From: a virus
Direction: 5' to 3' (one strand)
Length of the DNA stretch: 64,000 nt
Virus record (IMG/VR): IMGVR_UViG_3300025930_000008
Location: 32,001-96,000 of that record
Made by a program: the position numbers and the translations under genes. Below, piece after piece: positions 1 to 64,000 of this stretch. Positions within the stretch are counted from its first letter, which is position 1; the number at the start of each line of letters is the position of its first letter. The notes beneath the pieces are model-generated. The model saw only the letters and a program-made list of their open reading frames with translations, had not been told where the DNA came from and did not search any database.

Positions 1-435
1 ACCTTTAGGCGCAAGTCCTGCCCCATTACCCGCGTCAAAGTTAGCGGCGGGGCGGAACCAAGGGATGATAGTACCCAAAGGGAGAATAGCAGCGAGCGCA
101 GCCAAGGTCATGTGACCAATGCCGATCTGCTGAGCGCCAATATCTATGCCCTGAACAGAGCCGTCAGCTATGTTAGACGAGTCAACGGCATTGGAAGCTA
201 GCTTCCCATGAGTAACCGCGCCATCTTGAATCTCGTTAGTGCCAACCGCGAAGTCCTGAATCTTATCCTGGGAGATAGCGTTACTCTCAATACCCCCGTT
301 GGGAATTTGCTTGCCCCACGAATTCGTATGATCGTGGTCGTCAATCCTCTGCCAGTTGGCGGCTAGGTCTGTGTGGTTATACTGATCGTCAAGATCATTC
401 CAGACCTTGAGTTGCATTCGATTGGTGGTTATCAT
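1..435 (-). CDS. Tail-fibre-like protein, truncated by window edge; paralog of 435..1190
   Basis: Manual translation MITTNRMQLKVWNDLDDQYNHTDLAANWQRIDDHDH...LPLGTIIPW (tail-collar-like start); TAATG coupling to the upstream gene; not in ORF track. Confidence 0.7.
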   Translation of the reverse strand, partial: MITTNRMQLKVWNDLDDQYNHTDLAANWQRIDDHDHTNSWGKQIPNGGIESNAISQDKIQDFAVGTNEIQDGAVTHGKLASNAVDSSNIADGSVQGIDIGAQQIGIGHMTLAALAAILPLGTIIPWFRPAANFDAGNGAGLAPKG

Positions 436-1190
436 TATGCGTACCTCAACTGCATCTGTGCCTTGACGGTCGCTGTGCTTGTGGCTATCGCGGCGCTGGT
501 AGTAACCTGTATCACGTAGGTGCCCGTAGCTGGCACCGCTACCTCATTAGTTACGCCGGTGGTATATCCTGTGCCGGGGTTAGTCATCACACCAGAGCAA
601 ATAGTGGAACCAATCGTAGCAGTAGCGCTGGTTGAAGTCACCGCATATAATCCTACGGTTACGGTCATCGTCTGCGCCGTGCCGTTATGCATTGAATAAC
701 GAAGGCGAATGTTTGTCGCCTTGCCTGTGATGGTATAGTCTGACCAATCCCAATAGGTTGCAGCGCCAGGCCATGCGGTACCTAACGTACCCGCCGCCGC
801 AGTCGGGTTACTTGTTTCCATAGCGTAAGCACCAGCCGCTACGGCTGCTGGCATTGTAGTCATTACGCTTCGTAGAATACGAGGCGAAGTGAAAAGACCT
901 GTAGGGTCTGCTCCAACCGCTAGGTTAGAAGCCTGGACAGTACCCGTGCCTAGAACTGCGGAAGTGATAGCGCCGGTAGAAAAATGTGAAGCGCCAATAG
1001 TTGCCGGGGCAATGTGAGTGCCAGTGATTGCGCCATTCTGGATACCCGCTGCGCCAACCTGAGCGCCACGACCCGCAGAGTGGTCATGGATATCCAACTT
1101 GAGGAAATTATCTGCTAATTGTTCGTGGTCGTAGGGGTCGGACGGAGAGTTCCAGACTTTTAACGACATGCGGGGGCTTACAAATGCCAT
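435..1190 (-). CDS. Tail-fibre-like structural protein
   Basis: LKVWN..D.YDH..LA.N...D.HDH N-terminus, short G/A-rich repeats, Thr/Ala-rich beta C-terminal domain. Confidence 0.6.
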   Translation of the reverse strand: MAFVSPRMSLKVWNSPSDPYDHEQLADNFLKLDIHDHSAGRGAQVGAAGIQNGAITGTHIAPATIGASHFSTGAITSAVLGTGTVQASNLAVGADPTGLFTSPRILRSVMTTMPAAVAAGAYAMETSNPTAAAGTLGTAWPGAATYWDWSDYTITGKATNIRLRYSMHNGTAQTMTVTVGLYAVTSTSATATIGSTICSGVMTNPGTGYTTGVTNEVAVPATGTYVIQVTTSAAIATSTATVKAQMQLRYA

Positions 1191-1217
1191 CGCCTTTTAC
1201 CACCGCGAACCATGGGT

Positions 1218-1248
1218 AAAAGAAGAAGGCCCGCTCATGGCGGGCCTC
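1218..1248 (-). terminator. Intrinsic terminator closing the tRNA operon
   Basis: AGGCCCGC-catga-GCGGGCCT followed by TCTTCTTTT on the minus strand. Confidence 0.75.
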
Positions 1249-1268
1249 TCGGTACCTTATTCGATTGC

Positions 1269-1397
1269 TATGTGTGACGGATTCTAACCGCGACCTCTCG
1301 GCCTAGCAACTCAACCGGGCACCCTCGGCGGGCGTGGCGAAGCCCCAGGATTTACGTGCCTCTCTATAGCGTAGGCACGACCTCACAGGACACACAC
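1269..1397 (-). ncRNA. tRNA-like structured RNA (~130 nt)
   Basis: Terminal TGTGTG/CACACA stem, 3' T-arm GCGG-TTAGAAT-CCGT, internal CGTGCCT/AGGCACG hairpin; no ORF. Confidence 0.5.
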
Positions 1398-1432
1398 CAT
1401 CTTCTGCTAGCACAACTGTAGCAGGCCAGAGC

Positions 1433-2188
1433 CTAGCCGTCAACCGGTACGCCAAACGCCTGCTGCGTCATGAGTCCCGCCCAATCATGAGCGCGGGAAC
1501 CCATTGCATAATACTTTGCCCAACCTGCGAAGGTCTTAGCCCAATCAGGAACAGAGGCCGGTGCCCAATTAGCAGTCTGGCTTGACAATGCATTCCCCGA
1601 CGCTAGTCGGTCAGCACCATACGGCCAGTTATGATACAGAGTGGCAAGTCGCCAAGCATACTCTGTCTTGTCTGACCTCTGAGCTACTGCCGACTTGGCT
1701 AGGTAGACATTGTAACGATTGTAAAGACTGTTGACCAAGAGGTTCACTTGATACAGAGAGTCAAAAGCACGCTGCACGGCTGGTTCCTCGTAGGGTTCGT
1801 ATACTCTCCTTTGAGTAAAACCACAGTCGGTACCGCCCGCCACTGATACATTGACTGCCGCAATGTAATTACCTGACTCTCCCTGGCAGATCCCTTCAAC
1901 CAGTCCCTTAGGAACTTTAGTTCCGGCGTCGGTACGTACAATACAAGACCGGAGGAAACGTGCTTGACTTTGAGGACCGAATATTCCATCAGCCGACAGA
2001 CCTACAGCTTCCTGCCACAGTTTGACTGCGGCGTCAGTACCTTCACCAAAGGTTCCATCCTCTCCTAGCGGAGCGTTCAACCAGTCTAGAGAATTGAGGC
2101 CCCGCTGGACAGCCCATACTCCCTGATGAATGTCGCCCTTCTTAAAACTATACTTGGTAGAAGTGGGCGGTGTTTGCATAATCCCCAT
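1433..2188 (-). CDS. Endolysin-like protein: peptidoglycan-binding domain plus lysozyme/transglycosylase-like domain
   Basis: DGTFGEGTDAAVKLWQ...GLSADGIFGP (PG-binding); GESG and YHNWP motifs. Confidence 0.7.
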   Translation of the reverse strand: MGIMQTPPTSTKYSFKKGDIHQGVWAVQRGLNSLDWLNAPLGEDGTFGEGTDAAVKLWQEAVGLSADGIFGPQSQARFLRSCIVRTDAGTKVPKGLVEGICQGESGNYIAAVNVSVAGGTDCGFTQRRVYEPYEEPAVQRAFDSLYQVNLLVNSLYNRYNVYLAKSAVAQRSDKTEYAWRLATLYHNWPYGADRLASGNALSSQTANWAPASVPDWAKTFAGWAKYYAMGSRAHDWAGLMTQQAFGVPVDG

Positions 2189-2218
2189 AACATCTGTTAT
2201 AGGTCGGGTCGCACCACT

Positions 2219-2758
2219 TTATTTGGTCCAGGCAGGAGCGTCAAAAATCTGAGCAAGGTCGGCAGGCTTCATCGCTGCCGGTGGAACAGGCCAGATGAAC
2301 CGCCCTCGGGTCAGCGCATCCGAATAAAATCCCGAACAGATAGACGTGGCATATTTCACCGTCACGTACTTTCTATTCAAGGCGAGGTTGAAGAATAAAC
2401 TGACGATGGTACGCCAGCCATACCTATACTTTGCAGCTAGAACATTCTCTGCAAAGGCTAGCACCTGGGTCTGGTCATGCGGGTCCACGTCAACGTGAAC
2501 TAAGGTATACTCTTTCCATTTATACTTGGAGATATGAGTACGCACGACTCCATCACCTAGGGCCTCGGCTAAGTCACCTTGCTCATTAAGTACCAACGCA
2601 GCATGATTCCATGCAGCATACTTGGCTGGGTACCTGAGTTTTTGACCGAACCGAATCAGTTTAGAAAAGAAATAGTCACCGTGAGTGAGGACTAAATCTC
2701 CACACTGTAACGGTGACTCATGGGTCGCACCACTTTGGGTATGTTCTATGTCAGCCAC
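2219..2758 (-). CDS. Permuted papain-like NlpC/P60 (YiiX-type) hydrolase
   Basis: GDLVL...WNHAALV (His) precedes SICSGF (Cys). Confidence 0.7.
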   Translation of the reverse strand: MADIEHTQSGATHESPLQCGDLVLTHGDYFFSKLIRFGQKLRYPAKYAAWNHAALVLNEQGDLAEALGDGVVRTHISKYKWKEYTLVHVDVDPHDQTQVLAFAENVLAAKYRYGWRTIVSLFFNLALNRKYVTVKYATSICSGFYSDALTRGRFIWPVPPAAMKPADLAQIFDAPAWTK

Positions 2759-2766
2759 ATAGATTA

Positions 2767-2839
2767 TAGCTCCGGTAGGAATTGAACCTACGCATGGAGG
2801 CTTATGAAACCTCTGCCTTAACCACTTGGCTACGGAGCC
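2767..2839 (-). tRNA. tRNA-Met(CAT), probably elongator (Ile2 not excluded)
   Basis: Cloverleaf; anticodon arm GAGGT-TT CAT AA-GCCTC. Confidence 0.85.
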
Positions 2840-2888
2840 AGGAGGGACCTGAGTTATTCATCCTCTTGAGGCACGGTCCCAATGCCTA

Positions 2889-2962
2889 CGGGATCGACGG
2901 GACTTGAACCCGCGACCTCCTGCGTGACAGGCAGGCGCTCTAACCGACTGAGCTACGACCCC
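2889..2962 (-). tRNA. tRNA-Asp(GTC)
   Basis: CCTGC-CT GTC AC-GCAGG; T-loop TTCAAGT. Confidence 0.95.
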
Positions 2963-3309
2963 TATGCTTGACCCCACTGACCAGCCCGAACTAAATCCAT
3001 TAGGCTACCGCCAGCTTCGATCCAGATAGTCAACGCTAGCTGAGCTATCTGTGCTTCTTTATTATTCGGAATCCTGATATGATCCTTGCTTGCTACCGCC
3101 TGCATCTTCGCCACGATATAATGGTGAACGTTACGGTGTCCAGTAGGACAGAGCGGTACAGTCTCGGGATGCCACAAACCTATGCCGGTGTCAGGTCGCC
3201 AGAACTTCTGCCACGCTTGAGGCACTACATGATGTAGCTCTTGGGCTATAGGTTTGGGCCTATGGAACATATGCGCATCGCATGTGCGCGCTGTTGTCAC
3301 AGGTATCAT
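2962..3309 (-). CDS. Small HNH-like endonuclease
   Basis: ELHHVVP...LCPTGHRNVH. Confidence 0.6.
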   Translation of the reverse strand: MIPVTTARTCDAHMFHRPKPIAQELHHVVPQAWQKFWRPDTGIGLWHPETVPLCPTGHRNVHHYIVAKMQAVASKDHIRIPNNKEAQIAQLALTIWIEAGGSLMDLVRAGQWGQA

Positions 3310-3317
3310 ACGTATTA

Positions 3318-3388
3318 AGCACCCGAAGGGAATCGAACCCTCAATCTCTGCTTGGAAGGCAGGGGTTATACCATTTAACTACGAGTGC
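3318..3388 (-). tRNA. tRNA-Gly(TCC)
   Basis: CCTGC-CT TCC AA-GCAGA. Confidence 0.93.
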
Positions 3389-3663
3389 ATGTTACGACAG
3401 GTCCAGCAAAGGTAATCATCCATGGCTGCTCGGCGTCCGCAACCATTCCCGCAGCGATTGGAAGCCACCATCCTCTTGACATTCTCGTCGGGCGTAGCCT
3501 TGACATTCGTAGCATTCAAGAAGATGCTTGATGATCGCCTCGCACTCCGCGCTGCTAATTGGCGGGTCTGTTGGTGGACGCCCACCCATCGCTTGTATCC
3601 TTTGAGATAACGTCCTTTCCGCCACTTACGCTTCGCTCCCTGTAGTGGTTTCTGTTGTGGCAT
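3379..3663 (-). CDS. Basic hypothetical protein with C-terminal DDYLC Zn-finger
   Basis: CGNGC...DDYLCWTCR; stop codon inside tRNA-Gly. Confidence 0.55.
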   Translation of the reverse strand: MPQQKPLQGAKRKWRKGRYLKGYKRWVGVHQQTRQLAARSARRSSSIFLNATNVKATPDENVKRMVASNRCGNGCGRRAAMDDYLCWTCRNMHS

Positions 3664-3664
3664 A

Positions 3665-3736
3665 TGGAGGATGAGGGAATCGAACCCTCAACTCCTGCGT
3701 GCAAGGCAGGCATGTTCCCGTTAGCACTAATCCCCC
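3665..3736 (-). tRNA. tRNA-Ala(TGC)
   Basis: CCTGC-CT TGC AC-GCAGG; G3:U70. Confidence 0.95.
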
Positions 3737-3945
3737 GCGTTGACTGGCTCAATTATGCCAGGCATGGCCCATCTTGTCAAGGCTGTTCTTCGACAGTCTG
3801 AGCATAGGTAGTCATCCCATGGTAAGAGTACAGGTTCACCGCACTCAGGACATGCTACCCCGTATTTATTCAACAACGTCTGTTCCGCTTTGCGTGCAGC
3901 CTGAGCGTAATAATCCCGCCACAATTGCGTAGTCGGGTCTACCAT
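3727..3945 (-). CDS. Hypothetical protein with DDYLC Zn-finger
   Basis: CPECG...DDYLCSDCR; stop inside tRNA-Ala. Confidence 0.65.
   Translation of the reverse strand: MVDPTTQLWRDYYAQAARKAEQTLLNKYGVACPECGEPVLLPWDDYLCSDCRRTALTRWAMPGIIEPVNAGD
3752..3780 (-). promoter_or_regulatory. Sigma-A/70-type promoter
   Basis: TTGACA-17 nt-CATAAT just upstream of tRNA-Ala. Confidence 0.7.
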
Positions 3946-3949
3946 ATCA

Positions 3950-4022
3950 AGCCGTCCAGGGGACTTGAACCCCTAACCCCCTGCTTACAAGGCAGGCGCT
4001 CTGCCAATTGAGCTAGGACGGC
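3950..4022 (-). tRNA. tRNA-Thr(TGT)
   Basis: CCTGC-CT TGT AA-GCAGG. Confidence 0.95.
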
Positions 4023-4024
4023 AG

Positions 4025-4669
4025 CTAGTGGAGCGCTGCCCATGTGCGCGCCCCAACTGTTCCATCTGCGGGTAGATTATGTGCCCGCTGGAACGCCTTG
4101 ACTGCTCGCTCAGTATTCTTTCCAAAGAATGGATTGTATCGGTTGCTGTTCGGCTTACCAGTGGCACCGGTTGAGAAATCTCGGATGCCATTATCATACA
4201 GAAGTTTCTTGAGCCGGACAACCGATGGACCCTTGGACTTATACTTGAGTACAGGGTCTACGTTGGCATCCTTGACAGCCGGGTAGCTACCGGGCTTCCA
4301 TTTAATATGCCACCACTCACTAGGAGCATCTGACCATCGTTTCGCAAAACCGTACTTGGCTCCGATCTGATCCACGATGTGACGCATTTGCGGTGTAGCA
4401 AGATCGACCGCCAGCCCCCATCCGTGATTTGAAGTACCTGGGTGGGCAGCGAGATTACCACGTCCTGACCGCCACAAATTCCATAGGTATTGCTGCTGTG
4501 CGTACGTCCGGTACGAGGACATACCGCCAGTTGGTCGAAGAGTAACCCCATACTTACGAACACTCTCCGCGTTCATTGCGTTCCATGCCTTTGCCGCGTC
4601 CTTTCGTAGACGGCCACCGGCAATGTCGCCTAGAGCAACGCCGGGTAGTCTGCCATTAAGGTAAGCCAT
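4025..4669 (-). CDS. Peptidase M15 (VanY-like) endolysin with C-terminal PG-binding domain
   Basis: SYRT, SNHGWGLAVD, EWWH motifs; TERAVKAFQRAHNLPADGTVG. Confidence 0.9.
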   Translation of the reverse strand: MAYLNGRLPGVALGDIAGGRLRKDAAKAWNAMNAESVRKYGVTLRPTGGMSSYRTYAQQQYLWNLWRSGRGNLAAHPGTSNHGWGLAVDLATPQMRHIVDQIGAKYGFAKRWSDAPSEWWHIKWKPGSYPAVKDANVDPVLKYKSKGPSVVRLKKLLYDNGIRDFSTGATGKPNSNRYNPFFGKNTERAVKAFQRAHNLPADGTVGARTWAALH

Positions 4670-4704
4670 TCCATAAACTTACCCACCAGCATGGAAATGA
4701 AAAA

Positions 4705-4775
4705 CTGGGGAACTAGGATTCGAACCTAGACGCTGAGTTCCAAAGACTCATGTGCTGCCGTTACACTATTCCCCA
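4705..4775 (-). tRNA. tRNA-Gln(TTG)
   Basis: TGAGT-CT TTG GA-ACTCA; U1:A72. Confidence 0.93.
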
Positions 4776-5134
4776 TCGGCGTAGCCAGGCTCAGGGTTAG
4801 AAGGTTCTTCGTTATCCATCCTGCGTAGACGCAGAACCATTTCACGAAGTTCCTTATCAGCCTTGTCCTGCGCTGCCTCAGTACGTGACGACTGCCAGCT
4901 TGACCAGTGAGCCACAACAATAGCATACAATGATAGCCAGGTAACAAAGAGAACTTGGTCACCAAAAGCTAAGGCTAATGGTATAGAAACTATCAGCCAG
5001 AAGATAGCAAACCAGCCGTGCAATCTCATGGCATGCTGTGAGTCAGCTAACCAGTTATGTACCTTCTTCATACATATTACATTGAGTTGTGAATGAAAAC
5101 AGTAGGCGGGATTCTGTTCTATCCATGCATCCAT
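4766..5134 (-). CDS. Two-TM membrane protein (holin-like); start uncertain
   Basis: Two hydrophobic segments then charged tail; upstream of the M15 lysin. Confidence 0.5.
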   Translation of the reverse strand: MDAWIEQNPAYCFHSQLNVICMKKVHNWLADSQHAMRLHGWFAIFWLIVSIPLALAFGDQVLFVTWLSLYAIVVAHWSSWQSSRTEAAQDKADKELREMVLRLRRMDNEEPSNPEPGYADGE

Positions 5135-5401
5135 CTATGCTCTCCACCTAGGGGATGCCCTTCCCCGGCTTGAGATTGCATCGCTTCGCTGACGGCAGAG
5201 GTACAAGCGCCCGCACCTATTTGTTGTGGCGGTAGGCGACCGCCTGTCGCTAAGGCTCCCTCCATTTTTACCCGCGCTCGTATCCCTTCCAGGGGATATG
5301 GCTCACGCAATGTCCCGACCTTCCTCGATATTTCTACCGCGCATGGTCGTAATCATTCACACTTAATGTTTATCGTCCACCAATAAACATATTATCGCCT
5401 C

Positions 5402-5566
5402 CTACCAGCGTCGTCCCCAACGGCCATCAGTGCCGCCGCCGAAGTAACTAAACAGTAGAACAACCAACAGCACAACAACTAGAATCCAAATCAGCTTGGT
5501 GAAAACAAAACCACCAACGACTGCTAGGACAACTAGGATTAGAAGTAGCAATAGTAATAGGTCCAT
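5402..5566 (-). CDS. 54-aa hydrophobic membrane peptide
   Basis: MDLLLLLLLILVVLAVVGGFVFTKLIWILVVVLLVVLLFSYFGGGTDGRWGRRW with GGAGG RBS; not in ORF track. Confidence 0.7.
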   Translation of the reverse strand: MDLLLLLLLILVVLAVVGGFVFTKLIWILVVVLLVVLLFSYFGGGTDGRWGRRW

Positions 5567-5609
5567 GATCCTCCCTTCATGCTATTAGCATACAGGAGGG
5601 CACGGATAA

Positions 5610-5680
5610 AGCGGCTAGCGGGAATCGAACCCGCAAATCTTGCATGGCAAGCAAGTAGGTTACCGTTACATCATAGCCGC
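5610..5680 (-). tRNA. tRNA-Gly(GCC)
   Basis: CTTGC-TT GCC AT-GCAAG. Confidence 0.93.
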
Positions 5681-5682
5681 AA

Positions 5683-5754
5683 CGCCCCTAATAGGAATCG
5701 AACCCATCCCTTGTGATCCGAAGTCACACGCGCTATCCAATACACCATAGGGGC
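5683..5754 (-). tRNA. tRNA-Arg(TCG)
   Basis: TGTGA-CT TCG GA-TCACA. Confidence 0.9.
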
Positions 5755-5755
5755 A

Positions 5756-5827
5756 TACCCCCGGTAGGAATCGAACCTACGCACTCGGTTCCGTAGACCG
5801 ACGCTCTATCCACTGAGCTACGAGGGC
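5756..5827 (-). tRNA. tRNA-Arg(ACG)
   Basis: TCGGT-CT ACG GA-ACCGA. Confidence 0.95.
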
Positions 5828-6013
5828 ACGTTCAGGTGCAATGACAGCACCATTGTTTACTAATTCCTGCGGGCTGTTATGGTAGTCACCATCATAACTA
5901 TGCTCATCCATGCGATACCAAACCGTAGATTCATCTACTCTTGTGATGGTACCCCATCCAGTATCTACCCAATACCCATTGTTGGGTAGGTATATCTTCC
6001 GCCCAACAGACAT
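5777..6013 (-). CDS. Hypothetical protein
   Basis: MSVGRKIYLP... start after the HNH stop; reads into tRNA-Arg(ACG). Confidence 0.5.
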   Translation of the reverse strand: MSVGRKIYLPNNGYWVDTGWGTITRVDESTVWYRMDEHSYDGDYHNSPQELVNNGAVIAPERALVAQWIERRSTEPSA

Positions 6014-6029
6014 AAGAGAATGGCGCTCT

Positions 6030-6701
6030 TTACGCAAGCGCCGCGAGAGCCATTGATACTTCGTGGGCAACGCTCGACTCAGCGGGTTCAAACTTACCCT
6101 CCATCCAGTCTTTGACAAGCCTAGCTTCATAGACTGAGCTAGACCCACGACCGATTAGTATGAGTAGCTTGGGACGCTGCTCGGACAGTGCCGTTAGGGC
6201 ACGGTCAGCAAACGCCTTTTCCTGTTCCGTGAGCAAATGAACGATAGATTTGGGTGTACCATTTCTGTCGTGAAGGTCACGGTGACAGTCTATGCAAACA
6301 GGGATGCAGTTTTCCTTGCGGTTAGACCACACTCTCTCGTAGGAATCTAGCTCTCGCAGAATCCAACGGTTGACAAAGTGGTGCTTGGTACTGTCGCCTT
6401 CCTTACCACAAAGTCTACAGGGTGGAGCAACTCTTCTCTGCTCTCTGAACTTATCCCTGCGCCTGCGTATGAGGTCAGGTATCTCGGGAATCTGACCAAG
6501 CGCTTCCCTGAGTCGCTTAAGACATTCAGCCTGCTTAATGCCAGCCTCAAGCAAATCTTCTAGGTCCACATTCTCAACGGACGCCAGCAATTCAAGCTGT
6601 TCATCCGTAGCCTTCTGATGGCTCTGGTTTATCTCAAACCAGTGATGCGGATTGAGGCATGGACTATCACAGCCGATGCCGATGTGCCTTGCGCGACTCA
6701 A
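6030..6701 (-). CDS. HNH endonuclease family protein
   Basis: CRLC...TKHHFV...NCIPVCIDCHRDLH. Confidence 0.75.
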   Translation of the reverse strand: MSRARHIGIGCDSPCLNPHHWFEINQSHQKATDEQLELLASVENVDLEDLLEAGIKQAECLKRLREALGQIPEIPDLIRRRRDKFREQRRVAPPCRLCGKEGDSTKHHFVNRWILRELDSYERVWSNRKENCIPVCIDCHRDLHDRNGTPKSIVHLLTEQEKAFADRALTALSEQRPKLLILIGRGSSSVYEARLVKDWMEGKFEPAESSVAHEVSMALAALA

Positions 6702-6715
6702 ACCTTCCCCCTTTC

Positions 6716-7024
6716 TTACGTTTCGGTATCCTCCCTACACTTAGGGCAGAGATAGTCGTCATCGAGCGTGAAGTATGTCTCAACACACTCACCACAAGTA
6801 GCATTACCTACGGGTGGAGCCAATACCTCCACCTCTTGGATCTGATAGCGCGGGCGATGCTTCTGATGATGGTAGAGAACCGTCAGCCTACCCTCTTTGA
6901 GCGCCTTGTGATAGCTGCTCTTAGGATTGTCACGAATCTCTTTCAACCGCGCGACTACTTCATCAGGAGAGTGTAGATCACGCCCCTTCTGAACAGTCTT
7001 GGCCTTGTACCAATCAACCTGCAT
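6716..7024 (-). CDS. Hypothetical protein with DDYLC Zn-finger
   Basis: Start MQVDWY; CGEC...DDDYLCPKCR. Confidence 0.65.
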   Translation of the reverse strand: MQVDWYKAKTVQKGRDLHSPDEVVARLKEIRDNPKSSYHKALKEGRLTVLYHHQKHRPRYQIQEVEVLAPPVGNATCGECVETYFTLDDDYLCPKCREDTET

Positions 7025-7364
7025 CGCGGCACTCCGGGCAAAGGTAATCGTCCCCAAAGAACGGGGACTCACACTCAGCACAGGGCTTAGCACCAGGCGG
7101 AACACCTTCGTTGAGTACCATTACAGCCCAAGGCTTAGCGACGGGTTCTTCCTCATCCTTATCAGGAATCTTTACCATCATCTTCTTCCCGGTACCCATA
7201 GGAGTTTCGGGTCGGACCTTAGAGTTGTAATGAATCTCCAACTCAGAGTCAGCGTGCCTTCCAGCGCCCTTGCTAATCTTAGCCGCGTACTTCTCGGCTT
7301 CGTCCAAGGTGGCGAAGGTCTTGAGTGGGTATGCGCTTCTGACAATCACCAAGGCCACGTCCAT
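7014..7364 (-). CDS. Hypothetical protein with DDYLC Zn-finger
   Basis: CAEC...GDDYLCPECR. Confidence 0.7.
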   Translation of the reverse strand: MDVALVIVRSAYPLKTFATLDEAEKYAAKISKGAGRHADSELEIHYNSKVRPETPMGTGKKMMVKIPDKDEEEPVAKPWAVMVLNEGVPPGAKPCAECESPFFGDDYLCPECRDAG

Positions 7365-7495
7365 CCGATGACAACAGGACCAATATGAAAGGTATACACC
7401 TTCCCTTGTGTCTCTGCATCGAGAATTGTCTTAGCGACAAAGAAGAATGGGATGCCCCATAGCTTCATCCTAAACTGTCCGTCGATCTGTTGCAT
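7346..7495 (-). CDS. 49-aa leaderless hypothetical protein
   Basis: MQQIDGQFRMKLWGIPFF...; ATG 6 nt after a -10 box. Confidence 0.5.
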   Translation of the reverse strand: MQQIDGQFRMKLWGIPFFFVAKTILDAETQGKVYTFHIGPVVIGWTWPW

Positions 7496-7501
7496 GGCCC
7501 C

Positions 7502-7530
7502 AGGATACCAGGGCGTCAGGGGAAATGCAA
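7502..7530 (-). promoter_or_regulatory. Sigma-A-type promoter for a leaderless mRNA
   Basis: TTGCAT-17 nt-TATCCT-6 nt-ATG. Confidence 0.55.
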
Positions 7531-7531
7531 G

Positions 7532-7604
7532 TAGCGCGTACGGGAATCGAACCCGTGTTACCGCCTTGAGAGGGCGGCGTATTAGGCCACTATACTAACG
7601 CGCC
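7532..7604 (-). tRNA. tRNA-Glu(CTC)
   Basis: CCGCC-CT CTC AA-GGCGG. Confidence 0.93.
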
Positions 7605-7607
7605 ATG

Positions 7608-7728
7608 TAGGGACGTTCATTTGTCGCTTTGGGCCACTCCCTATTAGGGGAGGTACGCTCGCCACACGTACAACTGACACGGGTTCAATACCCGCCGCCT
7701 CTTGACACGGGGTATCCGCCCGTCCCTA
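7608..7728 (-). ncRNA. Multi-branched structured RNA (~120 nt)
   Basis: TAGGGACG/CGTCCCTA closing stem; hairpins CGGGT/ACCCG, GTACG/CGTAC, CTCCC/GGGAG. Confidence 0.55.
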
Positions 7729-8100
7729 AGTTCTGTGTTCCTGGCAGAGAAAGTCACCGGGTAGCGCCGGGTCCCCACACTCTGCACAAAGTAGCTCACC
7801 ATCGAGCGGTTGGGAATTCAATGCGTCAACTCTTTCCTTGCCCGTGGCAAGAAGTGCGTACCACTTACGCTTGAACTCGGTATCCTGTAGGTTAACAGAG
7901 CCAAGGTCATGCCAACTGTTCGGTTGCTCCGTATGACCAATACAAATCCAAGCCGAACTATACTTCTTAGTTGTTTTGCCTTCTTTCTCTACGGGTGCAG
8001 CAGGCAAAGTAAACATATACCACTGATTTGCAGCTTCATGCTCAGGATATCGCATCTTCTTCGCTATCGTTTTGTTACGCAGTTCACGAATGTTACCCAT
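7726..8100 (-). CDS. Hypothetical protein with variant (GDFLC) Zn-finger
   Basis: CAECG...GDFLCQEHR. Confidence 0.65.
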   Translation of the reverse strand: MGNIRELRNKTIAKKMRYPEHEAANQWYMFTLPAAPVEKEGKTTKKYSSAWICIGHTEQPNSWHDLGSVNLQDTEFKRKWYALLATGKERVDALNSQPLDGELLCAECGDPALPGDFLCQEHRT

Positions 8101-8103
8101 CAA

Positions 8104-8177
8104 TACCCCCACTAGGACTCGAACCTAGAACCTTGAGATTAAAAGTCTCCTACTCTAACCAATTGAGTTATGGGGGC
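8104..8177 (-). tRNA. tRNA-Lys(TTT)
   Basis: GGAGA-CT TTT AA-TCTCA. Confidence 0.93.
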
Positions 8178-8185
8178 GCGTCCCC

Positions 8186-8614
8186 TCATACGAGGATGAG
8201 GGGAGTCACATCTACCGACTCTAGATGCTCAAAGTATCCATCCCACGGACGATACATTCGGTTCGTACGCTTCTGGTTATTGTCTGCGTGGCAGAGTCGC
8301 TGCGCAGTATAAGCATCCTGTAGGTCTGCCTTAACAGCCGGGATGGTCCACGCTCCATGAGAGCCGAACGTTCCTCCGGTTGTATAGGTGACGACTACTA
8401 GATAAGCATTCTGACCTGGCTCGATTTCATCGTAACCATAAATATCATCATAATCACTCAACTGCTGCGCGTCCCAGCCAGTTAGCTGAGTTGTGCTGAT
8501 CTTATTGATCGACACGGTAAGACCATAGTCTCCCTGATGGAGCCATGGTCCGTCGCCTTCCTCTGGCGGACTTATCTGGTAAGTATACTCAGAGAACTCT
8601 ACCCAATAGGTCAT
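8186..8614 (-). CDS. Hypothetical phage protein
   Basis: 142-aa ORF filling the inter-tRNA gap. Confidence 0.65.
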   Translation of the reverse strand: MTYWVEFSEYTYQISPPEEGDGPWLHQGDYGLTVSINKISTTQLTGWDAQQLSDYDDIYGYDEIEPGQNAYLVVVTYTTGGTFGSHGAWTIPAVKADLQDAYTAQRLCHADNNQKRTNRMYRPWDGYFEHLESVDVTPLILV

Positions 8615-8641
8615 CGCACGACCCTTTCTTTACTTGTTAGG

Positions 8642-8714
8642 GGTGAACGACGGGAGTCGAACCCGCATCTACATGGACCACAACCATGTGCATTACCATT
8701 ATGCTACGCTCACC
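8642..8714 (-). tRNA. tRNA-His(GTG)
   Basis: CATGG-TT GTG GT-CCATG; encoded G-1:C73. Confidence 0.93.
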
Positions 8715-8722
8715 ATGTTCAG

Positions 8723-8805
8723 TACGCCCGGTGGGATTTGAACCCACAATGCCGCAAGGCCAGAAGGGTTTAAGCCTCCCGCGTATACCGTTCCGCCACG
8801 GGCGC
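8723..8805 (-). tRNA. tRNA-Leu(TAA)
   Basis: GGAGG-CT TAA AC-CCTTC; long variable arm. Confidence 0.92.
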
Positions 8806-8808
8806 TAG

Positions 8809-8881
8809 CTGCCGAGCTAGGGATCGAACCTAGACTTTCCTGATCCAGAGTCAGGCGTGTTTCCAGTTACACCACTCGGCA
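8809..8881 (-). tRNA. tRNA-Gln(CTG)
   Basis: CCTGA-CT CTG GA-TCAGG. Confidence 0.92.
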
Positions 8882-9123
8882 ATAATCTTCCTATCCATGG
8901 CGACAATCTTACCACGGCCATTGAAATCGTGCTGTCTCAACGTCCAATAGATCGTAGGCTCATCAATATCCTCCGCCTTAGGTTTAGTTAGCTGCCAGCG
9001 TCTGGAATGCGTCCGACAAAATACCTTGCCAGGGACCACTACATGCCCACAGACATAACACATACCCGTACTATCACGTCCATGACGCTTAGGATTAAGC
9101 TCACGAAATAGTTCCTTGGTCAT
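8851..9123 (-). CDS. Hypothetical protein with CxxC...CxxH finger
   Basis: MTKELF...CYVCG...FCRTH; stop inside tRNA-Gln(CTG). Confidence 0.5.
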   Translation of the reverse strand: MTKELFRELNPKRHGRDSTGMCYVCGHVVVPGKVFCRTHSRRWQLTKPKAEDIDEPTIYWTLRQHDFNGRGKIVAMDRKIIAEWCNWKHA

Positions 9124-9125
9124 AG

Positions 9126-9207
9126 TACCGGGAGCGGGATTTGAACCCGCACGCTTATCAGGCATCGGGGTTTGAGGCCGACGTGTCTACCATTCCACCA
9201 TCCCGGC
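9126..9207 (-). tRNA. tRNA-Leu(CAA)
   Basis: TCGGC-CT CAA AC-CCCGA; long variable arm. Confidence 0.9.
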
Positions 9208-9215
9208 ATAGGTTA

Positions 9216-9287
9216 TAGCGCGACGGGGAATCGAACCCCGGTTACAGGCTTGAAAGGCCCGCGTCCTAACCATTAAACGACCGCGCC
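9216..9287 (-). tRNA. tRNA-Glu(TTC)
   Basis: CGGGC-CT TTC AA-GCCTG. Confidence 0.93.
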
Positions 9288-9363
9288 TAGCGAGAGAGTC
9301 GGATGAAGTGAACACGCAGCGTGTTCTATGAGGGTAGGATAACCGCTCTCTCATACCTACCAA

Positions 9364-9436
9364 TGGGCACGGTTGGAATCGAACCAACGACTTCCACCTT
9401 ATCAGAGTGGCGCTCTAACCGCTGAACTACGTGCCC
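9364..9436 (-). tRNA. tRNA-Ile(GAT)
   Basis: CCACT-CT GAT AA-GGTGG. Confidence 0.95.
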
Positions 9437-9437
9437 G

Positions 9438-10175
9438 TTAGGGTAATTGCCTTAGAGAATGCTTGCCCATCGGGATGCAAGCCTCACCATCATCATTCAA
9501 GATAGTCTCCAAGTCCTCAACTCGTAAGAAACAATCTCCGTCCAGACCCCAGGTCTTGCCCCAGGAGTTGCGCAAGCGTACCACATGAAGCTCGCCGTGT
9601 CCAGGGAATCGACGCTTGAGGGCATGACCGCGTACACAAATAGCATGACCACCGACGTGCTGTCCAGAAATGTCAAGCAGCCCGGAAGGGTCCGGGTCAA
9701 ACATGCTATCGCGCCACCAAATGCCAATTTCCACGACACCGTGGTTAGATAAGGTGGCTAGTACGTCATCAATGCTGAACGCCCAACGGTATGAGTCAAT
9801 GAACCCATACTGTTGCATGATCTTCGCACCTGACAATACAGAAGTACCATCGTTGTGCGGATTAGCGCCAGGGTATGCTCCACCCGGCCAAGGATCATTC
9901 TTTTGAGCTTCCCAATAGACCTTTTGCTCTGCAAAGCTATTGGAAATACCTCGCGTGTGATCTTTGTACGCTGAGGCGCAGTGGCTCCATGAGAAACCTA
10001 CACAAGCACCCTCTTGTCCCTGGTCTAACCAGACTGGACACTGCCAAGTCTTAGTCTTTAGCGTCTCGGGGACCAGACCACGGATATCGTAGTCCTTTGA
10101 GCGGTCATCGAACTCTTGGAGTCTATCGAGCCGCCTGTCTTGTGTATCTGTACCGTCGCGTAGAGTAGGCATCAC
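9438..10175 (-). CDS. Papain-family (C1A-like) cysteine peptidase
   Basis: DQGQEGACVGFS, GGHA, RNSWG catalytic motifs. Confidence 0.9.
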   Translation of the reverse strand: MMPTLRDGTDTQDRRLDRLQEFDDRSKDYDIRGLVPETLKTKTWQCPVWLDQGQEGACVGFSWSHCASAYKDHTRGISNSFAEQKVYWEAQKNDPWPGGAYPGANPHNDGTSVLSGAKIMQQYGFIDSYRWAFSIDDVLATLSNHGVVEIGIWWRDSMFDPDPSGLLDISGQHVGGHAICVRGHALKRRFPGHGELHVVRLRNSWGKTWGLDGDCFLRVEDLETILNDDGEACIPMGKHSLRQLP

Positions 10176-10194
10176 CCATTACGCTACGGAGGCA

Positions 10195-10266
10195 TGGCGA
10201 ATATTGGAGTCGAACCAATGACGCGAGGTTCTTCAGACCTCCGCTCTACCACTGAGCTAATTCGCC
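10195..10266 (-). tRNA. tRNA-Phe(GAA)
   Basis: GAGGT-CT GAA GA-ACCTC. Confidence 0.95.
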
Positions 10267-10348
10267 AAGTGAAGGCGGTTCGCCCCGCACCTTACGAACC
10301 CGAATCGTACGCGGTGGGCATAGGACACTAGTAATCCATTACCGCCAG

Positions 10349-10438
10349 CGGAGAGTGTAGGATTCGAACCCACGCGCCGGTTCAAGGCCGACCAACGGTT
10401 TTCAAGACCGCCCCAATAGTCCACTCTGGCAACTCTCC
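10349..10438 (-). tRNA. tRNA-Ser(TGA)
   Basis: GCGGT-CT TGA AA-ACCGT; long variable arm. Confidence 0.95.
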
Positions 10439-10439
10439 A

Positions 10440-10872
10440 TGTCGTGTATAAATAAGCTGCGAGAGGCATAGCGTCCGCAGCTAAGATAGCCCGAATTGCA
10501 AGGTAAAGGTCAGGCCCTAGGCTCATCTGGCACAGCCGGGGTGTCCGTCCCTACGTAGGTTCATTCCAGGCCACGACTACCTAGCTGAAACCTATACCTC
10601 GGAGGCGTTCGCAGCCCCAAGCGGGTGAAGAACCACTTCAACCTTTAAGTTTAGAAACCTCCTGTTCGATGACAAATGATAGACATTTCAACCGACCTGA
10701 GCGTGTCCGTGGATACTGTGTTCGCACGCAGCGGTCAAGCACTCGGCCCCATATCCTTTTCGGCTGGCTACTCCGTCGCCCTTGCACAGTCATAGGTTTC
10801 TAAGGGTTCCCGCCCTCCACCTAATCTTCCCGCACAGTATGTGTCAGTCTATAAGCCTCAGGTTCTCAGCCA
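10440..10872 (-). ncRNA. Large pseudoknotted structured RNA candidate
   Basis: ~430 nt without a credible ORF; three long-range helices, two of them crossing. Confidence 0.55.
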
Positions 10873-11094
10873 CTATTGGCCCTGTCCTAACCACCCTTGT
10901 AGGTGACTTTTATCTGCGACAACCTCTACATTGAGAGGGTCCCATGGTTGGGGCTGATCCCGTAGTGATTCATCCTCGGGATTTTCTGCCACAATCCAAG
11001 TGATGCCAGGATCGCTGTGAGCATACTCCCCCCAATACTTCAATGCATCGGCTTCGCTCACCACTCGGCCATACAGACCGTAGTAGTGATTCAA
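10873..11094 (-). CDS. Hypothetical protein (start uncertain)
   Basis: Open frame between tRNA-Cys and the ncRNA; TTG start assumed. Confidence 0.4.
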   Translation of the reverse strand: MNHYYGLYGRVVSEADALKYWGEYAHSDPGITWIVAENPEDESLRDQPQPWDPLNVEVVADKSHLQGWLGQGQ

Positions 11095-11121
11095 GATAAG
11101 GTATCTGACCTTAGTCTTGCA

Positions 11122-11192
11122 AGGCAAGGACGGGAGTCGAACCCGTGTTACAGGTTTTGCAGACCCGCGCGTAGCCATTCCGCCACCTTGCC
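11122..11192 (-). tRNA. tRNA-Cys(GCA)
   Basis: CGGGT-CT GCA AA-ACCTG; U73. Confidence 0.95.
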
Positions 11193-11306
11193 ATTACGTC
11201 GTAGACATTCCTCACGGTCACAATTACATGCGTTCTGACAAACGAAACCCTTGTGACACTCACAGTCTTTGATGGGCTGTTCACAAATAGTACATTTCCA
11301 TACCAT
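11148..11306 (-). CDS. Small Cys-rich protein
   Basis: MVWKCTICEQPIKDCECHKGFVCQNACNC; stop inside tRNA-Cys. Confidence 0.45.
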   Translation of the reverse strand: MVWKCTICEQPIKDCECHKGFVCQNACNCDREECLRRNGKVAEWLRAGLQNL

Positions 11307-11308
11307 AG

Positions 11309-11380
11309 CTCGCCGGGTAGGACTTGAACCTACAACCATTCGGTTAACAGCCGAACGCTCTGCCATTGAGCTACCGGCGA
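11309..11380 (-). tRNA. tRNA-Asn(GTT)
   Basis: TTCGG-CT GTT AA-CCGAA. Confidence 0.95.
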
Positions 11381-11631
11381 CTGTTGATCCAACTATCTAG
11401 ACACGCCTTATGAGTGGGCAGTAACTCCCAATCAGCGTGCCAAGTACCCTGCACAATGTCAAAGGTTTCCGTACCTTCGTCTGACCACTCGCCACCCATG
11501 CGTTGTATTTTACACGGGATTCCCTGGCGTCCTTCCTGAGCCTGTTCAACTGTAATGATACGCCAGATCGCACATTCGCTTTTATCAAAGCGGTAGTTTG
11601 CATATATTCTACCGACTAGCGGCTCTTTCAT
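11371..11631 (-). CDS. Hypothetical protein
   Basis: 86-aa ORF filling the gap; stop at tRNA-Asn nt 8-10. Confidence 0.55.
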   Translation of the reverse strand: MKEPLVGRIYANYRFDKSECAIWRIITVEQAQEGRQGIPCKIQRMGGEWSDEGTETFDIVQGTWHADWELLPTHKACLDSWINSRR

Positions 11632-11632
11632 A

Positions 11633-11705
11633 TGCCCCCAACAGGGATCGAACCTGTGACCTTGAGATTAAGAGTCTCCTGCTCTACCGGCTGAGCTATA
11701 GGGGC
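11633..11705 (-). tRNA. tRNA-Lys(CTT)
   Basis: GGAGA-CT CTT AA-TCTCA. Confidence 0.93.
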
Positions 11706-11769
11706 GATGATTGGTCATTCCCCTTACCCCTAGGGAATCGTTACTGGATGGGCAACCAATCAAGTTGTA

Positions 11770-11849
11770 TGGCGGGTGGAGGAATCGAACCTCATTACGC
11801 TCTCGCCAGCTAGGTTATGAGCCTTGCTGCCCAAACCTGGGCACCCGCG
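11770..11849 (-). tRNA. Atypical CAT tRNA (initiator-like)
   Basis: CGCGGGTG 5' end with unpaired C1, shrunken D-arm, CTCATAA loop, long variable region, TTCGATT T-loop. Confidence 0.7.
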
Positions 11850-11863
11850 TCGTAAATTTGCTA

Positions 11864-11949
11864 CGGAGAGTGGGGGATTTGAACCCCCGGTACCCACTGG
11901 ATACTCCGTCTTAGCAGGACGGTGCATTAAGCCACTCTGCCAACTCTCC
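11864..11949 (-). tRNA. tRNA-Ser(GCT)
   Basis: CCGTC-CT GCT AA-GACGG. Confidence 0.95.
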
Positions 11950-12135
11950 CTGTGTGATACGTGGCACCCACGTACCCCTTTTAACTAAGGCGAAAAACTC
12001 TATCAACGTACACTTAGAACTATCCGTCAATCCATCTACACGGCCGTCTGTGTAAGTCCAATAAACTCTTTCCGTCTTAGGATCATAGAGATAATCCTTC
12101 ACCATTGCGTTCGCTTCCCAACGAAAAGAAATCAT
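11911..12135 (-). CDS. Hypothetical protein
   Basis: 74-aa ORF; stop in the tRNA-Ser anticodon loop. Confidence 0.45.
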   Translation of the reverse strand: MISFRWEANAMVKDYLYDPKTERVYWTYTDGRVDGLTDSSKCTLIEFFALVKRGTWVPRITQGELAEWLNAPSC

Positions 12136-12136
12136 A

Positions 12137-12208
12137 CGGCCCCGGTGAGAATCGAACTCACATCTATCCCTTAGGAGGGGATCGTTCTGTCCATTATACT
12201 ACAGGGCC
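12137..12208 (-). tRNA. tRNA-Arg(CCT)
   Basis: ATCCC-CT CCT AA-GGGAT. Confidence 0.9.
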
Positions 12209-12264
12209 AGAAGCAGGGCATTTCAGCCCCACCCACGTCACCGCTTTAGGACAACGGCTGCCTG

Positions 12265-12468
12265 TCAGATATCCATAGCGCACTGGTTAACGCAATCCCG
12301 ACAACAATTGCACACCGTATCGTAATCGCCACCGATTTCCTCTGCATACGGACAGCCATGAGGAATCTCTCCCTCATTACCGCAGTTACAGAGCGGACTG
12401 ATTGCCGATAACAACCAGTCTTTGACAACCTGCTTGTAAATATGCATACGTATTTGCACAGCAGGCAT
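12265..12468 (-). CDS. Small Cys-rich protein
   Basis: CNCG...HGCPYAEEI...CNCCRDCVNQCAMDI. Confidence 0.55.
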   Translation of the reverse strand: MPAVQIRMHIYKQVVKDWLLSAISPLCNCGNEGEIPHGCPYAEEIGGDYDTVCNCCRDCVNQCAMDI

Positions 12469-12540
12469 AGGCCAGGATGGATTTGAACCATCGACCCGCA
12501 CCTTATAAGAGTGCCGCTCTAACCCCTGAGCTACTGGCCC
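12468..12540 (-). tRNA. tRNA-Ile(TAT)
   Basis: GCACT-CT TAT AA-GGTGC; body resembles tRNA-Ile(GAT). Confidence 0.92.
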
Positions 12541-12549
12541 AATTAGTTA

Positions 12550-12728
12550 GAGGATCGTATATGGGGGACTTACTTCATGGATAGGTACGCACTACGCCGG
12601 GGCGACCACACCCCTCTCGGCCAGCACGCATACTCCTAGATGTAGTCAACATCGTTAGTGACCTATATCAATCCGCTTACCCTTATCCCACCTGCGCACT
12701 GTGGGCGGCAATTATCCGTCCGATCCTC
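12550..12728 (-). ncRNA. Structured RNA (~180 nt)
   Basis: GAGGATCG/CGATCCTC closing stem fills the Thr-Ile spacer; internal CCCAC/GTGGG, GATGT/ACATC, GGGG/CCCC hairpins. Confidence 0.55.
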
Positions 12729-12729
12729 A

Positions 12730-12801
12730 AGCCCGCGAGGGGAATCGAACCCCTATCCCTGCTTTACGAAAGCAGTATAATAGCCGTTATACTACGCGGG
12801 C
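12730..12801 (-). tRNA. tRNA-Thr(CGT)
   Basis: CTGCT-TT CGT AA-AGCAG. Confidence 0.92.
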
Positions 12802-12899
12802 GACTTACTTATCAGGCACAATCATAGTGCCTTTACAGATGGGACATACCCTACCATTGTTAAGGATGCCCCCTTTCATCTTGCATTTACAATCCATAG

Positions 12900-13349
12900 T
12901 GGAGGTGGGCGGAATTGAACCGCCGTCCTGCGTACACTTGTTGACTCAGTTTCTAGCAGCTTTGTAATACAATACTGGCAACCGGTTCTGAGCCGCCTAC
13001 CCTTACTCTACCACAAGATACGGCAGACTCATGCTAGTGACTGTTTGAAATAGTCGGGAGCAGCCTGTTGTTCCGTACACCCTGCTGTCGAGATTACTCA
13101 CCACGCAATGGAAATACCATTAGAGTGGAGCCGAGTAAGCCAATTAGATTGACCGTCTAATCTTTCCAAACAAGGATTTGGGACTTTATACCCCGGCCAC
13201 GCTTTCTGTTCCTAGGTCCGTGGCTCCTGACCCGAGCGGACTAAGCCGCTAGAGCAAACGTATGAGTGTCTGCAATTATTGTTAGTGGTAGGCCACTACC
13301 CGCTGCACTAAGGCAACCGCATCTTACACAGTCGATGCCTGTCACCCCC
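12900..13349 (-). ncRNA. ssrA: tmRNA; tag reading frame ADTHTFALAA* at 13273-13241
   Basis: 5' GGGGGTGACAGGCATCGAC; 3' GACGGCGGTTCAATTCCGCCCACCTCCA; G3:U70; AATAATT before GCA resume codon; ALAA-stop. Confidence 0.95.
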
Positions 13350-13553
13350 ATGATTATCAGCCTCCACCTAGCCTTATTAGACTAACGTCTAGCTTACGGC
13401 CTCGCTCTAGATTTGCTGACACGGAGCGAATTAAAGTTTATGCCGGATTTCTTGGACGGCTCCGGCAACCGCCCATAAGGAGTTTATGAAAGGTGGTACC
13501 TCAACAAGACCGCGATATTCGCCTTGTTCCTCTCATAGACTCCACCAAGTTAT

Positions 13554-13686
13554 ACGAGAGTCCACTGTGCCGTAGCCACTCCGAACGGTTCCTGCCGTCC
13601 CGCACTAGCCTCACGGTCTAGGCGATGGTCGGGAGACAATCTCCCCCTTGGGGCAGTCCATCCCAACTTAGAAGTAGAACTCTCTA
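13554..13686 (-). ncRNA. Structured RNA (~130 nt) with CAGGAA hairpin
   Basis: GAGAGTT/GACTCTC closing stem; ACGG-CAGGAA-CCGT. Confidence 0.5.
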
Positions 13687-13687
13687 G

Positions 13688-13757
13688 TAGACCGGGCAGG
13701 ATTCGAACCTGCAATGAACAATGATAAAGATTGTTTGTGTACCGTACACACCGGTCA
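13688..13757 (-). tRNA. tRNA-Pyl-shaped element with TTA (ochre) anticodon
   Basis: TGACCGG T GTGT ACGGT ACAC A AACAAT CTTTATC ATTGTT CATT GCAGG TTCGAAT CCTGC CCGGTCT A. Confidence 0.7.
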
Positions 13758-13824
13758 AGCCCCGGCATAGGGTTCCCGCCCTATGTTACTCCGGGGTCGT
13801 CCACGGACAATTAGTCGATGGACA

Positions 13825-13896
13825 TGGGCCGCACTGGAATCGAACCAGTGACTTCCTGCGTGTCGAGCAGGCGTTCTACCGCTGAACTAGCGGCCC
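13825..13896 (-). tRNA. tRNA-Val(GAC)
   Basis: CCTGC-TC GAC AC-GCAGG (C33). Confidence 0.9.
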
Positions 13897-13995
13897 TAGT
13901 TACGTGAGCTAGCTTACTCACTTCGCTAGCTCACACCCAAAACAACGCCTGATTCTGACGATGCGTGAGCGGGATGGTTGACCAACCAGAACAAC

Positions 13996-14024
13996 AGTTT
14001 AGCCGATGTTCTGGCGACTGTCAA
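13996..14024 (-). promoter_or_regulatory. Sigma-A/70-type promoter
   Basis: TTGACA-17 nt-TAAACT upstream of Val(GAC), the ochre element and tmRNA. Confidence 0.7.
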
Positions 14025-14026
14025 GC

Positions 14027-14188
14027 TTATCGGGACGAGAGGTAAACGCCTTCTATCTTTGCCCCACTGTACTCCTGCTTGTCAATCGCGTCTGCAACAG
14101 CAAGACCAACATCTTGGCGCAAGTCAAACTTCTTGATAGGCGCCAACGTCGTCGGAATGGTGATGACCACCGTGATTGTATTATCCAT
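14027..14188 (-). CDS. 53-aa hypothetical protein
   Basis: MDNTITVVITIPTTLAPIKKFDLRQDVG...; not in ORF track. Confidence 0.45.
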   Translation of the reverse strand: MDNTITVVITIPTTLAPIKKFDLRQDVGLAVADAIDKQEYSGAKIEGVYLSSR

Positions 14189-14214
14189 GCTAAAAACGTA
14201 GCACGACTGTCAAG

Positions 14215-14286
14215 TGGACCCGGCTGGGATCGAACCAGCGACCTTCTGCTTGTAAGGCAGACGTTCTCCCACTAAACTACGGGTCC
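14215..14286 (-). tRNA. tRNA-Val(TAC)
   Basis: TCTGC-CT TAC AA-GCAGA. Confidence 0.93.
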
Positions 14287-14289
14287 GCA

Positions 14290-14365
14290 GCAGGCTCCCT
14301 CATGGGGCGTACCTCCCATAGACACTACCCGACAGGTTCCCGCCTGTCAAGGCGAGGGAACCTGC
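14290..14365 (-). ncRNA. Three-way-junction RNA with CGGGAA hairpin
   Basis: GCAGGTTCCCTC/GAGGGAGCCTGC stem enclosing GACAGG-CGGGAA-CCTGTC and ATGGG/CCCAT. Confidence 0.55.
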
Positions 14366-14427
14366 GTGCTTAATCCCCGTGGGTACGCACGGATTAGGTA
14401 CTGCGATGGCCCCTGACTGATGGGCAG

Positions 14428-14499
14428 AGCCGTCACCGGGAATCGAACCCGGCTTACTAACTTACCAAGCTAGGGTAATATCCGATATACTATGACGGC
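14428..14499 (-). tRNA. tRNA-Thr(GGT)
   Basis: CTAGC-TT GGT AA-GTTAG. Confidence 0.9.
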
Positions 14500-14502
14500 T
14501 TA

Positions 14503-14576
<74 letters not shown>

Positions 14577-14741
14577 TTACAAATGACTGAATACATAAGT
14601 CACAGCAGAGATACCATGACTAATGAAACTCATGATACCGGTGGCAGCAGCCACCTTGAGGTACCACAATTCCTTACGGCTGAGCGTAACCTTTTCCTCA
14701 GCCTTCTTTATGGCTTTAAGTTTCGCTTCTTCCTTGTCCAT
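14577..14741 (-). CDS. Small membrane protein
   Basis: MDKEEAKL... charged N-terminus and one C-terminal TM segment. Confidence 0.5.
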   Translation of the reverse strand: MDKEEAKLKAIKKAEEKVTLSRKELWYLKVAAATGIMSFISHGISAVTYVFSHL

Positions 14742-15066
14742 TGAGCGCCTTGCTTTGACGCCGCTTATACCCAAAGATCAAGTAGAGCGCGACATTCCCT
14801 GCGATGAATCCCACCGCATTCAGCGGGATATAGTAGGAAAACCCTGTGTCAAGTCTCTCAACGTTGTTAGTCAACGCTGACGTGGCTAAGAGCAGATACG
14901 AAACGGCAATGAGTACAACATGGAGCGGCAGCAGAGCTACATATCCTCCCTGCTTGCGCAGTTTGAGGTAGCTCTGGGTATATACCACCACAATCAGCAC
15001 CACAAACGACACAATGCCTCCGTACAGAAAGATATTCAAGTATCGGAGGCCATCCAAAATGCTCAT
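14716..15066 (-). CDS. Three-TM membrane protein
   Basis: Three hydrophobic segments, basic tail. Confidence 0.65.
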   Translation of the reverse strand: MSILDGLRYLNIFLYGGIVSFVVLIVVVYTQSYLKLRKQGGYVALLPLHVVLIAVSYLLLATSALTNNVERLDTGFSYYIPLNAVGFIAGNVALYLIFGYKRRQSKALNGQGRSET

Positions 15067-15080
15067 GCTCTATTACCTAG

Positions 15081-15151
15081 CGGGGGATCGAGGATTTGAA
15101 CCCCGAAGTTCGGGTTTGGAGGCCGACAGTTTACCATTAGCTTAATCCCCC
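15081..15151 (-). tRNA. tRNA-Trp(CCA)
   Basis: TCGGC-CT CCA AA-CCCGA; G73. Confidence 0.9.
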
Positions 15152-15452
15152 AGGAGCGCACGGAGGGAGCGCGAGATTCTCTCACCCCTCGGTTATGTGA
15201 ACAGACTTGTCATACGCCGACTTCACGCGGGCGGATTCTAACCATAGACCCTAAGGCGTATAGTTCATATGTGACTATACCGCGAAGGGACTCCGTTTCC
15301 ATCGAATACTCCTGAACGCATGGTGCCATCTGAAACAATCGTCATTGCCACGCCGCTTTTCGCTACTTGTATACTGCCCTCCGGGGATCAATCCATCCAG
15401 ACGCATACGTTTGCTCGCTACAGCCGTGCGCATGTATTGAGCAATGACGAAG

Positions 15453-15534
15453 TACGCCCGGAGGGACTTGAACCCCCACACCTTTCGGCATCAGGACCTA
15501 AACCTGACGTGTCTACCGATTCCACCACGGGCGC
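15453..15534 (-). tRNA. tRNA-Leu(TAG)
   Basis: TCAGG-TT TAG GT-CCTGA. Confidence 0.93.
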
Positions 15535-15668
15535 TAGTACCGATAACGTTCAAGGAAGGGCTGTTATCGGTGTTATCGTGCGACTGCCATTGGACCATAT
15601 TCATAGTCGAGAGCCTTGCGCCGCTGCATGATACCCCGGATTCCCGTCCGGCATATTCATGCCTGATA

Positions 15669-15751
15669 TGCGATCAGTGAGAGTCGAACTCACACGCCTG
15701 TTAGGGCACTGACCCCTCAAGCCAGCGTGTCTACCATTTCACCATGATCGC
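15669..15751 (-). tRNA. tRNA-Leu(GAG)
   Basis: CTGGC-TT GAG GG-GTCAG. Confidence 0.93.
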
Positions 15752-15765
15752 TAAAGATTTTGAAA

Positions 15766-15847
15766 TGGCGGGAGTAGGATTCGAACCTACGAAGGCATAG
15801 CCGTCTGATTTACAGTCAGATGCGTTTGACCGCTCCGCAACCCCGCC
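15766..15847 (-). tRNA. tRNA-Tyr(GTA)
   Basis: TCTGA-CT GTA AA-TCAGA. Confidence 0.95.
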
Positions 15848-15856
15848 GAATAAACA

Positions 15857-15972
15857 CTTGGGCACCTAGATTGGGTGCGACCCTTCTCTTTCAAGTCAAC
15901 TTCCTCCTGCCTAGCCTTATCCGGGCAGATGGTTCGCCGTATCTACGGCTGATCTAGGAGTTGGCTCCCAAG
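15857..15972 (-). ncRNA. Structured RNA candidate (~115 nt)
   Basis: CTTGGG/CCCAAG and CCTAGAT/ATCTAGG nested closing stems; GCCGTA/TACGGC and CTGCC/GGCAG hairpins. Confidence 0.45.
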
Positions 15973-16007
15973 CTATGTAGTTTTTGTCAGTCTACCAGAC
16001 TGTCAAG

Positions 16008-16080
16008 CGCCCCCGCCCGGATTTGAACCGGGAACCTGCGGTTTAGAAGGCCGCTGCGCTATCCGTTGCGCCACAGGGGC
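16008..16080 (-). tRNA. tRNA-Arg(TCT)
   Basis: GCGGC-CT TCT AA-ACCGC. Confidence 0.92.
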
Positions 16081-16082
16081 AT

Positions 16083-16110
16083 AAAAAAGGCGACCCTCTT
16101 TGGTCGCCCC
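16083..16110 (-). terminator. Intrinsic terminator directly upstream of the first tRNA
   Basis: GGGGCGACC-aaagag-GGTCGCC-TTTTTT. Confidence 0.8.
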
Positions 16111-16457
16111 CGTCTTACACCTATCGTATGGGTAGACGAGAGCTAGACCAGGGGCTTACGACCTCCGATAAAGGCGTCCCAATTCTGATGTTCGGTCGAA
16201 TATCTCATACTCGTCTGATTCTTAGTGCAGGCGGGGCACCCGTTTTATAGGTCCCCGCGATGGTCGTTTCACGATAGCAGATGGTCCGGTGGAGTCAAGA
16301 GCGCCAACGCGCCAAGACGGATCGGGGCACCTTCACCTTTGGCGAATGACCCTCAGGCCGATCACAAGGATAGCCGTCACCACCATTGCCGGGTGCCCAC
16401 CAGACCACCCCATCCCACTTCACGCGATAGATACAGTATCTACAATCAGCACTGAAT

Positions 16458-18158
16458 CTATATACCGCAGGCTCCACCGACGCAGCGTTCTTCCGACTCT
16501 TCAAAGACCACGCCTTCCTGTTCACGCGCGACATTATAGCCGACCGCGCTCAAGGGCTGTCCGCCCCGCGCCCCGTCAGGATAGCAGGTCACGCCGCGAA
16601 GTCTAGGGAGATAATCATACAACATCTTCCCAAAGTCCTCAACTTCATCCGGGTCTGTGATTACATACGGGAGGTTGATCGTGGAGGATATTCCGTGATC
16701 GACGTACTGCTGTACGAAGGCTTGAAACGCAATCCTTTTTTCCACATTGTATGAGAGCGAGTACGCATCTTCAATCTGGTCTGGCGCCACTCCATACTCG
16801 TCAACCAATCTCTTTGCGGTGGGATCAACGACGTACTGGTACTTCCATGTTTTGCCTGACGCCAGGTATCGACGTTTGTACGCCACACAGAAGATCGGTT
16901 CAATGCCAGTAGTTGTTTCAGCGATAATCCCGATTGTGCCTGTTGGAGCAATTGCTCTAGTCTTTGCAGGCCGAGTAAGGTTATGGCGATCTGCCCAATA
17001 GTGAGCGTACTCTGTCGCCTTTGTGTAGTATTCCAACCACTCTGCCAACTCTTCGTTTGGCTCATATGAATAACCTCGCTTGAGCAACCACTCATGAATT
17101 CCCATCAGGCCAAGGCCAAGACGCCTGTTCTTCTGACGAACAGCGTCAACCTTTTCGTAAGGGACATGACTATAAACCGTGCCTGCTAATAGGAAAAGAG
17201 TCGCATGGAATACAGCATCACCAAAGTCATCTAGGCTATCAAACCGTGCTAGATTTAGACTACCTAAATTACAAATGTCTGAATCATCTGTAGAGGTAAC
17301 CTCCGTGCAAGCGTTGCGTAGAGTTTCACCTGCGTTCTCCCCTGTGTCAATAGAGAACCCTGGCTCTGCCGTCTTGAGCATTCGCTTGACCGTAGACGAA
17401 TAAACATGCACTGCCTGGTCATGTAGCTCATGCCAGTCGTTCTCGTATGCTACAAAAAATTCATCGTCTAGAATAATGGATACATTAGTCATATCCAACG
17501 TGGCCGGGAAGTTGAAATCCTTCTCTTTGAGGGCGCGTACCTCTGCGGGCCAGTCCTTAACGCGAATAAACTTAATAGCATCAGGATGGGACCACTTAAG
17601 GCCAGCCCAAATAGCAGAACGACGACTACCACCCTGCATGATATGACGGCCACACTCATTGACCATTTCCATCAACGAAATAGGACCGGAAGCGAATCCA
17701 CCAGTGCGCTTGATAGGTTCACCCTCTGCACGCACATCAGAATAGTCTATACCGATACCGGCACCTGTCATCAGCGCCATAGACGCCCGGTAGAGTAGGT
17801 CAGACCATTCCTCGCGTGAGTCGCCAGCCTTTAACAACAAACAGTTCTGCGTCTGGTGTAGGTCACGACCTGAGGCGTACAGGTAACGACCACCCGGCAT
17901 GAACTGCCTGTTCGTAATAAGATTCAATACTCGCTGATACTCAGGAGTTGTATGGTCATAATCCAGGGCACCCAAAACATGCTTAGTAACACGCTCTGCT
18001 GTGTCCTCCCACGACTCCACTGGATTGCCGTTTTCGTCCTTCCAAGCGTACTTCTGTTCGTAAATAGATGATGCGAATGGACTCATGTCTACTTCCCGTA
18101 GTTCCTTGACTGTTACGGGAAGTGAGTCCCTCTCTGCTAGTGCCACTGTCGGTTGCAT
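16458..18158 (-). CDS. nrdJ: Ribonucleotide reductase, class II (B12-dependent)
   Basis: PGGR, NCLL, GAGIG, NACTE, CNLGSLNL, APTGT, C-terminal C..GAC; no beta subunit nearby. Confidence 0.88.
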   Translation of the reverse strand: MQPTVALAERDSLPVTVKELREVDMSPFASSIYEQKYAWKDENGNPVESWEDTAERVTKHVLGALDYDHTTPEYQRVLNLITNRQFMPGGRYLYASGRDLHQTQNCLLLKAGDSREEWSDLLYRASMALMTGAGIGIDYSDVRAEGEPIKRTGGFASGPISLMEMVNECGRHIMQGGSRRSAIWAGLKWSHPDAIKFIRVKDWPAEVRALKEKDFNFPATLDMTNVSIILDDEFFVAYENDWHELHDQAVHVYSSTVKRMLKTAEPGFSIDTGENAGETLRNACTEVTSTDDSDICNLGSLNLARFDSLDDFGDAVFHATLFLLAGTVYSHVPYEKVDAVRQKNRRLGLGLMGIHEWLLKRGYSYEPNEELAEWLEYYTKATEYAHYWADRHNLTRPAKTRAIAPTGTIGIIAETTTGIEPIFCVAYKRRYLASGKTWKYQYVVDPTAKRLVDEYGVAPDQIEDAYSLSYNVEKRIAFQAFVQQYVDHGISSTINLPYVITDPDEVEDFGKMLYDYLPRLRGVTCYPDGARGGQPLSAVGYNVAREQEGVVFEESEERCVGGACGI

Positions 18159-18319
18159 TCCCTTTGTGTTTTAGTCCGTAGACCTTACACGTCGCCCCGG
18201 ATACGCATGAAGTGGCAAGCCAGCCATCCAACCTGGGCGTCTGATATCGCGCGCCCACTGGAGCCTTAAGGGTTAACAGGAGAAAGAAAAAGACCCTCTG
18301 CTCATATATAAATTTTGTA

Positions 18320-18637
18320 ATGAACCTACTACTAGACAACCCACAGCTTTGGGTTCTTCTAATTGGAAGTATTGTACCATTAGGAGGGTATCTTCTTAAC
18401 AAGGTAGGTCCGTGGGTGGACGAAAGTACAAAAGCTTTTGTTCAGGTACTATTAGCGGCAGTAGCTGCTGCTCTATACACGGCTCTTGATACGGATGTAT
18501 TTGGTTGGAATGACGACACACTACAGTTAGTCCTAACTGGTATAGTTTCTATGTTAGCAGCCCATAAGCTACTATGGAAGCCTGCTAGGGTAAATGAACG
18601 TCTTGGAGCTATAGAGGACGTACCTGAGGGTAAGTAA
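18320..18637 (+). CDS. Holin-like three-TM protein
   Basis: Three hydrophobic helices, charged C-terminus. Confidence 0.55.
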   Translation: MNLLLDNPQLWVLLIGSIVPLGGYLLNKVGPWVDESTKAFVQVLLAAVAAALYTALDTDVFGWNDDTLQLVLTGIVSMLAAHKLLWKPARVNERLGAIEDVPEGK

Positions 18638-18663
18638 CCCAGCGCGCAGGCGAGTAAACGTGC

Positions 18664-18689
18664 GAGGCCCGCTCTAATCGGCGGGTCTT
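18664..18689 (+). terminator. Hairpin/terminator after the holin-like gene
   Basis: GAGGCCCGC-tctaatcg-GCGGGTCTT; stem nearly identical to the 1227-1247 hairpin. Confidence 0.5.
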
Positions 18690-18741
18690 GCTCGTTCTAG
18701 GCAACATTTCCTTGGACCTGGGCGTTTGAAATCATGAACGG

Positions 18742-19062
18742 ATGACCCAAATCGTTGCTCGCCAACAGTGCCGCTCACTTGACGGCTGGTATCCTTACAA
18801 GGCTCAGTCCTCAGCCGATGAGGACGCACATTACGTTGTCCATGTGAACCCTTGGGCTAATCGTAGTGAACAACATGTATGTGAATGTAAGGGTTACCAG
18901 TATCGTGGCCGCTGTCGGCATCAAAAGGAAGCTCACCTAGATCATTGCGGCTGGAATGAAGTGGATAGTGAGATTCAACAGACTCCTGAGGAAGCAAAGA
19001 ATCGTATCTGTCCTGAGTGTGGTGGTCCAACCCACTATGCAATGTGGGAAGTAGATGAATGA
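18742..19062 (+). CDS. SWIM Zn-finger protein
   Basis: CECKGYQYRGRCRH plus CPECGG. Confidence 0.75.
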   Translation: MTQIVARQQCRSLDGWYPYKAQSSADEDAHYVVHVNPWANRSEQHVCECKGYQYRGRCRHQKEAHLDHCGWNEVDSEIQQTPEEAKNRICPECGGPTHYAMWEVDE

Positions 19063-19609
19063 AGAGACTAAACAACTAGGTGAGGCGTACCGTCAGTGGA
19101 AAGATGCTGAGAAATCTAAGAACGTGGCTAGAGACAAGTTCTTCCGGGCGGTCACTGAGGAATTGGAGCAGGAGATTCCGCCACAGGTGGTTGAGCGCGT
19201 CGAAGCCAGCGATGATGAGCAGGCGTTACGTATTGCTCAGCGTCGGTTTGTTCGTCACCGCGTTGTTGATGTGGCTCGCGTTAGTGATACGGAATACGAC
19301 GTTATCCTAGAGGAAGATGCAAGCCTCCGTCCGTATTCTTATATTAACCGGGATGATGGAACAGTATACCGACGCATCATATCTGAGGGAACGCCGATTC
19401 TTGATGATGAGGCATTACGCGATGAGTCACCCGAGCTTTGGGAGGCTATCACTGAGGAAGTGGTTGAAAGGAAACTCAAACCCTTGGATAAGCTAACCCC
19501 TGAGGAAACAGAGGCGTTGCGGCCCTACATAGCCATGCCCAAGCCACAGGTAAAGTTAGGTGCCCCCCGAAAGGCTACGCAAGAGGAACTAGATGGAGCA
19601 GAAGAGTAA
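19055..19609 (+). CDS. Hypothetical phage protein
   Basis: 184-aa coupled ORF. Confidence 0.7.
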   Translation: MNEETKQLGEAYRQWKDAEKSKNVARDKFFRAVTEELEQEIPPQVVERVEASDDEQALRIAQRRFVRHRVVDVARVSDTEYDVILEEDASLRPYSYINRDDGTVYRRIISEGTPILDDEALRDESPELWEAITEEVVERKLKPLDKLTPEETEALRPYIAMPKPQVKLGAPRKATQEELDGAEE

Positions 19610-19693
19610 GTTCGTTGCTGGTATCACTTGTGGAAGGCTCAGATTCCGGGAGCCAATCATTTCTATACCAGCAGACGAGATTGAGCAATTGAT

Positions 19694-20032
19694 ATGCGAA
19701 CTACAACAGACCCAAAAAACTTCCGATTCCACTTCACGGTAACGGACCTTGCACGATTTCTCGGTAAATCTCCCGTCACGCTTCGGCATTGGGAACGGCA
19801 AGGTCTTGTGGTATTTCCAAGGGACACAAACGGGGACCGTAAGCTGTCAACTCAAGATGTTAGATATATGGCACGAATTGCCGCGAACCTGGGTCGTATC
19901 ACAGAGGAACGTAAGAACTTGGTTGAAGCAACCATCACAATGTTGCAGTTAGTTGAACAGGAGAATGATGATAAAGGTAGCATTATTGGGAGCGCCGTCG
20001 TCGGGCAAAACGGACACGGCACAGGACATTAG
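19694..20032 (+). CDS. MerR-type HTH DNA-binding protein
   Basis: TVTDLARFLGKSPVTLRHWERQGLV..RDTNGDR. Confidence 0.8.
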   Translation: MRTTTDPKNFRFHFTVTDLARFLGKSPVTLRHWERQGLVVFPRDTNGDRKLSTQDVRYMARIAANLGRITEERKNLVEATITMLQLVEQENDDKGSIIGSAVVGQNGHGTGH

Positions 20033-20564
20033 TAATGGATTGCACGACCGCACCGTCAGCATATGCGACGAGTACGTTGCCGACATTGAAGAACGCTCAG
20101 ACAATACTCTCGGACACTTTGCCACTTATCTGGGAAACCTACAGGTGGGCATCGGACGTTGGGAACGCGAGCGTCAATTGGTACGCGACTTCAAGCCTGA
20201 CATTCTTATCACTTGCGGAACCGTGGTGGAGACTGTCGTCTACGAAGCGCTGAACGCGCTCACGATGGCAAGCCTCAATGGCGACTCTCTCACGCTCCGC
20301 GAGGTACAGAATAACAAGCGCGCGTCGGTAACCCTGACCGCGTTGAGTATCATAGCCCATGACACCTGGGACTATGACTATGCGTATTATCTACCGTTAG
20401 TAGACTGTGATGACCAACGTCATCAGGCAGTAGATAAACACATTCTAGAATCAGCAAGCGCTCTGGAAGTACCAGTCAAGCAAGTAGACCAGGCAGCAGT
20501 AGCTACCATAGTACAGGATATTATCGCGCATGAGCAAGCTGAAACTCCCGCATCTGACCAGTAG
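19965..20564 (+). CDS. P-loop NTPase / nucleotide-kinase-like protein
   Basis: N-terminal VALLGAPSSGKT; YDYAYYLP. Confidence 0.65.
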   Translation: MMIKVALLGAPSSGKTDTAQDISNGLHDRTVSICDEYVADIEERSDNTLGHFATYLGNLQVGIGRWERERQLVRDFKPDILITCGTVVETVVYEALNALTMASLNGDSLTLREVQNNKRASVTLTALSIIAHDTWDYDYAYYLPLVDCDDQRHQAVDKHILESASALEVPVKQVDQAAVATIVQDIIAHEQAETPASDQ

Positions 20565-21327
20565 CCAGTTTGCGGAGATAGAACAGCGAGCGAGGCTGTC
20601 GGGTATTCACCCGGATACGTGCCCAACGTGCGGGTCAGTCGCAGACGAGTGGGGCGAGCGCGAAAACGGAGTTTTCACGTTCAATGATGTCACTCAAAAG
20701 TGCGACTGTCAAGACCAGATCATGCTTCGTAAGCATTATCTACTGGCGAACATACCCGATCAGTACATGCGCCTGGATTGGGAGCGAGACTATAAGGGCG
20801 ATGCTAATGCGAAGATCGCCGTGGATAGTTTCCTATCCAACTGGCCTCAGTACAAGCTGTACGGTATGGGCCTAGAGCTAGGTGGCCCACTCGGCGTAGG
20901 TAAGACGTTCGCCGCCACAACTATAGCGCGCGAGTTGGTAAAGCGTGGTGAAGATGTTTTCTTCTTACCTTTCAACCAGATGCTTTACGCGATACGACAC
21001 GACGAACGAGCCGTACTAGCCAGGATGAATGAATCGAATGTTCTGGTATTGGATGAGATACAGGCTCCACCCAACGATTCACTACGGAACGTGATGGAAA
21101 ACCATTTTGAATCAGTCGTTCGAAATCGGACAAACTACAATGGGGTAACCATTTTGACAACAAATCTTTCCGAGAAGGATATGCAGGTCCATTACTCCCG
21201 TTCATACAGTCTATTAGCGGCGAAAGAAGTGCGGGTTGAAATATCTGGTGATGATGTGCGGAAGCGTGCAATAGGACAAGAGAATCTTGCTCGACTACTG
21301 AGCGGTCAACAGGCCCCGATTTCATGA
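20530..21327 (+). CDS. DnaC/IstB-like helicase loader
   Basis: CxxC..CxC, GPLGVGKT, LVLDE, TILTTN. Confidence 0.85.
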   Translation: MSKLKLPHLTSSQFAEIEQRARLSGIHPDTCPTCGSVADEWGERENGVFTFNDVTQKCDCQDQIMLRKHYLLANIPDQYMRLDWERDYKGDANAKIAVDSFLSNWPQYKLYGMGLELGGPLGVGKTFAATTIARELVKRGEDVFFLPFNQMLYAIRHDERAVLARMNESNVLVLDEIQAPPNDSLRNVMENHFESVVRNRTNYNGVTILTTNLSEKDMQVHYSRSYSLLAAKEVRVEISGDDVRKRAIGQENLARLLSGQQAPIS

Positions 21328-22556
21328 CTGTTCTAGACCTTGATTTGGAGTTGATGTTCCATCTTACGGACCCAGCGTCGTGGCAGGTCATCCGTGATGA
21401 GCATTTTAATCCCGTACTGCTTGAAGATAATCTCGTTGCATCGGTCTATGAATTCTGCCGTACTCATTTCAATGAACAGGGGGCCTTGCCGAATGCGCTC
21501 GTCATCGAGGAAGAATTTAAGAGTCACGGTGTAACTCTTGAGCCATCCAAGGTGGCTATTGGGGATTTGATTCAACGCCTGCGCAATCGCTACGCTACTA
21601 ATCAGGGTAGACATGCCATCTTGGATATTACGAACAAGACGATCAATGACCCAACTCAACTCGCTAAGGCTATGTTGGAGGAAGGGAATCGCCTCCACCG
21701 ATTGCTTACCCCACGGGGTAAGGCGTTCAACGCCGATGACTACGGCAAAGCCATAGAACGCTATCACAAAAGTGTCGTGGCTGGGCGAGGACCATCGTTG
21801 GGGTTCGTTGAACTGGACGATTACTTCTACGGACAACGTGGCCTCACTTTCATGGTTGGTGCGCCTAAGTCATTCAAGTCGTGGTTCACTGTCAAGGCTG
21901 TGTTAGAGAATGTCAAGAACGGTGGCAGTCCATACCTCTACAGCCTTGAGCTACCGGCTGAGGAAACGGATATGCGGCTGCGGTGTCTCGCGGCAGATGT
22001 ACCTTACTGGAAGTACCTACAGCATCAGCTAGACAAGCAAGACATTCAGGCTATTGAGGAGCACTCAGAGATACTAGCAGGCTTCGGCAACGTCACTATT
22101 GATAAGCCACAACAGGGTGACCGCTCCGTGGACAGTATCATTGGCCGTGCCCGTGATGCTGGTGCTGACTGTATCTTTGTCGATCAGTTGCAGTATGTTG
22201 AAAACCGCAAGGGGATCGCTGTTGGTGCGACTAATGACACCAAAGATTATTTCGAAGTCATCAATGACCTCAGAGATTTCTCCGACGATGGTCCCATCTG
22301 GTGTGTCCATCAGTTCAATCGCTCCGTCCTGAACTCTGACTCGATGCCCGAAATGCAGCAGATCAAAGGGTCTGCCGCCGTGGAGGAATGCTCAACTCTA
22401 GCACTTGGCCTCTGGTCTAACAAGGAAATGCGCAAATCGAATCTCCTGCACCTAGGAGTGCTTACCGCCCGCAACTTTGGATACAAGACCTGGGAGGCTC
22501 AGGTTAGAATGCGTACTGGTTGTAACATCAATGTCATTGGCGAGGTAACAGAATGA
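21324..22556 (+). CDS. dnaB: DnaB-like replicative helicase
   Basis: GAPKSFKS, SLE, FVDQLQ, HQFNR. Confidence 0.85.
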   Translation: MTVLDLDLELMFHLTDPASWQVIRDEHFNPVLLEDNLVASVYEFCRTHFNEQGALPNALVIEEEFKSHGVTLEPSKVAIGDLIQRLRNRYATNQGRHAILDITNKTINDPTQLAKAMLEEGNRLHRLLTPRGKAFNADDYGKAIERYHKSVVAGRGPSLGFVELDDYFYGQRGLTFMVGAPKSFKSWFTVKAVLENVKNGGSPYLYSLELPAEETDMRLRCLAADVPYWKYLQHQLDKQDIQAIEEHSEILAGFGNVTIDKPQQGDRSVDSIIGRARDAGADCIFVDQLQYVENRKGIAVGATNDTKDYFEVINDLRDFSDDGPIWCVHQFNRSVLNSDSMPEMQQIKGSAAVEECSTLALGLWSNKEMRKSNLLHLGVLTARNFGYKTWEAQVRMRTGCNINVIGEVTE

Positions 22557-23077
22557 TCTACGGCGACTCAATAGAACTAATGCGTATGATGGACGTAGGT
22601 AGTGTGGACTTTGTGTTAGCTGATCCACCATACAGTGACCATGAAACTATTGACCTGGGTATCTACTATGCCCGCGCCATCTGTAAGGGACCATCACTGT
22701 TCTTTATGTATCCTGAGGACTTGTGTCGCCTAGAGGAACCACCCGATCAGGTCATCCACTGGATCAAGCCACCTAGTACCAAGAATACAGTGCGTAGATA
22801 CTCACGCTTTGTTGAGGCTATCGCATGTTATGACCTAGATCAGAGTCCGTTCAATCAGGACACGCATTGGACGACCCGGACAGGCGTGTTCAATGACAGT
22901 TTCGCTGCCAAGCAAGTCCATCCTTTTGAGAAGCCAGCCAGCCTACTTGAAAAGCTACTGGTTGTCCACTCTAAGCCAGGGGACTTGGTTCTCGATCCTT
23001 TTGCCGGATCCGGTTCGGTTGAAAAGGTCTGTAATCGCATCGGTCGTAAATGTCTATCCATTGAAATCAAACCATGA
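22553..23077 (+). CDS. DNA N6-adenine/N4-cytosine methyltransferase (beta class)
   Basis: DPPY ... HPFEKP ... VLDPFAGSG. Confidence 0.9.
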   Translation: MIYGDSIELMRMMDVGSVDFVLADPPYSDHETIDLGIYYARAICKGPSLFFMYPEDLCRLEEPPDQVIHWIKPPSTKNTVRRYSRFVEAIACYDLDQSPFNQDTHWTTRTGVFNDSFAAKQVHPFEKPASLLEKLLVVHSKPGDLVLDPFAGSGSVEKVCNRIGRKCLSIEIKP

Positions 23078-23751
23078 GTCAGTATGTAGTATTCCATCCG
23101 TATGGCACTGTTGATCTAGAGGCTTCGCATGCCTCAGATTTATCAGTGGTCAACGCTGCCCGCGTATCTTTTGCCAAACACAGCCGTTTCTACTCGGACA
23201 CCGACGCTAGGGTCCTACGGTTCTTGATGAAGGAAAAGCACGGTACGCCCTTTGAGCATAATTATTTCAGATGGCGTGTACGTGCGCCTATGATTGTTTT
23301 CTGGGAGTGGGTACGGCATCGTATGGCCTCCTACAACGTGGAATCAGCACGGTATGTGGAAATGCGTCCGCACTTTTACTATCCAGATGAGGCGCGTATT
23401 CAAAAGGGCAGGCCAGGAGACTACTGGTTTGAGTCAGGGACAGGAGAGCAGACCAAATGGTTACAGAAGGAACTATCAGAGCATTCGCAACAGGGGTTCG
23501 ACCTCTACCTAGAAGCAATCGACCGGGGAATTGCCAAAGAGCAGGCCCGTCTGTTCGTGCCTCCAAATCTCTACGTAGAGTTTTATTTCTCCTGCAACGC
23601 CCGCAGCCTCATGAACTTCCTGTCCCTGCGTAATGACACTCATGCTATGTATGAGATACGCAAGTATGCTATCGCTCTAGAGTATCTATGGGGCGAGATA
23701 ATGCCAGACACTAAGAAGGCATTCGTAGAACATGGTCGCATTGCACCTTAA
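23074..23751 (+). CDS. thyX: FAD-dependent thymidylate synthase
   Basis: AARVS, HGTPFEH, RHRMASYNVESARY. Confidence 0.95.
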   Translation: MSQYVVFHPYGTVDLEASHASDLSVVNAARVSFAKHSRFYSDTDARVLRFLMKEKHGTPFEHNYFRWRVRAPMIVFWEWVRHRMASYNVESARYVEMRPHFYYPDEARIQKGRPGDYWFESGTGEQTKWLQKELSEHSQQGFDLYLEAIDRGIAKEQARLFVPPNLYVEFYFSCNARSLMNFLSLRNDTHAMYEIRKYAIALEYLWGEIMPDTKKAFVEHGRIAP

Positions 23752-24736
23752 ATGGGATGACATATACCCTCGTATAGATTGGGAGAAACTATACGATGAA
23801 CTTGGATGGGAGCCAATCTACACCCGAGGGGACGAAGATAAGGGGTACTGTCTCATGCCCCAAAACCATACCCACGGAGACTCCACGGGAAAACTGGCTA
23901 TCAACCGAGCGAAGGGACTCTACAATTGTTGGGTATGTGGTGGAGGCACTGTGGTACAGCTTGTCAGTGCTGTACGTTCTCTATCTGCTCAAGATAGTTT
24001 GAAGTACCTTTCACAGTTTGTTGATTCAAGCACTAAAGAGTCAACAGATGAATTCACGACTCGCGTCGCAAGACTATTGGCGAAGGAAACGGAATCACCA
24101 CGCCGCGTGTCGCCGCCGGTATTCAACCCTAACGTACTCAAAGACTGGCAAACGCCCCATGAGTGGTTTGATTCCCGACATATTCGTGATGGAGTACGTC
24201 AAAGTTTCCAAGCGGGGTTTGACCCTGTGGCTAGACGGTACTCCCCGGAACACGGAACATACGAAGGTCCGGGAATCATACTTCCCCATTTTTGGGGTGG
24301 CTCATTGGTTGGATGGCAAACTAGATGGCTGGACGGTAAGCCCAAGTGGCTCCCTAAGTACACGAACACTACTGATTTTCCACGCGAGACAACTTTATGG
24401 GGATACGATAGTGCAGCAACATCTGAACATGCGCCGGTTATTGTGGAGTCCGTCCCAACAGCCCTCTACCTAATCTCCGAGGGTTACCCGGCAATTGCGA
24501 CGTTCGGAGCGCAGATCACAGAGGCCCAACTGCGCCATTTGAGACAATTTCAACAGGGCGTAATTCTCGCCCCGGACAACGACTCTGCTGGTAGAAAGTG
24601 GCTCGATACGACCACTAAATACTTGGAGAGATTTATTCCTGTCAATAGCGTAGGCCCCGTCGAAGGTGAAGGCGCGGACCTAGGTGACTTACAACCAACT
24701 CAATTACAATGGCATTTAGAAAATACCAAAAAGTAG
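23732..24736 (+). CDS. DNA primase (Zn-binding domain plus TOPRIM)
   Basis: C..P..H.D...CWVC; VES; DNDSAG. Confidence 0.88.
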   Translation: MVALHLKWDDIYPRIDWEKLYDELGWEPIYTRGDEDKGYCLMPQNHTHGDSTGKLAINRAKGLYNCWVCGGGTVVQLVSAVRSLSAQDSLKYLSQFVDSSTKESTDEFTTRVARLLAKETESPRRVSPPVFNPNVLKDWQTPHEWFDSRHIRDGVRQSFQAGFDPVARRYSPEHGTYEGPGIILPHFWGGSLVGWQTRWLDGKPKWLPKYTNTTDFPRETTLWGYDSAATSEHAPVIVESVPTALYLISEGYPAIATFGAQITEAQLRHLRQFQQGVILAPDNDSAGRKWLDTTTKYLERFIPVNSVGPVEGEGADLGDLQPTQLQWHLENTKK

Positions 24737-24876
24737 AAAAGCACGATGTCGTGAGTCCTGAGGGCCACGACGCAATTGCGGACGAACTCCGTAAAACCGG
24801 CAAGACAAGCGTGTCGGAAATGACCTCTGCTGAGAAAGAGCAGACTATCAAGCGTCTGGACAACGATGAGAGTTAG
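24709..24876 (+). CDS. 55-aa hypothetical protein
   Basis: MAFRKYQKVEKHDVVSPEGH...; not in ORF track. Confidence 0.5.
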   Translation: MAFRKYQKVEKHDVVSPEGHDAIADELRKTGKTSVSEMTSAEKEQTIKRLDNDES

Positions 24877-25009
24877 AGCGCAAGCATCCCTTCTTGTCGT
24901 TGGAACATTTGCCACTGGACAAACGGCGTTGCCACGACTTGAAGTGGCATCGAGTCTCCCGGTCGGCACCTTTGCCACCGGGCAAGCGGTCAACCTGACC
25001 GTTCTGTAG
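24866..25009 (+). CDS. 47-aa peptide with duplicated VGTFATGQ
   Basis: The two repeat copies differ only at synonymous third positions. Confidence 0.5.
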   Translation: MRVRAQASLLVVGTFATGQTALPRLEVASSLPVGTFATGQAVNLTVL

Positions 25010-25057
25010 TCTTTAGACATACGCAAAACACAAGCTGCCAAGCAGCTTTACAAGCAC

Positions 25058-25990
25058 ATGGAGAATTACATGCCCGAGTTTAGGCGTGGTATTGCAGGTA
25101 TGCAGTCGAACAACGGTTCCGGGGGCAAGCAGTTCCCGGCCTTCTGCCCAGAAATCAGGTGGCAGAATGACCGTGAAGAGAAGTTCATCCTATTTCTCAA
25201 CACGATTGATGACATTCCAACCGTCGAGCTTCACACATTCATCCCGGTTGGAACTACTAAGAGCGGCAAGACAAAGTACGACCAGTTTATCTCCCGTCGT
25301 GATCCGGCAATTGGAGAGTCTGCTGATGATTTGTCAGACCGTTTGGGTCGTAAAGCTGTGGCTAGGGCTTTAGCAGTCGCAGTTGAACTAGAGCCTAAGT
25401 ACAAGATGGTCAACGGTAAGCGCCGTCCGACTGGCTTTGAGGTAAAGACTGAAACCTTTACCCGTAAGACCGAGGAAGGTGGCACTGAGGACGTTGAGGC
25501 TCCGCTCGTCGGCCTGGTAGTACAGTCGCCGTACAATTTCTACGGCTGGCTTGGCTCATTCAGTGAGTCCACTGGAACCATTGAGGACACTCCGTTCCAG
25601 ATCATCCGTCGTGGTAAGGATGCAAAGACCACGTACGATTTCATGCCGTTCCTTGACCAAGAGGTTGACTTTACTAATCTCATTAGTCTTGTAGGAAACG
25701 TTAGCTACCTCCGTGGTGAAGTAGATAAGCTTCCTTCTGACGACAAGGAAGCGGCTCTCCGTATTGGTGAAGTAATGCTAGAGAAGCGTCTATCAGAACT
25801 TACCGATAAGGACCGCTACACGGAATTGGTCACTCCTATTCAGGAGATTGAAGATCGGTTCGGTGGTAGCGGCGGTCAGACTAGGATTGAACCTAAGGCT
25901 GACGCACAGGCAATGGTCACCCCGACCAATGGTACGACTAACGGCTCAGATAAGTTTGAGCAGCTAAGAAAGATGCACGAAGGGGTCTAA
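25058..25990 (+). CDS. Putative ssDNA-binding protein
   Basis: Position in the replication cluster; RRGKDAKTTYDF resembles phage SSB motifs. Confidence 0.5.
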   Translation: MENYMPEFRRGIAGMQSNNGSGGKQFPAFCPEIRWQNDREEKFILFLNTIDDIPTVELHTFIPVGTTKSGKTKYDQFISRRDPAIGESADDLSDRLGRKAVARALAVAVELEPKYKMVNGKRRPTGFEVKTETFTRKTEEGGTEDVEAPLVGLVVQSPYNFYGWLGSFSESTGTIEDTPFQIIRRGKDAKTTYDFMPFLDQEVDFTNLISLVGNVSYLRGEVDKLPSDDKEAALRIGEVMLEKRLSELTDKDRYTELVTPIQEIEDRFGGSGGQTRIEPKADAQAMVTPTNGTTNGSDKFEQLRKMHEGV

Positions 25991-26256
25991 TGTATACAGT
26001 TGACACTGAGTCTGTCGAGTATGCCTTCGACCATCTGATGAATGTTGCTCAGATTCACGCTGACAACGATTCTATGGCAGAGATTGCCAGCGCCCTTAAG
26101 CTAGTACATCAGGGCCTTGGCATGACTGAGGAAGCTACTGATGCGGTCTTTACGGGCATTGCGAAAATGTCTCCCGAACTAGACAAAGCATCGTGGATGG
26201 TACTTGGTGTCATCATCGGGTTAGCGGCAGCACAACATGGCGCTGAATCCGAGTAG
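25990..26256 (+). CDS. Hypothetical protein
   Basis: TAATG-coupled ORF. Confidence 0.6.
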   Translation: MYTVDTESVEYAFDHLMNVAQIHADNDSMAEIASALKLVHQGLGMTEEATDAVFTGIAKMSPELDKASWMVLGVIIGLAAAQHGAESE

Positions 26257-26674
26257 TGGACTCTTAGTCTACACAGACGGCGCTTATAGCGCACGGGGAC
26301 CAGGCGGTTGGAGTTGGGTAGCGGTAGATGCTTTTGGCGGGGAGCAATTCTCGTCAGGGCATATACCGCCCCCGACTACCAATAACCGTGCTGAACTTGT
26401 GGCTGTGTACGCAGCCCTTGATGACTTACATGCCAAGTATGGGCCAATTGAATTAGAGATAGTAAGCGACAGTATCTATGTCGTCAAAGGTGCAACCTAT
26501 CCAGAGCGTGCGCGCAACGTCAATCGTGACCTATGGGATAGAGTTGACCGGGGCATAGAGAAACATGCTTACGTCCAATTCAGGCACATACCAGGCCATG
26601 TGGGAGTGAAGTACAACGAACTGGCAGATACCCTGGCAGTTGAAGCAAAGAGGAAATCAACCTATGTCTATTAG
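26237..26674 (+). CDS. rnhA: Ribonuclease HI
   Basis: YTDGA, TNNRAEL, SDSIY, GHVGVKYNELADTLA. Confidence 0.93.
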   Translation: MALNPSSGLLVYTDGAYSARGPGGWSWVAVDAFGGEQFSSGHIPPPTTNNRAELVAVYAALDDLHAKYGPIELEIVSDSIYVVKGATYPERARNVNRDLWDRVDRGIEKHAYVQFRHIPGHVGVKYNELADTLAVEAKRKSTYVY

Positions 26675-26861
26675 TACGACTACAAAGAAGGAAGCAGTAT
26701 ACAATTACCTGCGTAAGAACCGCAGGTACATTCCCGGCCCCGAGATTGAGGCGGCTGGTGGTCTACGTAGGCTCCGTGAGCTACGTTCTGAGGGCAAGAA
26801 TATTGTCTCTCGTAAGAACCCTAAGACTGGTGCCTGGGAGTACCGTCTACAGGGTAAGTAA
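26664..26861 (+). CDS. Small winged-helix-like protein
   Basis: RRLRELRSEG..I.S......W.YRL. Confidence 0.5.
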   Translation: MSISTTTKKEAVYNYLRKNRRYIPGPEIEAAGGLRRLRELRSEGKNIVSRKNPKTGAWEYRLQGK

Positions 26862-29800
26862 TGCAATTCGCTCCACTACACAATCACTCAGAATACTCCG
26901 CACTAGACGGGTTCTCTACCTGTGAGGAAATAGCGGAGCGATGCGTTGAATTGGGGTGTCCCTGCTGCGGTATCACAGATCACGGTACTGTGGCAGGGCA
27001 CCTTGAATTCGCTAAGGCCCTAGCTAAGAGGGATATCAAGCCTATCTTTGGTACAGAATTGTACCACGGAGTCAAGCCCAAAGGTTACAAGGGCTGGACT
27101 CGGAACGAGCGTGACCAGGCGCACCTAGTTGTGGGTGCCATGACGAATGAGGGCCTACGTAACCTATGGCGACTGAATGATATCGCCAGTCAGAACTTTC
27201 GATACGTAGGGAGGGTGACGTGGGATGATCTTGAGGGCTATTCAGACGGTCTTTTTTGCACTACAGCTTGCATCGCTAGTCTCGTATCTAGTGAGTTGCT
27301 TGCCGGACACTCGGAGTCTCTAAATAAGTACGTAGAGATATTCAAGGATAATCTCTACGTTGAGTTACACACCTATCCCAGCCCTGACCAAGAGCAGATC
27401 AACCTGGCTCTTTGTCAAATTGCAACGGAACGTGGACTCCCCGTAGTATACGCTAACGATGCCCACTTTGCCTATCCCGGGCAGTATGCGCAGCACGATG
27501 CTTATGTTGCCATGCAGACCGGGGAATCCATTGACACTCCGATCAATGACCGTAAGATGTGGCACCCCTTTGCGTTGTATATGATGGACGAAACGGAGAT
27601 TCGCAACCATTTACATTACCTGCCTGACTCTGTAGTTGATGAGGCGTTGTCAAATACCGTCGCGCTCGGCAGCCGCTGTAATGTCAGCCTCCCATCTATC
27701 AAGCCACATCTCCCTATCTTCATCCCCAAGCATTGCGAATTCGTCCCCGAACATCATCGTGAGGACAATGCGAGCAAGCTCTTTATCGACCTTGTTGAGA
27801 ATGGCCTCAAGGATCGCTACGGAGAGGACGCCGGGGATGAGGTATGGCAGCGCGCGAATAAGGAAATGGAGGCTTTCTTTGCAGGAGGGCTTCATCACTA
27901 TTTCTTACAAGCGTGGGACTTCTGTCAGTTCTGTGATGCAAATGGCATAGAACGGGGTCCGGGTCGTGGATCGGCGGCGGGAGCGCTTGTTTCTTACGCG
28001 CTTGGTATTACGGACGTTGACCCACTTCGTTACCAACTCTCTTTCGAGAGGTTTTGGAACGCTGGTCGAGCTAAAGGCTTCCCCGATATAGACAATGATT
28101 TCCCCGTTTATGAGCGTGAGAGGATTAAGGAGTACCTCACTCGTAGGTGGGGCGGCGACAACGTACGCAGCATAGGCACGGTGACCCGGCTGAAACCGAA
28201 AGCTGCCCTTGATAAGACTTACAGGGTATTTGGCGTCGAGTTTCAAGAGAAAGAATCCATCAAAAAGATTGTCAACACTGTACCTGACCTCAACATTCTC
28301 GGTGCCGACTCGGTGGGCTGGAAAGATGACGGTGGCGGTAAGACGATCTACGTGTGGTCACATGTTGGTCGGCAGATAAAGCAGTACGTTGAGCAGCGTC
28401 CACCTGATCGTCAAACTGTCCTGTGGAAGTGGCTTGATTTCGTGGAGGCTGTGTGTTCCCGTGTTTCAGGATACGGCGTACATGCCTCAGGAGTCGTTGT
28501 GTCCGATGTGCCATTGAGTGATGAGTTGCCTAGTTTCTGGTCAGCTACAGGTAACACTCAGGCGACGATGTTCCCGATGGCCGACGTGGATAAGCGCGGA
28601 TTCATCAAGCAGGACATTCTTGGCCTGCGGAATCTAGACACTCTACAGGAGTGGAAGCGCCTCGTCAAGCTGAACCACGGCATTGATATCAAGTGGTCAG
28701 GATTAGAGGCTAAGCAGCACCCACTTGAGATGTGGGAAATGCTGGACAAGGGACTCACCACGGGTGTGTTCCAAATTGAGACTAGTCCACCTGTGAGAAA
28801 GCTGACCATGGAATTCAAGCCACGCTCAGTCGAGGACTTGTCAGTTATTGTGGCCTTGAACCGTCCCGGCCCACTACGTAGTGGTACGGGTGAAAGGTTC
28901 GTAGCCCGCCGTAATGGCCTAGAGCCGATCCAATACGACCACCCCTTTCTTGAGGATATCCTAGATGAAACTTATGGACTGTTTCTATATCAGGAGCAGG
29001 TCATCGCGCTGTTCAGTAAGCTAGGTCTATCTGAGTCTGATGCTGATGCGATCCGTAAGGTACTAGGCAAGAAGAATAATGAGGATTGGCAAGCGGTCAA
29101 GAATGGTGAAGGGGAGTGGCAAGATAAGGGCTTTTTCGATCTTGCTCGCCGTGTTATGGATGAGGGTTCTGCGCAGGTTATATGGAACCGCCTTGAGGAA
29201 TTCGCTAAGTACAGCTTCAACAAGTCGCACTCCATCGCTTATGCAACGATTGCGTTTCGTACGCTCTATGCGAAGTATTACGCGCCAACAGAATTCATCA
29301 TGGCATGTATACGAACCAATAACGAAGATGCAGCTTTATACGTGGCTGAGGGACGACGCATCGGAGTGCCAGTATTGCCTCCGGATATTAGAAAATCCGG
29401 TGCTGAGGTTGGCGTTACCGATGGAGCTATCTACTATGGACTCGCAAACGTTAAGGGTGTGGGCCTATCATCTGCACGGTATCTCTCCCAACTTGTCAAA
29501 ACACATTCATGCTTTACGCCCGCCGACGTTGAAACGGCGTTAGAGGTAGAAGATGCGGCGTGGCGAAAGAGAAAAGAGGCTCATCAGGCTAATAATGTCA
29601 CAGCCTTCCGCGAGCGCTCACCCCGTAGCCAGTGTCGATCCAATATCATTGAGGCCCTTGAGAGAGTTGGGGCCTTTGACAATTACAAAGAAAGAACTGT
29701 ATCTCTGGCTGAACAGCAAGCCGCCGAGACTGAACTCTTGGGCATTGTTCTTAGCGACAACACTCAGGAAGCGCTAGATAGAAACTCCGATCTGGTAGAA

Positions 29801-30079
29801 GAATGTGACGATTACCAGGAGTTTATTGATTCTATCTCAGCGGGTGCGCGTGCTAAACTAGCAGGTATAGTTTCAAATATTCGTCCAACTCAAACGAAGG
29901 CGACTGGCTCTGACATGGCTATCGTCACCATCGAAATGGGGCAGGACAACATTGAGTTCGCTGTATTCCCACGTCAATGGGAGTCCTACAAGTTTTTATG
30001 GAAGGAACGAACCGCTGGAATATTCAACCTTAAGAAGTCGGACAGAGGAACCTTCTTTGAGGACGGAATCAAACTCTAA
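26861..30079 (+). CDS. dnaE: DNA polymerase III alpha subunit
   Basis: PHP domain (HNHSEYS..DG, TDHG), GPGRGSAAG, PDIDND, YSFNKSH. Confidence 0.97.
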   Translation: MQFAPLHNHSEYSALDGFSTCEEIAERCVELGCPCCGITDHGTVAGHLEFAKALAKRDIKPIFGTELYHGVKPKGYKGWTRNERDQAHLVVGAMTNEGLRNLWRLNDIASQNFRYVGRVTWDDLEGYSDGLFCTTACIASLVSSELLAGHSESLNKYVEIFKDNLYVELHTYPSPDQEQINLALCQIATERGLPVVYANDAHFAYPGQYAQHDAYVAMQTGESIDTPINDRKMWHPFALYMMDETEIRNHLHYLPDSVVDEALSNTVALGSRCNVSLPSIKPHLPIFIPKHCEFVPEHHREDNASKLFIDLVENGLKDRYGEDAGDEVWQRANKEMEAFFAGGLHHYFLQAWDFCQFCDANGIERGPGRGSAAGALVSYALGITDVDPLRYQLSFERFWNAGRAKGFPDIDNDFPVYERERIKEYLTRRWGGDNVRSIGTVTRLKPKAALDKTYRVFGVEFQEKESIKKIVNTVPDLNILGADSVGWKDDGGGKTIYVWSHVGRQIKQYVEQRPPDRQTVLWKWLDFVEAVCSRVSGYGVHASGVVVSDVPLSDELPSFWSATGNTQATMFPMADVDKRGFIKQDILGLRNLDTLQEWKRLVKLNHGIDIKWSGLEAKQHPLEMWEMLDKGLTTGVFQIETSPPVRKLTMEFKPRSVEDLSVIVALNRPGPLRSGTGERFVARRNGLEPIQYDHPFLEDILDETYGLFLYQEQVIALFSKLGLSESDADAIRKVLGKKNNEDWQAVKNGEGEWQDKGFFDLARRVMDEGSAQVIWNRLEEFAKYSFNKSHSIAYATIAFRTLYAKYYAPTEFIMACIRTNNEDAALYVAEGRRIGVPVLPPDIRKSGAEVGVTDGAIYYGLANVKGVGLSSARYLSQLVKTHSCFTPADVETALEVEDAAWRKRKEAHQANNVTAFRERSPRSQCRSNIIEALERVGAFDNYKERTVSLAEQQAAETELLGIVLSDNTQEALDRNSDLVEECDDYQEFIDSISAGARAKLAGIVSNIRPTQTKATGSDMAIVTIEMGQDNIEFAVFPRQWESYKFLWKERTAGIFNLKKSDRGTFFEDGIKL

Positions 30080-30242
30080 GCTGCATCGAGCAGTCCGAGC
30101 GCAACAGAAGGCCAAGCTACAAACTTACATGGCCTTGATGGAACAACGTCTACCTATCCCCGCTGACTTAAGAAGGGACGTAGAAGAGAAAATACCTGTA
30201 ACCAGAAAGTATCTAAGAGATTGGCTAACGTATACGACATAG
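30057..30242 (+). CDS. Small hypothetical protein
   Basis: Bridges dnaE and recA; TTG start with GAGGA upstream. Confidence 0.4.
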   Translation: MRTESNSKLHRAVRAQQKAKLQTYMALMEQRLPIPADLRRDVEEKIPVTRKYLRDWLTYTT

Positions 30243-31267
30243 CAAAGAAATACGAGAAGAAATATGGGCATCAAGCTAGCGCTGGTGGCAGGTTCAATCG
30301 AGTTATTGACGTTACTAGCACGGGGATATTATCGCTGGACTACGCACTTGGTACCGGAGGCTGGGAAGAGGGGACTATCAACGAAGTATTTGGTCCTCCT
30401 GATATTGGCAAGTCGTCTATCATCGGCTTTAACGCGATTATAGAACAGCAAAAGAAGGGCCGTATCTGTGCAATCGTAGCACTAGAGCCTGGGTTTGATC
30501 CTAAGTGGGCTGAAAAGAATGGAGTAGACCTTGACAAAGTTATCATCGGGTGGCCGGACAATGGTGAAGATGCGTTCAACATGGCGTACGACTTTGTTCT
30601 CGATGAGAATATTGGGTTTGTTCTCTTTGATTCTATTGGTGCGGTGCTTCGACCTTCTGAGGCAGGCGATAAGGGAAAGCCCTCTCAAGGTGGGCAAAGC
30701 GCTCTTATTACGTGGGGAGTCAAAAGGCTTCAAATGCCAGCCTGGAAGCGAAAGAAAACCGTAATCCTACTGAATCAGGTCAGGGACGATATGAACGCTC
30801 GCATCCCTGGTCTAGTGGATTCGCCCGGAGGCCACGCGCTCAAACATACCTGTGAAGTACGCATCCAATTGCGGCCTGGTAGCGATCAGTATAAGGTCCG
30901 CGTTGGTAGTGGTGACGACGCTCACGATGTTACTGTAGGTAGGTCAATTATCGCCATCGTCAAGCGTACTAAGAGGGCAGAGGGCACGAATGCCCGCGCT
31001 GTCTTTGACTTCTACTCTATGGAAACCGAGCATCTACCGTTCGGCGTAGACAAAGAGTGGGACATTATCAATACCGCCAAGCGTGCTGGTGTATTCTCCG
31101 GTACCGGTTGGCTTTACCATCAATCATTCCCAGATGGCAAGCTACATGGCAAGGACGCTGTAGCTCAGTTCCTAAAGGACAATCCACTAATCGTGGAGGG
31201 AATCAAAAACGAAGTTATAGCTCAAGTGAGAAAAAATGAACGGCAAGCAGCTAGCGAAGATACATGA
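30221..31267 (+). CDS. recA: RecA-like recombinase
   Basis: STG..SLD.ALG.GG, GPPDIGKS, DSIGA, NQVRD, PGGHALKH. Confidence 0.93.
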   Translation: MANVYDIAKKYEKKYGHQASAGGRFNRVIDVTSTGILSLDYALGTGGWEEGTINEVFGPPDIGKSSIIGFNAIIEQQKKGRICAIVALEPGFDPKWAEKNGVDLDKVIIGWPDNGEDAFNMAYDFVLDENIGFVLFDSIGAVLRPSEAGDKGKPSQGGQSALITWGVKRLQMPAWKRKKTVILLNQVRDDMNARIPGLVDSPGGHALKHTCEVRIQLRPGSDQYKVRVGSGDDAHDVTVGRSIIAIVKRTKRAEGTNARAVFDFYSMETEHLPFGVDKEWDIINTAKRAGVFSGTGWLYHQSFPDGKLHGKDAVAQFLKDNPLIVEGIKNEVIAQVRKNERQAASEDT

Positions 31268-31571
31268 GGAATGGGTAGCTAAACAATATGATGGAAGGCG
31301 CTCTCGTACCTCGGGAGCGTCCCCTGTAGATAAAGGCGATGTGTCCACCGGCACTCACTTGTATGAGTGCAAACTCCGTGGTGCCCCTGGTGGACCATCT
31401 ATGCGCACGACACAGATGCGTTGGATGGAAAAGGTCGCTGATGAGGCATGGGCCGAGGGTAAGCAACCCGCTCTATGCTTACGCTATTATTGTCCTGAGT
31501 CAATTTTAGCCAACCATGAAGGCTGGGTTGACTTCACCCTCCGACTAACGAGGGATGATAGTGGCAATTAG
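31236..31571 (+). CDS. PD-(D/E)xK Holliday-junction-resolvase-like nuclease
   Basis: E...SGA...GDV...YECK. Confidence 0.65.
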   Translation: MNGKQLAKIHEEWVAKQYDGRRSRTSGASPVDKGDVSTGTHLYECKLRGAPGGPSMRTTQMRWMEKVADEAWAEGKQPALCLRYYCPESILANHEGWVDFTLRLTRDDSGN

Positions 31572-32283
31572 GCTCAAGAAAGATACCTTTGTCCGCAACC
31601 TTGTCAAGAATCACAAACTAGCCGGACACATCGACAAATCAATTGGTGAGGGCGAGTTCAATTGGCATGCAGAATTCAAGGTCAAGCAAGGCGATGACGG
31701 ATTTCATCCTAGTAGTGACTGCACTCCAAGCGTATTTAATCTATTTCGTAGTCGGACAACGGATAGTAAGGGCATCTCTACGGGGCTAAGCAAAGCCTTT
31801 CAAGTTGGACACTTCTGGCACGCTTACATTCAATGGATTGTCGTAGAAAGATTAGGCTATGCGTCATGGGATGAAATCGAAGTCCGAGGCCAACGTCGCT
31901 GGGCGGATGGCCCTTATGGTTGGGCTACTGGTAGTGCTGATATCGCCCCTTGTCATATACCTAGTGCTGGGGATTATCTCATTGATATAAAAACCATGAG
32001 AGCGCCTGACTTCAAGCAACAGGGCTTGCCTTCGTGGTGTGCGGAGAAATACGAATGCCAGGTCAATATCTATATGGACTGGTTTGACTTAGATGAAGCG
32101 ATCATTCTTTGTGTCTGCAAAGACTCCCCTCATGAGTTTAAGGAATTCCGCTTTGAACGAAACCCTGAGCTTGTTGAGGCCATATATAGTAAGTGGCGAC
32201 TTGCCGGTGACTGTATACAAACTGGAACCGTACCGGACGAAACTTACACGATCCCGCTGCCAACGGTGGGTCCAAGGTTGTAA
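31555..32283 (+). CDS. Cas4-like PD-(D/E)xK exonuclease
   Basis: HPSS, GHFWH, GSADI, DIKT, QVNIY. Confidence 0.75.
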   Translation: MIVAIRLKKDTFVRNLVKNHKLAGHIDKSIGEGEFNWHAEFKVKQGDDGFHPSSDCTPSVFNLFRSRTTDSKGISTGLSKAFQVGHFWHAYIQWIVVERLGYASWDEIEVRGQRRWADGPYGWATGSADIAPCHIPSAGDYLIDIKTMRAPDFKQQGLPSWCAEKYECQVNIYMDWFDLDEAIILCVCKDSPHEFKEFRFERNPELVEAIYSKWRLAGDCIQTGTVPDETYTIPLPTVGPRL

Positions 32284-32568
32284 CTGGTAATGTTTAGACA
32301 GAAGTGGACAGAAGCCGAGATACGGCAGATAGCCCGCGAGGAAGCGTACAAACTCCTAAAGGATTATGATAAGCGGTTAGGAGCAGCCTTCCGTGGGGAT
32401 CAGAAAAAGAAATAACCGTAGTGCGTGTTACACTGAAATGAATGCGAATTGTACGAATTCCTTCGTCTAAAGGTGGATGGCCTTCGCCTACTGAACGTGT
32501 CTACAATGTAGACATAGGACCTTTGGGGCTGACAATCAGTCGTAAAGGAGTCATGTGGATAACCAAAC

Positions 32569-33063
32569 ATGCGGGTCCTGGCTTTCGACCCTGGCGCTAA
32601 GCGCATGGGTTATGCCATTCTTGAGAATGGCCCCGTCTATATAGATTCAGGTATAGAAACATGCATACGGTTCCCTAACGAGCCGTATCAGGAGTACCGG
32701 GCGCGTCTTATTGACCAGTGGGTCGGACGCGCCTTTACTATGTGTAAGCAGTACCACCCTGATTTGGTTGCTTATGAAACTCTTCCAGTCAGGGGGTTTC
32801 GAGATATGTCGCAGGCGTTGTTAGCTGCTACGGCCATCACGACGGTCCACGCTGTAGCAATTTACCAACATCTACAAGTGTCAACCTATGCTGCTAACTC
32901 TGTAAAAGCCCGGATAGCGGGAAGTAATAAGGCAACCAAAGTTGGGGTACGGAAGGGCGTCCAACTCTTTCTACCGGAACTTGACGTTCCTGGCTGGCCT
33001 CAATACCCCGACGAATCAGACGCGGTTGCAATAGGTCTAACCGCATTGGGGTATAAACTATAA
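32569..33063 (+). CDS. ruvC: RuvC-like resolvase
   Basis: LAFDPG, VAYE, ATK, DESDAVAIG. Confidence 0.88.
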   Translation: MRVLAFDPGAKRMGYAILENGPVYIDSGIETCIRFPNEPYQEYRARLIDQWVGRAFTMCKQYHPDLVAYETLPVRGFRDMSQALLAATAITTVHAVAIYQHLQVSTYAANSVKARIAGSNKATKVGVRKGVQLFLPELDVPGWPQYPDESDAVAIGLTALGYKL

Positions 33064-33065
33064 AC

Positions 33066-33581
33066 ATGGCACAAGCCAAAGGCAAGCTAACGGAAGAAAT
33101 TCCCAAGCACCGAATTCTCCGAGAGGTCTACAGACACTACTTGGAGTTTAGACAATACGTTTCGGACACCGGAAACCACGTCATCGAACATGGGTATTTC
33201 TTATACGATGACGAAGGTAACATAAAGGATAAGGTCACGATCAAGATTTCCTTCTGGGACTTGTTCAACGGCCTCAAGGATTTGTCTCCACGTAAGCGTG
33301 AGGCGGTCTGGTTCAATGTTATCCTAGATCAGAAGCAGCGTGATGTTGCCAAGAAAATGGAAATCACGACTGTCTCAGTAGGACAGTATGTAGAGCAAGC
33401 AATGTTACAGTTAAGCGAACACTACTTCGCTGACGAGTCAAGTGAGGGTACAAGTGAAGTCGAGGTATTACCAGTCGTCGGGGACAGTGAAAGTCCACCG
33501 GAGTTACAACCGACTAAGAAGCAAGCAAAGGTACATAGAAAAACAAATCGGGGGAGACAGAAGGAAAACTGTGTGGCGTAA
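33066..33581 (+). CDS. Sigma-70 region-4-like HTH protein
   Basis: LSPRKREAV...QRDVAKKMEITTVSVGQYVEQAMLQL. Confidence 0.7.
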   Translation: MAQAKGKLTEEIPKHRILREVYRHYLEFRQYVSDTGNHVIEHGYFLYDDEGNIKDKVTIKISFWDLFNGLKDLSPRKREAVWFNVILDQKQRDVAKKMEITTVSVGQYVEQAMLQLSEHYFADESSEGTSEVEVLPVVGDSESPPELQPTKKQAKVHRKTNRGRQKENCVA

Positions 33582-34032
33582 AGATGAAGAAGCACCAGAA
33601 TACGTTGAAGGACGCAGCTACACGAATAGAGAAAAGGAGCTTATTGCTGACTCCCTTCTCCGCGACGATGCGCGTAGCGAAGTATGCAGAGTATGCAAAG
33701 CATCTGGGAGTCCAACAGGGCGAACTGAAACTATGGCTCAGCCCGCCGTCGATCAGGGAGGACATGCTCTTTCGCTTGAATTCCCGGAATTTTCTTGCCC
33801 CGCCGGTCATATCTGGTTTCAGGGTGAGGGCGAAGCAAGAGGCATCGGAGGAAAAGACCCAATTCTCTTTGAAGAACATCTAGCTAATCGCCGTCGCAGG
33901 GAAATCTTGCCTGCTAATGGCGTACCTGACCCGTCTATCGTGGCTGGAATATATAACCGAACTCATCCACAAGGACGCAAAGTCAACAGTGAGGAACAAC
34001 GTAAGAAGAACGGAGCTAGCTTCTTTAGATAG
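33571..34032 (+). CDS. Hypothetical Zn-ribbon protein
   Basis: GTG start with AAGGA RBS; CRVC...CPAGH. Confidence 0.6.
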   Translation: MWRKDEEAPEYVEGRSYTNREKELIADSLLRDDARSEVCRVCKASGSPTGRTETMAQPAVDQGGHALSLEFPEFSCPAGHIWFQGEGEARGIGGKDPILFEEHLANRRRREILPANGVPDPSIVAGIYNRTHPQGRKVNSEEQRKKNGASFFR

Positions 34033-34042
34033 GGGTGATAAA

Positions 34043-34255
34043 ATGGACATTTTAGTTGATGCGGTCAAAACGTTTGAGCCTATCAGTATCCCCATTGCCA
34101 AGGTGCGGGAATACGAAAAGCCGGATGAGTGCAGTCTGATGGAATGGATGCCTAATCTGCCAGATATGGGCAGGATGGCGGTGTGTCCAGAATGTGATGA
34201 GGAAGCTCTCATCATAGATGGTGATTACATTTGTTTGAATTGTAGGATAGGATAA
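34043..34255 (+). CDS. Small protein with DYIC Zn-finger
   Basis: CPEC...GDYICLNCR. Confidence 0.6.
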   Translation: MDILVDAVKTFEPISIPIAKVREYEKPDECSLMEWMPNLPDMGRMAVCPECDEEALIIDGDYICLNCRIG

Positions 34256-34563
34256 TGGACTGGCTACGCCTTATCCTCATTGCCTCGGCTGGGGTCGTGG
34301 GATTACTCTATCTGTGGACTGCTATTAAGGCGGCTCACTTTGCTTGGGTCTACACTGAGCGTAGGCGCTGGAATATCGGTAGAGTATGTGCCGGGTTAGG
34401 CGTAGTCCTTATCAATACCGGAACGATCCAAGTAGCCATCGCTCGTTGGGGGTTGAACCATCATTGGGGCACCTGGATCGTTTGTCTAGGTGAGATTGTC
34501 CTGATGTACGGCTGGATACTGTCAGGCCGTGTCACTATCAAGGCTGGACATACCGTCTATTAA
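34255..34563 (+). CDS. Three-TM membrane protein
   Basis: Hydrophobic segments; TAATG coupling. Confidence 0.6.
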   Translation: MDWLRLILIASAGVVGLLYLWTAIKAAHFAWVYTERRRWNIGRVCAGLGVVLINTGTIQVAIARWGLNHHWGTWIVCLGEIVLMYGWILSGRVTIKAGHTVY

Positions 34564-34571
34564 ACTGACAG

Positions 34572-35282
34572 ATGCCTAAGTTCAATCAACCCGCAAATAA
34601 GCCAAATTCTAGGAATGTCCCTGCCAAGAAAAGCCAATCCCTCGGTGTGCCCCTTATCATCGAGCCAAAATGCAAAGTATGTCAAAGTCCACACCGGCAC
34701 GTCATTGACCAAATGCTCGTTGGGGGTGCCCTCACCTATTCCGAAATTGAGCGCCAATTTGTTTTCGCAGGCATACCTAGACGGTCAATCTCTTCCCATG
34801 CTCAGAAGCATCTTGGCTATGAAGAGACAGCTATTAGAGAGGTCATCGAGCGGGAAGCAGCTACCGCCCGACGTAATCACGAAGAGGGTGTTTCACGACT
34901 GGTTACAAAGAACGCCTACCTAGAGCTAGCTCTACAGAAGGCGTGGGACGCACTGATAAAAGACATTGCAATAGTTGAGCCGAAAGATGCTGTTAAGGTC
35001 ATCGAAACTCTCCAACGATTCCAAGACAATAACCAAGAAGCTGCACTAGATGAACTCCGAGTACAATTCAATATGTTCATGCAGGCAGTTAAAGAAGTGG
35101 TTGAGCGGGACCGATGGGAAGATATCGTGGGGCGCACCGCTGACCTACTCCGAGCGAGTGGACGTACTGTTGACTTCGACAAAGCTGGCGAACCTCAAGC
35201 AGACGAAGGATTCACAGAAATCTCGCCAAAAGAACTTGAAGAAGTCATATCGGACGTGCAGGTGGTAGATGCAGGTAGTTAG
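34572..35282 (+). CDS. Hypothetical helical protein with N-terminal CxxC/HTH
   Basis: CKVCQSPHR..IDQML...YSEI...ISSHAQKH. Confidence 0.6.
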   Translation: MPKFNQPANKPNSRNVPAKKSQSLGVPLIIEPKCKVCQSPHRHVIDQMLVGGALTYSEIERQFVFAGIPRRSISSHAQKHLGYEETAIREVIEREAATARRNHEEGVSRLVTKNAYLELALQKAWDALIKDIAIVEPKDAVKVIETLQRFQDNNQEAALDELRVQFNMFMQAVKEVVERDRWEDIVGRTADLLRASGRTVDFDKAGEPQADEGFTEISPKELEEVISDVQVVDAGS

Positions 35283-35290
35283 CTGTTTCT

Positions 35291-35488
35291 GTGGAAAGGT
35301 GTATACTGGTGTCGTATGTCCGAAATGTGGTCGGGCGGCTCTCCCGGTTATTCGACCGCCACGTCCCTAAACTCTGTACCAAATGTGGTAAGCCCATGTC
35401 TGTCCGGGAAAAGAGGACAGGCGATCTTTGTACGAAATGTAAAGAGCTTGCCATGTTGGAAGCTCTATGGGAACTTACTCACTCCTAG
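35291..35488 (+). CDS. Small Zn-finger protein
   Basis: CTKC...GDLCTKCK. Confidence 0.45.
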   Translation: MERCILVSYVRNVVGRLSRLFDRHVPKLCTKCGKPMSVREKRTGDLCTKCKELAMLEALWELTHS

Positions 35489-37338
35489 ACGATAAGCTAC
35501 TTAAGGAGATTGCACAGTCCGATGAGGCAGGCAATTGGCTCATTCTGGCACATCATCCTGACGCACCCGGCGCGTGGTTGGTACAGTCTCTTGACCCAAC
35601 TTTTTATCTGGATTTTGCCGATCTTATCGGTAGCGTACGTGCAGTTCGACCGTCCGCTCTACAGGATTTCCTTCGCCGTGCTGATAGTCTTGGATATCAT
35701 GTGGCTTTTGAGCGTGATCCGAGTGATGTACTTAGAGTTTATTCATCACTCAACGACGAACCAACCGTAGCGTTGTCGTCCACCCTGCCGGGGACTATCA
35801 AGGGGTTCCTCCCCTTTCAGATACAGGGCTTCAATTTCCTGAAAGACCTACCAGGGGGTGTCGCCATGTGGTCCACCGGGACCGGGAAAACCGTCCTGGC
35901 TTCCGCCCTCATCAAATACCACATTGATCTTGCCGACTTCGATCTTTGTTGGGTCGTCGTGAAGGCGCATAACAAGTTCAATACTGCACGCACCTTGGAG
36001 CGGTTGGCCCACATTGATTGTACGGTGCTGGACGGCCCAAAGGAACGCAGAGAGGAAGTTTTTGCTGACCTCTCTAAACTTGAAAGTGGTCCGACCGTAG
36101 TCGTCACTAACTATGAAAAGTTCCGCGTCGATGCTGGACATATCATCCCCCTGTTTGAAGGTCGTAGGGTGCTACTTATTTGGGATGAGATGCCGACGAA
36201 GTTGAAGTCTCGTAAGAGCCAGCTATACAAGAGCGTCCGCAAGGCTCTTTACAAGAAAATGGACTTGTCTGTCCCCCGTCCTACCGCCACTAGGCAGTAC
36301 ATGTTGTCGGCTACTCCGATTGAGAACAACCCGGAGGATTGGTACAACTGTGTCAGACTATTAGACCCAAAAATCTACGGGTCGATAAAATCATTTCGGG
36401 ACGAGTATGTCCAGTCCTATAATCCGTTTAGCCATGAACCGGCTGTCTGGAAAAATCTGGACAGGATGGGCCTCAAGGCGTCCAAGATCACTCATCAGGT
36501 CGATAAGACTTCGCCGGGGATTGCCGAGCAGTTTCCCAAGGTTATTGAGGAACCGTATTACATCGACTGGAACAAGGAACATAAAGTCCTGTACGAGTGG
36601 CTGACCGCTGAGGCGAAGGATAAGGCCAATTCTACGTTCACCCAGGACGGGGTTCTAGGTTTGATCCACGTCTTGCAGATGATGTGCTGCGCGCCTAGTA
36701 TGGTCCAGAATAGTGCTAGTGCGCGTCTTGACTATGAGTTGGGATTCCTCAAGTCTAAGGCGGGATCAGTAGCGGCTAAAGAGTTTATACTATTACTAAA
36801 CAAAAATCTACAGGACCAAAATTTTTCTAAGCTGGAAACCCTAAAGCACTTACTACTGGAACAGCATCCCGATGAGAAGGTTGTAATCTTCTCAAGTTTC
36901 AATGACACCTTGATGCCGATTCTCTCCGACAACCTGAATCAGTGGGGCATCCAGCACGTCCGCTACAATGGTACGGCTCAGCAGAAGCAGGTTGCACAGG
37001 ACTATTTTCAACAAGAAGATTTCGTAAAAGTTTTCTTATCATCAGATCAAGGCTCTGACTCAATCAGCTTAGAGCAGGCATCTGTTGTAATACACTACGA
37101 TCTTCCGTGGAAGTGGTCTACCTATATACAACGTCAGAACAGGATTCATAGGGTCGTTTCCCCACACCAGCACGTACGATTCTATACCCTCATGATGGTC
37201 GATTCCGTCGAGGAACGCAAGATGAAGGTTATCTCCAAGAAGCACCAATACCATGACGGCGTATTCAAGGGCGACGTTTCACATCAGTCCGAGTCGGCTC
37301 GTATGACCCGTGAGGACTTGTTGTATATCCTCGGCTAG
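35467..37338 (+). CDS. SNF2-family helicase
   Basis: TGTGKT, WDE, SATPIEN, QRQNRIHR. Confidence 0.9.
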   Translation: MGTYSLLDDKLLKEIAQSDEAGNWLILAHHPDAPGAWLVQSLDPTFYLDFADLIGSVRAVRPSALQDFLRRADSLGYHVAFERDPSDVLRVYSSLNDEPTVALSSTLPGTIKGFLPFQIQGFNFLKDLPGGVAMWSTGTGKTVLASALIKYHIDLADFDLCWVVVKAHNKFNTARTLERLAHIDCTVLDGPKERREEVFADLSKLESGPTVVVTNYEKFRVDAGHIIPLFEGRRVLLIWDEMPTKLKSRKSQLYKSVRKALYKKMDLSVPRPTATRQYMLSATPIENNPEDWYNCVRLLDPKIYGSIKSFRDEYVQSYNPFSHEPAVWKNLDRMGLKASKITHQVDKTSPGIAEQFPKVIEEPYYIDWNKEHKVLYEWLTAEAKDKANSTFTQDGVLGLIHVLQMMCCAPSMVQNSASARLDYELGFLKSKAGSVAAKEFILLLNKNLQDQNFSKLETLKHLLLEQHPDEKVVIFSSFNDTLMPILSDNLNQWGIQHVRYNGTAQQKQVAQDYFQQEDFVKVFLSSDQGSDSISLEQASVVIHYDLPWKWSTYIQRQNRIHRVVSPHQHVRFYTLMMVDSVEERKMKVISKKHQYHDGVFKGDVSHQSESARMTREDLLYILG

Positions 37339-38516
37339 CTTAGCCTATAGCTGATGCCGTCGAGGCAGAACCATTTGCCGGAAGGTCCGCTGAAAACGTT
37401 ATTACTAAGAGGGGTAATTCCTCCCGCCGTGTCTATCTGCACATATGGCATGATATTGCTTCCGTATATATTACTGGCGGCGTAAGCCGTCACCTGTTGA
37501 GTTGGTCTGACAGCAGCAGGTAGCGTCGCCTGACTACCGAAGGCGGTAATATTGATACAACCGCTCAGATATACTGTGCCCATGTAAACGGTATACTGTG
37601 GTGGGCCATAGCCTGTTGCTCCGGCTCCTGTAGCACCATTGATTAGCGTTATAGCAACGGGATTATCAGGCACAACAAGATTATCTGGCAGGGAGGCAGT
37701 AACTGGATTGAGAGAACCTATTGTGACATTGCTTTGGACCGAACCCATTGGAACAATCCAGCGAAGAGATGAGATATAAGCGTCAGCAGCATTGGTCACC
37801 GCAGTTTTTAGAATAATTTTATTGGGCGAACCGGGTGTCACATCGGCGATACCATGTGCCTCTGCGCTCGTCAAAACAACTGGAAATCCAGAGGTGGCTC
37901 CAGGCATCCAACCTCCGGGCATGGTGACCATAGTTGTTCCGGTGGCCTTTGAGGTGGTTGTACTTAGGAATCCATCACATTGAGCTAAACCATTAGGTTC
38001 AATCCACACCTCCCCTGTGCCGACCCAGGCGCTATTAACCATAAAGTTGTCGGATACACTGCTGGGGCCTACCGTCAGAATAGGAGCATTAGCTGCGATA
38101 GCTCCTATCTTGCGACTGGTCCAAGGTATCCAACTTATATAACGGATTCCGTCTAATCCAATGTGATTCCATGAACCGTTACCAACGGGTATGATCGGAA
38201 AGACGGTTATATTTCCGTTATTCTCATCTACAGTGATACTTGTCGCATCGTTCCGGGCAGCGATAGTCGTAACTGGAAATTTACACGTTTGCAGAGGTTG
38301 ATAATTGCTTTCAATGGTGGCAACAATCGTATTGGTAGCGTTGGTACCGTCAATCGTACCTCTAAGGTGAACGGTCCCCATACGATCTTTATAGTAACCA
38401 ACACTGGTCCCGCCTTGAGCCACCCATCCATTCAAAAGCGTGAGTGGACGCCACGGGTCTAACTCGTTACTCGCGGTGATACTTGTAGAAACCGGGAGAA
38501 GTGTCCCAAACGACAT
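37335..38516 (-). CDS. Tail-fibre/receptor-binding protein with three beta-sandwich repeats
   Basis: Repeated L.NG...G.V.L.G...LP...RP...LDGI.Y modules. Confidence 0.65.
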   Translation of the reverse strand: MSFGTLLPVSTSITASNELDPWRPLTLLNGWVAQGGTSVGYYKDRMGTVHLRGTIDGTNATNTIVATIESNYQPLQTCKFPVTTIAARNDATSITVDENNGNITVFPIIPVGNGSWNHIGLDGIRYISWIPWTSRKIGAIAANAPILTVGPSSVSDNFMVNSAWVGTGEVWIEPNGLAQCDGFLSTTTSKATGTTMVTMPGGWMPGATSGFPVVLTSAEAHGIADVTPGSPNKIILKTAVTNAADAYISSLRWIVPMGSVQSNVTIGSLNPVTASLPDNLVVPDNPVAITLINGATGAGATGYGPPQYTVYMGTVYLSGCINITAFGSQATLPAAVRPTQQVTAYAASNIYGSNIMPYVQIDTAGGITPLSNNVFSGPSGKWFCLDGISYRLS

Positions 38517-39040
38517 TATGTACCTATAATGCCAAGGTCCCTAAGGACTTTAGCCATTTCAGAGACATAGCGAATAGTATCATTGAGCGTTGAAGTTGAA
38601 CTCAACTGCGTCTTGCCCGTGCCTATGGCTGGGGGAGAAATGGAAGCGCCCCAGCCCGTGCTTTGGTTCACGGGCGCAGCGTTATAGAATCCTGCCTGTG
38701 TTCCCTGATGGACCAAAGGACCCTGGAAGGTTGATGTGCCTGTAAAGGTCGGGCCAGCTTTAGGAGCCAGGGCGAGGATGGTCGTACCACTGGTCGCCTC
38801 AAATTGCTGGTTATATGTGGCAAAGCCAGCGCCAGAAATCCTGAGGTCGTAAGAGCCTTCGTTGACCCACGCCTCAACGCGCCCGTTCACAGTAGGTACG
38901 GCGGCGCTGATAGGACTACCCGATGAGTTATACACCGCAGCGTCCGTTTCAGATCCGCGTAGCTTGACGGTGAGCGTGCCACTGGCGGCTGTACCGTCCG
39001 AAATCTTTTGGATCATTACGTCGATCTTTACAAGAGCCAT
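38516..39040 (-). CDS. Minor tail protein
   Basis: APKAGPTFTG fibre motif; coupled ORF. Confidence 0.55.
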   Translation of the reverse strand: MALVKIDVMIQKISDGTAASGTLTVKLRGSETDAAVYNSSGSPISAAVPTVNGRVEAWVNEGSYDLRISGAGFATYNQQFEATSGTTILALAPKAGPTFTGTSTFQGPLVHQGTQAGFYNAAPVNQSTGWGASISPPAIGTGKTQLSSTSTLNDTIRYVSEMAKVLRDLGIIGT

Positions 39041-39058
39041 ACGTTTATTAAGTTCCGA

Positions 39059-39523
39059 TTAGACCCAAATTAGACCTTCGCCAACACGGAAAGAGTCTCC
39101 CGTAGAACGTAGCATTGGGTTGAGGCTGCCCCAGGCAACTCGACCTTGATCGTCAGTTACCCTAAGATGGACGATAATATCTTGACCGCCATATGTATAT
39201 GTGTAATTGACTGGATTACCTACGCCTTGAGAGCCATCTCCGAAATCCCATAACCATTCGACCGGAGTGAATGGATCATAAACCGTAAGAGAACCGGTCA
39301 TAACCAGGGGTTGGCCCGCATCATGGTAGTACATTGTGGGGGCGTTATCATATGTATAACTACCATAATTTGTGCTAACGGAGACTACCTCTGCATTAGG
39401 GCTAATAACAATATTAACAGATGGCAAGAGGTATTTGAGAGGGATCGAATTGATCGACTCTACTGCCTCTGATGTAGTATATTTACGAATAGGTGGCACG
39501 ACGACTGATATTATGGGTTCCAA
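39059..39523 (-). CDS. PKD-domain virion protein
   Basis: WLWDFGDG...YTY...LRVTDDQG. Confidence 0.8.
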   Translation of the reverse strand: MEPIISVVVPPIRKYTTSEAVESINSIPLKYLLPSVNIVISPNAEVVSVSTNYGSYTYDNAPTMYYHDAGQPLVMTGSLTVYDPFTPVEWLWDFGDGSQGVGNPVNYTYTYGGQDIIVHLRVTDDQGRVAWGSLNPMLRSTGDSFRVGEGLIWV

Positions 39524-42360
39524 ACAAAACGACCAAGCTGCGCATACTGCGGCTTGACGTAGATTTTGTCGATGTTTATTCCTTGCTTGAGCGCTTGCGC
39601 CCTGATCTGAATGAAGTTTCCACGGGTTCCAAAGAGAACTCCGTTGTCGTTATTTACGAGGCTGCGGAAATCAATCCAGTTATTACCGCCACGACCCCAA
39701 GGATCTAGCGCTTCTGATCTACCCGAGTAGGCTACGCTTCGTTCCATGAAGTAAAGATTATCTACCCACCATGTAAAGTCGCCATTCATCTGCATCAGGA
39801 CAAATCTATACTTGCCTGACATTTGATTAGATGCGCCAGAAGCATACACTCGGAAGGTCTGCCAACGGTTATCTACCCCGCGAGTCATGACTAGAGGGAT
39901 AAGCATTCCCCGTTCATTCAACAACCCTGGTAGGAAGTTATTAGCCCCACCCGTAGCTGTATAGAGGTCGAAGAAAATTTCTGTATTGTTGAAATCTTCA
40001 AATGTATGGAAGTCTGTCCATAAGCCTTGGCCGGGAGTAGCTGCCACGCGGACTGAACCGTCTGCTGAACGGGTCACTCGGGTATCCGCGAAAATTTCTG
40101 AGCCGAATGCCGCAGAGGTGTTTGGAATGATTGTTTGATCTGGTGTACTGCCGCTGTAAATGCGCGCACCCACAACAGGAGTGAAGGATTCAAAACTGTT
40201 TGTCATCACTTCGCCGTACATCATTCCACGACTGCGCACAGAATCAACGTAAGCGTCAGTGTCATGAAGGTCAATCTGCCAGCCGACACGCCCTCGTCTA
40301 CGCTTGAATAGGAAGTCATTGCGGACGCCGGTACTGTCAAACACAGGAGAACTAACGTCAATTGCCCCGTTAGGCTCAATCTCAAAAATCTTCAAAGTGA
40401 CTGTCGAGTCAATAACGTCGATACGGAAAGTGTAAGATGTATTGGCTGTCAAAGTGGCAGGCCAGTAATAACGTTCATCATCGTTCAGTGTCTCTGTAGT
40501 TGACAACTCAACCTGATTGAACAAACCAAAGTTCAAAGTGATCTTGACCCAAGATGCTGAAATTGTGTCAACCAGTCGTTCCATTTCAGCCTGTGTCTTG
40601 GGGTCAAGGTTGCTCTGAGTAAGATTCTCCAAATCTGACTGTGGGCGTGGGTTATAACGAGCCTGACCATAATCCGGTTGCCTCATACGAGCGTTGAGCG
40701 ACGCTTGGTTCTCGCCATAACTTGGGACAACACCGGGGTCAGTGCCATCTAGGTCTAGCTGGGTCAAAAAGTCCTCGCGTCGGCCTCTGATATAAAGGTC
40801 AATCTTATTGTTAGCGGCCATAGACCCTGTAAAGAATGTCACTCCCATTCTGACATTGACAGGGCGAGGATCATCAGGGCCACCCGGATCGTCTAGGGTA
40901 GCGCGCCACACATGCGGAAGGGCGGCAGTAGGAACGGTGCCATCACGATTGATGGTTATACGCAAAACATTGTGTAGCGTATCTATGTCCAGTTTGGACA
41001 GAGAAATTTGGTCATCGCTTCCAAGGGCAGGCGGCGGTGGTGACCACGTAGGTGACAAGAATCTAAGCGCGGCTACAGTAATCGCCGCAGGCGAGGTTGG
41101 AGGATCAACGCCCGTGCCAACAATTTGGTTGATGAGAATATCAGACTTGGGCGTACCTGTATTATTCTCTACGTAGATAGAGAATCGAGCCGTGGTAAAC
41201 CCTGGTCCCTGTGGCCCTGTGGCGGTGCCTGTGACCTTAGAAGATAGGTCGCTGTGAAGCACCGTCCACGCTGATCCATCAGGACTGACTTCAAAATATA
41301 CAGTGCCACTGGCTTCGCGGATACGGAACCATTTATGGGCGACCGGATTATATACGTTCGTAGTGCCAGATGAGGTGGGCGGGGTGGCGCTACCAAATCC
41401 TAGCGTACAAATCAAATTGCCTGCGGCGTTGACATGCATGCTAGCTGTACCGTATTGAGGCTCTAGCTTGTACCAAAATTCAATGCCTGTAGGCATTGAG
41501 GTAATTTCAGCCGCTACGCTAGAGTTCAACATATTCCGGCGCTCTTTTCCAGAGAATTCCTCAGAAGAGTTTGCAGCCGTGGTCATATGTAGGCTGCCGC
41601 CAGATGTGAAAATTCTTGTCGGAGTGCCACCATCATCCCACTTTGAACGGTCAAGGCTTAAACTGAAGTCATCGTCAAAATTGTCAAAGGTCGGGCCTGA
41701 GGTAACAGAGGGTACAAAATGAAAGTGAACTGTGTCAAACGTATCTGGCACAGCAGAGGCCGGGAAAGTCAATTCTTGATTGCCATTGACAGATTGAATG
41801 TTAGTCAAGAAAATCTTCGTTGATCCTACCGGGGGGCCGGTGCCGCGATCAAAGTCATTAGGAACAAATTCTATATAGCTAAGGTTCTTATCTACATAGA
41901 GGCCAGGAAAATTGGGGAGTGTAATTGACAACTGCCAATCATCAGGCACTTGTGTGAAATCTAAAGGCGTTTCAATCTTTGACCAGGCGTCTATACCATT
42001 GGGTCCCGCTGGGGCATACATTGGCATGCTAAGGCGCAACGAAGGTAAACCTCCTAATGCCGAGTCAGCGCCATCTGGGAGCGGAGTGACACTGAATTCA
42101 TTACTGCTCCACGCTTCAGTTAGTGATACGTTGTGACTGTCAAAATCGCTCATGATGAAGTCGCCAAGTTCTGTAGGACCCACCAGCTTTTGAGACAATT
42201 CATACATCTGCCATTCGACTTCTGTATCAACCTTGAAGAACGAGCGAATGTCGGCATGCGCCTTTGACTTGTAGTAGTCGTACAGGGTAACGTCGTTCGT
42301 ATCGTAATACTGTAGGCGACCGAGAGGGTCGTCAAATGTCTCTGTGATCGGAACGGTCAT
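39511..42360 (-). CDS. Large baseplate/tail protein
   Basis: 949 aa in the baseplate operon, beta-rich. Confidence 0.65.
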   Translation of the reverse strand: MTVPITETFDDPLGRLQYYDTNDVTLYDYYKSKAHADIRSFFKVDTEVEWQMYELSQKLVGPTELGDFIMSDFDSHNVSLTEAWSSNEFSVTPLPDGADSALGGLPSLRLSMPMYAPAGPNGIDAWSKIETPLDFTQVPDDWQLSITLPNFPGLYVDKNLSYIEFVPNDFDRGTGPPVGSTKIFLTNIQSVNGNQELTFPASAVPDTFDTVHFHFVPSVTSGPTFDNFDDDFSLSLDRSKWDDGGTPTRIFTSGGSLHMTTAANSSEEFSGKERRNMLNSSVAAEITSMPTGIEFWYKLEPQYGTASMHVNAAGNLICTLGFGSATPPTSSGTTNVYNPVAHKWFRIREASGTVYFEVSPDGSAWTVLHSDLSSKVTGTATGPQGPGFTTARFSIYVENNTGTPKSDILINQIVGTGVDPPTSPAAITVAALRFLSPTWSPPPPALGSDDQISLSKLDIDTLHNVLRITINRDGTVPTAALPHVWRATLDDPGGPDDPRPVNVRMGVTFFTGSMAANNKIDLYIRGRREDFLTQLDLDGTDPGVVPSYGENQASLNARMRQPDYGQARYNPRPQSDLENLTQSNLDPKTQAEMERLVDTISASWVKITLNFGLFNQVELSTTETLNDDERYYWPATLTANTSYTFRIDVIDSTVTLKIFEIEPNGAIDVSSPVFDSTGVRNDFLFKRRRGRVGWQIDLHDTDAYVDSVRSRGMMYGEVMTNSFESFTPVVGARIYSGSTPDQTIIPNTSAAFGSEIFADTRVTRSADGSVRVAATPGQGLWTDFHTFEDFNNTEIFFDLYTATGGANNFLPGLLNERGMLIPLVMTRGVDNRWQTFRVYASGASNQMSGKYRFVLMQMNGDFTWWVDNLYFMERSVAYSGRSEALDPWGRGGNNWIDFRSLVNNDNGVLFGTRGNFIQIRAQALKQGINIDKIYVKPQYAQLGRFVWNP

Positions 42361-44006
42361 TACGGAGCCGGATTCGGGTTGAACGGGATATATTCTTCGT
42401 CTAAGAAATCGTTACGAAGAACGTTAGTGAAGTCTCCCAAATTTTCTACATACATGTCTTGATCGGATGCCGCTGTGTAGTGTTCTCGCGTGAAGGCAAT
42501 CTCTCGGACGCCTGCAAAATACGCCTTACCAGTTTCAAATTCTGCTTGCAATACCTTATAGGCGTGGCGACACGTTAGATAGAAGAACATGACGGGCATA
42601 TTCTGCTCAATCAAGACCGGCATACGATCCACACTAGACACCGCTGTGGTGTCTGCTCGCGTAACTGTGATCTGTTCTGTAGGATAGGGGCCAGTGGCAG
42701 ATGCTGTTACATACTGAGCCAACATACTGTCTAACTGGCTAGCCCTCTGCCCTGGCTGCTTGTAATACGGCTTCATTTCTACAGCGACCTGGGCTAGAGT
42801 ATTCGCGTCTAACAATCCCGTGTCAGGCGTATTCAAGAATGATGAGATATCTCCACCGCTAGGCGGTACCTCAATCCCCGTGTGTAGGTCATCAAGGTAA
42901 TAGTCATACGCTAGCTGTAGGGCGTCGTACACTACGCGCACACGACGGGCAATCACCGGGTCCTCAGTATTGTTCTGAGCATTGATCCTGGCGAGGAAAT
43001 AGGCCAGCACCCACTTGGGATGCTTTTTATATGTTACTGGCTGGTGGAAAGTTCCAGGCGAGTAGGACTGTGCCTGTAAATGCGTGAATTCTACCTTGAT
43101 GAACTTAGACGTGACAGGCTCGGGGAGCGGAATGTCAAGCCTGCGATCTAATTTGAAGTTATCGAAGATGGGGGTCCATAGCTTCTGCTCCCAATCAGCA
43201 TCATCAGTACCAGGGTCGCCGTCACTGCTGTAGTAAACAGTGCAGTAGACGCCCGGAGTAATTGGGTCGATAAGCATACGGTCGGTCACCCTTGCGTGGC
43301 CTAGACCGTCGCTTACATCGTAATACACTGACTCTACAGCGAACTTACTTGGGTTGGGTTTACTCATCCAAGCAGAATTTGTGTTGGTAGAGCCAACGGT
43401 ATCAGCATTGGAAATAGAATTACGCCTGACATAACCACGGTAACGATTACCAAGGAAGTCTGTACCAGAATCCCCCGAGGCGGTTAGCAAGCGGAAGGCC
43501 AAGTCTCCACCACCGTTTGTCCAAACCGGATCATGAGAATCGACCCCGAGCCGCATCTGAATCTCTGTCTGTTCCGTAGTCAGAGAAACAGGCTTGTTAA
43601 AGTAAGCTGTAATCCATACCTTGTCACCGATGTAGGGCGGCGGCTTCTGAACACTGCCCTGTGCTAGCTGCGTCCATTCTCCAAACTGATTGAATTCCAG
43701 CGTAAAGTTCACATAGAATGGCGGATACGGGAATGTCTCGTCTGTTTGAATACAAGCCTGTGCGCCGGTGATATCGGGCACATAGCCACCTGCTCGCGCT
43801 ATATCAACGGGCAGAAAGAATTCTGTCCATTTGGTAAAGCTACTGGCGTCTACCGTTGTAGTGGCGACGGGCTGATTGACTTCAATGCCGCTGAGGTATT
43901 CGTGCCGATATGTAGCATCAGGGGCAAAGATGGGGAATGGCGCAGTAGACGAACCAGGGACCGTCGTTGTAGACGGTAGCGTTGAAGTGGATGGATAAAC
44001 CGGCAT
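42360..44006 (-). CDS. Baseplate/minor tail protein
   Basis: 548 aa; context. Confidence 0.6.
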   Translation of the reverse strand: MPVYPSTSTLPSTTTVPGSSTAPFPIFAPDATYRHEYLSGIEVNQPVATTTVDASSFTKWTEFFLPVDIARAGGYVPDITGAQACIQTDETFPYPPFYVNFTLEFNQFGEWTQLAQGSVQKPPPYIGDKVWITAYFNKPVSLTTEQTEIQMRLGVDSHDPVWTNGGGDLAFRLLTASGDSGTDFLGNRYRGYVRRNSISNADTVGSTNTNSAWMSKPNPSKFAVESVYYDVSDGLGHARVTDRMLIDPITPGVYCTVYYSSDGDPGTDDADWEQKLWTPIFDNFKLDRRLDIPLPEPVTSKFIKVEFTHLQAQSYSPGTFHQPVTYKKHPKWVLAYFLARINAQNNTEDPVIARRVRVVYDALQLAYDYYLDDLHTGIEVPPSGGDISSFLNTPDTGLLDANTLAQVAVEMKPYYKQPGQRASQLDSMLAQYVTASATGPYPTEQITVTRADTTAVSSVDRMPVLIEQNMPVMFFYLTCRHAYKVLQAEFETGKAYFAGVREIAFTREHYTAASDQDMYVENLGDFTNVLRNDFLDEEYIPFNPNPAP

Positions 44007-44013
44007 AACATTA

Positions 44014-44139
44014 TTACTCTTGAGGCTGAGACTTAAGTTCTTCTAACTCTGCTTCTAGAGTTTTGATTTTTCCTTCTAGTATTCGTCGTTCTACTTCTAG
44101 ATCGCCAATGATAGCCAACAATGTATTTTGATCTACCAT
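44014..44139 (-). CDS. Small coiled-coil protein
   Basis: MVDQNTLLAIIGDLEVERRILEGKIKTLEAELEELK; TAATG coupling. Confidence 0.55.
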   Translation of the reverse strand: MVDQNTLLAIIGDLEVERRILEGKIKTLEAELEELKSQPQE

Positions 44140-45203
44140 TATCCTAGCTCTGCCCAGGGCTGAATTCCCGTACCACCGGAGGTTAGGGTGCCGGGTGTGC
44201 CAGTTGTGAATCCTGAGGCAGCGCGAGCCAATCCAAAGGTTCTCAGGCCGCGTGTACCGGACATACCGGAGACTCCTGAGGCTCCACGTAACTGTAGAGT
44301 AGTCCCCGACCAAGCTATTCCAAGATAAACTTGCTGCTGTTCAGTCAAAACTACAGGCGAGGCAAGCGCTACGTCATACACTGTGCTAGCCGCCGTAACT
44401 GTTCCGGAGAGATTCGCTGTGGCCTGTAGCAATGTGCCGGTAGAATCCCAGACTGCGCCACGTACATCGGTGAGAGCCGAAGGCGCGGTACCTCCTGTGC
44501 AGAACCGAATGTTGGTATAAGTTCCGGCTTTCATAGCGAAGGCTGCGACTCCATACATAGTGCCGCTGACCAGGGTCAGGGCTGTCTGCGCATGTAAATC
44601 ACTCATTGTCATCACATTGCTGGAACGACGCTTCAAGTGCAATTCGTTGAAATTGTTGCCTCCCGTGATGATATCGCCATCGGGGCCAACAACAAATCTT
44701 TCAACGCCATTCTGGCGGAAGTTCATCAGCTTGCCGGTAGTACCACCGACTTGTTCAGCGTCAAAGAAAATACCCTGGGCGGCTGTACCCGCTCCATTGC
44801 AGCGCAATGAGAGTACAGAGGCTCCACTGTCGTCAATAGAGCCGCCCGCCGTAGGACGATTGTGGGTAGCCTTGATCGTTCCCTTGCCTGTCTCATAGCC
44901 AGAGATACCAAAGGTGGTATCCATTGGGCCTACGTTAGAATAATCGTTACCCGTGACAAGCAGAACGTTTCCGTTAGACGGTGCAGCCCCCGTACGATTG
45001 ACGATAAGCAGATGGGTACTAGGAGCGCCTTGCACTCGCATAATCGCCTGACTGGTATCGGCAGTACCCGTGAAGGTATTGTTTCGCGTGAGACTACCGT
45101 CTGTGTATGTAGCTAGACGAGTCTCTAAATCCTCCATCGCTGCCGCTGAGAGGGGTGTGGTAGTCTCGGGAGCGTCTTTCCAATCTTTAACTGTAAATGC
45201 CAT
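44139..45203 (-). CDS. Tail spike with phage hyaluronate-lyase-like (HylP) segment
   Basis: GTIKATH...SVLSL...GTAAQGIF...GTTGKLMNFR...FVVGPDG. Confidence 0.65.
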   Translation of the reverse strand: MAFTVKDWKDAPETTTPLSAAAMEDLETRLATYTDGSLTRNNTFTGTADTSQAIMRVQGAPSTHLLIVNRTGAAPSNGNVLLVTGNDYSNVGPMDTTFGISGYETGKGTIKATHNRPTAGGSIDDSGASVLSLRCNGAGTAAQGIFFDAEQVGGTTGKLMNFRQNGVERFVVGPDGDIITGGNNFNELHLKRRSSNVMTMSDLHAQTALTLVSGTMYGVAAFAMKAGTYTNIRFCTGGTAPSALTDVRGAVWDSTGTLLQATANLSGTVTAASTVYDVALASPVVLTEQQQVYLGIAWSGTTLQLRGASGVSGMSGTRGLRTFGLARAASGFTTGTPGTLTSGGTGIQPWAELG

Positions 45204-45205
45204 AG

Positions 45206-47047
45206 TTATCCAATATTCCGGGCTGCTCGTAAGTTTCGTACCTCAATAGGACCCGTATAACTTTCTCGACGGATAATCTCCAATCGTAAGCCACGGGTAA
45301 AGGGGATAGCTCCTAAGCTGTCTGTGAATGTTAGCGTAGTGGTTTGCCAGCCATTATTATCTAGGTCGTTACCAGCGATATAGTTGCTATATGGCTCCAC
45401 CGGAGTGACTGGTATCCAAATTGATTCATCGCCTCCATCACTGGCATCAAAGTACACGTTTACCGTGACTGGCTTACGACCAATCTCAAAACTCAAATAG
45501 TTGGTTGCACTGACTTGCTCAAAGTCTATAACGATCCATTCGTCATCCTGCTGAGCCACAGATATCCACTCTTGATCGCCAATGTATCGAATCGGTGGCA
45601 CGCCCGGTAGCTTGGTGTAGTCCTGTGGATAAACGCCGTTGACGAAACTGTTGACGGCTCCATTTTGTGTCTGTGTGGCTGACGTGATAAACAGAGGCTC
45701 ATCATAATCTGCCAGAACACGGTTGGCATTGAGTGGATTAGACGAAGTAACGGCTTGGCTGATGTTATGCCAGCCTGTGTAATGGTATTGGTAGTCTTTA
45801 GCGATACGAGGCGCTTCCTTTTCCACCTCCTGCTCAACCCAATAGATGGCATTTGGTGCAGGCCAGATGACTCGCGGGTTGCCAGATACGAAGCGGACAA
45901 CCTCTGTATACTCAGAGGATGAGTAAGCGTCAGACCAGTTATTACGCTCCCTCAAACCGGGAGAGCTACCCACTGTCATAATGGTCGTCTGTGACCTGAT
46001 ACGGTCAACAGCGCCTTGTAGATTCCACAGGCTCTTAGGTGAAATGTTGACAATCTCGTCAATAGCCTCTCGGCCTCCTACGCTTGTCGTCACCTTAAGA
46101 AAGGACGGGGTACCATTGGGCGTAATCAAAGACTCAGACCCCGACTTAAGCTCTGGCACGTCCCTATCCGCTAGGCTCCTGACGAATCTTACTTTCCAAG
46201 GGAGGACAGGGCCAGGACCACCGGTGACTTCCACATTTCCAGCACCGATGGTTGGGATGGCTTCTAATGCTAAACGAATTTGATCGCTAGTGGCGGTGAC
46301 TGGAATTGAGGACGTGGTGACTGGACCCGTACCATCGTCATATGTGTATGGATAGTTAGCAGAGTCTAGACTATTGTAGACTAATGTGAAGCTACCACTG
46401 ATGGGGAAATCAGGATCTATGGTGAAGGAAATGGTCTGTTCCTCTGACTGTCCAATCTCACGGCGCGGGAGGACTATCATTTCCTCTGTAGATTTGGTCT
46501 TGCCTAGATACTTTACACCTAGCGGATCATCAGAGTGAGTGTCAAAGAGATACTTGTAGTTCTCTACAATCTCTACGTCGTGCCCAAGGCCAGCCTTGGC
46601 GACCAACTTCATACCCATCGGGGTATTGCCAGCCCTCGCCCCATTGATATAGTCAAGCGCCCGGTTACGATAACGAGCGTTCTGTGACTTGATCTGCTCG
46701 TCTTGGTCCCTTGTTATTAGACCAGTATAATCTACATCGTAAATTTCATCAGCGATGCGCCCGAATGCAAACGGGTTACCAAAGAATGAGTCCAGATCGA
46801 AGGCGTCCAGACCCATTTCCTCTAGCGCAATGCGGGCGTCTAGCTGATTCTTACGTAGCCAATTGACCCCGGCGTCACCCAGCAGCACTCGCATGAACTT
46901 GTACAGATGCGAGTCTGCGCTTTTGGTATAAATCTCGTACGGGAAGTTCTCGATGTAATGGAAAACATCTTTGGCCCCCGTAAGAGGCTCGATGAGGTAA
47001 TTTTGCTTTACTACCTCGCTGTATGTAGGAACACCACTTACAGCCAT
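45206..47047 (-). CDS. Baseplate wedge protein
   Basis: Follows baseplate J; YRNR...GNT..G motif. Confidence 0.6.
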   Translation of the reverse strand: MAVSGVPTYSEVVKQNYLIEPLTGAKDVFHYIENFPYEIYTKSADSHLYKFMRVLLGDAGVNWLRKNQLDARIALEEMGLDAFDLDSFFGNPFAFGRIADEIYDVDYTGLITRDQDEQIKSQNARYRNRALDYINGARAGNTPMGMKLVAKAGLGHDVEIVENYKYLFDTHSDDPLGVKYLGKTKSTEEMIVLPRREIGQSEEQTISFTIDPDFPISGSFTLVYNSLDSANYPYTYDDGTGPVTTSSIPVTATSDQIRLALEAIPTIGAGNVEVTGGPGPVLPWKVRFVRSLADRDVPELKSGSESLITPNGTPSFLKVTTSVGGREAIDEIVNISPKSLWNLQGAVDRIRSQTTIMTVGSSPGLRERNNWSDAYSSSEYTEVVRFVSGNPRVIWPAPNAIYWVEQEVEKEAPRIAKDYQYHYTGWHNISQAVTSSNPLNANRVLADYDEPLFITSATQTQNGAVNSFVNGVYPQDYTKLPGVPPIRYIGDQEWISVAQQDDEWIVIDFEQVSATNYLSFEIGRKPVTVNVYFDASDGGDESIWIPVTPVEPYSNYIAGNDLDNNGWQTTTLTFTDSLGAIPFTRGLRLEIIRRESYTGPIEVRNLRAARNIG

Positions 47048-49185
47048 TACGAGCTAGTCCATGTGTTCTGAGCGCGAGTCCTGATGAGGATGCCCGGTAC
47101 GGCGCTCCACACACGCGCTACCTGACCGTCAATGTCTGCCTCAGTATTGAGCGTAGCCAAACGAGGCATTTCGTCATCCTTGAGGAAGAAGTCGTTATTG
47201 ATAACATACTGTGAACCAGTACGTGGAGCGCCTTCGCGCTCTGTTTCTACGATACGCGGGGCGGTAGTCTCAGTGTTACCGGGAGTGTCTGAGGACCAAC
47301 GAACATTGTCTACGCCTGACACAGCATGGATAGCCTGTAGGATATCTGACAACTGAATTACGTTGCCGAAATACTGACTGTCAAAGAAGTTATCTACAGC
47401 GGTCTTGACAGCAGCGTTCACCGCTGATGGGTTAGAGCCAGAGCTATACATGACCGTGATATCTAGTTTGAAGTAGCGCTCCCTAGCACGGTGGACTAGA
47501 ATGTCTGTGGTGACCTGCTTAGCGGCTTCCAAGGCAGCCTGTAGGTCCACGATGTTCTTGTCGTAAATATAATTAGAGACTTCAATCGGGGTATACTGCG
47601 GGAACCCAGAAATGAGCGGACCAGTCCTCCCCAAATCTCCTACGTTGATCGCGCCCTTGCCGGTCGTGGCATTCATATTCCACTCGATGCCGTTACGAGC
47701 GCGGATCGTTCCGTGTAGCTCCGTAACATCTTCTACGAGCCAGTAATGCTCACCCTCGTAATAAATGGCCGTCTGGCCTCCACCGGTGACCACAATCTCA
47801 GAAGGTAAGTCAACGGCAGGCTGCCAGAACATCGGGAAGAATAGATTACCTATGGTCGGGAGAACATCGGGTTGTCCCACGCGACGGTAACTGCCTGCAT
47901 AGTATTTGGTGGTGCTGGTATTGTTGAACGCTGCAACGGTCGAACTACCGGGCGATGGTAAGATGGTAGAAGCTACGGTGTCATTCGATCCGTCAATGAA
48001 TACGTCTACACAGTTGGAGATGTTGCGTGTCTTGTCATTCCTAGATGACACAGACATATAGCTATGCTCAAAGAGAACAATGTCTCCCCAACGGACAGCC
48101 GTTACTGTAGCATCGGTGCTTGGATCAATGACGTTTAGGAATGTAATGTTTGGCTTATACGCTGAGGTTGGGTCGGCTGGGTCAGGGCCGATATCAGGGC
48201 CAACGTCTACATTGTAATAACGGTGAGCGTCACCGCGATCCTTAGCAACAGTGGTGGTGTTCAGTCTGTAGTCAATACCCTCACGCCAGAATACCGTGGC
48301 CGTTCCTGTGTTACCGTTACTGACGAAGTTAGGCACCTCGGTGTAGGTATACTTAGAGTAAGGAATAGTTGATAGGGCGGTTGTCCATTCGTTGGAATTA
48401 CCACCACCAGCTTCTAGAGCAGGGCCTACTCCTGTATTGACATTGATAGACTGAGAGTCATCCCCAAGAGGTACCTGTAGATATTCACGGTACCGACTGA
48501 TAGGGCCAACTACGTTGACCTTCTTTGTGAAGGCGGCTGATAACGCGAGCGCGATGTACTGATCCTGCGTTCCGGCGAGGTTACGGAATACGGTGTTTTT
48601 GAACCGTACCTTGAGTTGGTCGTCGTCCTCCCCGTCGATCCCGCCCGTGATCGGCGCGGCGTTGTTGATGGTTTCGATGCCAAAGATTGCAGTAGCTGCA
48701 TTTGTCGTGACCGCTCCTGCTGCAACATTTCCCGTACTTCCCGCGTAAATAGCTTGTACAGGAGCCTGGACCGTCGTTTGGCCTGCCAGGAGAGTAACGT
48801 CGAAAGTGGTTTCGTAGATAACGTCCACGACGCCATCGAAGGAAGTCGTGACTCCCGGAGCCATAACCTGAGTGCCCGCCGGTATACGGATATCGTTACC
48901 CGACGTTGTTGCCCGTCCAAAGTCAACGAAACCTGTACTCTTGACGGCTTGTTGGCGTCCGAACCCAAATAGCGCAAGGAAGTTATCGAGGTTTGATCCT
49001 GTTTTTGTGTCAATGTCCAGCGCTCCCTGTAACTGTGTAAGGTCGATCTGAGCGTCTGACAACGCAGAAGCTACAGAGTCAAGAATCTTACGTTCTGGTG
49101 TACCTACCTCCGCAGAGATAGATGGGTCCAGCATCCGTAGCTGGGCCAGCATTTGTACGACTAAATCTGCTTGTGTAACTGCCAT
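47047..49185 (-). CDS. Baseplate J-like protein
   Basis: LDNF...FG..R, IPAGTQV, GSTGNV, GGIDGEDDDQL. Confidence 0.9.
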   Translation of the reverse strand: MAVTQADLVVQMLAQLRMLDPSISAEVGTPERKILDSVASALSDAQIDLTQLQGALDIDTKTGSNLDNFLALFGFGRQQAVKSTGFVDFGRATTSGNDIRIPAGTQVMAPGVTTSFDGVVDVIYETTFDVTLLAGQTTVQAPVQAIYAGSTGNVAAGAVTTNAATAIFGIETINNAAPITGGIDGEDDDQLKVRFKNTVFRNLAGTQDQYIALALSAAFTKKVNVVGPISRYREYLQVPLGDDSQSINVNTGVGPALEAGGGNSNEWTTALSTIPYSKYTYTEVPNFVSNGNTGTATVFWREGIDYRLNTTTVAKDRGDAHRYYNVDVGPDIGPDPADPTSAYKPNITFLNVIDPSTDATVTAVRWGDIVLFEHSYMSVSSRNDKTRNISNCVDVFIDGSNDTVASTILPSPGSSTVAAFNNTSTTKYYAGSYRRVGQPDVLPTIGNLFFPMFWQPAVDLPSEIVVTGGGQTAIYYEGEHYWLVEDVTELHGTIRARNGIEWNMNATTGKGAINVGDLGRTGPLISGFPQYTPIEVSNYIYDKNIVDLQAALEAAKQVTTDILVHRARERYFKLDITVMYSSGSNPSAVNAAVKTAVDNFFDSQYFGNVIQLSDILQAIHAVSGVDNVRWSSDTPGNTETTAPRIVETEREGAPRTGSQYVINNDFFLKDDEMPRLATLNTEADIDGQVARVWSAVPGILIRTRAQNTWTSS

Positions 49186-49697
49186 TAGCTAGTAGTTATT
49201 ACGGCGGGTAGTTGGAGATTGAGAGTAGCCTCGGTGTTACGAGCGCTCTTAATGACTACGTTAACCCACAAAGAATCAGCGTTCTGAGTGAAATTGATCG
49301 CCGTTACGGCAGCAAGGATTTCACCGCCTGTCAGCGTGGATTTGTTGTACCGGTTCCTGTCTCGCGTAGCCCTATCGACCTGCATGCGCTGGTAAGCTGC
49401 GGCCACACGGCGTATCTCAGCTTCAATCTCCATGCGCACAAGCCTAATGTTGGTTTTACCGATCACCGAGTCAATCGGTTTGCCGGAAGCATCTACCCCT
49501 CCGTCGATAATTGAACCGTAGCTGGGGTGTAACGGGTCCTGCCCCATATGCTCTAGGAGCCAGTGGCTAAGGTCCTGAACCAACTTCTGCTCGTTAGAAA
49601 CGGTAGACAAAGAGGACCCGGTAAGAACCAAGTCCCCTCCTGGCCGTAAATACCCGTTCTCATCGCGGGTGCGTCTGACTTCCAGGGACCAACTCAT
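49185..49697 (-). CDS. gp25-like baseplate wedge subunit
   Basis: KLVQD...G.DPLHPSYGS upstream of baseplate J. Confidence 0.75.
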   Translation of the reverse strand: MSWSLEVRRTRDENGYLRPGGDLVLTGSSLSTVSNEQKLVQDLSHWLLEHMGQDPLHPSYGSIIDGGVDASGKPIDSVIGKTNIRLVRMEIEAEIRRVAAAYQRMQVDRATRDRNRYNKSTLTGGEILAAVTAINFTQNADSLWVNVVIKSARNTEATLNLQLPAVITTS

Positions 49698-50020
49698 TAT
49701 TCTGCGGGTGTATCAGGCGCAGGATCAGGCGCGGGTTCGGGGTCGGGCTTTTGCTTCGGCTTTGGCGGTGGTGGATCGTCGGGATTTGTTGGTTGTGGCT
49801 TAGGCGGTGGCGGGGTCGGATCAATAGGTTCTACTTGCTGTTCACTACGTACTGTAACACTCATGACCATCATTGCGTTGTAGCAACTTGGATGGAATTC
49901 ATAGGTGTCTGATACGTTCTGAGCCGTGGAACCATCGACCGTGACTGTTTGCACAGACATAGCCGTATAGTTGGAAGCGATTTCCTGCAAGCAGTAATCA
50001 CAGATTAGTTTATTGCTCAT
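49697..50020 (-). CDS. CxxC..HxxC protein with Pro-rich tail
   Basis: CDYC...FHPSC; PPPPKP repeats. Confidence 0.6.
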   Translation of the reverse strand: MSNKLICDYCLQEIASNYTAMSVQTVTVDGSTAQNVSDTYEFHPSCYNAMMVMSVTVRSEQQVEPIDPTPPPPKPQPTNPDDPPPPKPKQKPDPEPAPDPAPDTPAE

Positions 50021-50025
50021 ATCAA

Positions 50026-50211
50026 TTATGTCTCTAGGCTAGGCCGATTACCTGTAATGGTATCCTTGGCCTTGGCGAGAAAAGCCCGCTGACATTCAAT
50101 ATGGAAGTCAAGACCATCTTCGGCGATCATCGTTGCAGGGTCAGGCGTGGGCACAAGAGTGACACGTCCGTCTGTAATTGGATCACCGCAATAATCGCAT
50201 GTAGTTGCCAT
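50026..50211 (-). CDS. CxxC..HxxC protein
   Basis: CDYC...FHIEC. Confidence 0.6.
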   Translation of the reverse strand: MATTCDYCGDPITDGRVTLVPTPDPATMIAEDGLDFHIECQRAFLAKAKDTITGNRPSLET

Positions 50212-50212
50212 T

Positions 50213-50641
50213 TTATACTCCTTTCGTGTAAAACATCAAACCGCTAAATGTGTTGTTGGCGTCGCTAAAGAAGGCATTAGCCGCCACCGAATAATTCACC
50301 ATGCGGACCACATATGTTACGCCTTGAGTTAGGCTGGTCGCGCTTGTACCATAGCCCGCTGTAATCGTTCGATATTGGCTAAGGTCTGCCGAGGTAAATC
50401 CGTGTTCCATGTAACCACAAACGGCTTCATTGATTCGGAGTTCCATGTAATGCATACCTGCTACGTTAGTTGATCCTTGTCCAGTGATAGCGGCTGACCA
50501 CGAACCCGTTTTGGTTGGCACAAAATTCCATCGAACAATCTCTGCTGACGCAACCGATGCCTGCACATTAGCGGAAATGCGAGGGAGATAGACGACGGTC
50601 TGAGTAGCATCGTTTGTATCTGCGATGGTGATTCTTGCCAT
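50213..50641 (-). CDS. Small beta-sandwich tail protein
   Basis: Start MARITIAD via TAATG overlap. Confidence 0.55.
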   Translation of the reverse strand: MARITIADTNDATQTVVYLPRISANVQASVASAEIVRWNFVPTKTGSWSAAITGQGSTNVAGMHYMELRINEAVCGYMEHGFTSADLSQYRTITAGYGTSATSLTQGVTYVVRMVNYSVAANAFFSDANNTFSGLMFYTKGV

Positions 50642-51117
50642 TAGGTTATCCTCCCTAAATAGTTGCCCCAAAAGTAACTATAATGCGAACCACTAGAGAC
50701 ATTCTGGATAGTTGCATTACCGCCCGGCGTACCCTGGAAAATCAAGTTGAAATAATCGGTTGTGCCATTAGCGGTCACAATGGCCGAACCGCTTGCCGAT
50801 GGGTTCACGGCACCATTGGTTGCAAGACGACCCAATTCTGCAATTTGCCCGCCATTCCTTTGTAAGCCCAAAATAATATACTGTCCGGTAGCGATAGAGG
50901 TTGGAACGTTAATCTGCCCGCCAAGGTGCCAAGCTCCTGCGAGCAATGGGGTGAATCGTCCAATGTTGGTGGTTATATCAAACCAACCAGTAGTGTCGAT
51001 TACCTTAGTGTCAAATGGAATAGGCGTTGCCTGCACGTATGTCGTTAGCGCTGCCGTTCGACCGGCGAAAAAGGTTAGCCCTGTGGGCTGGATATCTGAC
51101 AAGTTTTTACGAGCCAT
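50641..51117 (-). CDS. C1q-like tail protein
   Basis: IPFDT...GRFT...G.W.L...NGTTDYF. Confidence 0.6.
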   Translation of the reverse strand: MARKNLSDIQPTGLTFFAGRTAALTTYVQATPIPFDTKVIDTTGWFDITTNIGRFTPLLAGAWHLGGQINVPTSIATGQYIILGLQRNGGQIAELGRLATNGAVNPSASGSAIVTANGTTDYFNLIFQGTPGGNATIQNVSSGSHYSYFWGNYLGRIT

Positions 51118-51572
51118 TATGCTGCTCCGATGTAATAGGCGGAGAACATCGACGCAGTAACAAAGTTGCCTGTTGCGCCAGAGTTCTGTGACGACGTAAC
51201 GGTTAATACATCGTTGGCAGCTAATACAATAGGCCCACTACAGTTGGCGAAGTAGTTGAATCCTACTGCGCTCATCAACGTCGATGCAGTGATTAATGTG
51301 CTTGATCCATTTTTGACCAGAGACGCAGACCAAGTAGATGCGCCTGCCGGGAGGACATTCAATACAGCCTGAATGGTTACATACCATAAGCCGGGGCGAT
51401 CTACAACTATACTTTGCCCGCTTGGGGTGTGGAAATTCCAGGGATCGGCAATTTCACTTGTCCATGTATGAGCGGGAATGCTGCCCGGGGCATAACTTTG
51501 GTTAGCCGAAATGCTCAAGATACAATACGGGAGAGCGGGGGCGCTAATCTCTGAGATAGGTCGAATAGCCAT
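51117..51572 (-). CDS. C1q-like tail protein
   Basis: DPWNFH...PGLWYV...LAANDVL...FSAYYIG. Confidence 0.6.
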   Translation of the reverse strand: MAIRPISEISAPALPYCILSISANQSYAPGSIPAHTWTSEIADPWNFHTPSGQSIVVDRPGLWYVTIQAVLNVLPAGASTWSASLVKNGSSTLITASTLMSAVGFNYFANCSGPIVLAANDVLTVTSSQNSGATGNFVTASMFSAYYIGAA

Positions 51573-52189
51573 TAGTTACCCGTGATCTTTCGGGGGGAAA
51601 GCATGATGAAAGTATTGCCACGATAATAGGTTCCAGCACTTGTGCCCATGAAAATTTGTACACAGAAAACACCAGAAGCCATAGTTGCCTTACGCCGACC
51701 AATGCCCGACCCCATCCATGTAGCGTTAGTATTTGCCGCACCGATCTGCCATAATGGATCGACACCGTTACTTGGATATGCATTGTTGACCATAGCGGGG
51801 ATGCCCGCACTAAAGTTAAGACCAATTACATAATTGACACCGGCCCCGGCAGCAAGAGACACACCCGCTCCCCACTCAACGATATAATCGCCTGATAGTG
51901 GAGCCGTAGCCACAGGATCGAAAGTTGTGCTAATGCTGGCCCATGCACTTAAGCTTAAACTTGCCGAACGGTTAACCGCGTCAAAGGCGTATACAGGCTC
52001 CTGTCGTCCTACTGGATACCAAGCCGAAGTGCCCGCATCATAGATCAATTGCCAATAAATTACTGTGGGATCAGCGGGCGTTACAGTCTGCGTAAATTTG
52101 TAATTCACGATCATGCCGTCTACCGGACTCGCCGGGAGCGAAGTCACCGTTGGGATGGGTCGATAATCAGATACGCTTCTACGTGCCAT
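51572..52189 (-). CDS. Tail protein paralogous to the long-fibre C-terminal domain
   Basis: Start MARRSVSD; LP...DG...W.L.Y...W..VG...PL.GD. Confidence 0.6.
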   Translation of the reverse strand: MARRSVSDYRPIPTVTSLPASPVDGMIVNYKFTQTVTPADPTVIYWQLIYDAGTSAWYPVGRQEPVYAFDAVNRSASLSLSAWASISTTFDPVATAPLSGDYIVEWGAGVSLAAGAGVNYVIGLNFSAGIPAMVNNAYPSNGVDPLWQIGAANTNATWMGSGIGRRKATMASGVFCVQIFMGTSAGTYYRGNTFIMLSPRKITGN

Positions 52190-55100
52190 TAGCCGACCCT
52201 CACAGGCATGACCTTCATCCAACGATTAGAATATGTGGGTGTAGATGAGTTGACGCCACCCGAATTGTTATATTGCATCTTTATAAGAGAGCTTGTAGCT
52301 ACAGAAGTTACTCGGGTATCACCATTTAGACCTTGGATACCGCCGAATACCGCGCCACTTGTTTCTGTGTATTGGTCTAAGACGAGGGGTGTACCTGCAA
52401 CAGTCGCAGCAATTGCATGATAAGCGTTTGCGCTAGCTCCCCATGAGCTAGTCGCGCCAGCGCTGATATCCCAATCACCGGCTAGAGGGGTTGTGTAAGA
52501 CGGACCAACAGAGGCGGTCAGGTCTGACCAACCACCTGTGGTGACAGCGATAGCGGCAGCGGTTGCAATAGCCACATAGATAGGAGAGCCACCAACGACT
52601 TCCCACTTATATGTTGATGCGCTTGATTGGTTATAACGTAGATGCCAAACAACGCCTTGCGCAGCCATAGTGGCATCTTGGAAATGAACCTCTAGACCAT
52701 CGCTGAGTCCTGTTGTTGGGAGAACGCTGACCTTGGCCGGGAGATTACCTGCGGGGCCGGGAGGTCCCTGAGGCCCAGCTAAAAGAGTTGATACTGAATC
52801 GGTGTCAAATTCAATAACGTCTAGTGATAGTGCCCCAGCGGCTGAGGCCGGGAAATCATTAAAGACTTGCCCGGAAGGATTGACGATTAGGCGTGCATAT
52901 GTACCACCGTTGTCGGTAGTAAACCAGGCGTTGAATGCCGGTCGATAGCCAACAGGCAGAGTAAAGATCACCGCATTGGTCGTTCCGCCCTTGACCAATC
53001 CGCGTACCTGAACTTTGCCTAGCGGGTCCTTACGGAAGGCCGCGCTTTGGTAAGTGCCAACCGTATGGTTTGTATATCCATTTTGGAATGCAGGTTCACC
53101 CGATCCACCGACAAGGTGCCAAGGGTCCATCGCTTGTTGGGTAAGCGTAACATTGCCTGGGCCTGAGCAAACAACAGTGTACTGATTTTGTGAAGGCGCA
53201 GGTGTAGCAGGATTGAATTTGACAGTAACTTGGTTGAGACTGTTACGTTCGATTTCTGCGGTAACCTCAGACCAGGGCGAATTAGTTTCGTAAACGCTGA
53301 CCGCGATATTACGAGTTGCCAAATTATGGTCAATAGCAAAAGTACGAGTAGCACCATCGCCAATGATCGTTGAAAATGAGGTACCACCGGGGACTCCCTG
53401 TGGACCAGCGGGGAGAGTGGTTACCGAATCTGTATCAAACTCGATCCCGTCAAGTGAAAGCAGCGTCGCCGTGGCATCGCCCCAGGCAAACACCGATCCA
53501 TCAGCGGCGATATTGACCTGGGTCCAGGCGGTTGATGTGTTTGAGGATCCATGTGGGTCGAACCGGAGTTGCTTTGGCGGGCGATAACCGGCAGGCAGAG
53601 TGAACATCACTGTGCCAGATGCTCCACCCTTTGCCGACCCCTCTATTTTGACTATACCATCGGGGTATTTACGGAATCGTGGCACCTGAAACGAGGCACC
53701 GGCATCGTAGGAAGTCCACGAGTTTTGGAATGCCGGTTCACCCGAATTACCAACAATATGCCAGGTGTCCATCGTCTGCTGAGTCAGGACAGCGCCCGGA
53801 CCATTGACAACAACTGTGTATTGACCTGTAGTTGGAGCGGCAGTAGCCGTGGCAGTACGGATCGTTAGAGTGTTCTGATCCGTGTATTCAATTTCAGCGG
53901 GGACATAGGCCCTAGGTGAATTGGTTTCGCGGACAAAAGCGTTGACATTCCAGCTAGCGAGATTGTGCGAGATAGTGAATACCTTGCTTGTACCATCGCC
54001 AAAAACCTGTGTATAGGATTGACCACCAGGAGGGCCAGCCGGTAGAGTTGTGACCGGTATATCTTCAGCTATGAATGAAAGACCATCAAGAGATTCCCAA
54101 CCACCTGACGCTGTGTTACCAACTGTGACACTGATAACACCCGTCGTTGCAATGTCAAGACGACCAGGGGTATTAGGTTCTCCATAACGGTTTCCTATAA
54201 TCAATGGGCCTGATGGACGATAGCCCGCTGGCAATGTAAAGAGCGTTGAGCTAGCTGCGGCGCTTGCTAAACACACACCCTTCAACTGCACAGTGCCATC
54301 AGGCAATTTACGGAAAGCCACGCCACCTGAGAATGCAGCCCAGCTAGTCCAGTTGGTACCAAAGGCAGGCTCTCCCGCCGTGCCAACGTAATGCCAAGAG
54401 TCAATAGTCTGTGAACTTACCGCCGCACCTGGCCCGGTAATGACGACCGTATATTGACCAGTCGTTGGCGCTGCTGAGGTGGCAGAAGTTTTGACTGTAA
54501 CAACGCTTGGAGTAGTACGCTCGACTTCAACTTCTACCTCTGAAAATGGTGAAGCCGTCTGGTAGCACGCAACATTGACATTACGTGTACCCATCCCATG
54601 GGTAAGCGTGAAAGTCTTAGAGGTACCATCACCGATAACTGCTGACCATGAATTTCCTGAGGTACCGGGAGGGCCAGCCGGAAGAGTAGTGACTGAATCG
54701 GTATCAAATTCGACGTTCATCAAATGCAGATTGGTTCCTGCACGAACGCCTGCCACTACACCTGTGTTATCAATGCTGATGAAATTGCCTGCCGCTCCAC
54801 CGTCGCCTAGGACGGGGAGGTATTGAAATGTCGGAGGCCGATATCCAGCGGGAAGTGTAAATACAGTTGTTCCAGTCGTACCACCTGAAATGGTCCCTCG
54901 CATCTGGACCTTGCCCAATGGGTCCTTACGGAATGACACCGGGCCATAAATACCACCAAAGCTAGTCCACGAATTCACAAATCCGGGTTCGCCTGCTGTA
55001 CCAACTACATGCCAAGGATCAAGATTCTGCTGAGTTATAGCCGCGCCAGGACCAGAGACTACGACTGTGTATTCATTCAGCGCGATAGGAGCTAAACCAG

Positions 55101-56697
55101 CCGATGTACGAATAGTGATCTGATCGACCGTAGTCTTTTCAAACTCTAGACCACCGGTTACGTCCTGATATGGTGAGGCAGTCTGGTATACGTCGATCTG
55201 AACGTTACGAGTACCTAGAGCATGGGTGACTGTAAAGGTACGAGCGACGCCATCGCCGATAGGTACCGAGAATTGAGCACCACCGGCAGTACCCCCACCT
55301 CCACCGCCGCCAGGAATGGTGACAACGGTTTTATTGTTAGACGAGTCGTCTGTGACAGTGACACCGGCACCAGAGAAATCAAGATTTGGACGATTGGTGC
55401 GGGCAATACCCTCGTCCATAATGGTATGACCAGCGCTACCCCACGTTGTATCGTAATCAGTAGCTGATGCTTTGACTAATGCCTGGCCCGTAGTACCTCC
55501 TGTGGGTACGCCTGGTCCCGCAGCGCCAGTGGGTCCGCTTGCTCCTTGAGGGCCGGTTGGCCCCGTAGCTCCGGTAGCTCCTGCTGGACCCGTCGCGCCT
55601 GTTGGACCTTGTGGACCCTGCGCTCCCGCTGCCCCCTGGGGGCCGGGGATACCCTGTGGGCCAATAAGTACGCCGCCGCTGATGGTGACACCGCTGACTT
55701 TGACGATGTATGCCAACACTACATATGGCGGCATGTTGTTGTGAGTGAGGCCACCACCTGTGTTAGTAGTTCCTGAAATGCCAGTGAAAGCTGATGCCGT
55801 GTTAATAACCCACGCGCCGAGCGGGGCTGCGTTGTGCGGAGGAATACCACTACCAGAGTTGGTAGGTCCGGCTGCTGTCGTATATGGTGCGGTGGCACCG
55901 TGAATGTGGCCCGGGTCATTGATCGTGTGACTGTGGGCCGGAACCTCTGAGGTTATAAGACTGTGGGTTTCCTCGCCAGGATTTGCAAGCGCAGGATTTG
56001 TCTGAGATTTAGTACCGACTGTACGAGAGCCGCTAGCAAAAATGAAACGATTGCTAAGGTCAGGGACTACGAAAGTTCCTGCCCCGGCGTTATAGTCCCA
56101 AAGAGTGCTTCCCCCGTCCTTTTGTGACTTGGCGAAATCATAGCCATCTGGGTATGCTGCACGGGTAAGAGACTGACCGTTGGCTAGAACATAGTCAGTA
56201 GGGATAGTATTCCCCGTCCAAGCCATGACCATACCGATACGACCGGTATCCATGCCTCCACCGCCACCAGCACCGGCTTTGAACACCTGATCTGAGTCAT
56301 TCCAAACGAGGCTCTCACCATTGTTGATATCTGTCAGATCAACAGGAGCTAGACGCATCCCACGGTCGTCATAAATCTTGCTAGAATCCAGGCGCATTTC
56401 GCCTGGGTCCATAACCGTGATATCAAAATCCTCAACCTCTGTGAAGGCAATACCACCATTCTGTGGTAAAGCCTTGTAGCCATGCACACGGCTACAGAGA
56501 TTCCATGTAACGTTGTCGATTGGATCGCGTGTTATCGACCAAACCTCGCCGGTCTGAGGCCAGCGGAAGCTAGGCGGCACGTCTAGAATAGAAACGTAGA
56601 CTAATCCGCCGTCGCGGAGTTTGCCCTGAATCTGTTTAGTCTGTGGATAAGCGGATAGGACTTCTATCCACTGTTTATCAGGACCGTATACTCTCAT
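52189..56697 (-). CDS. Long modular tail fibre (collar, collagen, 4x repeated modules)
   Basis: Tail collar IG.V..WTG..IP...NGQ; Gly-X-Y run; repeated WH.VG..GEP.F and IGDG..TFT..H. Confidence 0.85.
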   Translation of the reverse strand: MRVYGPDKQWIEVLSAYPQTKQIQGKLRDGGLVYVSILDVPPSFRWPQTGEVWSITRDPIDNVTWNLCSRVHGYKALPQNGGIAFTEVEDFDITVMDPGEMRLDSSKIYDDRGMRLAPVDLTDINNGESLVWNDSDQVFKAGAGGGGGMDTGRIGMVMAWTGNTIPTDYVLANGQSLTRAAYPDGYDFAKSQKDGGSTLWDYNAGAGTFVVPDLSNRFIFASGSRTVGTKSQTNPALANPGEETHSLITSEVPAHSHTINDPGHIHGATAPYTTAAGPTNSGSGIPPHNAAPLGAWVINTASAFTGISGTTNTGGGLTHNNMPPYVVLAYIVKVSGVTISGGVLIGPQGIPGPQGAAGAQGPQGPTGATGPAGATGATGPTGPQGASGPTGAAGPGVPTGGTTGQALVKASATDYDTTWGSAGHTIMDEGIARTNRPNLDFSGAGVTVTDDSSNNKTVVTIPGGGGGGGTAGGAQFSVPIGDGVARTFTVTHALGTRNVQIDVYQTASPYQDVTGGLEFEKTTVDQITIRTSAGLAPIALNEYTVVVSGPGAAITQQNLDPWHVVGTAGEPGFVNSWTSFGGIYGPVSFRKDPLGKVQMRGTISGGTTGTTVFTLPAGYRPPTFQYLPVLGDGGAAGNFISIDNTGVVAGVRAGTNLHLMNVEFDTDSVTTLPAGPPGTSGNSWSAVIGDGTSKTFTLTHGMGTRNVNVACYQTASPFSEVEVEVERTTPSVVTVKTSATSAAPTTGQYTVVITGPGAAVSSQTIDSWHYVGTAGEPAFGTNWTSWAAFSGGVAFRKLPDGTVQLKGVCLASAAASSTLFTLPAGYRPSGPLIIGNRYGEPNTPGRLDIATTGVISVTVGNTASGGWESLDGLSFIAEDIPVTTLPAGPPGGQSYTQVFGDGTSKVFTISHNLASWNVNAFVRETNSPRAYVPAEIEYTDQNTLTIRTATATAAPTTGQYTVVVNGPGAVLTQQTMDTWHIVGNSGEPAFQNSWTSYDAGASFQVPRFRKYPDGIVKIEGSAKGGASGTVMFTLPAGYRPPKQLRFDPHGSSNTSTAWTQVNIAADGSVFAWGDATATLLSLDGIEFDTDSVTTLPAGPQGVPGGTSFSTIIGDGATRTFAIDHNLATRNIAVSVYETNSPWSEVTAEIERNSLNQVTVKFNPATPAPSQNQYTVVCSGPGNVTLTQQAMDPWHLVGGSGEPAFQNGYTNHTVGTYQSAAFRKDPLGKVQVRGLVKGGTTNAVIFTLPVGYRPAFNAWFTTDNGGTYARLIVNPSGQVFNDFPASAAGALSLDVIEFDTDSVSTLLAGPQGPPGPAGNLPAKVSVLPTTGLSDGLEVHFQDATMAAQGVVWHLRYNQSSASTYKWEVVGGSPIYVAIATAAAIAVTTGGWSDLTASVGPSYTTPLAGDWDISAGATSSWGASANAYHAIAATVAGTPLVLDQYTETSGAVFGGIQGLNGDTRVTSVATSSLIKMQYNNSGGVNSSTPTYSNRWMKVMPVRVG

Positions 56698-59600
56698 CTA
56701 CCACCCGCGCACCATGCCTCTAGAGATTTCAGGGTGGGCATTCTTCTTCATTGAAGATGGTGCGCTTAGATTAGCCTGAGTAGTAAAGCCAGCGGTGTAA
56801 TCAAATGAGTGGTGTACTTCGTCAATAAACATCTGGATACCGTGACTTGGGAAGGCTACAAGACCACCCGGATACAACTCCGGCATGAAGGTAAATGAGA
56901 ACGTAGTCTGGAACTGACGTGCCCACATCAGCATGAATTGCTGGTATGCATAGAATGTCTCAAAGACGTGAGAGCGGATCATGGGAGCCTCTTGGACATA
57001 TGGCCGCGCTCCATACCTCTGTAAGAATTCCACGGACTTCTGATAGGTACCGAGGAATGGCTGAGTATCTTCGCCATACTCTGTCTGTAGCTCAGTTTCC
57101 TTCTGTTCCTCTTGCCCTGCACTCGTTAGAGCGTGGGTGACTCCTGATCTAACAAAGGGGTTCTGAGTAATCTTAGGTGGATTTGACTGTGTGAGGTTTA
57201 GGAAGTCAGAAGTGCCAGCGTTGAGAATGTTAACCACGCCAGTAGTCTCCAACTTACGGGTAATCTCAATGCTCTGATTAGGAAGAGTTGCGCCGACCAC
57301 ATAAACATGTGTAGCCAAAGCCTCATCTGTAAGCTGAATGTTTCCTTCAAGGATTTCAATGTCGTCTATCTCCCAATATGGGGCTGTGCCCATAGTGCCA
57401 AAATAGTCTGGGTAAAATGCGAGGAAGTCTCCATCGGGGAGGCTCTGGAATGATCGCATCGTGCCCTTGATAATCTGCTCAATGAACGGCAAAAGAGGCT
57501 GGTCGTTCATGAGAGACTTGCCACCTGTCAACAGGATTGACTCTGCTGCGTCCACAGCCTCGGGGAAGTTCAACTGAGAGAACACAGAGGCGGTCTTAGC
57601 TGCGACCAATGGGTCTACGCTGCCACCGGAAGCCTCTCCACCACCACTAGCTGTATCCTGTCCAGCTTCCCCGGCAGGGGCAGTTTCACCCTTCTGTAGC
57701 GCCTTGAATACAGCAGTAGGGTCTACGGAGCCATCCATGCCATTTGAGTCGTTACGCATGATGAAATGGACGTGGGGAGCCGGGTGGTTAGACTTCGCCA
57801 AGACCTTGCCAGCTTTTACCTTGTCGCCTGGGCTGACCATAACTTCACCAACATGGCCCCAACCGATAACGGTGCCCTTCTTAATCTCACCTACGTCCTC
57901 ATCGAAGATGAAATGGACCATGCCGCCGTACCCACCGAATGCATAGCCGGATGAGGCATACTTACCGATGGTGCCGTCACACGGAGCGATACATTCTGTG
58001 CCCGTGGGAACCGGTACGTCAATACCCATGTGCGTGTGGGGAGGGTTACCGTGATTGGCCTCACCGAACGGCGAGCTAATGTCGGTCTTACCACCCTTGA
58101 TGACAGAGTAGAGTTTACGATCAGATGAACTGGCCGGAGTGTCAGTGGTTTTAGAATCCTCCCATGCCTTTAGACGAGCCTGATAATCTTCTGTACTCTC
58201 TCCCGCTCGCCTGTTAGGCTTGGCTGTGACGGTCGTGGTGCTTGGATCGGTCTGGTTGGTATCACTGCTATCCTCTGCGGTTGAGGAAGCCTTGTCCTTA
58301 TCTGATTCAGATGACCCACCCTTTCCTACCGCAGCCTTAGCGGTTTCTAGATAGCGCAGATAGGTTTTCTCATGACCGGGTGTATCGGCCCCTGTATAAG
58401 TCGTCCAAGGATTCCAGTTGGTTCCGTTGCTGGAAATCTTCATCATGGCCTGGGCGTTCTTTGAAGGGACCTTCAAATCCTCTACCGTCATGCCTAGTTC
58501 GGGGTGAACGCTCTGATAAATCTGCCAGAGTCCTACACAACCGATGGAGTTGACCACCTTAGGGTTACCCTGTGATTCCGCAGAGGCGATAGCCCCGGCG
58601 ATAGCAGCCTTTTCTCCCTCCAAGCCAGCTTCCTCGGCCAGAGCTACAAGCTCTGCTGTAGAGAATTCTCCCTTGGCGTCCTGTGATCCCGCTGCACCGG
58701 AGCTACTGCTTCCTGAACCTGTGCCCTTAGAACCCTCTCCGATGAAGTCTTTAAGCCACTGATTGAATTCCGCAGTAGCTTCTGTATTGGCAGCCTGTAA
58801 TGAATTGAAAATTTGCTGGATACGATCTACTAGACCAATGGGTAATTCCTCAATGAACAGATGCTTAGGGTCCCATCGCGCTATATGCTTCAAACAGGCG
58901 TAAGCCAAATCACTCATGCTGGCGGCTTGAATCTCATCAGCGGTGATAGGCTGTGCCACAGACTGAGTGGTGGAATTACTACCGTTTGCGCTGACACCTC
59001 CCACCACGGCGTCATTAATCATGTCAGCGCGTTTCTTATAGCCCGCAGCGTTAGGATGCATACCATCTGTTAGGGTCACATCACCGTTGTCTACGACGGC
59101 CTTCCAGTCAATGATGTGTAGATTGGAATGCTTGGCTGCCACCTGACCTAAAGCGGTATTAATAGCCGTATCGGCAGGCTTACCCGCGAGGGCTGGACGC
59201 TTGATATTGAGCCAGTAGACTGGTCGGCCATTAGCCAGGCTCATGATTGACTCAGCGCTCTTTTTGAAATTCACAGTGTCGAAGTCATTCGTGCCAAGAG
59301 AGATAACCAACTGGTCGCCTAGCTTAGACCTATTAGCCTGTAGGTTTTTGAGTCCCTGGGCGGTAGTGATACCTACCTTGGCATTGGTGGTGGCCTTGAT
59401 GGTAGCCTTTTTGAGTCCATCGTCAGTGCCCACGGCCAAAGAATCTCCGTACACTTGTACATTGCCCACCGTGCCAGTGCCAGCGGTGTTAGAGCCGGGA
59501 GACTGGATATTGCCATCTGGCCCCAGCAGCCAACCATATGAAGCCATGAAGTGCATCATAAATGGCAAGCCTGGATCGAAGTAGGTGTACTGCAATCGCT

Positions 59601-59922
59601 TTAAGCTACAGCTAGCCGTTACCGTGCATGTGCCCGGGTACATCTGGTAATACGGTACAGAGTCCAGATAGCCGGTGAATACCTGAATGGGCATTCCGGG
59701 GAGCCTCTGTAGGAAAATGGTGATCTTATCCATCGGGCTGAACGTGTTATTCCCCGGCTGTGTGAACTGGCGATACGGGTTCTGAAAAGTAACCTCAGCC
59801 GTAGAGACTTGATTCAGTTTGCGAGAGACATTCCCTGATACAACAAGATCAGAGATATTGATTGTCTCTTTGGGGGTCTGGATATATACGTAGACTTTTG
59901 GTGAGTAAACTAAGCGGCGCAT
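56698..59922 (-). CDS. Baseplate hub / virion-associated lysin with SGNH, lysozyme-like and M23 domains
   Basis: GDSL..GTND..DGMHPN; AESQG..GLWQI; HMGID...PHVHF. Confidence 0.8.
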   Translation of the reverse strand: MRRLVYSPKVYVYIQTPKETINISDLVVSGNVSRKLNQVSTAEVTFQNPYRQFTQPGNNTFSPMDKITIFLQRLPGMPIQVFTGYLDSVPYYQMYPGTCTVTASCSLKRLQYTYFDPGLPFMMHFMASYGWLLGPDGNIQSPGSNTAGTGTVGNVQVYGDSLAVGTDDGLKKATIKATTNAKVGITTAQGLKNLQANRSKLGDQLVISLGTNDFDTVNFKKSAESIMSLANGRPVYWLNIKRPALAGKPADTAINTALGQVAAKHSNLHIIDWKAVVDNGDVTLTDGMHPNAAGYKKRADMINDAVVGGVSANGSNSTTQSVAQPITADEIQAASMSDLAYACLKHIARWDPKHLFIEELPIGLVDRIQQIFNSLQAANTEATAEFNQWLKDFIGEGSKGTGSGSSSSGAAGSQDAKGEFSTAELVALAEEAGLEGEKAAIAGAIASAESQGNPKVVNSIGCVGLWQIYQSVHPELGMTVEDLKVPSKNAQAMMKISSNGTNWNPWTTYTGADTPGHEKTYLRYLETAKAAVGKGGSSESDKDKASSTAEDSSDTNQTDPSTTTVTAKPNRRAGESTEDYQARLKAWEDSKTTDTPASSSDRKLYSVIKGGKTDISSPFGEANHGNPPHTHMGIDVPVPTGTECIAPCDGTIGKYASSGYAFGGYGGMVHFIFDEDVGEIKKGTVIGWGHVGEVMVSPGDKVKAGKVLAKSNHPAPHVHFIMRNDSNGMDGSVDPTAVFKALQKGETAPAGEAGQDTASGGGEASGGSVDPLVAAKTASVFSQLNFPEAVDAAESILLTGGKSLMNDQPLLPFIEQIIKGTMRSFQSLPDGDFLAFYPDYFGTMGTAPYWEIDDIEILEGNIQLTDEALATHVYVVGATLPNQSIEITRKLETTGVVNILNAGTSDFLNLTQSNPPKITQNPFVRSGVTHALTSAGQEEQKETELQTEYGEDTQPFLGTYQKSVEFLQRYGARPYVQEAPMIRSHVFETFYAYQQFMLMWARQFQTTFSFTFMPELYPGGLVAFPSHGIQMFIDEVHHSFDYTAGFTTQANLSAPSSMKKNAHPEISRGMVRGW

Positions 59923-61151
59923 TAGAAGTGTCTTGCTGTGAATCCTGCTGTCGGACGTGTTTGAGAGCGAGTGTGTGGTCCATCTGGCTTTCCACCTTGG
60001 CTATAGTCAGATGTGTCAGCGCGTTTGATATCACCCTGTTCAAACATAATAAAGGTGTGTTCACTGTTGGCATAGACAGTGAAGTCTGTACCCCTACCCG
60101 CTTTGCCCACGCCCATGAGAGCGTTGGAATCCATAGGGGCTTTGATATAACCACCAGCGCCTAGACATGCGGATACATAGCCAGAACAATCAAATCCTAC
60201 TTGTGATTCGCCAGGTCGAATGGACTTAGATGGAACGCCTAGCTTTGCATGACCTCCACCCCAGGCATAAGGCAGATTTTGTGCGTCGATACGTCGTGCC
60301 TCTTGAAGTACGGAACCTACGCCTTCACCGCTGACAGGCACATCACCTAGACCGGGAATAAGCGCCTGTCCACCACCACCCTTGAAAGCCGCATCCTCTT
60401 GCTCTACTTTCTTGGCGGCTGCTTCCGCTTCCTTAGCGCGGATATCCTTCTGCTCTAGCAAGAGAATGTCAGGGTCAGCAACGAAGCTGACTGTGCCGGT
60501 CGTACCACGTTCCTTTTCCCATGAGAGCGGTCGTTTCTCGTTGGGAAACTGCATTGCCATAGCGATCTTGTCTAGCTGATATGTAGGGTCCTCTAGACCT
60601 GTAGTCAAAACGCCGTGCGTAGCAGATACGATGTTGAATTCAAAGGTGAATTCAGGAGCGTTGACCCATCGCTCTGTATTCCTCTCCACCTTGAGAATGT
60701 GCCCACGCACAGAGACACCATCGTGTGCGTAGCGCTTATGTACGCTACTAAGCGTGGAGGCAACGTTACCAGAGTGAATCGTCAGATGCATAGTATTCTG
60801 CAACTTGTCTGGCACCCTAGCCCGCTGACATTGCATCTGCGCTGTGCGTACCCATTCAGCAAACTGCCCATAAAGCGCCTGATTGGGGAATTGCCCACGC
60901 ACAGTCAAACGTGGCTGCACGAAGTTACGCGGGTACCACGCCCGATGCCTATGAGACTGAGCGTAGTTGCCGCCAATCTCGAAGTTTTGTTCTACCTCAT
61001 GGACCCAAAGGTAAATGCTAGTGCCGTCAGGCCGGGAAAGCTGTGCCGTATGACGAGACTCTGTGGGAAGCGCCTTCTGTGGGAAGTTGACAAAATACCC
61101 TTGGTCGGTGGGCACATTGGGCGGGATATCACTTGGACCATAATTAGCCAC
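59922..61151 (-). CDS. Tail protein with C-terminal NlpC/P60 domain
   Basis: PYAWGG, FDCSGYV, EHTF; GTG start assumed. Confidence 0.75.
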   Translation of the reverse strand: MANYGPSDIPPNVPTDQGYFVNFPQKALPTESRHTAQLSRPDGTSIYLWVHEVEQNFEIGGNYAQSHRHRAWYPRNFVQPRLTVRGQFPNQALYGQFAEWVRTAQMQCQRARVPDKLQNTMHLTIHSGNVASTLSSVHKRYAHDGVSVRGHILKVERNTERWVNAPEFTFEFNIVSATHGVLTTGLEDPTYQLDKIAMAMQFPNEKRPLSWEKERGTTGTVSFVADPDILLLEQKDIRAKEAEAAAKKVEQEDAAFKGGGGQALIPGLGDVPVSGEGVGSVLQEARRIDAQNLPYAWGGGHAKLGVPSKSIRPGESQVGFDCSGYVSACLGAGGYIKAPMDSNALMGVGKAGRGTDFTVYANSEHTFIMFEQGDIKRADTSDYSQGGKPDGPHTRSQTRPTAGFTARHF

Positions 61152-61965
61152 CCTTATTATCCCCCGTCTTAGCTGTGTCAGCCGTATCCTTATTGTCCGG
61201 CTGCTGTCCGGTGCTGGTGGATGGCTTAGAGCCATCAAAATTCATCAAGTCTGCTAGCTCGCTGAACTGGCCTCCCATTAGCGCTGTGAACTGCTCATTC
61301 ATTACTCTGGCGATTCCCTTAGGGTCTGGTTTCTCTGGTTCCTTGCCCGACCCTTCCACTTGGATACCCTTCAAGTGAGTTGCGCGTGGATATAGGTCGG
61401 CCTCTTCCTTTGTAATGACGGCGTTCGGGTCAGAAAATGGGTTCCTACGTCTGTATCCTATGTCAGCGGTCAGTCTACCGAATGCTTGTAGCCCCGTCTG
61501 GCCTGCCTGTGCATAATCTACAGTCAGTTCATCCATGATAGGGTCAGGGTCTACGATAGAAGCTTTCAACCTCCACTGTGGGATAATCACATCGCGCCCA
61601 TACCGCATCCCTGGCATTTGAATAGGCTTGATAGCTAGCGACCACCCTCTCTCGGGGTACGTCATGATGACCGGAGTCTCTACATAGCTTTCCCCCGCAT
61701 AGCCCTGCGTAGCCTTGAGCATGTATTGAAGGAACCAGGCATAGATAGTCTCCATCTCTGAGTAACTCTTGACCTCTCCGACAATCTCAAGATCGTCAAT
61801 GTTAGTCGAAAGAACTTGGACCACCTCACCAGCATATGTAGCATATGACTGTGTGTTTAGATTATAGCCCCAACTGATCTGATTGGCACCCGTGGTCACA
61901 ATCAGGGTCTTAGGCAGGCCACCGCTAGTGTCAATGCGCTCGTAATCGAAATAGATATTCGGCAT
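61144..61965 (-). CDS. Tail/baseplate protein following tape measure
   Basis: Context; 273 aa. Confidence 0.55.
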   Translation of the reverse strand: MPNIYFDYERIDTSGGLPKTLIVTTGANQISWGYNLNTQSYATYAGEVVQVLSTNIDDLEIVGEVKSYSEMETIYAWFLQYMLKATQGYAGESYVETPVIMTYPERGWSLAIKPIQMPGMRYGRDVIIPQWRLKASIVDPDPIMDELTVDYAQAGQTGLQAFGRLTADIGYRRRNPFSDPNAVITKEEADLYPRATHLKGIQVEGSGKEPEKPDPKGIARVMNEQFTALMGGQFSELADLMNFDGSKPSTSTGQQPDNKDTADTAKTGDNKGG

Positions 61966-64000
61966 TATCCGGTTGTATTGAAGTTGTTCAAGCCTGAGTT
62001 GGACACATCGCTAAGGTTGGCTGGACCTGCTGTGCTGCCATAGGCTGTATTAGCCGGAGCGTTAGGCTCATCCCAATTGACCTTGCCGAAATCAGCCTTG
62101 TTATTGTTGACCAAAGCCTTGAAGAATTTCGCGGCTGGACCAGTGAAGGCGATTTGATACTTAGCCTGTTCCTCGGCTGCCTTTTCAGCAATCAGAGCGC
62201 GAGTACGTTTGACACGTTCCTCCGGGGTCTTTGCATCGTCTACGGCATGGCCCAATTCCTTACCCTTGATTCCGGCTCGGTGGGCTGCGGATACAAGATC
62301 GTCCCTAGTAACCGCGTTAGGATCTTTATTTAGCTTATCCATGGTGGTTTTGCCCACCTCCGTAGAGAACTGCTTGGCAATCTCGCCTGTATCCTCTCGC
62401 CAAGTAACCTTACCGGTCGTTTCATCTACTTGCTTGTACTCAAACTTATTTTTCTGAGCATTCCAACGCTGTGACAGTTTGCGCTGAGGGTCCCTATTGA
62501 TCCAATCTTGAATACGCTTTGTTGCGGACGCTGGGTCTGCTCTACCACCCGATCTATTTGCCTGCTGTTCGTAAGCCGTTAGTTCATCTTCCAGCCTACC
62601 TATGTTAGCCTGGAATCCTTGGCCCGAGCGGATTTTATCTACTGCGTCAGCGCTAATACCAAACATAGAGCCTACAGCCGTAGAAGCTGGATTATCCCCT
62701 CGTACGGTGGCTGTGCGCCCACCACCTAGATTGACCGTCCGGGTAGCGCCCGCTTCGCCTAAGTTACTAGCGTATGCCTGGTAGTACATATTGATAGCAT
62801 CTGTAGTAGCCTGCATTTTGGCACCAGCGGGGGCTGACGCTGAGGCGAACGTAGGCAGGCCCGTAGCACCCGCCAGGAGCGCCTGTACGGTATTATTCTG
62901 TAGTAATTGATTACCCACATCAGGGGTAAGGCCAGTTGTCTCAGAAAATCGTGAACCGAATTGCACACCGCCTTGGAAGTAACCTCCTGCCTGCTGTGCT
63001 GCTTCGCCGGAGGCCGCTAACGCCTGAGCCATGGTATTTACATCGACTCTAGCTGTACGGGCTAACTCTCCAAGATTGCCAAGTTCCTTGCTCAAGTCGG
63101 CAATAGTGCCAGTCCCGGTCCTAAGTACCTGGGTGAAGGGAATAAGAGTCTGAGGGTCTAGGCCAAACTGTCTCTGCAACGGCTGCATGAACTTCAACAT
63201 CACGTCAGTGCCTTGCTGCCCGGAGAATCCAGCCTGTGCGGTCGCGTTTGCTAGAGCCTCAGCCTGTTCCTTATTGGTGCCTGGTAGGAATCGTGCTGTA
63301 AGTGTGTCTCGCCACATACGCTCCCCCTGGGCACCGGCAGGAGAGAATGGTGTCTGGAAGGGTAGAGGGATACCAAACAAATCTTGGCCTGGTCCACGCC
63401 TATACCCTAGGGATGCGCCCATTGTGTCAAAAGCCGAGAGACTAAAGCCAGTACGCTCACCAATTCGCGCCATGCCTGCTCGCGCTCTATTGAAAAGCTG
63501 CTGTATTGCGTATCCCTGTCCTGCGCGATCAGATAGGTACTGATACATTCCAGCGCTCTTATTGCGCGCCTGCGCTTCCTCAGGGTCTGTAGCTTCCAGC
63601 GCTTGCTTCATGCGCCTATCACGTAGCTCGTTGAAAAGGTCCTGAATGTTTAGTTCACCATAACGAGGAATACGCATTCCTGTTTCTTCACCGCGCAGAG
63701 GCTCAATTTTCTTCAATAAGGGGTTATCCGGCCCGTCTACCCCCGTGACACTAGGGAAAATCTGCTCTCTAATCCCCGGCGGTAGCTTAGAAGTACGACG
63801 CAGACGCTCAGCTTCGCGCATTTCGTCACTCATAGTCTCCAAGCGTTCACGACGATCATGCTCTTGTGGACTGATGGTGCGGTTGGCTCTGTCAGCCATT
63901 TCATCCTGGCGACGATGTTCCTCATTCAAGCGGTCGCTTGTCTCTTGCTGAGTGGGCGCACGCCATCCCTCCACAGCGCCACGAATAGCACCACGGATAC
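61965..64000 (-). CDS. Tape-measure-like protein, 5' end beyond the window
   Basis: Ala/Gly/Gln-rich helical sequence; frame stays open to the window edge; position upstream of hub genes. Confidence 0.6.
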   Translation of the reverse strand, partial: IRGAIRGAVEGWRAPTQQETSDRLNEEHRRQDEMADRANRTISPQEHDRRERLETMSDEMREAERLRRTSKLPPGIREQIFPSVTGVDGPDNPLLKKIEPLRGEETGMRIPRYGELNIQDLFNELRDRRMKQALEATDPEEAQARNKSAGMYQYLSDRAGQGYAIQQLFNRARAGMARIGERTGFSLSAFDTMGASLGYRRGPGQDLFGIPLPFQTPFSPAGAQGERMWRDTLTARFLPGTNKEQAEALANATAQAGFSGQQGTDVMLKFMQPLQRQFGLDPQTLIPFTQVLRTGTGTIADLSKELGNLGELARTARVDVNTMAQALAASGEAAQQAGGYFQGGVQFGSRFSETTGLTPDVGNQLLQNNTVQALLAGATGLPTFASASAPAGAKMQATTDAINMYYQAYASNLGEAGATRTVNLGGGRTATVRGDNPASTAVGSMFGISADAVDKIRSGQGFQANIGRLEDELTAYEQQANRSGGRADPASATKRIQDWINRDPQRKLSQRWNAQKNKFEYKQVDETTGKVTWREDTGEIAKQFSTEVGKTTMDKLNKDPNAVTRDDLVSAAHRAGIKGKELGHAVDDAKTPEERVKRTRALIAEKAAEEQAKYQIAFTGPAAKFFKALVNNNKADFGKVNWDEPNAPANTAYGSTAGPANLSDVSNSGLNNFNTTG

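Follow-up and report, generated by a model that had tools for sequence, protein, structure and literature searches.

Tightly folding spacers and recurrent hairpins in the tRNA array of an uncultured soil phage

The spacers of a phage tRNA array are, as a class, dense in hairpins, and the gaps of the array fold more tightly than the remainder of the phage genome. These features were found in the RNA-gene island of an uncultured soil phage, a single co-oriented block at positions 1200-16450 of the stretch analysed here (64,000 nucleotides; hereafter, the window). On balance, we favour the interpretation that the spacers are mostly replaceable self-folding filler freed by tRNA trimming, accompanied by a minority of conserved hairpins, much as the small stable RNAs of T4.

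Materials and methods

Fold stability was calculated as z on the transcribed strand against 100-200 dinucleotide shuffles, at the coordinates of 13 intervals listed in the original prediction. G001 was the sole informative relative for conservation, and its locus L083 is syntenic with the array; the array of a further close contig, L087, has 99.7% identity to that of the window.

Results

The tRNA array (2766..16080, minus strand) contains 37 tRNA genes (ARAGORN; Rfam tRNA), of which one carries a UUA anticodon; small ORFs and spacers are scattered among them, and the gene order of the array is syntenic with L083. All 13 listed intervals are intergenic within this minus-strand array of 37 tRNAs plus a tmRNA. 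Non-tRNA structured RNAs, namely, the tmRNA and a reduced RNase P RNA, are also encoded by the array on the same strand. The tmRNA gene (12897..13349, minus strand) was called by ARAGORN and matched Rfam RF00023 at 68.8 bits, above the gathering score. The RNase P RNA candidate (5087..5358, minus strand, ~272 nt), located between tRNA-Gly(GCC) and tRNA-Gln(UUG), scored 40.2 bits against RF00010 (E 6.5e-11), below the gathering score of 100; the alignment is full-length and includes the CR-I, CR-IV and CR-V sequences and P1-P4, and a syntenic homologue lies at L083 15293-15788 (67% identity over 207 nt).

Canonical intrinsic terminators on the minus strand are found 5 nt upstream of the first tRNA (16085..16112; a G+C-rich stem followed by six T, read from the sequence) and at the far end of the island (1226..1248), the latter being kept in G001. 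Four promoter-like sites of the pattern CTTGACAG occur on the minus strand (16000-16007, 14344-14351, 14207-14214 and 14018-14025), two of them directly 3' of a tRNA, and the pattern occurs 8 times in the window, where 2.4 occurrences would be expected. In G001, TTGACG-N17-TATAGT and TTGACG-N17/18-TACAT stand directly 3' of the same tRNAs as in the window. The tRNAs of more distant relatives are packed 2-5 nt apart, so structured spacers are not required by tRNA arrays generally.

The mean whole-gap z of 17 array gaps of up to 201 nt was -1.98 on the transcribed strand, with 41% below -2, compared with -0.33 and 9% in 334 random windows of the same phage (Mann-Whitney p 5e-7) and a mean of -0.48 in 22 intergenic gaps outside the array (p 0.004). 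Shuffle z-scores, which the original prediction had named as a check, separated the 13 intervals: 13758-13823 (-4.3) and 14290-14365 (-4.8) were clearly stable; 7608-7728 (-2.4), 13554-13686 (-2.3), 15857-15972 (-2.3), 15536-15668 (-2.0), 9290-9362 (-1.9) and 10273-10346 (-1.8) were moderate; and 12550-12728 (-1.2), 1269-1397 (-1.1), 11708-11762 (-1.0), 2843-2888 (-0.2) and 10440-10872 (+0.5) showed weak or no excess. The last of these, a 433-nt gap proposed as a structured element, is not unusually structured. Over the 13 intervals, the opposite strand folded nearly as well (mean z -1.6 versus -1.9 on the transcribed strand), so stems made of Watson-Crick pairs only may also be DNA-level palindromes.

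Most ORF-free gaps had been predicted to hold an element with paired ends or dense hairpins; the dense hairpins were borne out class-wide, and closed stems proved to be no general rule. The minimum free energy (MFE) fold closed the ends of 8 of the 13 intervals through stems of 6-12 bp, but this count is not an independent test because the coordinates had been picked to fit stems. Gap-end pairing compared with shuffles gave Fisher p 0.08 across 22 gaps and p 0.012 across the 10 tRNA-to-tRNA spacers, and the syntenic array of G001, the nearest relative, showed no excess of end pairing (p 0.95). End-to-end closure is seen in some spacers and weakly significant overall (p about 0.01-0.08).

Two of the listed elements have structural orthologues in G001. 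The closed multi-hairpin element 15857..15972 (minus strand), between tRNA-Arg(UCU) and tRNA-Tyr, was modelled from its window sequence only, and across 198 kb the resulting covariance model matched at a single place, the syntenic L083 1663-1779 (16.1 bits); two hairpins are alike in sequence and the remaining stems differ. The closed two-hairpin element 14290..14365 (minus strand), between tRNA-Thr(GGU) and tRNA-Val(UAC), includes the promoter-like site TTGACA-N17-TAGTGT, and its model R2 matched full-length solely at the syntenic L083 3661-3726 (17.6 bits). The E-values of 0.07 and 0.36 are rough, synteny not yet being allowed for, and the covariation of both elements rests on two sequences because only one relative is informative and L087 is nearly identical. 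Single-element models of the window matched nothing besides themselves elsewhere in the window, and only syntenic gaps in G001.

Seven of the 13 listed elements have no detectable counterpart in G001. The tRNAs Thr(CGU) and Ile(UAU), which flank the lineage-specific spacer 12550..12728 (minus strand; 8-bp closing stem, closure p 0.016), lie 15 nt apart there, and Met and Lys(CUU), which flank the lineage-specific 55-nt hairpin spacer 11708..11762 (minus strand; 9-bp closing stem), abut. The spacer 7608..7728 (minus strand), whose perfect 8-bp closing stem overlaps the stop codon of ORF 7726-8112, folds alike on the minus (z -2.4) and plus (-2.3) strands and has no homology to the syntenic G001 gap; the gap 10440..10872 (minus strand) likewise lacks such homology and an Rfam match. 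The remaining short spacers on the minus strand comprise 2843..2888, with a single weak hairpin; the closed 73-nt spacer 9290..9362 (closure p 0.04); and the closed 74-nt spacer 10273..10346, in the place of tRNA-Ser(CGA) in G001. The 73-nt spacer was ruled out as a tRNA by covariance models and relaxed ARAGORN, and the 74-nt spacer gave no tRNA match with lax filters.

An Rfam scan of the spacers matched no family even with lax filters, and no paralogues of the listed elements were found elsewhere in the genome except for a hairpin core. A Y RNA was also considered, YrlA having a closed stem and a tRNA-like domain and occurring in phages too; the sole match to YrlA (RF02553) reached 22.4 bits, where the gathering score is 69, and tRNA-Phe itself accounts for it, and the virus record contains no Rsr/TROVE gene.

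These comparisons bear on the proposal of many small structured RNAs, under which most spacers would be independent functional ncRNAs, each closed by a stem, set free by tRNA punctuation and active in trans. The class-wide excess of structure, the closing stems in 8 of 13 MFE folds, the tmRNA and RNase P RNA as non-tRNA products of the same island and the precedent of T4 rnaC and rnaD are compatible with this proposal, but it is made very unlikely by the seven elements without a G001 counterpart (two of them simply missing there), the lack of Rfam matches and of paralogues beyond the hairpin core, z of -1.2 or higher in five of 13 intervals and closure that is not conserved in G001.

The hairpin core consists of a fixed G-C(A/G)GGAA-C loop on unrelated, covarying stems and occurs in five listed spacers, in each case on the minus strand. 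The CGGGAA-loop copies are located at 14328-14351, as the first hairpin of element 14290-14365; at 13766..13785, within 13758-13823 and just upstream of tRNA(UUA), where a 7-bp stem lies inside a 6-bp one; at 15636..15651, as the core of a longer irregular hairpin within 15536-15668; and at 10802..10817, within the 433-nt gap. The CAGGAA-loop copy (13583..13600, within 13554-13686) has a stem with a G.U pair on the transcribed strand. Three more copies are present in G001, two of them at syntenic places, and another lies at G000 12223-12242 in a separate ORF-free region ending in a terminator. The two phages together have nine occurrences. CGGGAA is the commonest hexaloop among transcribed-strand hairpins with stems of at least 5 bp (5 found, with an expectation of 0.22 per hexamer; p about 0.015 after Bonferroni correction). 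In the alignment of the nine sequences, 84.7% of cells are paired versus 60.1% in shuffles (0/500), both sides have changed in 6 of 8 pairs and 7 loop and closing positions are invariant; G.U pairs occur on the transcribed strand only. The sole differences between spacer 13758-13823 and L087 are four bases in the bulge of the CGGGAA hairpin.

The copies are dispersed, all in one transcription direction. As repeated binding sites, the hairpins could be the functional core of the array, with a regulator of host or phage origin binding their RNA: either a GGA-loop binder of the CsrA/RsmA type or an antitermination factor, akin to those of nut/boxB, that takes RNA polymerase across a long untranslated stretch. 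The remainder of each spacer would then be irrelevant; we regard this reading as most improbable. CsrA SELEX hairpins carry GGA at loop positions 3-5 and a purine at position 2, as does the array hairpin, and the extra copy in a terminator-ended ORF-free region also fits. However, a canonical CsrA site would have A at loop position 1 and a C-G closing pair, where the array hairpin has C and G-C; boxB has a GNRA-like pentaloop, whereas the loop here is of 6 nt; no boxA-like flank is common to the copies; and the spacing to the downstream gene varies from 9 to 364 nt. Lambda boxB, CsrA/RsmA GGA hairpins and MS2/PP7 operators share with it an invariant loop, covarying stems and a short hairpin repeated along the transcript, but its loop sequence and closing pair match none of them.

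A T-arm-like GG-UUAGAAU-CC hairpin has two array copies (1277-1291 and 15232-15244). The first, GCGG-UUAGAAU-CCGU, is directly followed by the 3' strand of a 7-bp closing stem in 1270..1397 (minus strand), which has no sequence homologue in G001; the case for a tRNA-like closed element here is weak, with z of -1.1 and a closing stem (interval 1269-1397) lost from the MFE fold once the whole gap was folded with its flanks. The second lies in the spacer 15152..15451 (minus strand), between tRNA-Leu(UAG) and tRNA-Trp and outside the original list, which contains conserved non-coding blocks (63% identity over 125 nt with L083 2635-2756, one 24-nt block being nearly invariant; no ORF shared by the two counterparts was found). 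The syntenic counterpart of this hairpin is L083 2853-2869, and the stem differs there by a compensatory change. Each TTAGAAT on the L083 transcribed strand lies in the loop of a hairpin; a search of other related loci found none placed in a hairpin. The same C-to-A change is found in six T-like loops.

Such hairpins could be tRNA relics, and it is conceivable, yet unlikely, that the spacers are mostly non-functional scars left as the array grew and decayed (from lost tRNA genes or cassettes and at recombination joints), mixed with ordinary promoters and terminators, their hairpins being palindromes or by-products with no RNA role. Whole spacers are indeed present or absent between relatives, both strands fold near-equally, promoter-like TTGAC sites and terminators lie within gaps and G001 has a degenerate tRNA-like call (L083 17496-17562). 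Nevertheless, intergenic DNA elsewhere in this phage is less structured than the spacers, no spacer scores as a tRNA even under relaxed settings, and random decay would not give six T-like loops one and the same C-to-A change, or keep the CRGGAA loop invariant over nine unrelated stems, G.U pairs included.

None of the 37 tRNAs has an encoded CCA, and the discriminator is followed by U in 24 and by CU in 12 (36/37 together; in G001, 10/39 and 22/39, respectively). The phage also encodes a PolyA_pol/CCA-type (CCA-adding-type) nucleotidyltransferase domain. RNase Z cuts 3' of the discriminator in CCA-less precursors once RNase P has acted (PMC1874595). Release of spacers through tRNA-end processing is mechanistically plausible because the tRNAs lack CCA, U or CU follows nearly every discriminator and an RNase P RNA candidate lies on the island.

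Discussion

In the interpretation that we favour, the island would be transcribed from several sigma-70-like promoters and bounded by the two canonical terminators. RNase P would cut the 5' end of each tRNA, an RNase Z-type endonuclease would cut just past the discriminator, ahead of U or CU, and CCA would then be added, thereby freeing every spacer and small mRNA. Spacers would be selected for self-folding, with local hairpins and, in some, end-to-end closure; this would prevent mispairing with neighbouring tRNAs and may aid persistence. Most spacers would be lineage-specific replaceable filler with no function of their own. The conserved minority, comprising the C(A/G)GGAA hairpin tag (5 copies), the GG-UUAGAAU-CC hairpin (2 copies) and elements 15857-15972 and 14290-14365, is probably functional; we infer that a protein or RNP most likely recognises these sites on the precursor, in processing, stabilisation or antitermination.

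GOLLD and ROOL are about 580-800 nt long and highly ornate. The window differs in having no Rfam match to either, and 10440-10872, the one gap that approaches their size, folds no more stably than its shuffles. Both often occur near tRNAs and in prophages (PMC5737381), and the original prediction was correct in placing GOLLD near tRNA clusters.

In organelle transcripts, tRNAs or tRNA-like structures (t-elements) signal to RNase P and RNase Z, whose cuts set where adjacent RNAs begin and end (Forner et al. 2007, PMC1920247). This 'tRNA punctuation' resembles the array, with its CCA-less tRNAs followed by U or CU and its spacers and small ORFs between; the array differs in belonging to a bacteriophage, in that cleavage is deduced rather than mapped, and in that the pieces would be mostly non-coding spacers.

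In phage T4, the tRNA cluster ends with two same-strand genes annotated as small stable RNAs, species 1 and species 2 (rnaC and rnaD). The rnaC fold (z -4.6) has a closed stem with a T arm adjoining its 3' strand, the layout of 1270-1397; the likeness is one of fold layout. The T-like loop in the window reads UUAGAAU rather than UUCGAAU, and structured spacers stand between many of the 37 tRNAs, where T4 keeps its pair of RNAs behind 8 tightly packed ones.

Organisation of the tRNA array and its relatives

The minus strand of the window carries an array of 37 tRNA genes (2766-16080), within which a tmRNA gene is located (12897-13349, minus), and a class II ribonucleotide reductase (RNR) gene flanks the array upstream. 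Small ORFs are scattered through the array, including two with peptidoglycan-binding or VanY-type domains. Very small Cys-rich ORFs (11193-11300, 12268-12457 and 12802-12896, minus) have their starts no more than a few bases from the 3' end of the preceding tRNA or tmRNA.

Viral and metagenome contigs were scanned for relatives by means of RNR, which yielded G001, the nearest uncultured relative, and L087, a near-identical contig. The nearest cultured phages share just 55-59% identity in the reductase protein. In the closest of them, Tunturiibacter phage Tunturi_3 (59%), the 15 kb on either side of the RNR gene contain no tRNA array, and this phage is therefore useless as a control. G001 has a reductase with 75% protein identity and the same gene order as the window; its array comprises 39 tRNAs, a tmRNA and an RNase P RNA, the last at the place equivalent to that in the window. 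Most of the small ORFs are not common to G001. Between the L087 contig and the window, 9 differences occur over about 2800 positions of the array (2.8 kb), four of them being consecutive in the bulge of one hairpin, and thus almost no covariation information was gained from it. Scans with conserved spacer blocks as patterns returned G001 only, or a chance match without tRNAs. Across window positions 13653-18200, the reductase gene is 4.5% divergent from L087 and the adjoining array 0.3%; this mosaic contrast suggests a recent recombination boundary near 16457.

Structure of the array spacers

The original prediction described the array as an array of non-coding RNAs, in which most ORF-free gaps are filled by elements with paired ends or dense hairpins, and 13 such elements were listed (1269-1397 through 15857-15972). 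Each element was folded at these coordinates and scored against dinucleotide shuffles (z). Folding was far better than shuffled in two elements (13758-13823, z −4.3; 14290-14365, z −4.8), fell between −1.8 and −2.4 in six and was at or above −1.2 in five, including the 433-nt gap 10440-10872. The ends closed in the MFE structure of 8 of the 13 elements, the coordinates of which had been picked to suit the stems.

Whole gaps, instead of the chosen intervals, were then folded as an unbiased test. The mean z of 17 whole gaps (201 nt or less) was −1.98, lower than in random windows of this phage (−0.33, n = 334, p = 5e-7) and in its intergenic gaps beyond the array (−0.48, n = 22, p = 0.004). The array spacers as a class are unusually structured. 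Pairing of the gap ends was a weaker signal (Fisher p = 0.08, 22 gaps; p = 0.012 in ten tRNA-to-tRNA spacers) and was absent in the G001 array (p = 0.95), and the closing stem of 1269-1397 disappears once its flanks are folded too. The predicted filling of the gaps was thereby upheld as a structural property of the class; paired ends apply to some of the spacers and are not general. The gaps 5359-5401 and 5567-5609 (minus), which flank a 54-aa hydrophobic ORF, also show strong folds (z −3.3 and −2.9), and the predicted fold of 5567-5609 would sequester the ribosome-binding site of this ORF.

Family assignment and conservation

Rfam 15 was searched by a gathering-score scan, followed by E-value scans with lax filters. 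No match was found inside any of the 13 intervals; the sole exceptions in the lax scans, a 22-bit YrlA and a 16.5-bit sX4, both rest on flanking tRNAs. GOLLD and ROOL RNAs (RF01998 / RF03087-type) are several hundred nt long and contain numerous junctions and pseudoknots. They were rejected for the window elements, which match neither family in Rfam and of which the 433-nt gap 10440-10872 folds at z +0.5. The possibility that the spacers are pseudo-tRNAs was ruled out in the window, because no cloverleaf was detected by covariance model or relaxed ARAGORN: with E-value cutoffs as high as 1-5, the tRNA model (RF00005) did not match the closed spacers of 73-76 nt, and ARAGORN at 85% thresholds added no tRNA on the array strand and none among the listed elements. 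Repeated mobile elements were also rejected, since the listed elements have no paralogues elsewhere in the genome apart from a hairpin core, and no target-site duplications occur at 12550-12728 or 11708-11762.

A blastn search of all spacers against 80 related loci returned nothing, and in relaxed pairwise blastn of syntenic gaps homology was confined to the Leu(UAG)-Trp gap, RNase P and short Arg-Tyr anchors. G001 leaves no room for 12550-12728 and 11708-11762, the tRNAs on either side being separated by 15 and 0 nt, and five further listed spacers show no similarity to the syntenic G001 gap. With 7 of the 13 elements lacking a counterpart in this relative, the claim of an array of non-coding RNAs holds for a minority of spacers. 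In the Arg(UCU)-Tyr spacer (15857-15972), two hairpins are common in sequence with G001, and a covariance model built from the window alone gave one match in 198 kb, at the syntenic position 1663-1779 of the G001 array locus L083 (16.1 bits). The closed two-hairpin model of 14290-14365 matched in full length only at the syntenic Thr(GGU)-Val(UAC) gap (L083 3661-3726, 17.6 bits); neither model had another match in the window. The Leu(UAG)-Trp spacer (15152-15451, minus), outside the 13 listed elements, holds the best-conserved non-coding blocks of the array, among them a 24-mer with hardly any variation and a UUAGAAU hairpin at a syntenic place; no ORF common to this spacer and its counterpart (L083 2620-2999) was found.

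Two recurrent hairpins

A hairpin with a C(A/G)GGAA loop closed by G-C occurs in five copies in the array, inside five listed elements and on the transcribed strand. CGGGAA is the top hexaloop on this strand at stems of 5 bp or more (5 versus 0.22 expected per hexamer). Three further CRGGAA hairpins are present in G001, two of which are syntenic, and CGGGAA-hairpin counts in more distant relatives are at background. In an alignment of nine sequences, 84.7% of stem cells were paired, as compared with 60.1% for shuffled alignments (0/500). Both sides had changed in six of the eight pairs, and seven loop and closing positions were invariant. Three of the stems contain G.U pairs, which would be A.C on the opposite strand. 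A sixth CGGGAA hairpin (12223-12242), likewise on the transcribed strand, lies outside the window, within some 460 nt of ORF-free sequence that separate two ORFs (G000:C1:11985-12448, minus, of the phage record that contains the window). This stretch ends in a canonical terminator and is possibly a separate ncRNA gene.

Known hairpin classes were compared with these nine copies. None of the copies is followed by a U tract, so intrinsic terminators were rejected. The CsrA/RsmA consensus is A/U-C-A-N-G-G-A-N-G-U/A. GGA does occupy positions 3-5 of the hexaloop (G11, G12 and A13 invariant), but position 1 is an invariant C instead of A, and the closing pair is G-C in eight copies and A-U in one, and in none the C-G of CsrA/RsmA sites. 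A lambdoid boxB/nut site was rejected because the loop is a hexaloop, not a GNRA-like pentaloop, and no flank common to the nine copies, as boxA would be, was seen.

The second hairpin, GG-UUAGAAU-CC, is a T arm with C56 changed to A. Two copies occur in the array of the window and four in G001, one of which is syntenic and shows a compensatory change in its stem. In the other related loci that were searched, no hairpin of this kind turned up. In 1270-1397, a 7-bp stem closes the element, and its 3' strand comes immediately after a GCGG-UUAGAAU-CCGU arm. T4 rnaC ('species 1 RNA'), when folded, has a closing stem and T arm laid out in the same way; this layout was found in 1270-1397 alone, the closure of which is not robust to flanking sequence.

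RNase P RNA candidate and tRNA ends

Among the non-tRNA genes of the island, a reduced RNase P RNA candidate (5087-5358, minus) stands out most; it lies under two mechanical ORFs and is not one of the 13 listed elements. Its full-length alignment to RF00010 (type A) contains CR-I, CR-IV, CR-V and helices P1-P4 and displays GAGGAAGGUCGGG, AUAGAUGGAUG and ACAGAAUCCCGCCUAC. The score of 40.2 bits is below the gathering score of 100 bits, and most positions of the specificity domain are deleted, so that this domain is incomplete. The homologue in G001 (L083 15293-15788, plus), between tRNA-Gly(GCC) and tRNA-Gln(UUG), is close to consensus in CR-I and CR-V. A further 34 related viral records contained no match to RNase P RNA, and no phage RnpA or RNase Z gene was found in the 107-kb source record of the window (CheckV completeness 67%).

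None of the 37 window tRNAs has an encoded CCA, and one tRNA of G001 does. The discriminator is followed by U in 24 and by CU in 12 of the 37 (36/37 together); in G001, CU is commonest (22/39, with U in 10/39). A preference of RNase Z for U after the cleavage site was reportedly described by Pellegrini et al. in 2003. The CCA-less, U- or CU-trailed tRNAs of the window are a signature of putative RNase Z cleavage 3' of the discriminator and CCA addition. CCA-less precursors are cut at this position by RNase Z and then completed by a CCA-adding enzyme (PMC1874595). A CCA-type nucleotidyltransferase domain is encoded by the phage. This PolyA_pol/CCA-adding domain (G000:C1:15090-15503, minus; 92.8 bits) is outside the window in a 1198-aa open frame, far longer than the usual CCA-adding enzyme.

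Several TTGAC(A/G) promoter-like sites are located directly 3' of tRNAs in both phages, and canonical terminators occur at either end of the island; a general promoter/terminator scan gave no enrichment over shuffles. From these sites and terminators, RNA boundaries are probably not set by processing alone. The tRNA at 13687-13757 (minus) carries the ochre-reading anticodon UUA; its bases U1 and U72 are mismatched, and position 37 is a pyrimidine. This tRNA scored 36.3 bits with the lax-filter Rfam tRNA model and was not picked up in the whole-window scan, and its first bases double as a TTGACC −35-like box. In G001, one tRNA (L083 10419-10492, plus; 60.7 bits) has an 8-nt anticodon loop (ARAGORN anticodon 'ttat'), and a degenerate tRNA-like element between tRNA-Ala and tRNA-Gly (L083 17496-17562, plus) retains a canonical UUCGAAU T arm.

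Discussion

Annotation of large phage tRNA arrays usually records tRNAs and otherwise 'nothing'. In the present array this 'nothing' has measurable structure; it contains two lineage-specific tags, the stems of which covary, and two multi-hairpin elements that are conserved. The structured spacers adjoin a tmRNA and an RNase P RNA of the phage. In addition to the putative RNase Z cleavage, RNase P would cut each tRNA at its 5' end, thereby freeing all spacers and small mRNAs with defined ends. Most spacers may serve as replaceable, self-folding filler that prevents mispairing of neighbouring tRNAs, and a functional minority, the two tags and the two larger elements, would probably act as processing or binding signals. 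We regard as improbable a broader reading, in which the island is a self-contained RNA-maturation unit with a reduced RNase P RNA and a CCA-adding enzyme supplied by the phage, two private tags read by a phage-specific factor, and an array that also yields stable small RNAs with infection functions of their own.

If the tags are not such signals, the array cautions against counting self-folding spacers of tRNA arrays as ncRNA genes without evidence of conservation. If they are processing or binding signals, the array would be the equivalent, in a bacterial virus, of organelle tRNA punctuation and would offer a handle on the old question of the purpose of T4-type 'species 1/2' RNAs. Y RNA with a Ro partner was rejected, and GOLLD/ROOL, Y RNAs, boxB and CsrA sites are each mismatched in one or more of their defining features. 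A precedent for neighbouring RNAs with tRNA-defined ends comes from organelle tRNA punctuation and t-elements (PMC1920247). The closest precedents for the array are T4 rnaC and rnaD, and organelle tRNA punctuation.

Follow-up and report, generated by a model that had tools for sequence, protein, structure and literature searches.

A phage tRNA array with its own tmRNA and an RNase P RNA-like gene

The window, a stretch of 64,000 nucleotides from the genome of an uncultured soil phage, carries a long tRNA array in which small open reading frames (ORFs) stand between the tRNA genes, with all features on the minus strand (Table 1). CCA is encoded by none of the array tRNAs, and the first base of the trailer is always C or T. 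The tmRNA placed in this block by the initial annotation proved to be real: the Rfam alignment yields the tag ADTHTFALAA, for which we dropped an incorrect tag given by ARAGORN, and the gene has G3:U70 in its acceptor stem and, like the tRNAs, encodes no CCA. The ALAA end of the tag resembles that of the usual degradation tags. The closest relative, G001, has the same tRNA order and its own tmRNA of ~550 nt, with the tag ADTHQFALAA and compensatory changes in the acceptor stem relative to the window tmRNA. This second gene was missed by both Rfam and ARAGORN and was located from its tag frame and ends; a degenerate search of viral contigs for the tmRNA tag returned G001 as the sole match.

The array also contains a reduced gene resembling bacterial RNase P RNA. 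This gene and a syntenic copy in G001 (L087:16293-16788) match RF00010 from end to end and carry the CR-I and CR-V motifs, with scores of 40.2 and 25.4 bits that lie below the gathering score of 100. The P1 and P2 strands differ between the two phages yet stay complementary in each, and the specificity domain is largely missing. An ORF called at 5119..5310 lies over this gene and was rejected as a mis-call. The setting is richer than the initial annotation saw, with a tmRNA as well as an RNase P RNA-like gene in one block, both conserved in G001. Our literature search, whose coverage was incomplete, found no description of RNase P RNA encoded by a phage. Promoter-like and terminator-like sites are no more numerous in the array than in shuffled sequence, so that the operon of the initial annotation is a putative one.

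Table 1 Features of the array and the ORFs that end at or inside tRNA genes (nt, position within the tRNA).
Feature	Coordinates	Strand	Start	Stop or support
tRNA array	2767..16080	-		35 Rfam-supported tRNAs plus 2 found by ARAGORN only (missed by Rfam at gathering threshold)
ORF, 115 aa, HNH-like motifs	2962..3309	-	ATG 8 nt past tRNA-Gly(tcc)	TA + G1 of tRNA-Asp
ORF, 94 aa, Zn-ribbon (C..C..DYLCxxCR)	3379..3663	-	ATG 1 nt past tRNA-Ala	TAG, nt 8-10 of tRNA-Gly(tcc) 3318-3388
ORF, 72 aa, Zn-ribbon	3727..3945	-	ATG 4 nt past tRNA-Thr(tgt)	TAG, nt 8-10 of tRNA-Ala 3665-3736
ORF, two-helix membrane protein	4766..5134	-		TAG, nt 8-10 of tRNA-Gln(ttg) 4705-4775
RNase P RNA-like gene (reduced, resembling bacterial class A), 272 nt	5087..5358	-		RF00010, 40.2 bits, E 5e-11
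ORF, 78 aa	5777..6013	-		TAG, nt 49-51 of tRNA-Arg(acg), which encodes the last 16 residues
ORF, 90 aa, CxxC	8851..9123	-	ATG 2 nt past tRNA-Leu(caa)	TGA, nt 29-31 of tRNA-Gln(ctg)
ORF, 52 aa, Cys-rich	11148..11306	-	ATG 2 nt past tRNA-Asn	TAA, nt 43-45 of tRNA-Cys
ORF, 86 aa	11371..11631	-	ATG 1 nt past tRNA-Lys(ctt)	TAG, nt 8-10 of tRNA-Asn 11309-11380
ORF, 74 aa	11911..12135	-	ATG 1 nt past tRNA-Arg(cct)	TAA, nt 37-39 of tRNA-Ser(gct)
ORF, 30 aa	12805..12897	-		directly after the tmRNA
Phage tmRNA	12897..13349	-		RF00023, 68.8 bits (gathering score 47)

Stop codons at and inside tRNA genes

The initial annotation had reported nine ORFs that take their stop codon from the next tRNA, and ARAGORN, Rfam and a walk along each frame agree on all nine positions. 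These ORFs affect 9 of the ~36 tRNAs in the window. Four end on a TAG formed by tRNA nucleotides 8-10, four end deeper, beginning at nucleotides 29, 37, 43 and 49 (one ORF each), and in the ninth the first base of tRNA-Asp completes TA to TAG. Relative to the tRNA, stops are spread without a break from about −17 to +49. Among credible overlapping ORFs, 10 of 13 are in the frame that meets nucleotides 8-10 (P = 0.0016, a test that rests on 13 cases). This bias makes sense only if the stops are read by ribosomes on uncleaved RNA, and so implies that they are. A metatranscriptome contig that matches exactly and spans 11356-11542 extends 25 nt into tRNA-Asn, which falls short of the bridging rule of the tool used; it is a weak hint, being an assembled contig in which RNA ends are not visible.

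Coding evidence for the overlapping ORFs

Seven of the ORFs fill their spacers entirely: each spacer-filling frame is open in just 0.3–7% of shuffles, and their joint openness is far below chance. Compared with spurious ORFs, six of the nine score in the top 2–3% for coding potential, whereas 3379..3663 and 11148..11306 are ambiguous. The spacer of 2962..3309 is open in 0.3% of shuffles (coding score in the top 3%) and that of 8851..9123 in 0.8%; 11148..11306 is the weakest of the nine (7%). Protein homologues in G001 were found for three ORFs and not for the other six; the homologues are 30–57% identical with conserved Cys motifs. Further coding evidence comes from an 86% identical variant of 11911..12135, which shows a protein-like pattern of substitutions, and from 5777..6013, in which a repeat domain known from larger proteins is matched by residues 9-60 but not by the tRNA-encoded tail. 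More generally, the conserved parts of these proteins exclude the tails encoded by tRNAs, which are additions that are not conserved.

By these sequence tests the ORFs are real genes, with predicted Zn-ribbon, HNH-like and small membrane proteins among their products. HNH-like motifs could be recognized by eye only in 2962..3309, for which a Pfam search gave no match, and Zn-ribbon, membrane or unassigned proteins make up the remaining eight; Pfam and PHROG searches returned no nuclease. A larger HNH-like ORF at 6030..6701 does not overlap a tRNA. Word-indexed protein searches with 3379..3663 and 11371..11631 returned only self-matches, missing even the known G001 homologue, and an Atlas search with 8851..9123 gave no usable match. 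For 4766..5134 the true start is probably ATG 5071 (101 aa), 15 nt past the RNase P RNA-like gene, because the longer frame would run into that gene. Four other ORFs were judged spurious or doubtful: 10257..10526, which reads through a whole tRNA, and 7644..7802, 10638..10793 and 12246..12467.

That the ORFs, or some of them, go untranslated, with spacers serving as leader or trailer RNA that is open by chance, is the least probable of the readings considered here. The two ambiguous coding scores and the six ORFs lacking a G001 homologue speak for it, as does the precedent of 5119..5310, a called ORF of this block that is in fact an RNA gene; the joint openness of the seven spacers, the conserved Cys motifs, the protein-like substitutions and the repeat-domain match all argue against it.

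Start codons at the ends of upstream tRNAs

The spacer-filling ORFs begin as tightly as they end, with ATG 1–8 nt past the upstream tRNA and 1–2 nt past it in five of the seven. Across both phages an ATG lies 1–4 nt past the discriminator of 14 of 72 tRNAs (7/35 in the window and 7/37 in G001; P = 1e-4). The phage makes little use of Shine-Dalgarno sites, such motifs exceeding background only slightly (29% vs 17%). Of the promoter-like sites, 7 of 12 in the phage's own genome and 5 of 6 in G001 have the start codon 6–8 nt beyond the −10 element; before the tRNA-abutting ORFs themselves, no −10-like element occurs at the leaderless distance of 5–8 nt. From the phage sequence only, we infer leaderless translation.

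In sequence, then, these messages abut a tRNA on both sides and have no untranslated leader, an arrangement of the mitochondrial type. Only 2962..3309, with TA before G1, has the form required for completion of its stop by an added A. The phage also encodes a predicted PolyA_pol-family domain.

Conservation of the overlaps in relatives

A check of the overlaps in related phages, as the initial annotation had proposed, gave a divided answer in G001. The spacer that holds 3727..3945 contains two paralogues there, of which one starts 2-3 nt past tRNA-Thr(tgt) and the other ends on a TAG at nucleotides 8-10 of tRNA-Ala, so that this overlap is kept. The homologue of 3379..3663 (57% identical) instead stops 6 nt before tRNA-Asp, and that of 4766..5134, which likewise starts 15 nt past the RNase P RNA, stops 8 nt before tRNA-Gln. 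A stop-less design is thus not conserved among homologues, two of three having their own stop before the tRNA. Overall, the stops of credible ORFs in G001 precede 11 tRNAs by 2 to 17 nt, with G1 borrowed in one case at −2, and fall inside three tRNAs; overlaps make up 4 of 14 credible ORF-tRNA junctions vs 9 of 14 in the window, a share that is also above that of T5. The 86% variant of 11911..12135 has equal length and an identical tail, of which tRNA-Ser(gct) encodes the last 12 residues, and the overlap to nucleotide 37 is kept. A near-identity DNA search of cultured phages found shared tRNAs only, and relatives found through the endolysin have no tRNAs.

Packing, limitation or timing

We consider it fairly probable that the overlaps reflect tight packing in a tRNA-punctuated array, where stops within tRNAs are tolerated and cap protein yield incidentally, with no dedicated timer or sensor. 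The array would be a phage tRNA-making island of ~36 tRNAs, tmRNA and reduced RNase P RNA, with small accessory genes squeezed into the spacers; U8-A9-G10 would offer a ready TAG in one frame, and in-tRNA stops would be a by-product of packing. Trimming of the upstream tRNA at its 3′ end would leave an mRNA whose 5′ end nearly coincides with the AUG, to be translated without a leader during transcription, with termination on the stop inside the not-yet-cut tRNA. Cleavage by RNase P at +1 would then produce a message without a stop and hence a tmRNA substrate, on which later ribosomes would be rescued by host or phage tmRNA; because the stop is lost upon cleavage, the overlap would automatically cap the yield of protein. 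Genome compaction had been offered in the initial annotation only as a caveat, and it turns out to be the better explanation, given the poor conservation of the overlaps in G001, the continuum of stop positions and the frame bias.

Several observations run counter to the packing reading. Overlaps are commoner here than in G001 or T5, the nucleotide 37 overlap with tRNA-Ser is kept in the 86% variant, and a conserved tmRNA and RNase P RNA in one block would fit a functional link.

A second reading is a selected limiter of expression of the T4 segB kind, in which stop loss restrains proteins that do harm when abundant, for example nucleases and small Zn-ribbon proteins that bind DNA or RNA, to a few molecules per transcript. 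This idea has been published for the T4 segB and T5 F-Tfl nucleases (PMC2330249), the T5 genes hegC and hegD overlap tRNAs, and the HNH-like motifs of 2962..3309 and 6030..6701, the high rate of overlap, and the kept tRNA-Ala and tRNA-Ser overlaps are in keeping with it. We nonetheless regard such selection as unlikely, since nucleases do not account for most of the overlapping ORFs and Pfam gave no nuclease match, the larger HNH-like ORF has no overlap, the G001 homologues carry their own stop in two of three cases, and stop positions form a continuum.

The initial annotation went further and proposed a timer or sensor, with nine messages non-stop by design whose proteins would be tagged for destruction as long as RNase P and trans-translation work, the phage tmRNA being part of the circuit. 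The logic of stop removal is sound and in print for T4 segB, T5 nucleases and bacteria, and arfA is a precedent (cited in PMC4131195); a designed timer, however, is not backed by the comparative evidence, and we judge it very unlikely. It would draw on the conserved tmRNA and RNase P RNA-like gene sharing a block and on a tag with a degradation-type end. Against it, the bias to the earliest stop suggests that the stops are read, the overlaps are poorly conserved in G001, which has the same tmRNA, and the nine proteins have no common function. Overlaps also occur in T5 with no annotated tmRNA in the T5 stretch examined, and a further relative, G003, has two possible overlaps (coding potential not vetted) and no tmRNA match above the cut-off in a record that is ~80% complete.

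A bolder but doubtful reading likens the array to a mitochondrial genome. A phage RNase P ribozyme and 3′ trimming would cut a long transcript into tRNAs and leaderless mRNAs, as in mitochondria; stop-less messages would serve for a first burst of protein only, the phage tmRNA would clear stalled ribosomes, and tRNA maturation would set the yield of the spacer proteins. If this is true, phage tmRNA and phage RNase P RNA would have a concrete job. Even if the overlaps are packing alone, gene callers should permit stops at tRNA nucleotides 8-10 in phage tRNA arrays; current annotation rules tend to cut back or discard genes that end within a tRNA gene, and here such genes are real and frequent.

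Comparison with known systems

Phage CDS/tRNA overlaps are already known from T4 and T5, and removal of the stop through tRNA maturation has been proposed as a brake on expression of T4 segB, which lies before tRNA-Arg, and T5 nucleases (PMC2330249). The nine cases here are of that kind, same-strand coding sequences that stop at or past the RNase P site of the next tRNA; in T4 and T5, too, small genes and nuclease genes lie among phage tRNAs on the same strand and end at or in the next one. The T5 reference (NC_005859) has four annotated overlaps (T5.057, hegD, hegC and T5.069) among 25 tRNAs, as compared with 9 of ~36 here. Our array further differs in that most of its genes are not nucleases, in that starts lie 1–8 nt past the tRNA rather than the 17–20 nt of three measured T5 gaps, and in encoding tmRNA and an RNase P RNA-like gene in the same block.

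In bacteria, 250 upstream coding sequences overlap among 115,660 t(m)RNA genes, confined to few lineages, and the same inference was made, that the upstream message should lose its stop when the overlapping tRNA or tmRNA matures, including Carsonella smpB/ssrA (Hudson, Lau, Williams 2014, PMC4131195). Those overlaps are rare, whereas here they involve a quarter of one phage's tRNAs.

With arfA the array would share removal of the stop by a nuclease cut, which creates a tmRNA substrate. But arfA is a single conserved gene, and its product is active in truncated form, whereas here there are nine unrelated genes with poorly conserved overlaps, and nothing points to working truncated products.

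A literature search of incomplete coverage found no account of tRNA punctuation in phages. In animal mitochondria, mRNAs are flanked by tRNAs, have their start codon at or next to the processed 5′ end, and have stops that the 3′ cut removes or leaves incomplete. Reviews of this animal system are PMC8601606 and PMC4394434. The phage array is alike in that its predicted mRNAs are directly flanked by tRNAs with the start codon next to the predicted 5′ end; it is unlike in that most stops fall inside the tRNA instead of arising by addition of A, that the array carries extra promoter-like sites, and that its processing is a prediction. If the messages are indeed tRNA-punctuated and leaderless, the array would be, within the literature searched, the first counterpart of mitochondrial RNA punctuation in a bacterial virus.

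Small genes of the tRNA array stop at or inside the next tRNA

All nine small minus-strand ORFs that the initial annotation had described as borrowing their stop codon from the next tRNA gene end exactly where it placed them, and at least eight of the nine are genes. Codon-model scores for six of the nine fall in the top 2-3% relative to a reference of spurious ORFs nested in long genes, and several of the products have recognizable relatives, among them a family of small Zn-ribbon proteins with homologues in G001, the closest relative phage, at 38-57% identity. At least five otherwise dissimilar small proteins of the array, and several in G001, share a Zn-ribbon module at the C terminus (CxxC ... 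D[YF]LCxxCR).

Features of the tRNA array and related loci. Positions are window coordinates unless prefixed by L087 (contig of G001) or G000:C1 (the window phage's own record).
Feature	Position	Strand	tRNA reached and stop	Product or observation
ORF	2962..3309	-	tRNA-Asp; TA + G1 of tRNA	HNH-like motifs; no match in Pfam search
ORF	3379..3663	-	tRNA-Gly(tcc); TAG at nt 8-10	Zn-ribbon family, ending DYLCxxCR
ORF	3727..3945	-	tRNA-Ala; TAG at nt 8-10	Zn-ribbon family, ending DYLCxxCR
ORF	4766..5134	-	tRNA-Gln(ttg); TAG at nt 8-10	Two-helix membrane protein; homologue 34% identical
ORF	5777..6013	-	tRNA-Arg(acg); nt 49	Residues 9-60 match a repeat of large proteins
ORF	8851..9123	-	tRNA-Gln(ctg); nt 29	
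ORF	11148..11306	-	tRNA-Cys; nt 43	Cys-rich; weak coding score
ORF	11371..11631	-	tRNA-Asn; TAG at nt 8-10	
ORF	11911..12135	-	tRNA-Ser(gct); nt 37	Variant 86% identical, changes protein-like in pattern
Further Zn-ribbon family copies	6716..7105; 7014..7364; 7726..8112	-		
Endolysin	4025-4669	-	Ends 2 nt before tRNA-Thr(tgt)	VanY and PG_binding_1 domains; within the array
RNase P RNA-like gene	5087-5358	-		
RNase P RNA-like gene, G001	L087:16293-16788	+		Longer than the window copy
tmRNA, G001	L087:5914-6464	+		~550 nt
tRNA-Met	11770-11849	-		80 nt, ARAGORN-only call, odd extra arm; normal tRNA-Met ahead of tRNA-Lys(ctt) at this site in G001; possibly decayed or expanded
tRNA-like gene	13688-13757	-		Anticodon UUA, would read stop codon UAA; Rfam 36.3 bits; U:U pair at top of acceptor stem; pyrimidine at position 37; possible suppressor or decayed tRNA
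tRNA, G001	L087:11419-11492	+		60.7 bits; eight-base anticodon loop; ARAGORN anticodon ttat
Class II ribonucleotide reductase	16458-18158			Upstream of the minus-strand tRNA/tmRNA array
ORF with PolyA_pol/CCA-adding family domain	G000:C1:13594-17190			1198 aa; outside the window

The array and its RNA genes

The parent record is a 107-kb uncultured virus with an estimated completeness of 67%, of which the window covers positions 32001-96000, and the window sequence is found repeatedly across many rhizosphere and soil metagenomes. A near-identity DNA search of cultured phages returned no close relative; the polymerases of Gordonia and Rhodococcus phages are ~30% identical to its DnaE-type polymerase. 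The array holds 35 tRNAs with Rfam support and a tmRNA, together with two tRNAs called by ARAGORN that are absent from the Rfam scan at gathering threshold. A stop triplet occupies nt 8-10 in 23 of the 35 (TAG in 20, TAA in 2 and TGA in 1). CCA is encoded by none of the tRNAs of the window array (2767-16080) or of the G001 contig, and the presence of the PolyA_pol/CCA-adding family domain listed in the table is in keeping with this. In both phages the base after the discriminator is C or T at every tRNA, mostly as CT or T(A/T), and TTGAC lies directly 3' of some tRNAs (Arg-tct and Val-tac in the window, three in G001); these trailer bases and TTGAC may be a 3' processing signal, or promoters.

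The window tmRNA scores 68.8 bits against Rfam, and the tag frame in that alignment reads ADTHTFALAA, as had been proposed from the sequence; the tag given by ARAGORN is wrong. The G001 tmRNA occupies the same place, keeps G3:U70, has compensatory changes in its acceptor stem and encodes the tag ADTHQFALAA. It was missed by both Rfam and ARAGORN, probably because of its insertions.

Between tRNA-Gly(gcc) and tRNA-Gln(ttg), both phages carry an RNA gene resembling bacterial class A RNase P RNA. The window copy, 272 nt long, matches the full model (40.2 bits, E = 5e-11) and has CR-I and CR-V motifs with a much reduced specificity domain. In the G001 copy CR-I and CR-V are textbook, and the P1 and P2 strands remain complementary although their sequences are not those of the window. 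Since neither copy reaches the Rfam gathering score, we grade the window gene as a likely, rather than proven, reduced class A-like RNase P RNA. On this assignment ORF 5119..5310 would be an RNA gene, and the probable start of ORF 4766..5134 moves to the ATG at 5071, which lies 15 nt past the RNA gene, a spacing shared by the G001 homologue. The RNase P RNA-like genes sit under mis-called ORFs. Neither RnpA nor SmpB was found in the sequenced part of the phage genome, and no published account of a phage RNase P RNA was found in the literature searched, coverage of which was incomplete.

Starts abut the upstream tRNA

The ORFs are tightly placed at their starts as well. In seven of the nine, the ATG lies 1-8 nt past the discriminator of the upstream tRNA (1-2 nt in five) and the frame fills the whole spacer; each of these seven frames is open in 0.3-7% of shuffles, and a 30-aa ORF adjoins the tmRNA in like manner. 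An ATG occurs 1-4 nt past the discriminator at 7/35 tRNAs in the window and 7/37 in G001 (P about 1e-4). The sole syntenic pair is the Zn-ribbon ORF behind tRNA-Thr(tgt), whose abutting start is present in both phages.

Abutting ORFs have no space for a Shine-Dalgarno site, a signal that is barely used in this phage (29% of long ORFs vs 17% of random positions). Among promoter-like sites (TTGACN, 16-18 nt, TANNNT), a start codon (ATG or GTG) lies 6-8 nt beyond the -10 element at 7 of 12 in the phage's own genome and 5 of 6 in G001, a spacing that is, as judged from sequence, the layout of leaderless transcripts. Before none of the tRNA-abutting ORFs was a -10-like element found at leaderless distance (5-8 nt). 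Leaderless layout, near-background use of Shine-Dalgarno motifs, tmRNA tag and polymerase relatives together hint at an actinobacterial host.

Overlaps are mostly not shared with the closest relative

G001 has a reductase 75% identical to that of the window and 39 tRNAs in the same order. Its credible ORFs end at -2 to -17 ahead of 11 tRNAs, the -2 case being the endolysin, whose TAG uses G1 of tRNA-Thr(tgt), and within three others: tRNA-Met (nt 8), tRNA-Ala (nt 8) and tRNA-Glu(ctc) (nt 20). The initial annotation had proposed conservation of the overlaps in related phages as a check, and here it largely failed: two of the three comparable homologues stop before the tRNA, that of 3379..3663 at its own TGA 6 nt ahead of tRNA-Asp and that of 4766..5134 at its own TAA 8 nt ahead of tRNA-Gln, leaving the tRNA-Ala overlap as the only one common to both phages. 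The extra C-terminal residues of the window proteins fall outside conserved regions. Because the homologues mostly have their own stops and the extra tails are unconserved, the overlaps look like the far end of a continuous range of very dense packing. They are stable across short distances, as in the 86% variant, and not as far as G001.

Stops within tRNAs are probably read before cleavage

Across both phages, 10 of 13 credible overlapping ORFs use the frame that reads nt 8-10 (window 6/9, G001 4/4; P = 0.0016, or 0.004 without the shared tRNA-Ala case), which is the frame giving the shortest tail. Were the stop always cut off before ribosomes arrive, the three frames should be used equally; the preference therefore argues that selection sees these stops, and hence that ribosomes reach them on uncut RNA. 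From this small sample (n = 13), we infer that stops inside tRNAs would be read on RNA that has yet to be cut.

The layout is taken from the sequence, and the RNA steps are our reconstruction. Trimming of the upstream tRNA 3' end would free a near-leaderless mRNA, and the first ribosomes, trailing the polymerase, would terminate at the stop within the still uncut tRNA. RNase P would then cut at +1, leaving later ribosomes to run off and be rescued by tmRNA from the host or the phage, and the overlap would cap yield as a side effect. Tight packing with this side effect is the explanation we consider reasonably probable. That the cap is itself selected, as an expression limiter, has a precedent in T4 segB, where tRNA-Arg maturation was proposed to sever the stop codon from the final sense codon and thereby limit expression, an idea also cited for T5 nucleases (Brok-Volchanskaya et al. 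2008, PMC2330249); with a single overlap shared with G001, we regard it as unlikely here, if still a serious candidate. The timer or sensor of the initial annotation, in which processing leaves messages non-stop and their proteins are tagged via tmRNA, draws on the tmRNA encoded in the array and is set against the poor conservation of the overlaps and the preferred frame; we hold it to be improbable.

That the ORFs are untranslated is the least credible reading given their coding evidence, the weak score of 11148..11306 notwithstanding. Exact contigs from one rhizosphere metatranscriptome lie in the array and none across the flanking genes (1-2468, 16043-17893), one of them running from ORF 11371..11631 25 nt into tRNA-Asn, although such contigs are weak evidence, being blind to RNA ends and open to DNA carry-over.

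Comparison with known overlaps

No account of phage tRNA punctuation was found in the literature searched, of which coverage was incomplete. Overlaps as such are known: in the T5 reference record, T5.057, hegD, hegC and T5.069 end 6-24 nt inside tRNAs (4 of 25 tRNAs), and a count in bacteria put them at roughly 0.2% of t(m)RNA genes, with Carsonella smpB/ssrA discussed (Hudson et al. 2014, PMC4131195). The window phage differs from these T4, T5 and bacterial cases in rate, and is set apart by its abutting starts and leaderless design and by encoding a tmRNA together with an RNase P RNA-like gene.

Follow-up and report, generated by a model that had tools for sequence, protein, structure and literature searches.

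A putative structured RNA of about 140 nt upstream of tRNA-Ser(UGA) in the tRNA array of uncultured phages

Small RNAs without an assigned role, such as RNAC and RNAD of phage T4, are long familiar from phage tRNA clusters, which also occur near the giant RNAs GOLLD and ROOL. In the T4 annotation, RNAC (species 1; 139 nt) and RNAD (species 2; 119 nt) stand beside tRNA-Arg, and the roles of both remain unknown (PMC3014915; PMC9697503). GOLLD and ROOL are often encoded near tRNA islands; GOLLD joins a conserved 3' region to a variable 5' region, and many GOLLD RNAs are longer than 800 nt (PMC12286853).

Here, we describe a gene-free gap of 433 nt (10440..10872, minus strand) in the tRNA array of an uncultured phage, which the initial annotation had proposed to encode a large pseudoknotted noncoding RNA. 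Part of that proposal stood, in that a structured noncoding RNA is probably present, but it is unlikely to be a pseudoknotted molecule of 433 nt, and only ~140 nt (10626-10489) proved to be conserved. This conserved module resembles the T4 RNAs in setting and size only. RNAC and RNAD are noncoding, 119-139 nt long, and encoded next to a tRNA on the tRNA strand of a phage tRNA cluster; the module, a putative RNA, likewise measures ~140 nt and lies on the tRNA strand, 15-50 nt from tRNA-Ser. Homology was not found, as a covariance model built from the conserved core (R1), run with filters off against positions 69000-76000 of T4, gave no meaningful match. RNAC has a tRNA-like T-arm and a strong folding signal (z = -4.6), whereas the module has neither a T-arm nor a thermodynamic signal. 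By analogy, the module may be regarded as a small RNA of the RNAC/RNAD kind, and not as a homolog of either. Compared with GOLLD and ROOL, its conserved part is short (~140 nt) and is predicted to form simple hairpins, with no supported pseudoknot and no Rfam match.

Setting of the gap and searches for known genes and RNAs

The window, that is, the whole stretch of 64,000 nt that was analyzed, corresponds to bases 32001-96000 of a 107,022-base IMG/VR virus record with a completeness estimate of 67%, in which the flagged stretch (10440-10872) occurred only once. Between 2766 and 16080, the minus strand carried 37 tRNA genes and a tmRNA gene (Rfam, ARAGORN), interspersed with small open reading frames (ORFs) and ORF-free spacers; the G+C content was ~51%. 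Read along this strand, tRNA-Cys(GCA) (11122..11192; 63 bits to the Rfam tRNA model, also called by ARAGORN) was followed by a small ORF, the gap, tRNA-Ser(UGA) (10348..10438), tRNA-Phe, and a gene for a C1-type (papain-like) peptidase (9438..10175) that lies inside the array. The closest relatives of the peptidase, at 76-99% identity, came from similar arrays, and distant ones, including Streptomyces proteins, were ~54% identical. No terminator-like site was found in 9000-12000. A sigma-70-like site just upstream of the conserved block (10675-10648) matched at 9 of 12 positions; it was given no weight, because the region has fewer such sites than its shuffles.

The gap had been read as noncoding, and a translated frame across it did not turn up: no ORF covered the gap under translation table 11, 4, or 6 or with TAG read as Q. 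The alternative codes were tried because the array has a tRNA with a UUA anticodon, a 71-nt, ochre-reading tRNA at 13687-13757 (minus strand; ARAGORN). Stop-codon recoding by this tRNA was rejected for the gap, as codes 6, 4, and TAG=Q opened no convincing frame. Across the window, long standard-code ORFs argue against genome-wide recoding.

Rfam 15 yielded no match in the gap, either with cmscan at gathering thresholds over the window or at E ≤ 10 over 10300-11200. The earlier impression, gained by eye, that RNase P and SRP signatures were lacking agreed with this outcome, as neither had a model match there. This included the bacterial and archaeal RNase P models, and a split or second RNase P domain in the gap was rejected on the same ground. 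Group I and II introns and the self-cleaving ribozymes of Rfam likewise had no match in the gap, and the flanking tRNA-Cys and tRNA-Ser genes are intact, i.e., uninterrupted by an intron. The Infernal comparison with GOLLD, ROOL, raiA, and the intron models that had been recommended was run without a match in the gap, and neither these RNAs nor OLE or other large noncoding RNA families of Rfam matched inside 10440-10872, even at E ≤ 10. Elsewhere in the array, the stretch 5091-5358 (minus strand) matched the archaeal RNase P RNA model (RF00373) over its full length (model positions 1-288), although below threshold (32.9 bits, E = 2.8e-6), which suggests a compact, putatively phage-encoded RNase P RNA within the tRNA array.

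Conservation and predicted fold of the module

Two related loci (L096 and L099) were ~99% identical to the window, and two others (L097 and L098) had peptidases 77-78% identical to that of the window; L097 is cut just before tRNA-Phe and does not contain the flagged stretch. The closest IMG/VR relative by ribonucleotide reductase (L016; 75% identity) has a syntenic array, in which the Cys>Ser(UGA) spacer was 196 nt long, unrelated, and without the module. In L098, by comparison, tRNA-Cys was followed by a 183-nt spacer and tRNA-Ser(UGA). Within the gap, this spacer aligned only with 10626-10494; positions 1335-1490 of L098 were 77-84% identical to the block at 10626-10489, the similarity starting near 10638. 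The module is represented by two independent lineages only, of which L098 is one and the window, with its near-identical strains L096 and L099, the other. When the Cys>Ser spacers of the window and L098 were aligned locally, z reached 46. Among eight other spacer comparisons, z was near 0 in about four or five (Lys>Asn, Ser>Phe, Ile>Glu, Leu>Gln, and His>Lys), and three had a similarity of their own. Judged by these alignments, the shared Cys>Ser block is exceptional against spacers that are mostly unalignable.

The covariance model R1 had matches in the window, L096, L099, and L098 alone (152-180 bits). It found nothing in 39 related loci or in the full records of L016, L017, and L018, nor in the loci picked out by motif scans (68 from genomes and viral contigs, and 71 from a gapped scan of viral contigs); the exact and gapped motif-scan matches in viral and genome contigs were chance matches, which R1 rejected. 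A blastn search of the gap against 50,697 phage records returned nothing beyond tRNAs, and nhmmer and blastn searches against 14 peptidase loci and 80 ribonucleotide reductase loci of IMG/VR gave no match. To date, a single narrow clade of uncultured phages accounts for all occurrences of the module. Elsewhere in the same array, other conserved spacer elements share its operon and strand and likewise form islands amid otherwise unalignable spacers, but they are not its paralogs, as R1 finds no second copy in the window.

As delimited by the alignment to L098 and by R1, the module spans 138 nt (10489..10626, minus strand). Stops were present in six of six frames in both the window and L098, and the alignment of the block holds 1-nt indels; together, these features show that the module is noncoding. 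RNAalifold predicted three hairpins. H1 (10618-10602) has a 5-bp stem and an invariant 7-nt loop, UGCGAAC, which contains a GNRA-type GCGA; H2 (10599-10507) is long and irregular; and H3 (10503-10489) is short. The H1 stem changes from GGGGC/GCCUC to GCCAC/GUGGU with its loop unchanged, so that three of the five pairs differ on both sides, among them G-to-C changes matched by C-to-G changes. H2 had one compensatory pair and several changes on one side only that still allow wobble pairing; one of these, G-C to G-U in L096, is a strain polymorphism. H3 varied compatibly in L098 and in strain L099.

Pairs were counted in a MAFFT alignment of four distinct sequences, which amount effectively to one divergence (two lineages) and from which the fold itself was derived; on this basis, the 46 pairs included 4 compensatory and 10 one-sided changes, with 14 further pair types. 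Of the 181 cells, 98.9% were paired, versus 26-61% with slid partners. Pair changes on both sides numbered 4, compared with 0-1 in the slid controls and 1 in 500 shuffles. Read on the plus strand, the nine G.U pairs would turn into A.C mismatches; because they fit one strand only, the fold belongs to the tRNA strand. Within the aligned sequences, the substitutions in the module are shown to preserve the predicted three-hairpin pairing, and to do so on the tRNA strand only.

The consensus fold lay 10-18 kcal/mol above the minimum free energy (MFE) structure of each sequence. Neither MFE structure was retained as the global fold, as the basal helix of the window's structure is broken in the L098 lineage and the L098 structure is broken in the window lineage. 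Both lineages are also fully compatible with a local hairpin inside H2 (columns 59-98 of alignment A5) that cannot coexist with the predicted fold. This makes the fold of H2 ambiguous, but the hairpin is uninformative because it is invariant. H1 appears to be the firmest element of the modeled fold, and the inner part of H2 is moderately supported.

Long-range pairings, the 5' part, and the 3' hairpin

The complementary segments listed in the initial annotation were all present on the minus strand. Pairs in the gap comprised a perfect 10-bp pair (10803-10794/10660-10651), an 8-bp pair (10840-10833/10720-10713), alternative pairs of 7 bp (10863-10857/10701-10695) and 9 bp (10800-10792/10595-10587), and a "closing helix" of 12 bp with one bulge and G.U pairs (10872-10860/10593-10582). 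A perfect stem of at least 10 bp arose in 5 of 150 dinucleotide shuffles (~3%), at least three stems of at least 8 bp in 7%, and two stems of at least 9 bp in 1.3%; the 10-bp and 9-bp stems are not independent, because one strand is common to both. The closing-helix duplex (-17.6 kcal/mol) was equaled in 22% of the shuffles, and many other 21-mers of the 3' part paired with the 5' part as well or better. Relative to dinucleotide shuffles, the MFE of the whole 433-nt gap had z = +0.55, that of the 3' core z = +0.57, and that of the 5' half z = +1.40, the last folding worse than 94% of its shuffles. By-eye long-range complementarity in GC-balanced spacers is here at or near the chance level.

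When judged by covariation, the long-range helices failed, as L098, the only divergent homolog recovered, lacks the 5' 245 nt that bear their 5' strands. For the closing helix, the 3' strand (10593-10582) falls within an invariant 16-mer, from which the base of H2 is built in both lineages. This strand has no upstream partner in L098, where it pairs locally and tRNA-Cys ends 27 nt before the block. The 10-bp and 8-bp pseudoknot helices lie wholly in the nonconserved 5' part, where its three carrier strains are identical; this identity is uninformative either way, because all differences between the window and L099 (3.2 kb) fall within 10503-10269. The gap is probably not a single large knotted RNA.

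The lineage-specific 5' part (10627..10872, minus strand; ~245 nt) contains the helices of the proposed pseudoknot together with the 5' strand of the closing helix. It has no counterpart in L098 or any other locus, and no similarity elsewhere in the window apart from a CGGGAA-loop motif. The small ORF upstream (10873..11094, minus strand) encodes a TPR-like protein of ~73 aa, and its TAG stop abuts the gap. TPR-repeat proteins matched it weakly, and a homolog of 77 aa (P0122) was 60% identical (E = 8e-21); by tblastn, the ORF was found only in L096 and L099, and neither it nor its alignment matched viral contigs. Judged from its homolog, the small ORF looks like a real gene. L098, L097, and L016 lack both this ORF and the 5' 245 nt, which, being missing together, behave as one insertion/deletion unit. 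The segment 10627-10872 is probably the 3' tail of the small ORF or a spacer belonging to it.

A hairpin with a CGGGAA hexaloop had also been proposed, and it was confirmed at 10817-10802 (10802..10817, minus strand). The motif recurs in the array: five CGGGAA-type hairpins with stems of at least 5 bp and different sequences were found on the array strand of the window (10802-15651). Relatives held further C(G/A)GGAA hexaloop hairpins (three in L016, one in L097, and one in L098), again with unrelated stems, and none was present on the opposite strand of the window or the relatives. This recurrence of the hexaloop on the array strand only, with unrelated stems, suggests a recognition signal at the RNA level.

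On the other side of the module, a three-strain alignment delimited a 35-nt insert (10453..10487, minus strand) with a 7-bp hairpin (10482-10455), which was missing from the near-identical L099 and from L098 and was mismatched in L096. Over 3.2 kb, the window and L099 differ at 45 positions, all of them in a 235-nt patch around tRNA-Ser (10269-10503), with the rest identical, which points to a local recombination or indel hotspot.

A composite reading of the gap and its alternatives

On balance, we favor reading the gap as a composite in which a lineage-specific tail linked to the ORF is followed by a small, conserved, structured RNA and a dispensable hairpin, with the RNA cotranscribed with the tRNAs, processed, and stable. 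The stretch 10872-10627 would be gained and lost with the 73-aa ORF, most simply as the untranslated tail of that gene, and would carry one copy of the CGGGAA-loop hairpin. The stretch 10626-10489 would give rise to a structured RNA of ~140 nt with three hairpins, and 10487-10453 would be a dispensable, strain-variable hairpin. Because 9000-12000 holds no terminator-like site, we infer that the module is transcribed with the tRNAs in one long precursor. Its release would fall to tRNA-processing enzymes: RNase P would cut in front of tRNA-Ser, at its 5' end, and the upstream RNA would undergo 3'-end processing. The module would then persist as a stable small RNA, as for T4 RNAC and RNAD, and its invariant unpaired stretches would bind a partner.

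The module stands directly upstream of tRNA-Ser(UGA) in both lineages, with H3 15 to 50 nt away, and strain differences cluster at the junction of the module and tRNA-Ser. This arrangement would also fit a cis-acting 5' leader of tRNA-Ser(UGA), one that guides or times its folding or its processing by RNase P and is then degraded. Such a leader is unlikely, however, as L016 has the same tRNA-Cys and tRNA-Ser(UGA) neighbors without the module, the distance between module and tRNA varies such that a 35-nt hairpin can be inserted between them, and ~140 nt with invariant loops is far beyond the need of known leaders. Quite improbable, in our view, is that the whole 433 nt forms one GOLLD-like RNA, in which a variable, lineage-specific 5' half with an internal pseudoknot docks through the closing helix onto the conserved 3' core. 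The ORF-free gap, the scarcity among shuffles of a perfect 10-bp stem (3%) or of two stems of at least 9 bp (1.3%), and the complementarity of two upstream segments to the invariant 16-mer of the core would favor it. Yet neither GOLLD and ROOL nor any further Rfam family matches the gap, 94% of shuffles fold better than the 5' half, which travels with an ORF, the closing duplex is at chance level, and the core of L098 stands alone 27 nt past tRNA-Cys, with its closing-helix strand paired locally. A version of the same idea, to which we give equally little credence, is a new GOLLD-like phage RNA with a self-sufficient 3' core of ~140 nt and a lineage-acquired, pseudoknotted 5' extension of ~245 nt that clamps the invariant 16-mer via two alternative segments; if true, the two alternative complementary segments on the 16-mer would suggest a conformational switch.

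It is also conceivable, though very improbable, that the gap is spacer DNA with nothing functional in it and that the shared 140 nt stem from recent exchange between two phages rather than from selection. Spacer pieces come and go freely in the arrays of this clade (the Ser>Phe element, for instance, follows tRNA-Glu in L098 and is deleted in L096), and thermodynamic support is absent for both the gap (z = +0.55) and the core (z = +0.57). Against recent transfer, the block, at ~80% identity, has diverged to the same extent as the peptidase gene and the tRNAs on either side, and all 16 changed paired bases still pair, including the G-to-C with C-to-G swaps in H1. The chance that a small protein gene is concealed in the gap seems close to negligible. 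A 51-aa ORF does exist at 10638-10793 (minus strand), but it had no homolog and no gene call among 5.8 billion proteins, no Shine-Dalgarno sequence was found near its ATG, both lineages have stops in all frames of the conserved part, and alternative codes open nothing convincing.

Under the favored composite reading, the module offers a defined target of ~140 nt for expression work and probing, and an unrelated conserved noncoding module in an array of 37 tRNAs adds evidence that such arrays are operons for more than tRNAs. Two further spacer elements were observed in the array. The Lys(UUU)>Glu(CUC) spacers of the window (7605-8103, minus strand) and L097 (2845-2973) share a strongly conserved island (local score 90, z = 66), which is probably another conserved spacer RNA. 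The Ser>Phe spacer holds an 80-nt element (10268-10347, minus strand) that is ~87% identical to a piece after tRNA-Glu in L098 (3687-3799) and is cleanly deleted in L096, where 1 nt separates tRNA-Ser from tRNA-Phe; lying flush with tRNA 3' ends, the element behaves like a movable mini-element.

Follow-up and report, generated by a model that had tools for sequence, protein, structure and literature searches.

The window analysed here, a stretch of 64,000 nucleotides, comprises bases 32001-96000 of a 107-kb IMG/VR record whose completeness is estimated at 67% by CheckV. It encodes a DNA polymerase, a helicase, a ribonucleotide reductase (RNR), a baseplate wedge and a minor tail protein, as well as a tRNA island on the minus strand (2766-16080), in which ARAGORN called 37 tRNAs and a tmRNA. 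A tRNA-like gene with the anticodon UUA, hereafter tRNA(UUA), is located in this island between a tRNA-Val(GAC) gene and the tmRNA. The features of the locus, all on the minus strand, are as follows:

13996..14024, minus strand: sigma-70-like promoter candidate (TTGACA, 17 nt, TAAACT; 10/12 consensus matches)
13825..13896, minus strand: canonical tRNA-Val(GAC), directly upstream and in the same orientation (ARAGORN; Rfam 66.6 bits)
13760..13796, minus strand: upstream spacer hairpin with a 6-bp outer stem, a 5-nt bulge, a 7-bp inner stem and a CGGGAA hexaloop
13688..13757, minus strand: tRNA-like gene with anticodon UUA, 70 nt (ARAGORN, Rfam RF00005, fold z-score, identical copy in contig L098)
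13583..13600, minus strand: downstream spacer hairpin with a CAGGAA hexaloop, found by hairpin scan inside the spacer between tRNA(UUA) and the tmRNA
12897..13349, minus strand: phage tmRNA, the next gene downstream (RF00023 68.8 bits; ARAGORN)
13273-13241, minus strand: likely tmRNA tag reading frame, from the tag translation

The coordinates and strand given for tRNA(UUA) in a first-pass annotation of the window are right, as the RNA runs from 13757 to 13688 on the minus strand. ARAGORN called a tRNA-Stop(tta) at 13687-13757 on this strand, and a search of 481 bases with the Rfam tRNA model (RF00005) matched the gene over model positions 1-71 with 36.3 bits (E = 4.6e-6), above the gathering score of 29 bits. 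The Rfam match appears only when such a short stretch is searched, a run over the whole window being silent on it, and the score is the weakest tRNA score of the array, whose remaining tRNAs reach 50-74 bits. The 70-nt sequence folds at -23.2 kcal/mol (z = -3.6), and one of 200 shuffled sequences folded equally well. Because an identical copy is present in an independent metagenome contig (L098, Ga0070689_100001252, positions 11310-11379), an assembly artefact can be dismissed. The gene is genuinely of the tRNA type, and its parts are located as follows:

13757-13751 with 13695-13689, minus strand: acceptor stem, with a U1-U72 mismatch
13750, minus strand: linker U8
13749-13737, minus strand: D-arm
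13735-13717, minus strand: anticodon arm
13727-13725, minus strand: UUA anticodon
13716-13713, minus strand: variable loop
13712-13696, minus strand: T-arm
13688, minus strand: discriminator A; CCA is not encoded

In the best cloverleaf, the acceptor stem of seven pairs (including the U1-U72 mismatch) is joined by the single linker U8 to a 4-bp D-stem, GUGU/ACAC, which closes the 5-nt loop ACGGU and is followed by one unpaired A. The anticodon stem consists of six Watson-Crick pairs, almost entirely A/U, and carries the 7-nt loop CUUUAUC with U33, the anticodon UUA, U37 and C38, in which C32 stands opposite C38. The variable loop is CAUU (4 nt), the T-loop is UUCGAAU and the discriminator is A73. 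Apart from 1:72, all 21 stem pairs are perfect, and U8, A14, G10, G18G19, G53, U54-U55-C56, A58 and C61 are all in place in this compact register. The shape details on which the first-pass annotation had relied (linker, D-arm, 6-bp stem, loop, U1:U72 and U37) are all present in the sequence.

Three registers are possible for this RNA. The compact fold has an energy of -21.9 kcal/mol, which is 3.6 kcal/mol better than that of the canonical register (-18.3 kcal/mol) into which ARAGORN and Rfam force the sequence; the latter has two linker nucleotides, mispairs A with C in the D-stem and has a 5-nt variable loop, and its sixth anticodon-stem pair is A26-U44. Without constraints, the minimum-energy fold extends the D-stem to 6 bp, leaves only 3 nt in its loop and dispenses with linkers altogether. 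The compact fold was accepted as the best cloverleaf because U8, A14, G10, the Y11-R24 pair and G18G19 sit in it at the places conserved in tRNAs. Alternative anticodon registers, such as UAU, were rejected by inspection of the sequence, as they break the pairing of the stem.

The gene had been described as tRNA-Pyl-shaped. The defining features reported for tRNA-Pyl are the anticodon CUA, an anticodon stem of 6 bp, a variable arm of 3 nt, G73 and a G1:C72 pair; in Methanosarcina and Desulfitobacterium it also has a 1-nt linker, a 5-nt D-loop without G18G19 and a T-loop without TΨC (PMC7609411). tRNA(UUA) resembles tRNA-Pyl (PMC7609411, PMC1851642) in the 1-nt linker U8, the 5-nt D-loop, the 6-bp anticodon stem, the 7/5 acceptor/T geometry and the possession of a stop-codon anticodon. 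It differs in that the anticodon is UUA instead of CUA, the variable loop has four nucleotides (CAUU) instead of three, G18G19 and TΨC are both present, and A73, U1-U72 and U37 replace G73, G1:C72 and A37. A37 is an identity element for the PylRS of M. barkeri, and a fourth nucleotide in the variable loop lowers PylRS-dependent suppression (PMC7609411). In addition, tRNA-Pyl is accompanied by PylRS and pylBCD, which is not the case here, PylRS being absent from the record. The description therefore holds for the linker, the size of the D-loop and the 6-bp stem, whereas tRNA-Pyl identity was rejected on five features that define it.

The mammalian mitochondrial tRNA-Ser(UCN) is a better structural analogue, because it retains G18G19 and TΨC within a compact core (PMC7609411). 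This type I mt-tRNA has the 1-nt linker and the 6-bp anticodon stem of tRNA(UUA), with a D-loop and a variable loop that are likewise small, and is unlike it in its mitochondrial origin, its anticodon (UGA, a sense one) and the length of its variable loop (3 nt). The likeness is architectural, a matter of resemblance and not of descent.

The anticodon loop sets tRNA(UUA) apart from the other tRNAs of this phage group. Among 127 tRNAs compared (the ARAGORN calls in the window and in the relatives' loci), 126 have a purine (A or G) at position 37, and tRNA(UUA) is the only one with a pyrimidine. Its anticodon stands at position 31, and none of the relatives' 90 tRNAs has the anticodon before position 33. 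Position 37 is normally a modified purine that steadies codon pairing, including the weak A36-U pair in tRNAs reading codons that start with U, and a 1:72 mismatch bars the bacterial initiator tRNA from the A site (PMC11231383).

Pattern searches point in the same direction. In IMG/VR, the loop CUUUAUC combined with the exact T-loop at tRNA spacing gave 13 matches, none of them called as a tRNA; with a widened T-loop, at least 121 matches were screened and there was no tRNA among the matches listed; and the exact anticodon-arm pattern gave two chance matches, neither of which is a tRNA. The canonical ochre loop CUUUAAA, searched as a positive control, recovered at least seven tRNA(tta) genes among the 113 matches listed. 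These viral UUA tRNAs, in which A37 and A38 were fixed by the search pattern, are canonical and 73-77 nt long, whereas tRNA(UUA) has 70 nt, U37, C38, a compact core and the 1:72 mismatch. Megablast and blastn against 50,697 phage records returned no full-length match to tRNA(UUA) and only generic matches to the T-arm. In GTDB genomes, one full-cloverleaf tRNA with the loop CUUUAUC was present among the 120 matches listed (L206, 3570-3645), in a phage-like stretch of a Verrucomicrobiota MAG. It has a canonical 2-nt linker and a 5-bp anticodon stem and is unrelated to tRNA(UUA) despite the identical loop. Judged by these features, tRNA(UUA) is an aberrant form among phage UUA-anticodon tRNAs.

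Conservation was assessed at several distances. A scan of metagenomes yielded only L098, a near-identical 16-kb contig. Over about 2,800 nt of the tRNA island it differs from the window at 9 positions, as compared with 4.5% in the adjacent RNR gene. Since the whole tRNA island is near-identical in L098, the identity of the two tRNA(UUA) copies is uninformative with regard to selection. Among the loci compared that share the tRNA order, the next relative in distance is L005 (RNR 75% identical), whose genes run Arg, Tyr, Leu, Leu, Trp, Pro, Thr, Val, Val, tmRNA, Thr, Ile, Arg. In this relative, Val(GAC) is followed directly by the tmRNA, and nothing in the 307-nt Val-tmRNA spacer aligns to tRNA(UUA). 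The RNR proteins P0007, P0008 and P0011, which are 76-84% identical, are closer than that of L005. A covariance model built on the compact fold (R1) found no homologues, whether in 81 sources totalling 1.27 Mb or in five relatives searched over their whole records.

The best R1 match, with 34.7 bits, was a canonical tRNA-Ile(UAU) of L007 with the loop CUUAUAA. It has U1-U72, A73, the GUGU/ACAC D-stem and a 4-nt YAUU variable loop in common with tRNA(UUA), and compensatory changes separate the two at 3:70 and 6:67. As a canonical tRNA thus carries U1-U72 and A73 too, the mismatch does not necessarily compromise function. When 126 tRNAs were compared with tRNA(UUA), the L007 tRNA came out nominally as the nearest, matching it at 49 of 70 positions (median 42; Tyr tRNAs 48-52). 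It is only marginally the closest, and may serve as a lead on the origin of tRNA(UUA). A parent inside the array was considered and rejected, as a close paralogue of tRNA(UUA) is absent among the array tRNAs.

These data bear on the idea that tRNA(UUA) is a dead pseudo-tRNA, i.e., a decaying duplicate, possibly similar to tRNA-Ile(UAU), that is no longer matured or charged and that possibly arose through deletions in the 8-9 linker and the D-loop and an indel in the anticodon loop. This is improbable. It would account for the lowest Rfam score of the array, a U37 unique among the 127 tRNAs, the 1:72 mismatch, the restriction to one lineage and the features in common with the L007 tRNA (loops CUUAUAA there and CUUUAUC here). 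However, other tRNAs resemble tRNA(UUA) almost as much as the L007 tRNA does, and with perfect stems and intact contacts between T-loop and D-loop the RNA should remain a substrate for RNase P, 3' processing and the CCA enzyme.

The immediate surroundings of tRNA(UUA) agree with the first-pass annotation, which had placed it near the tmRNA and between two RNAs with CRGGAA loops. The tmRNA lies 339 nt downstream, behind a structured spacer of 338 nt, and the two hairpins (loop-hairpin core at 13766-13785 and hairpin at 13583-13600) flank the gene on either side. The upstream hairpin ends 2 nt before the 5' end of tRNA(UUA), and its bulge (13787-13790) is the sole difference between the window and L098 in 650 nt. 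Hairpins with C(A/G)GGAA loops occur six times on the RNA strand of the array, as against 0.21 expected from shuffles; as they recur along the array, they are not specific to tRNA(UUA).

The promoter candidate is part of a CTTGACAGTC motif, of which this strand has copies at 16007, 14214 and 14025, and a scan saw no terminator-like site between it and the tmRNA. It is plausible that one transcript from this candidate covers Val(GAC), tRNA(UUA) and the tmRNA. The phage also encodes a complete Cca-type CCA-adding enzyme with head, RNA-binding, HD and tRNA_NucTran2 domains as part (residues 563-1029) of a fusion protein of 1198 aa, whose N-terminal 560 aa gave no matches in Pfam, PHROGs, PDB sequences or the ESM Atlas. 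Such an enzyme fits the array tRNAs, which are without encoded CCA, and speaks for an array that is functional as a whole.

The setting and the loop have also raised the thought that tRNA(UUA) is a non-decoding tRNA mimic, acting either as a decoy for anticodon nucleases of the PrrC/RloC type or as processing punctuation for the spacers and the tmRNA. The targets of a decoy would be nucleases that read the modified U34-U35 of tRNA-Lys, tRNA-Glu and tRNA-Gln. Of the anticodons with U34-U35, UUA alone leaves all sense codons undisturbed, and the loop starts with the same C32-U33-U34-U35 as that of the tRNA-Lys(UUU) of the array. In addition, U37 and the 1:72 mismatch argue against use in the A site, the elements of the L-shape are kept, and the gene sits between hairpins with conserved loops, directly upstream of the tmRNA. 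Yet a cleavable decoy would give poor protection against a catalytic nuclease, L005 has the tmRNA without the tRNA(UUA) element, and conservation indicating selection is absent. Such a role, an entirely inferential idea, is improbable.

With regard to the genetic code, TAA had been taken as a clear stop in this DNA, and the counts bear this out. Among 93 long ORFs it is the terminator of 51, and the 120 crude gene calls end in TAA (65), TAG (37) or TGA (18); coding is dense under table 11. Reassignment of TAA to sense was rejected on the basis of the TAA-terminated genes and the dense table-11 coding. The phage uses the standard code, and tRNA(UUA) is not part of a genetic-code change. A second stop follows within five codons after 31% of TAA and 44% of TGA stops; TAA is thus not followed by an excess of back-up stops, and stop usage shows no adaptation to a suppressor. 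In the few cases where a long frame continues past TAA, the continuation is simply the adjacent next gene, and neither a read-through client nor a TAA-bridged split gene was detected in the 107-kb record.

Several proteins that might accompany a stop-reading tRNA were also searched for. No release-factor domain, Pth or Pth2 was found in the 107-kb record, and Pth2 was not found in five relatives, one of which is a complete genome. A UAA-gated R[AG]PP leader is likewise absent from the 107 kb, the single R[AG]PP match with a preceding stop having TAG and lying antisense within a plus-strand gene.

UUA-anticodon tRNAs as such are not new in phages with the standard code. One was reported in the Klebsiella jumbo phage phiKp24 (PMC8386662), and TAA-suppressor tRNAs of phages were tallied by Borges et al. 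(bioRxiv 10.1101/2021.08.26.457843). As with tRNA(UUA), the genomes carrying such 'Sup-TTA' tRNAs still end most genes with TAA and do not encode a cognate synthetase. Laboratory ochre suppressors of E. coli were derived from tRNA-Lys (supG/supL), tRNA-Gln (supB) and tRNA-Tyr (supC), according to Eggertsson and Soll (1988) as cited in PMC8386662. On the same cited account, these have the same anticodon as tRNA(UUA), which reads UAA and, through wobble, also UAG; since UAA is the main stop, only weak ones are tolerated; and they are single-base anticodon mutants of a known sense tRNA that keep A37 and the identity set. tRNA(UUA), unlike them, has a pyrimidine at position 37 and no parent identifiable in its own array.

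It is unlikely, if less so than the two readings above, that tRNA(UUA) is a weak ochre suppressor maintained by selection, whose client genes, located in the unsequenced third of the genome or unrecognised, need occasional read-through of UAA. The canonical UUA tRNAs in viral contigs and in standard-code phages speak for this, as do the intact stems and tertiary nucleotides of tRNA(UUA) and the 67% completeness of the record. Against it, Pth2, Pth, the UAA-gated leader and TAA-bridged genes were not found in the searches described above, the gene is missing in L005, and U37 is the opposite of what would be expected for a selected decoder of a codon starting with U.

PylRS (TIGR02367, PF01409) gave no match in the 107-kb record, 67% complete, which extends to the whole record a statement that the first-pass annotation had made for the window. 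A search for further synthetases found no class Ic, class IIb or PheRS/PylRS-type cores in the 107 kb. A client gene or a dedicated enzyme could sit in the missing third.

These searches leave very little room for an orthogonal pair similar to the pyrrolysine system, in which a dedicated, unrecognised phage synthetase would attach a specific and possibly non-standard amino acid for use at selected UAA codons. The anticodon is not read by PylRS (PMC7609411), and the phage has large proteins without assigned function, including the 560-aa domain fused to the CCA enzyme, in addition to the missing third of the genome. The lack of PylRS or another class II core and of in-frame TAA clients in the 107 kb, together with U37 in place of the A37 identity element of M. 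barkeri PylRS, makes such a pair highly improbable.

The explanation that we favour, tentatively and with a little less than even confidence, is that tRNA(UUA) is a young, lineage-specific tRNA paralogue, probably matured but poorly decoding, which would cause at most faint read-through of UAA or UAG on which the genome does not depend. It would have arisen recently inside a fast-evolving phage tRNA island and would be co-transcribed with Val(GAC) and the tmRNA from the promoter candidate, which lies about 240 nt upstream. Excision would fall to RNase P and the 3' processing enzymes of the host, and the phage CCA-adding enzyme would then supply the CCA end; as the acceptor/T-arm minihelix and the contacts between D-loop and T-loop are intact, the RNA should be accepted by all of these enzymes. 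It is predicted to be a poor decoder because of the U37/C38 loop, the A/U-rich anticodon stem and the unpaired 1:72 position.

Charging, if there is any, would be carried out by a host synthetase, most plausibly lysyl- or glutaminyl-tRNA synthetase. The identity rules behind this choice are U34-U35 combined with A73 or an open 1:72 pair. Once charged, tRNA(UUA) would cause no more than low-level read-through, of UAA and through wobble also of UAG. A strong reader of these codons would be harmful here, as 102 of the 120 genes end in UAA or UAG. Because nothing in the available genome depends on read-through, tRNA(UUA) probably confers little or no selective advantage. Its transcription, maturation and charging, like its weak decoding, are steps that we infer. 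The first-pass annotation had proposed a weak ochre suppressor, a regulator occupying stop codons or a decoy for anticodon nucleases, and among these functions only the weak suppressor appears compatible with the anatomy of the RNA.

Several observations sit less easily with the favoured reading of a young and poorly decoding paralogue. The perfect stems are unlike those of a long-decayed gene. The loss of position 9, the short D-loop and the extra anticodon-stem pair form the very combination that gives a working L-shape in tRNA-Pyl and mitochondrial tRNA-Ser(UCN), and by this analogy the coordinated compaction of the core hints at a maintained function. There is also the second, unrelated CUUUAUC tRNA in L206.

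Because of the perfect stems, the apparently 'coordinated' compaction and the CUUUAUC tRNA of L206, the more interesting readings stay alive. One of them, for which the chances seem slim, is that the compact core is a design, i.e., a phage scaffold of the mitochondrial Ser(UCN)/Pyl type that evades elongation through U37 and the open 1:72 pair and serves either as a harmless mimic for host enzymes or nucleases reading U34-U35 or as the UAA-reading substrate of an unrecognised charging enzyme. If this were true, the L206 tRNA would be another member of the class.

The presence of stop-anticodon tRNAs in standard-code phages is a known puzzle, and most of the cases reported are canonical in structure. 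What is new here is a structural variant of these tRNAs, which represents a rare natural compact core outside mitochondria and pyrrolysine systems and combines it with a pyrimidine at position 37. If tRNA(UUA) were charged and orthogonal, it would be of interest to genetic-code-expansion work, and if it were a decoy, it would be a new tactic in the contest between phage and host over tRNAs. More likely, it illustrates the fast creation and loss of aberrant tRNA genes in phage tRNA islands, and 'suppressor tRNA' calls made by tRNA finders should not be counted as evidence of recoding.

A second aberrant tRNA gene occurs in the array that carries the compact 70-nt tRNA(UUA) gene, in addition to several unusual RNAs found in related loci and in a Verrucomicrobiota MAG contig (L206).

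Window 11772-11848, minus strand: second aberrant tRNA of the array, anticodon CAU, approximately 77-80 nt, called by ARAGORN
L206 3570-3645 (contig CAZKRU010000027.1), plus strand: tRNA(tta) with the loop CUUUAUC (U37, C38)
L007 16835-16909 and L045 12251-12325: 75-nt class I tRNAs with the anticodon UAA, called 'Leu' by ARAGORN
L005 16970-17096: weak, partial tRNA-like match (24.6 bits)

The CAU tRNA was not detected by the Rfam tRNA model, and its top match, to the tRNA-Sec model, is under threshold (26.4 bits; cut-off 47). ARAGORN gives its D-arm a single linker and a 3-pair D-stem, whereas in the alignment to tRNA-Sec the D-stem has six paired positions closing a loop of 4 nt. It has an anticodon stem of 6 pairs (one of them an A-A mismatch), a C1-C72 mismatch, and an extra arm of medium size. 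In the order Ser, Met, Lys, it occupies the slot that is filled in the relative L005 by a normal 75-nt tRNA-Met.

With regard to the Verrucomicrobiota tRNA(tta), its scaffold is unrelated to that of the phage tRNA(UUA) and its loop CUUUAUC is identical. It has a canonical 2-nt linker and a 5-bp anticodon stem; its acceptor, rich in A/U, is depicted with eight pairs, the first of which is U-G. The small ORFs around it match solely PHROGs of unknown function and a 3'-5' exonuclease, which suggests that the neighbourhood is of phage or prophage origin. In L007 and L045, the UAA-anticodon 'Leu' tRNAs lack the long variable arm that defines bacterial tRNA-Leu. The L005 tRNA-like match, which is situated between tmRNA and tRNA-Thr(CGU), overlaps a match to the Y-RNA-like YrlA (23.9 bits against a cut-off of 69).

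The ARAGORN tag-peptide call for the window tmRNA looks miscalled. The frame 3' of the resume region encodes ADTHTFALAA, a typical ...ALAA tag, and is stopped by UAG; in the L005 tmRNA, the corresponding frame appears to stop at UAA in an alignment read by eye.

Window 13241-13273, minus strand: likely tmRNA tag frame, inside the tmRNA, after the resume region

A protein related to tRNA processing is encoded elsewhere in the 107-kb virus record (G000).

G000:C1:13593-17189 (outside the window), minus strand, and L449 197-3790: 1198-aa Cca fusion protein

A complete Cca-type CCA-adding enzyme, with PolyA_pol, RNA-binding, HD, and tRNA_NucTran2_2 domains, is contained in residues 563-1029. Searches of Pfam, PHROGs, PDB sequences, and the ESM Atlas gave no match for the N-terminal 560 residues.

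Two kinds of recurrent elements were observed within the tRNA island.

Window 15636-15651, 14328-14351, 13766-13785, 13583-13600, 10802-10817, and 3442-3455, minus strand: C(A/G)GGAA hexaloop hairpins
Window 16007, 14214, and 14025, minus strand: motif CTTGACAGTC

The hairpins lie in inter-tRNA spacers and have perfectly paired stems that differ from one hairpin to another; six were observed on the tRNA-island RNA strand, whereas shuffling gave an expectation of 0.21 and no more than 2 in any of 300 shuffles. Each copy of CTTGACAGTC, positioned between tRNA genes or immediately after them, includes the -35-like hexamer TTGACA, and these copies are candidate internal promoters of the island.

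Over 650 nt, the only difference between the window and the near-identical second strain (L098) is at 13787-13790 (minus strand), where four consecutive transitions (AGUA to GACG) are restricted to the 5-nt bulge of a hairpin just upstream of tRNA(UUA). Between the same two strains, 77 positions (4.5%) differ in the RNR gene (window 16458-18158) versus 9 (0.3%) in the adjoining 2.8-kb tRNA island (window 13653-16457), a disparity in divergence that is suggestive of mosaic recombination at RNR.
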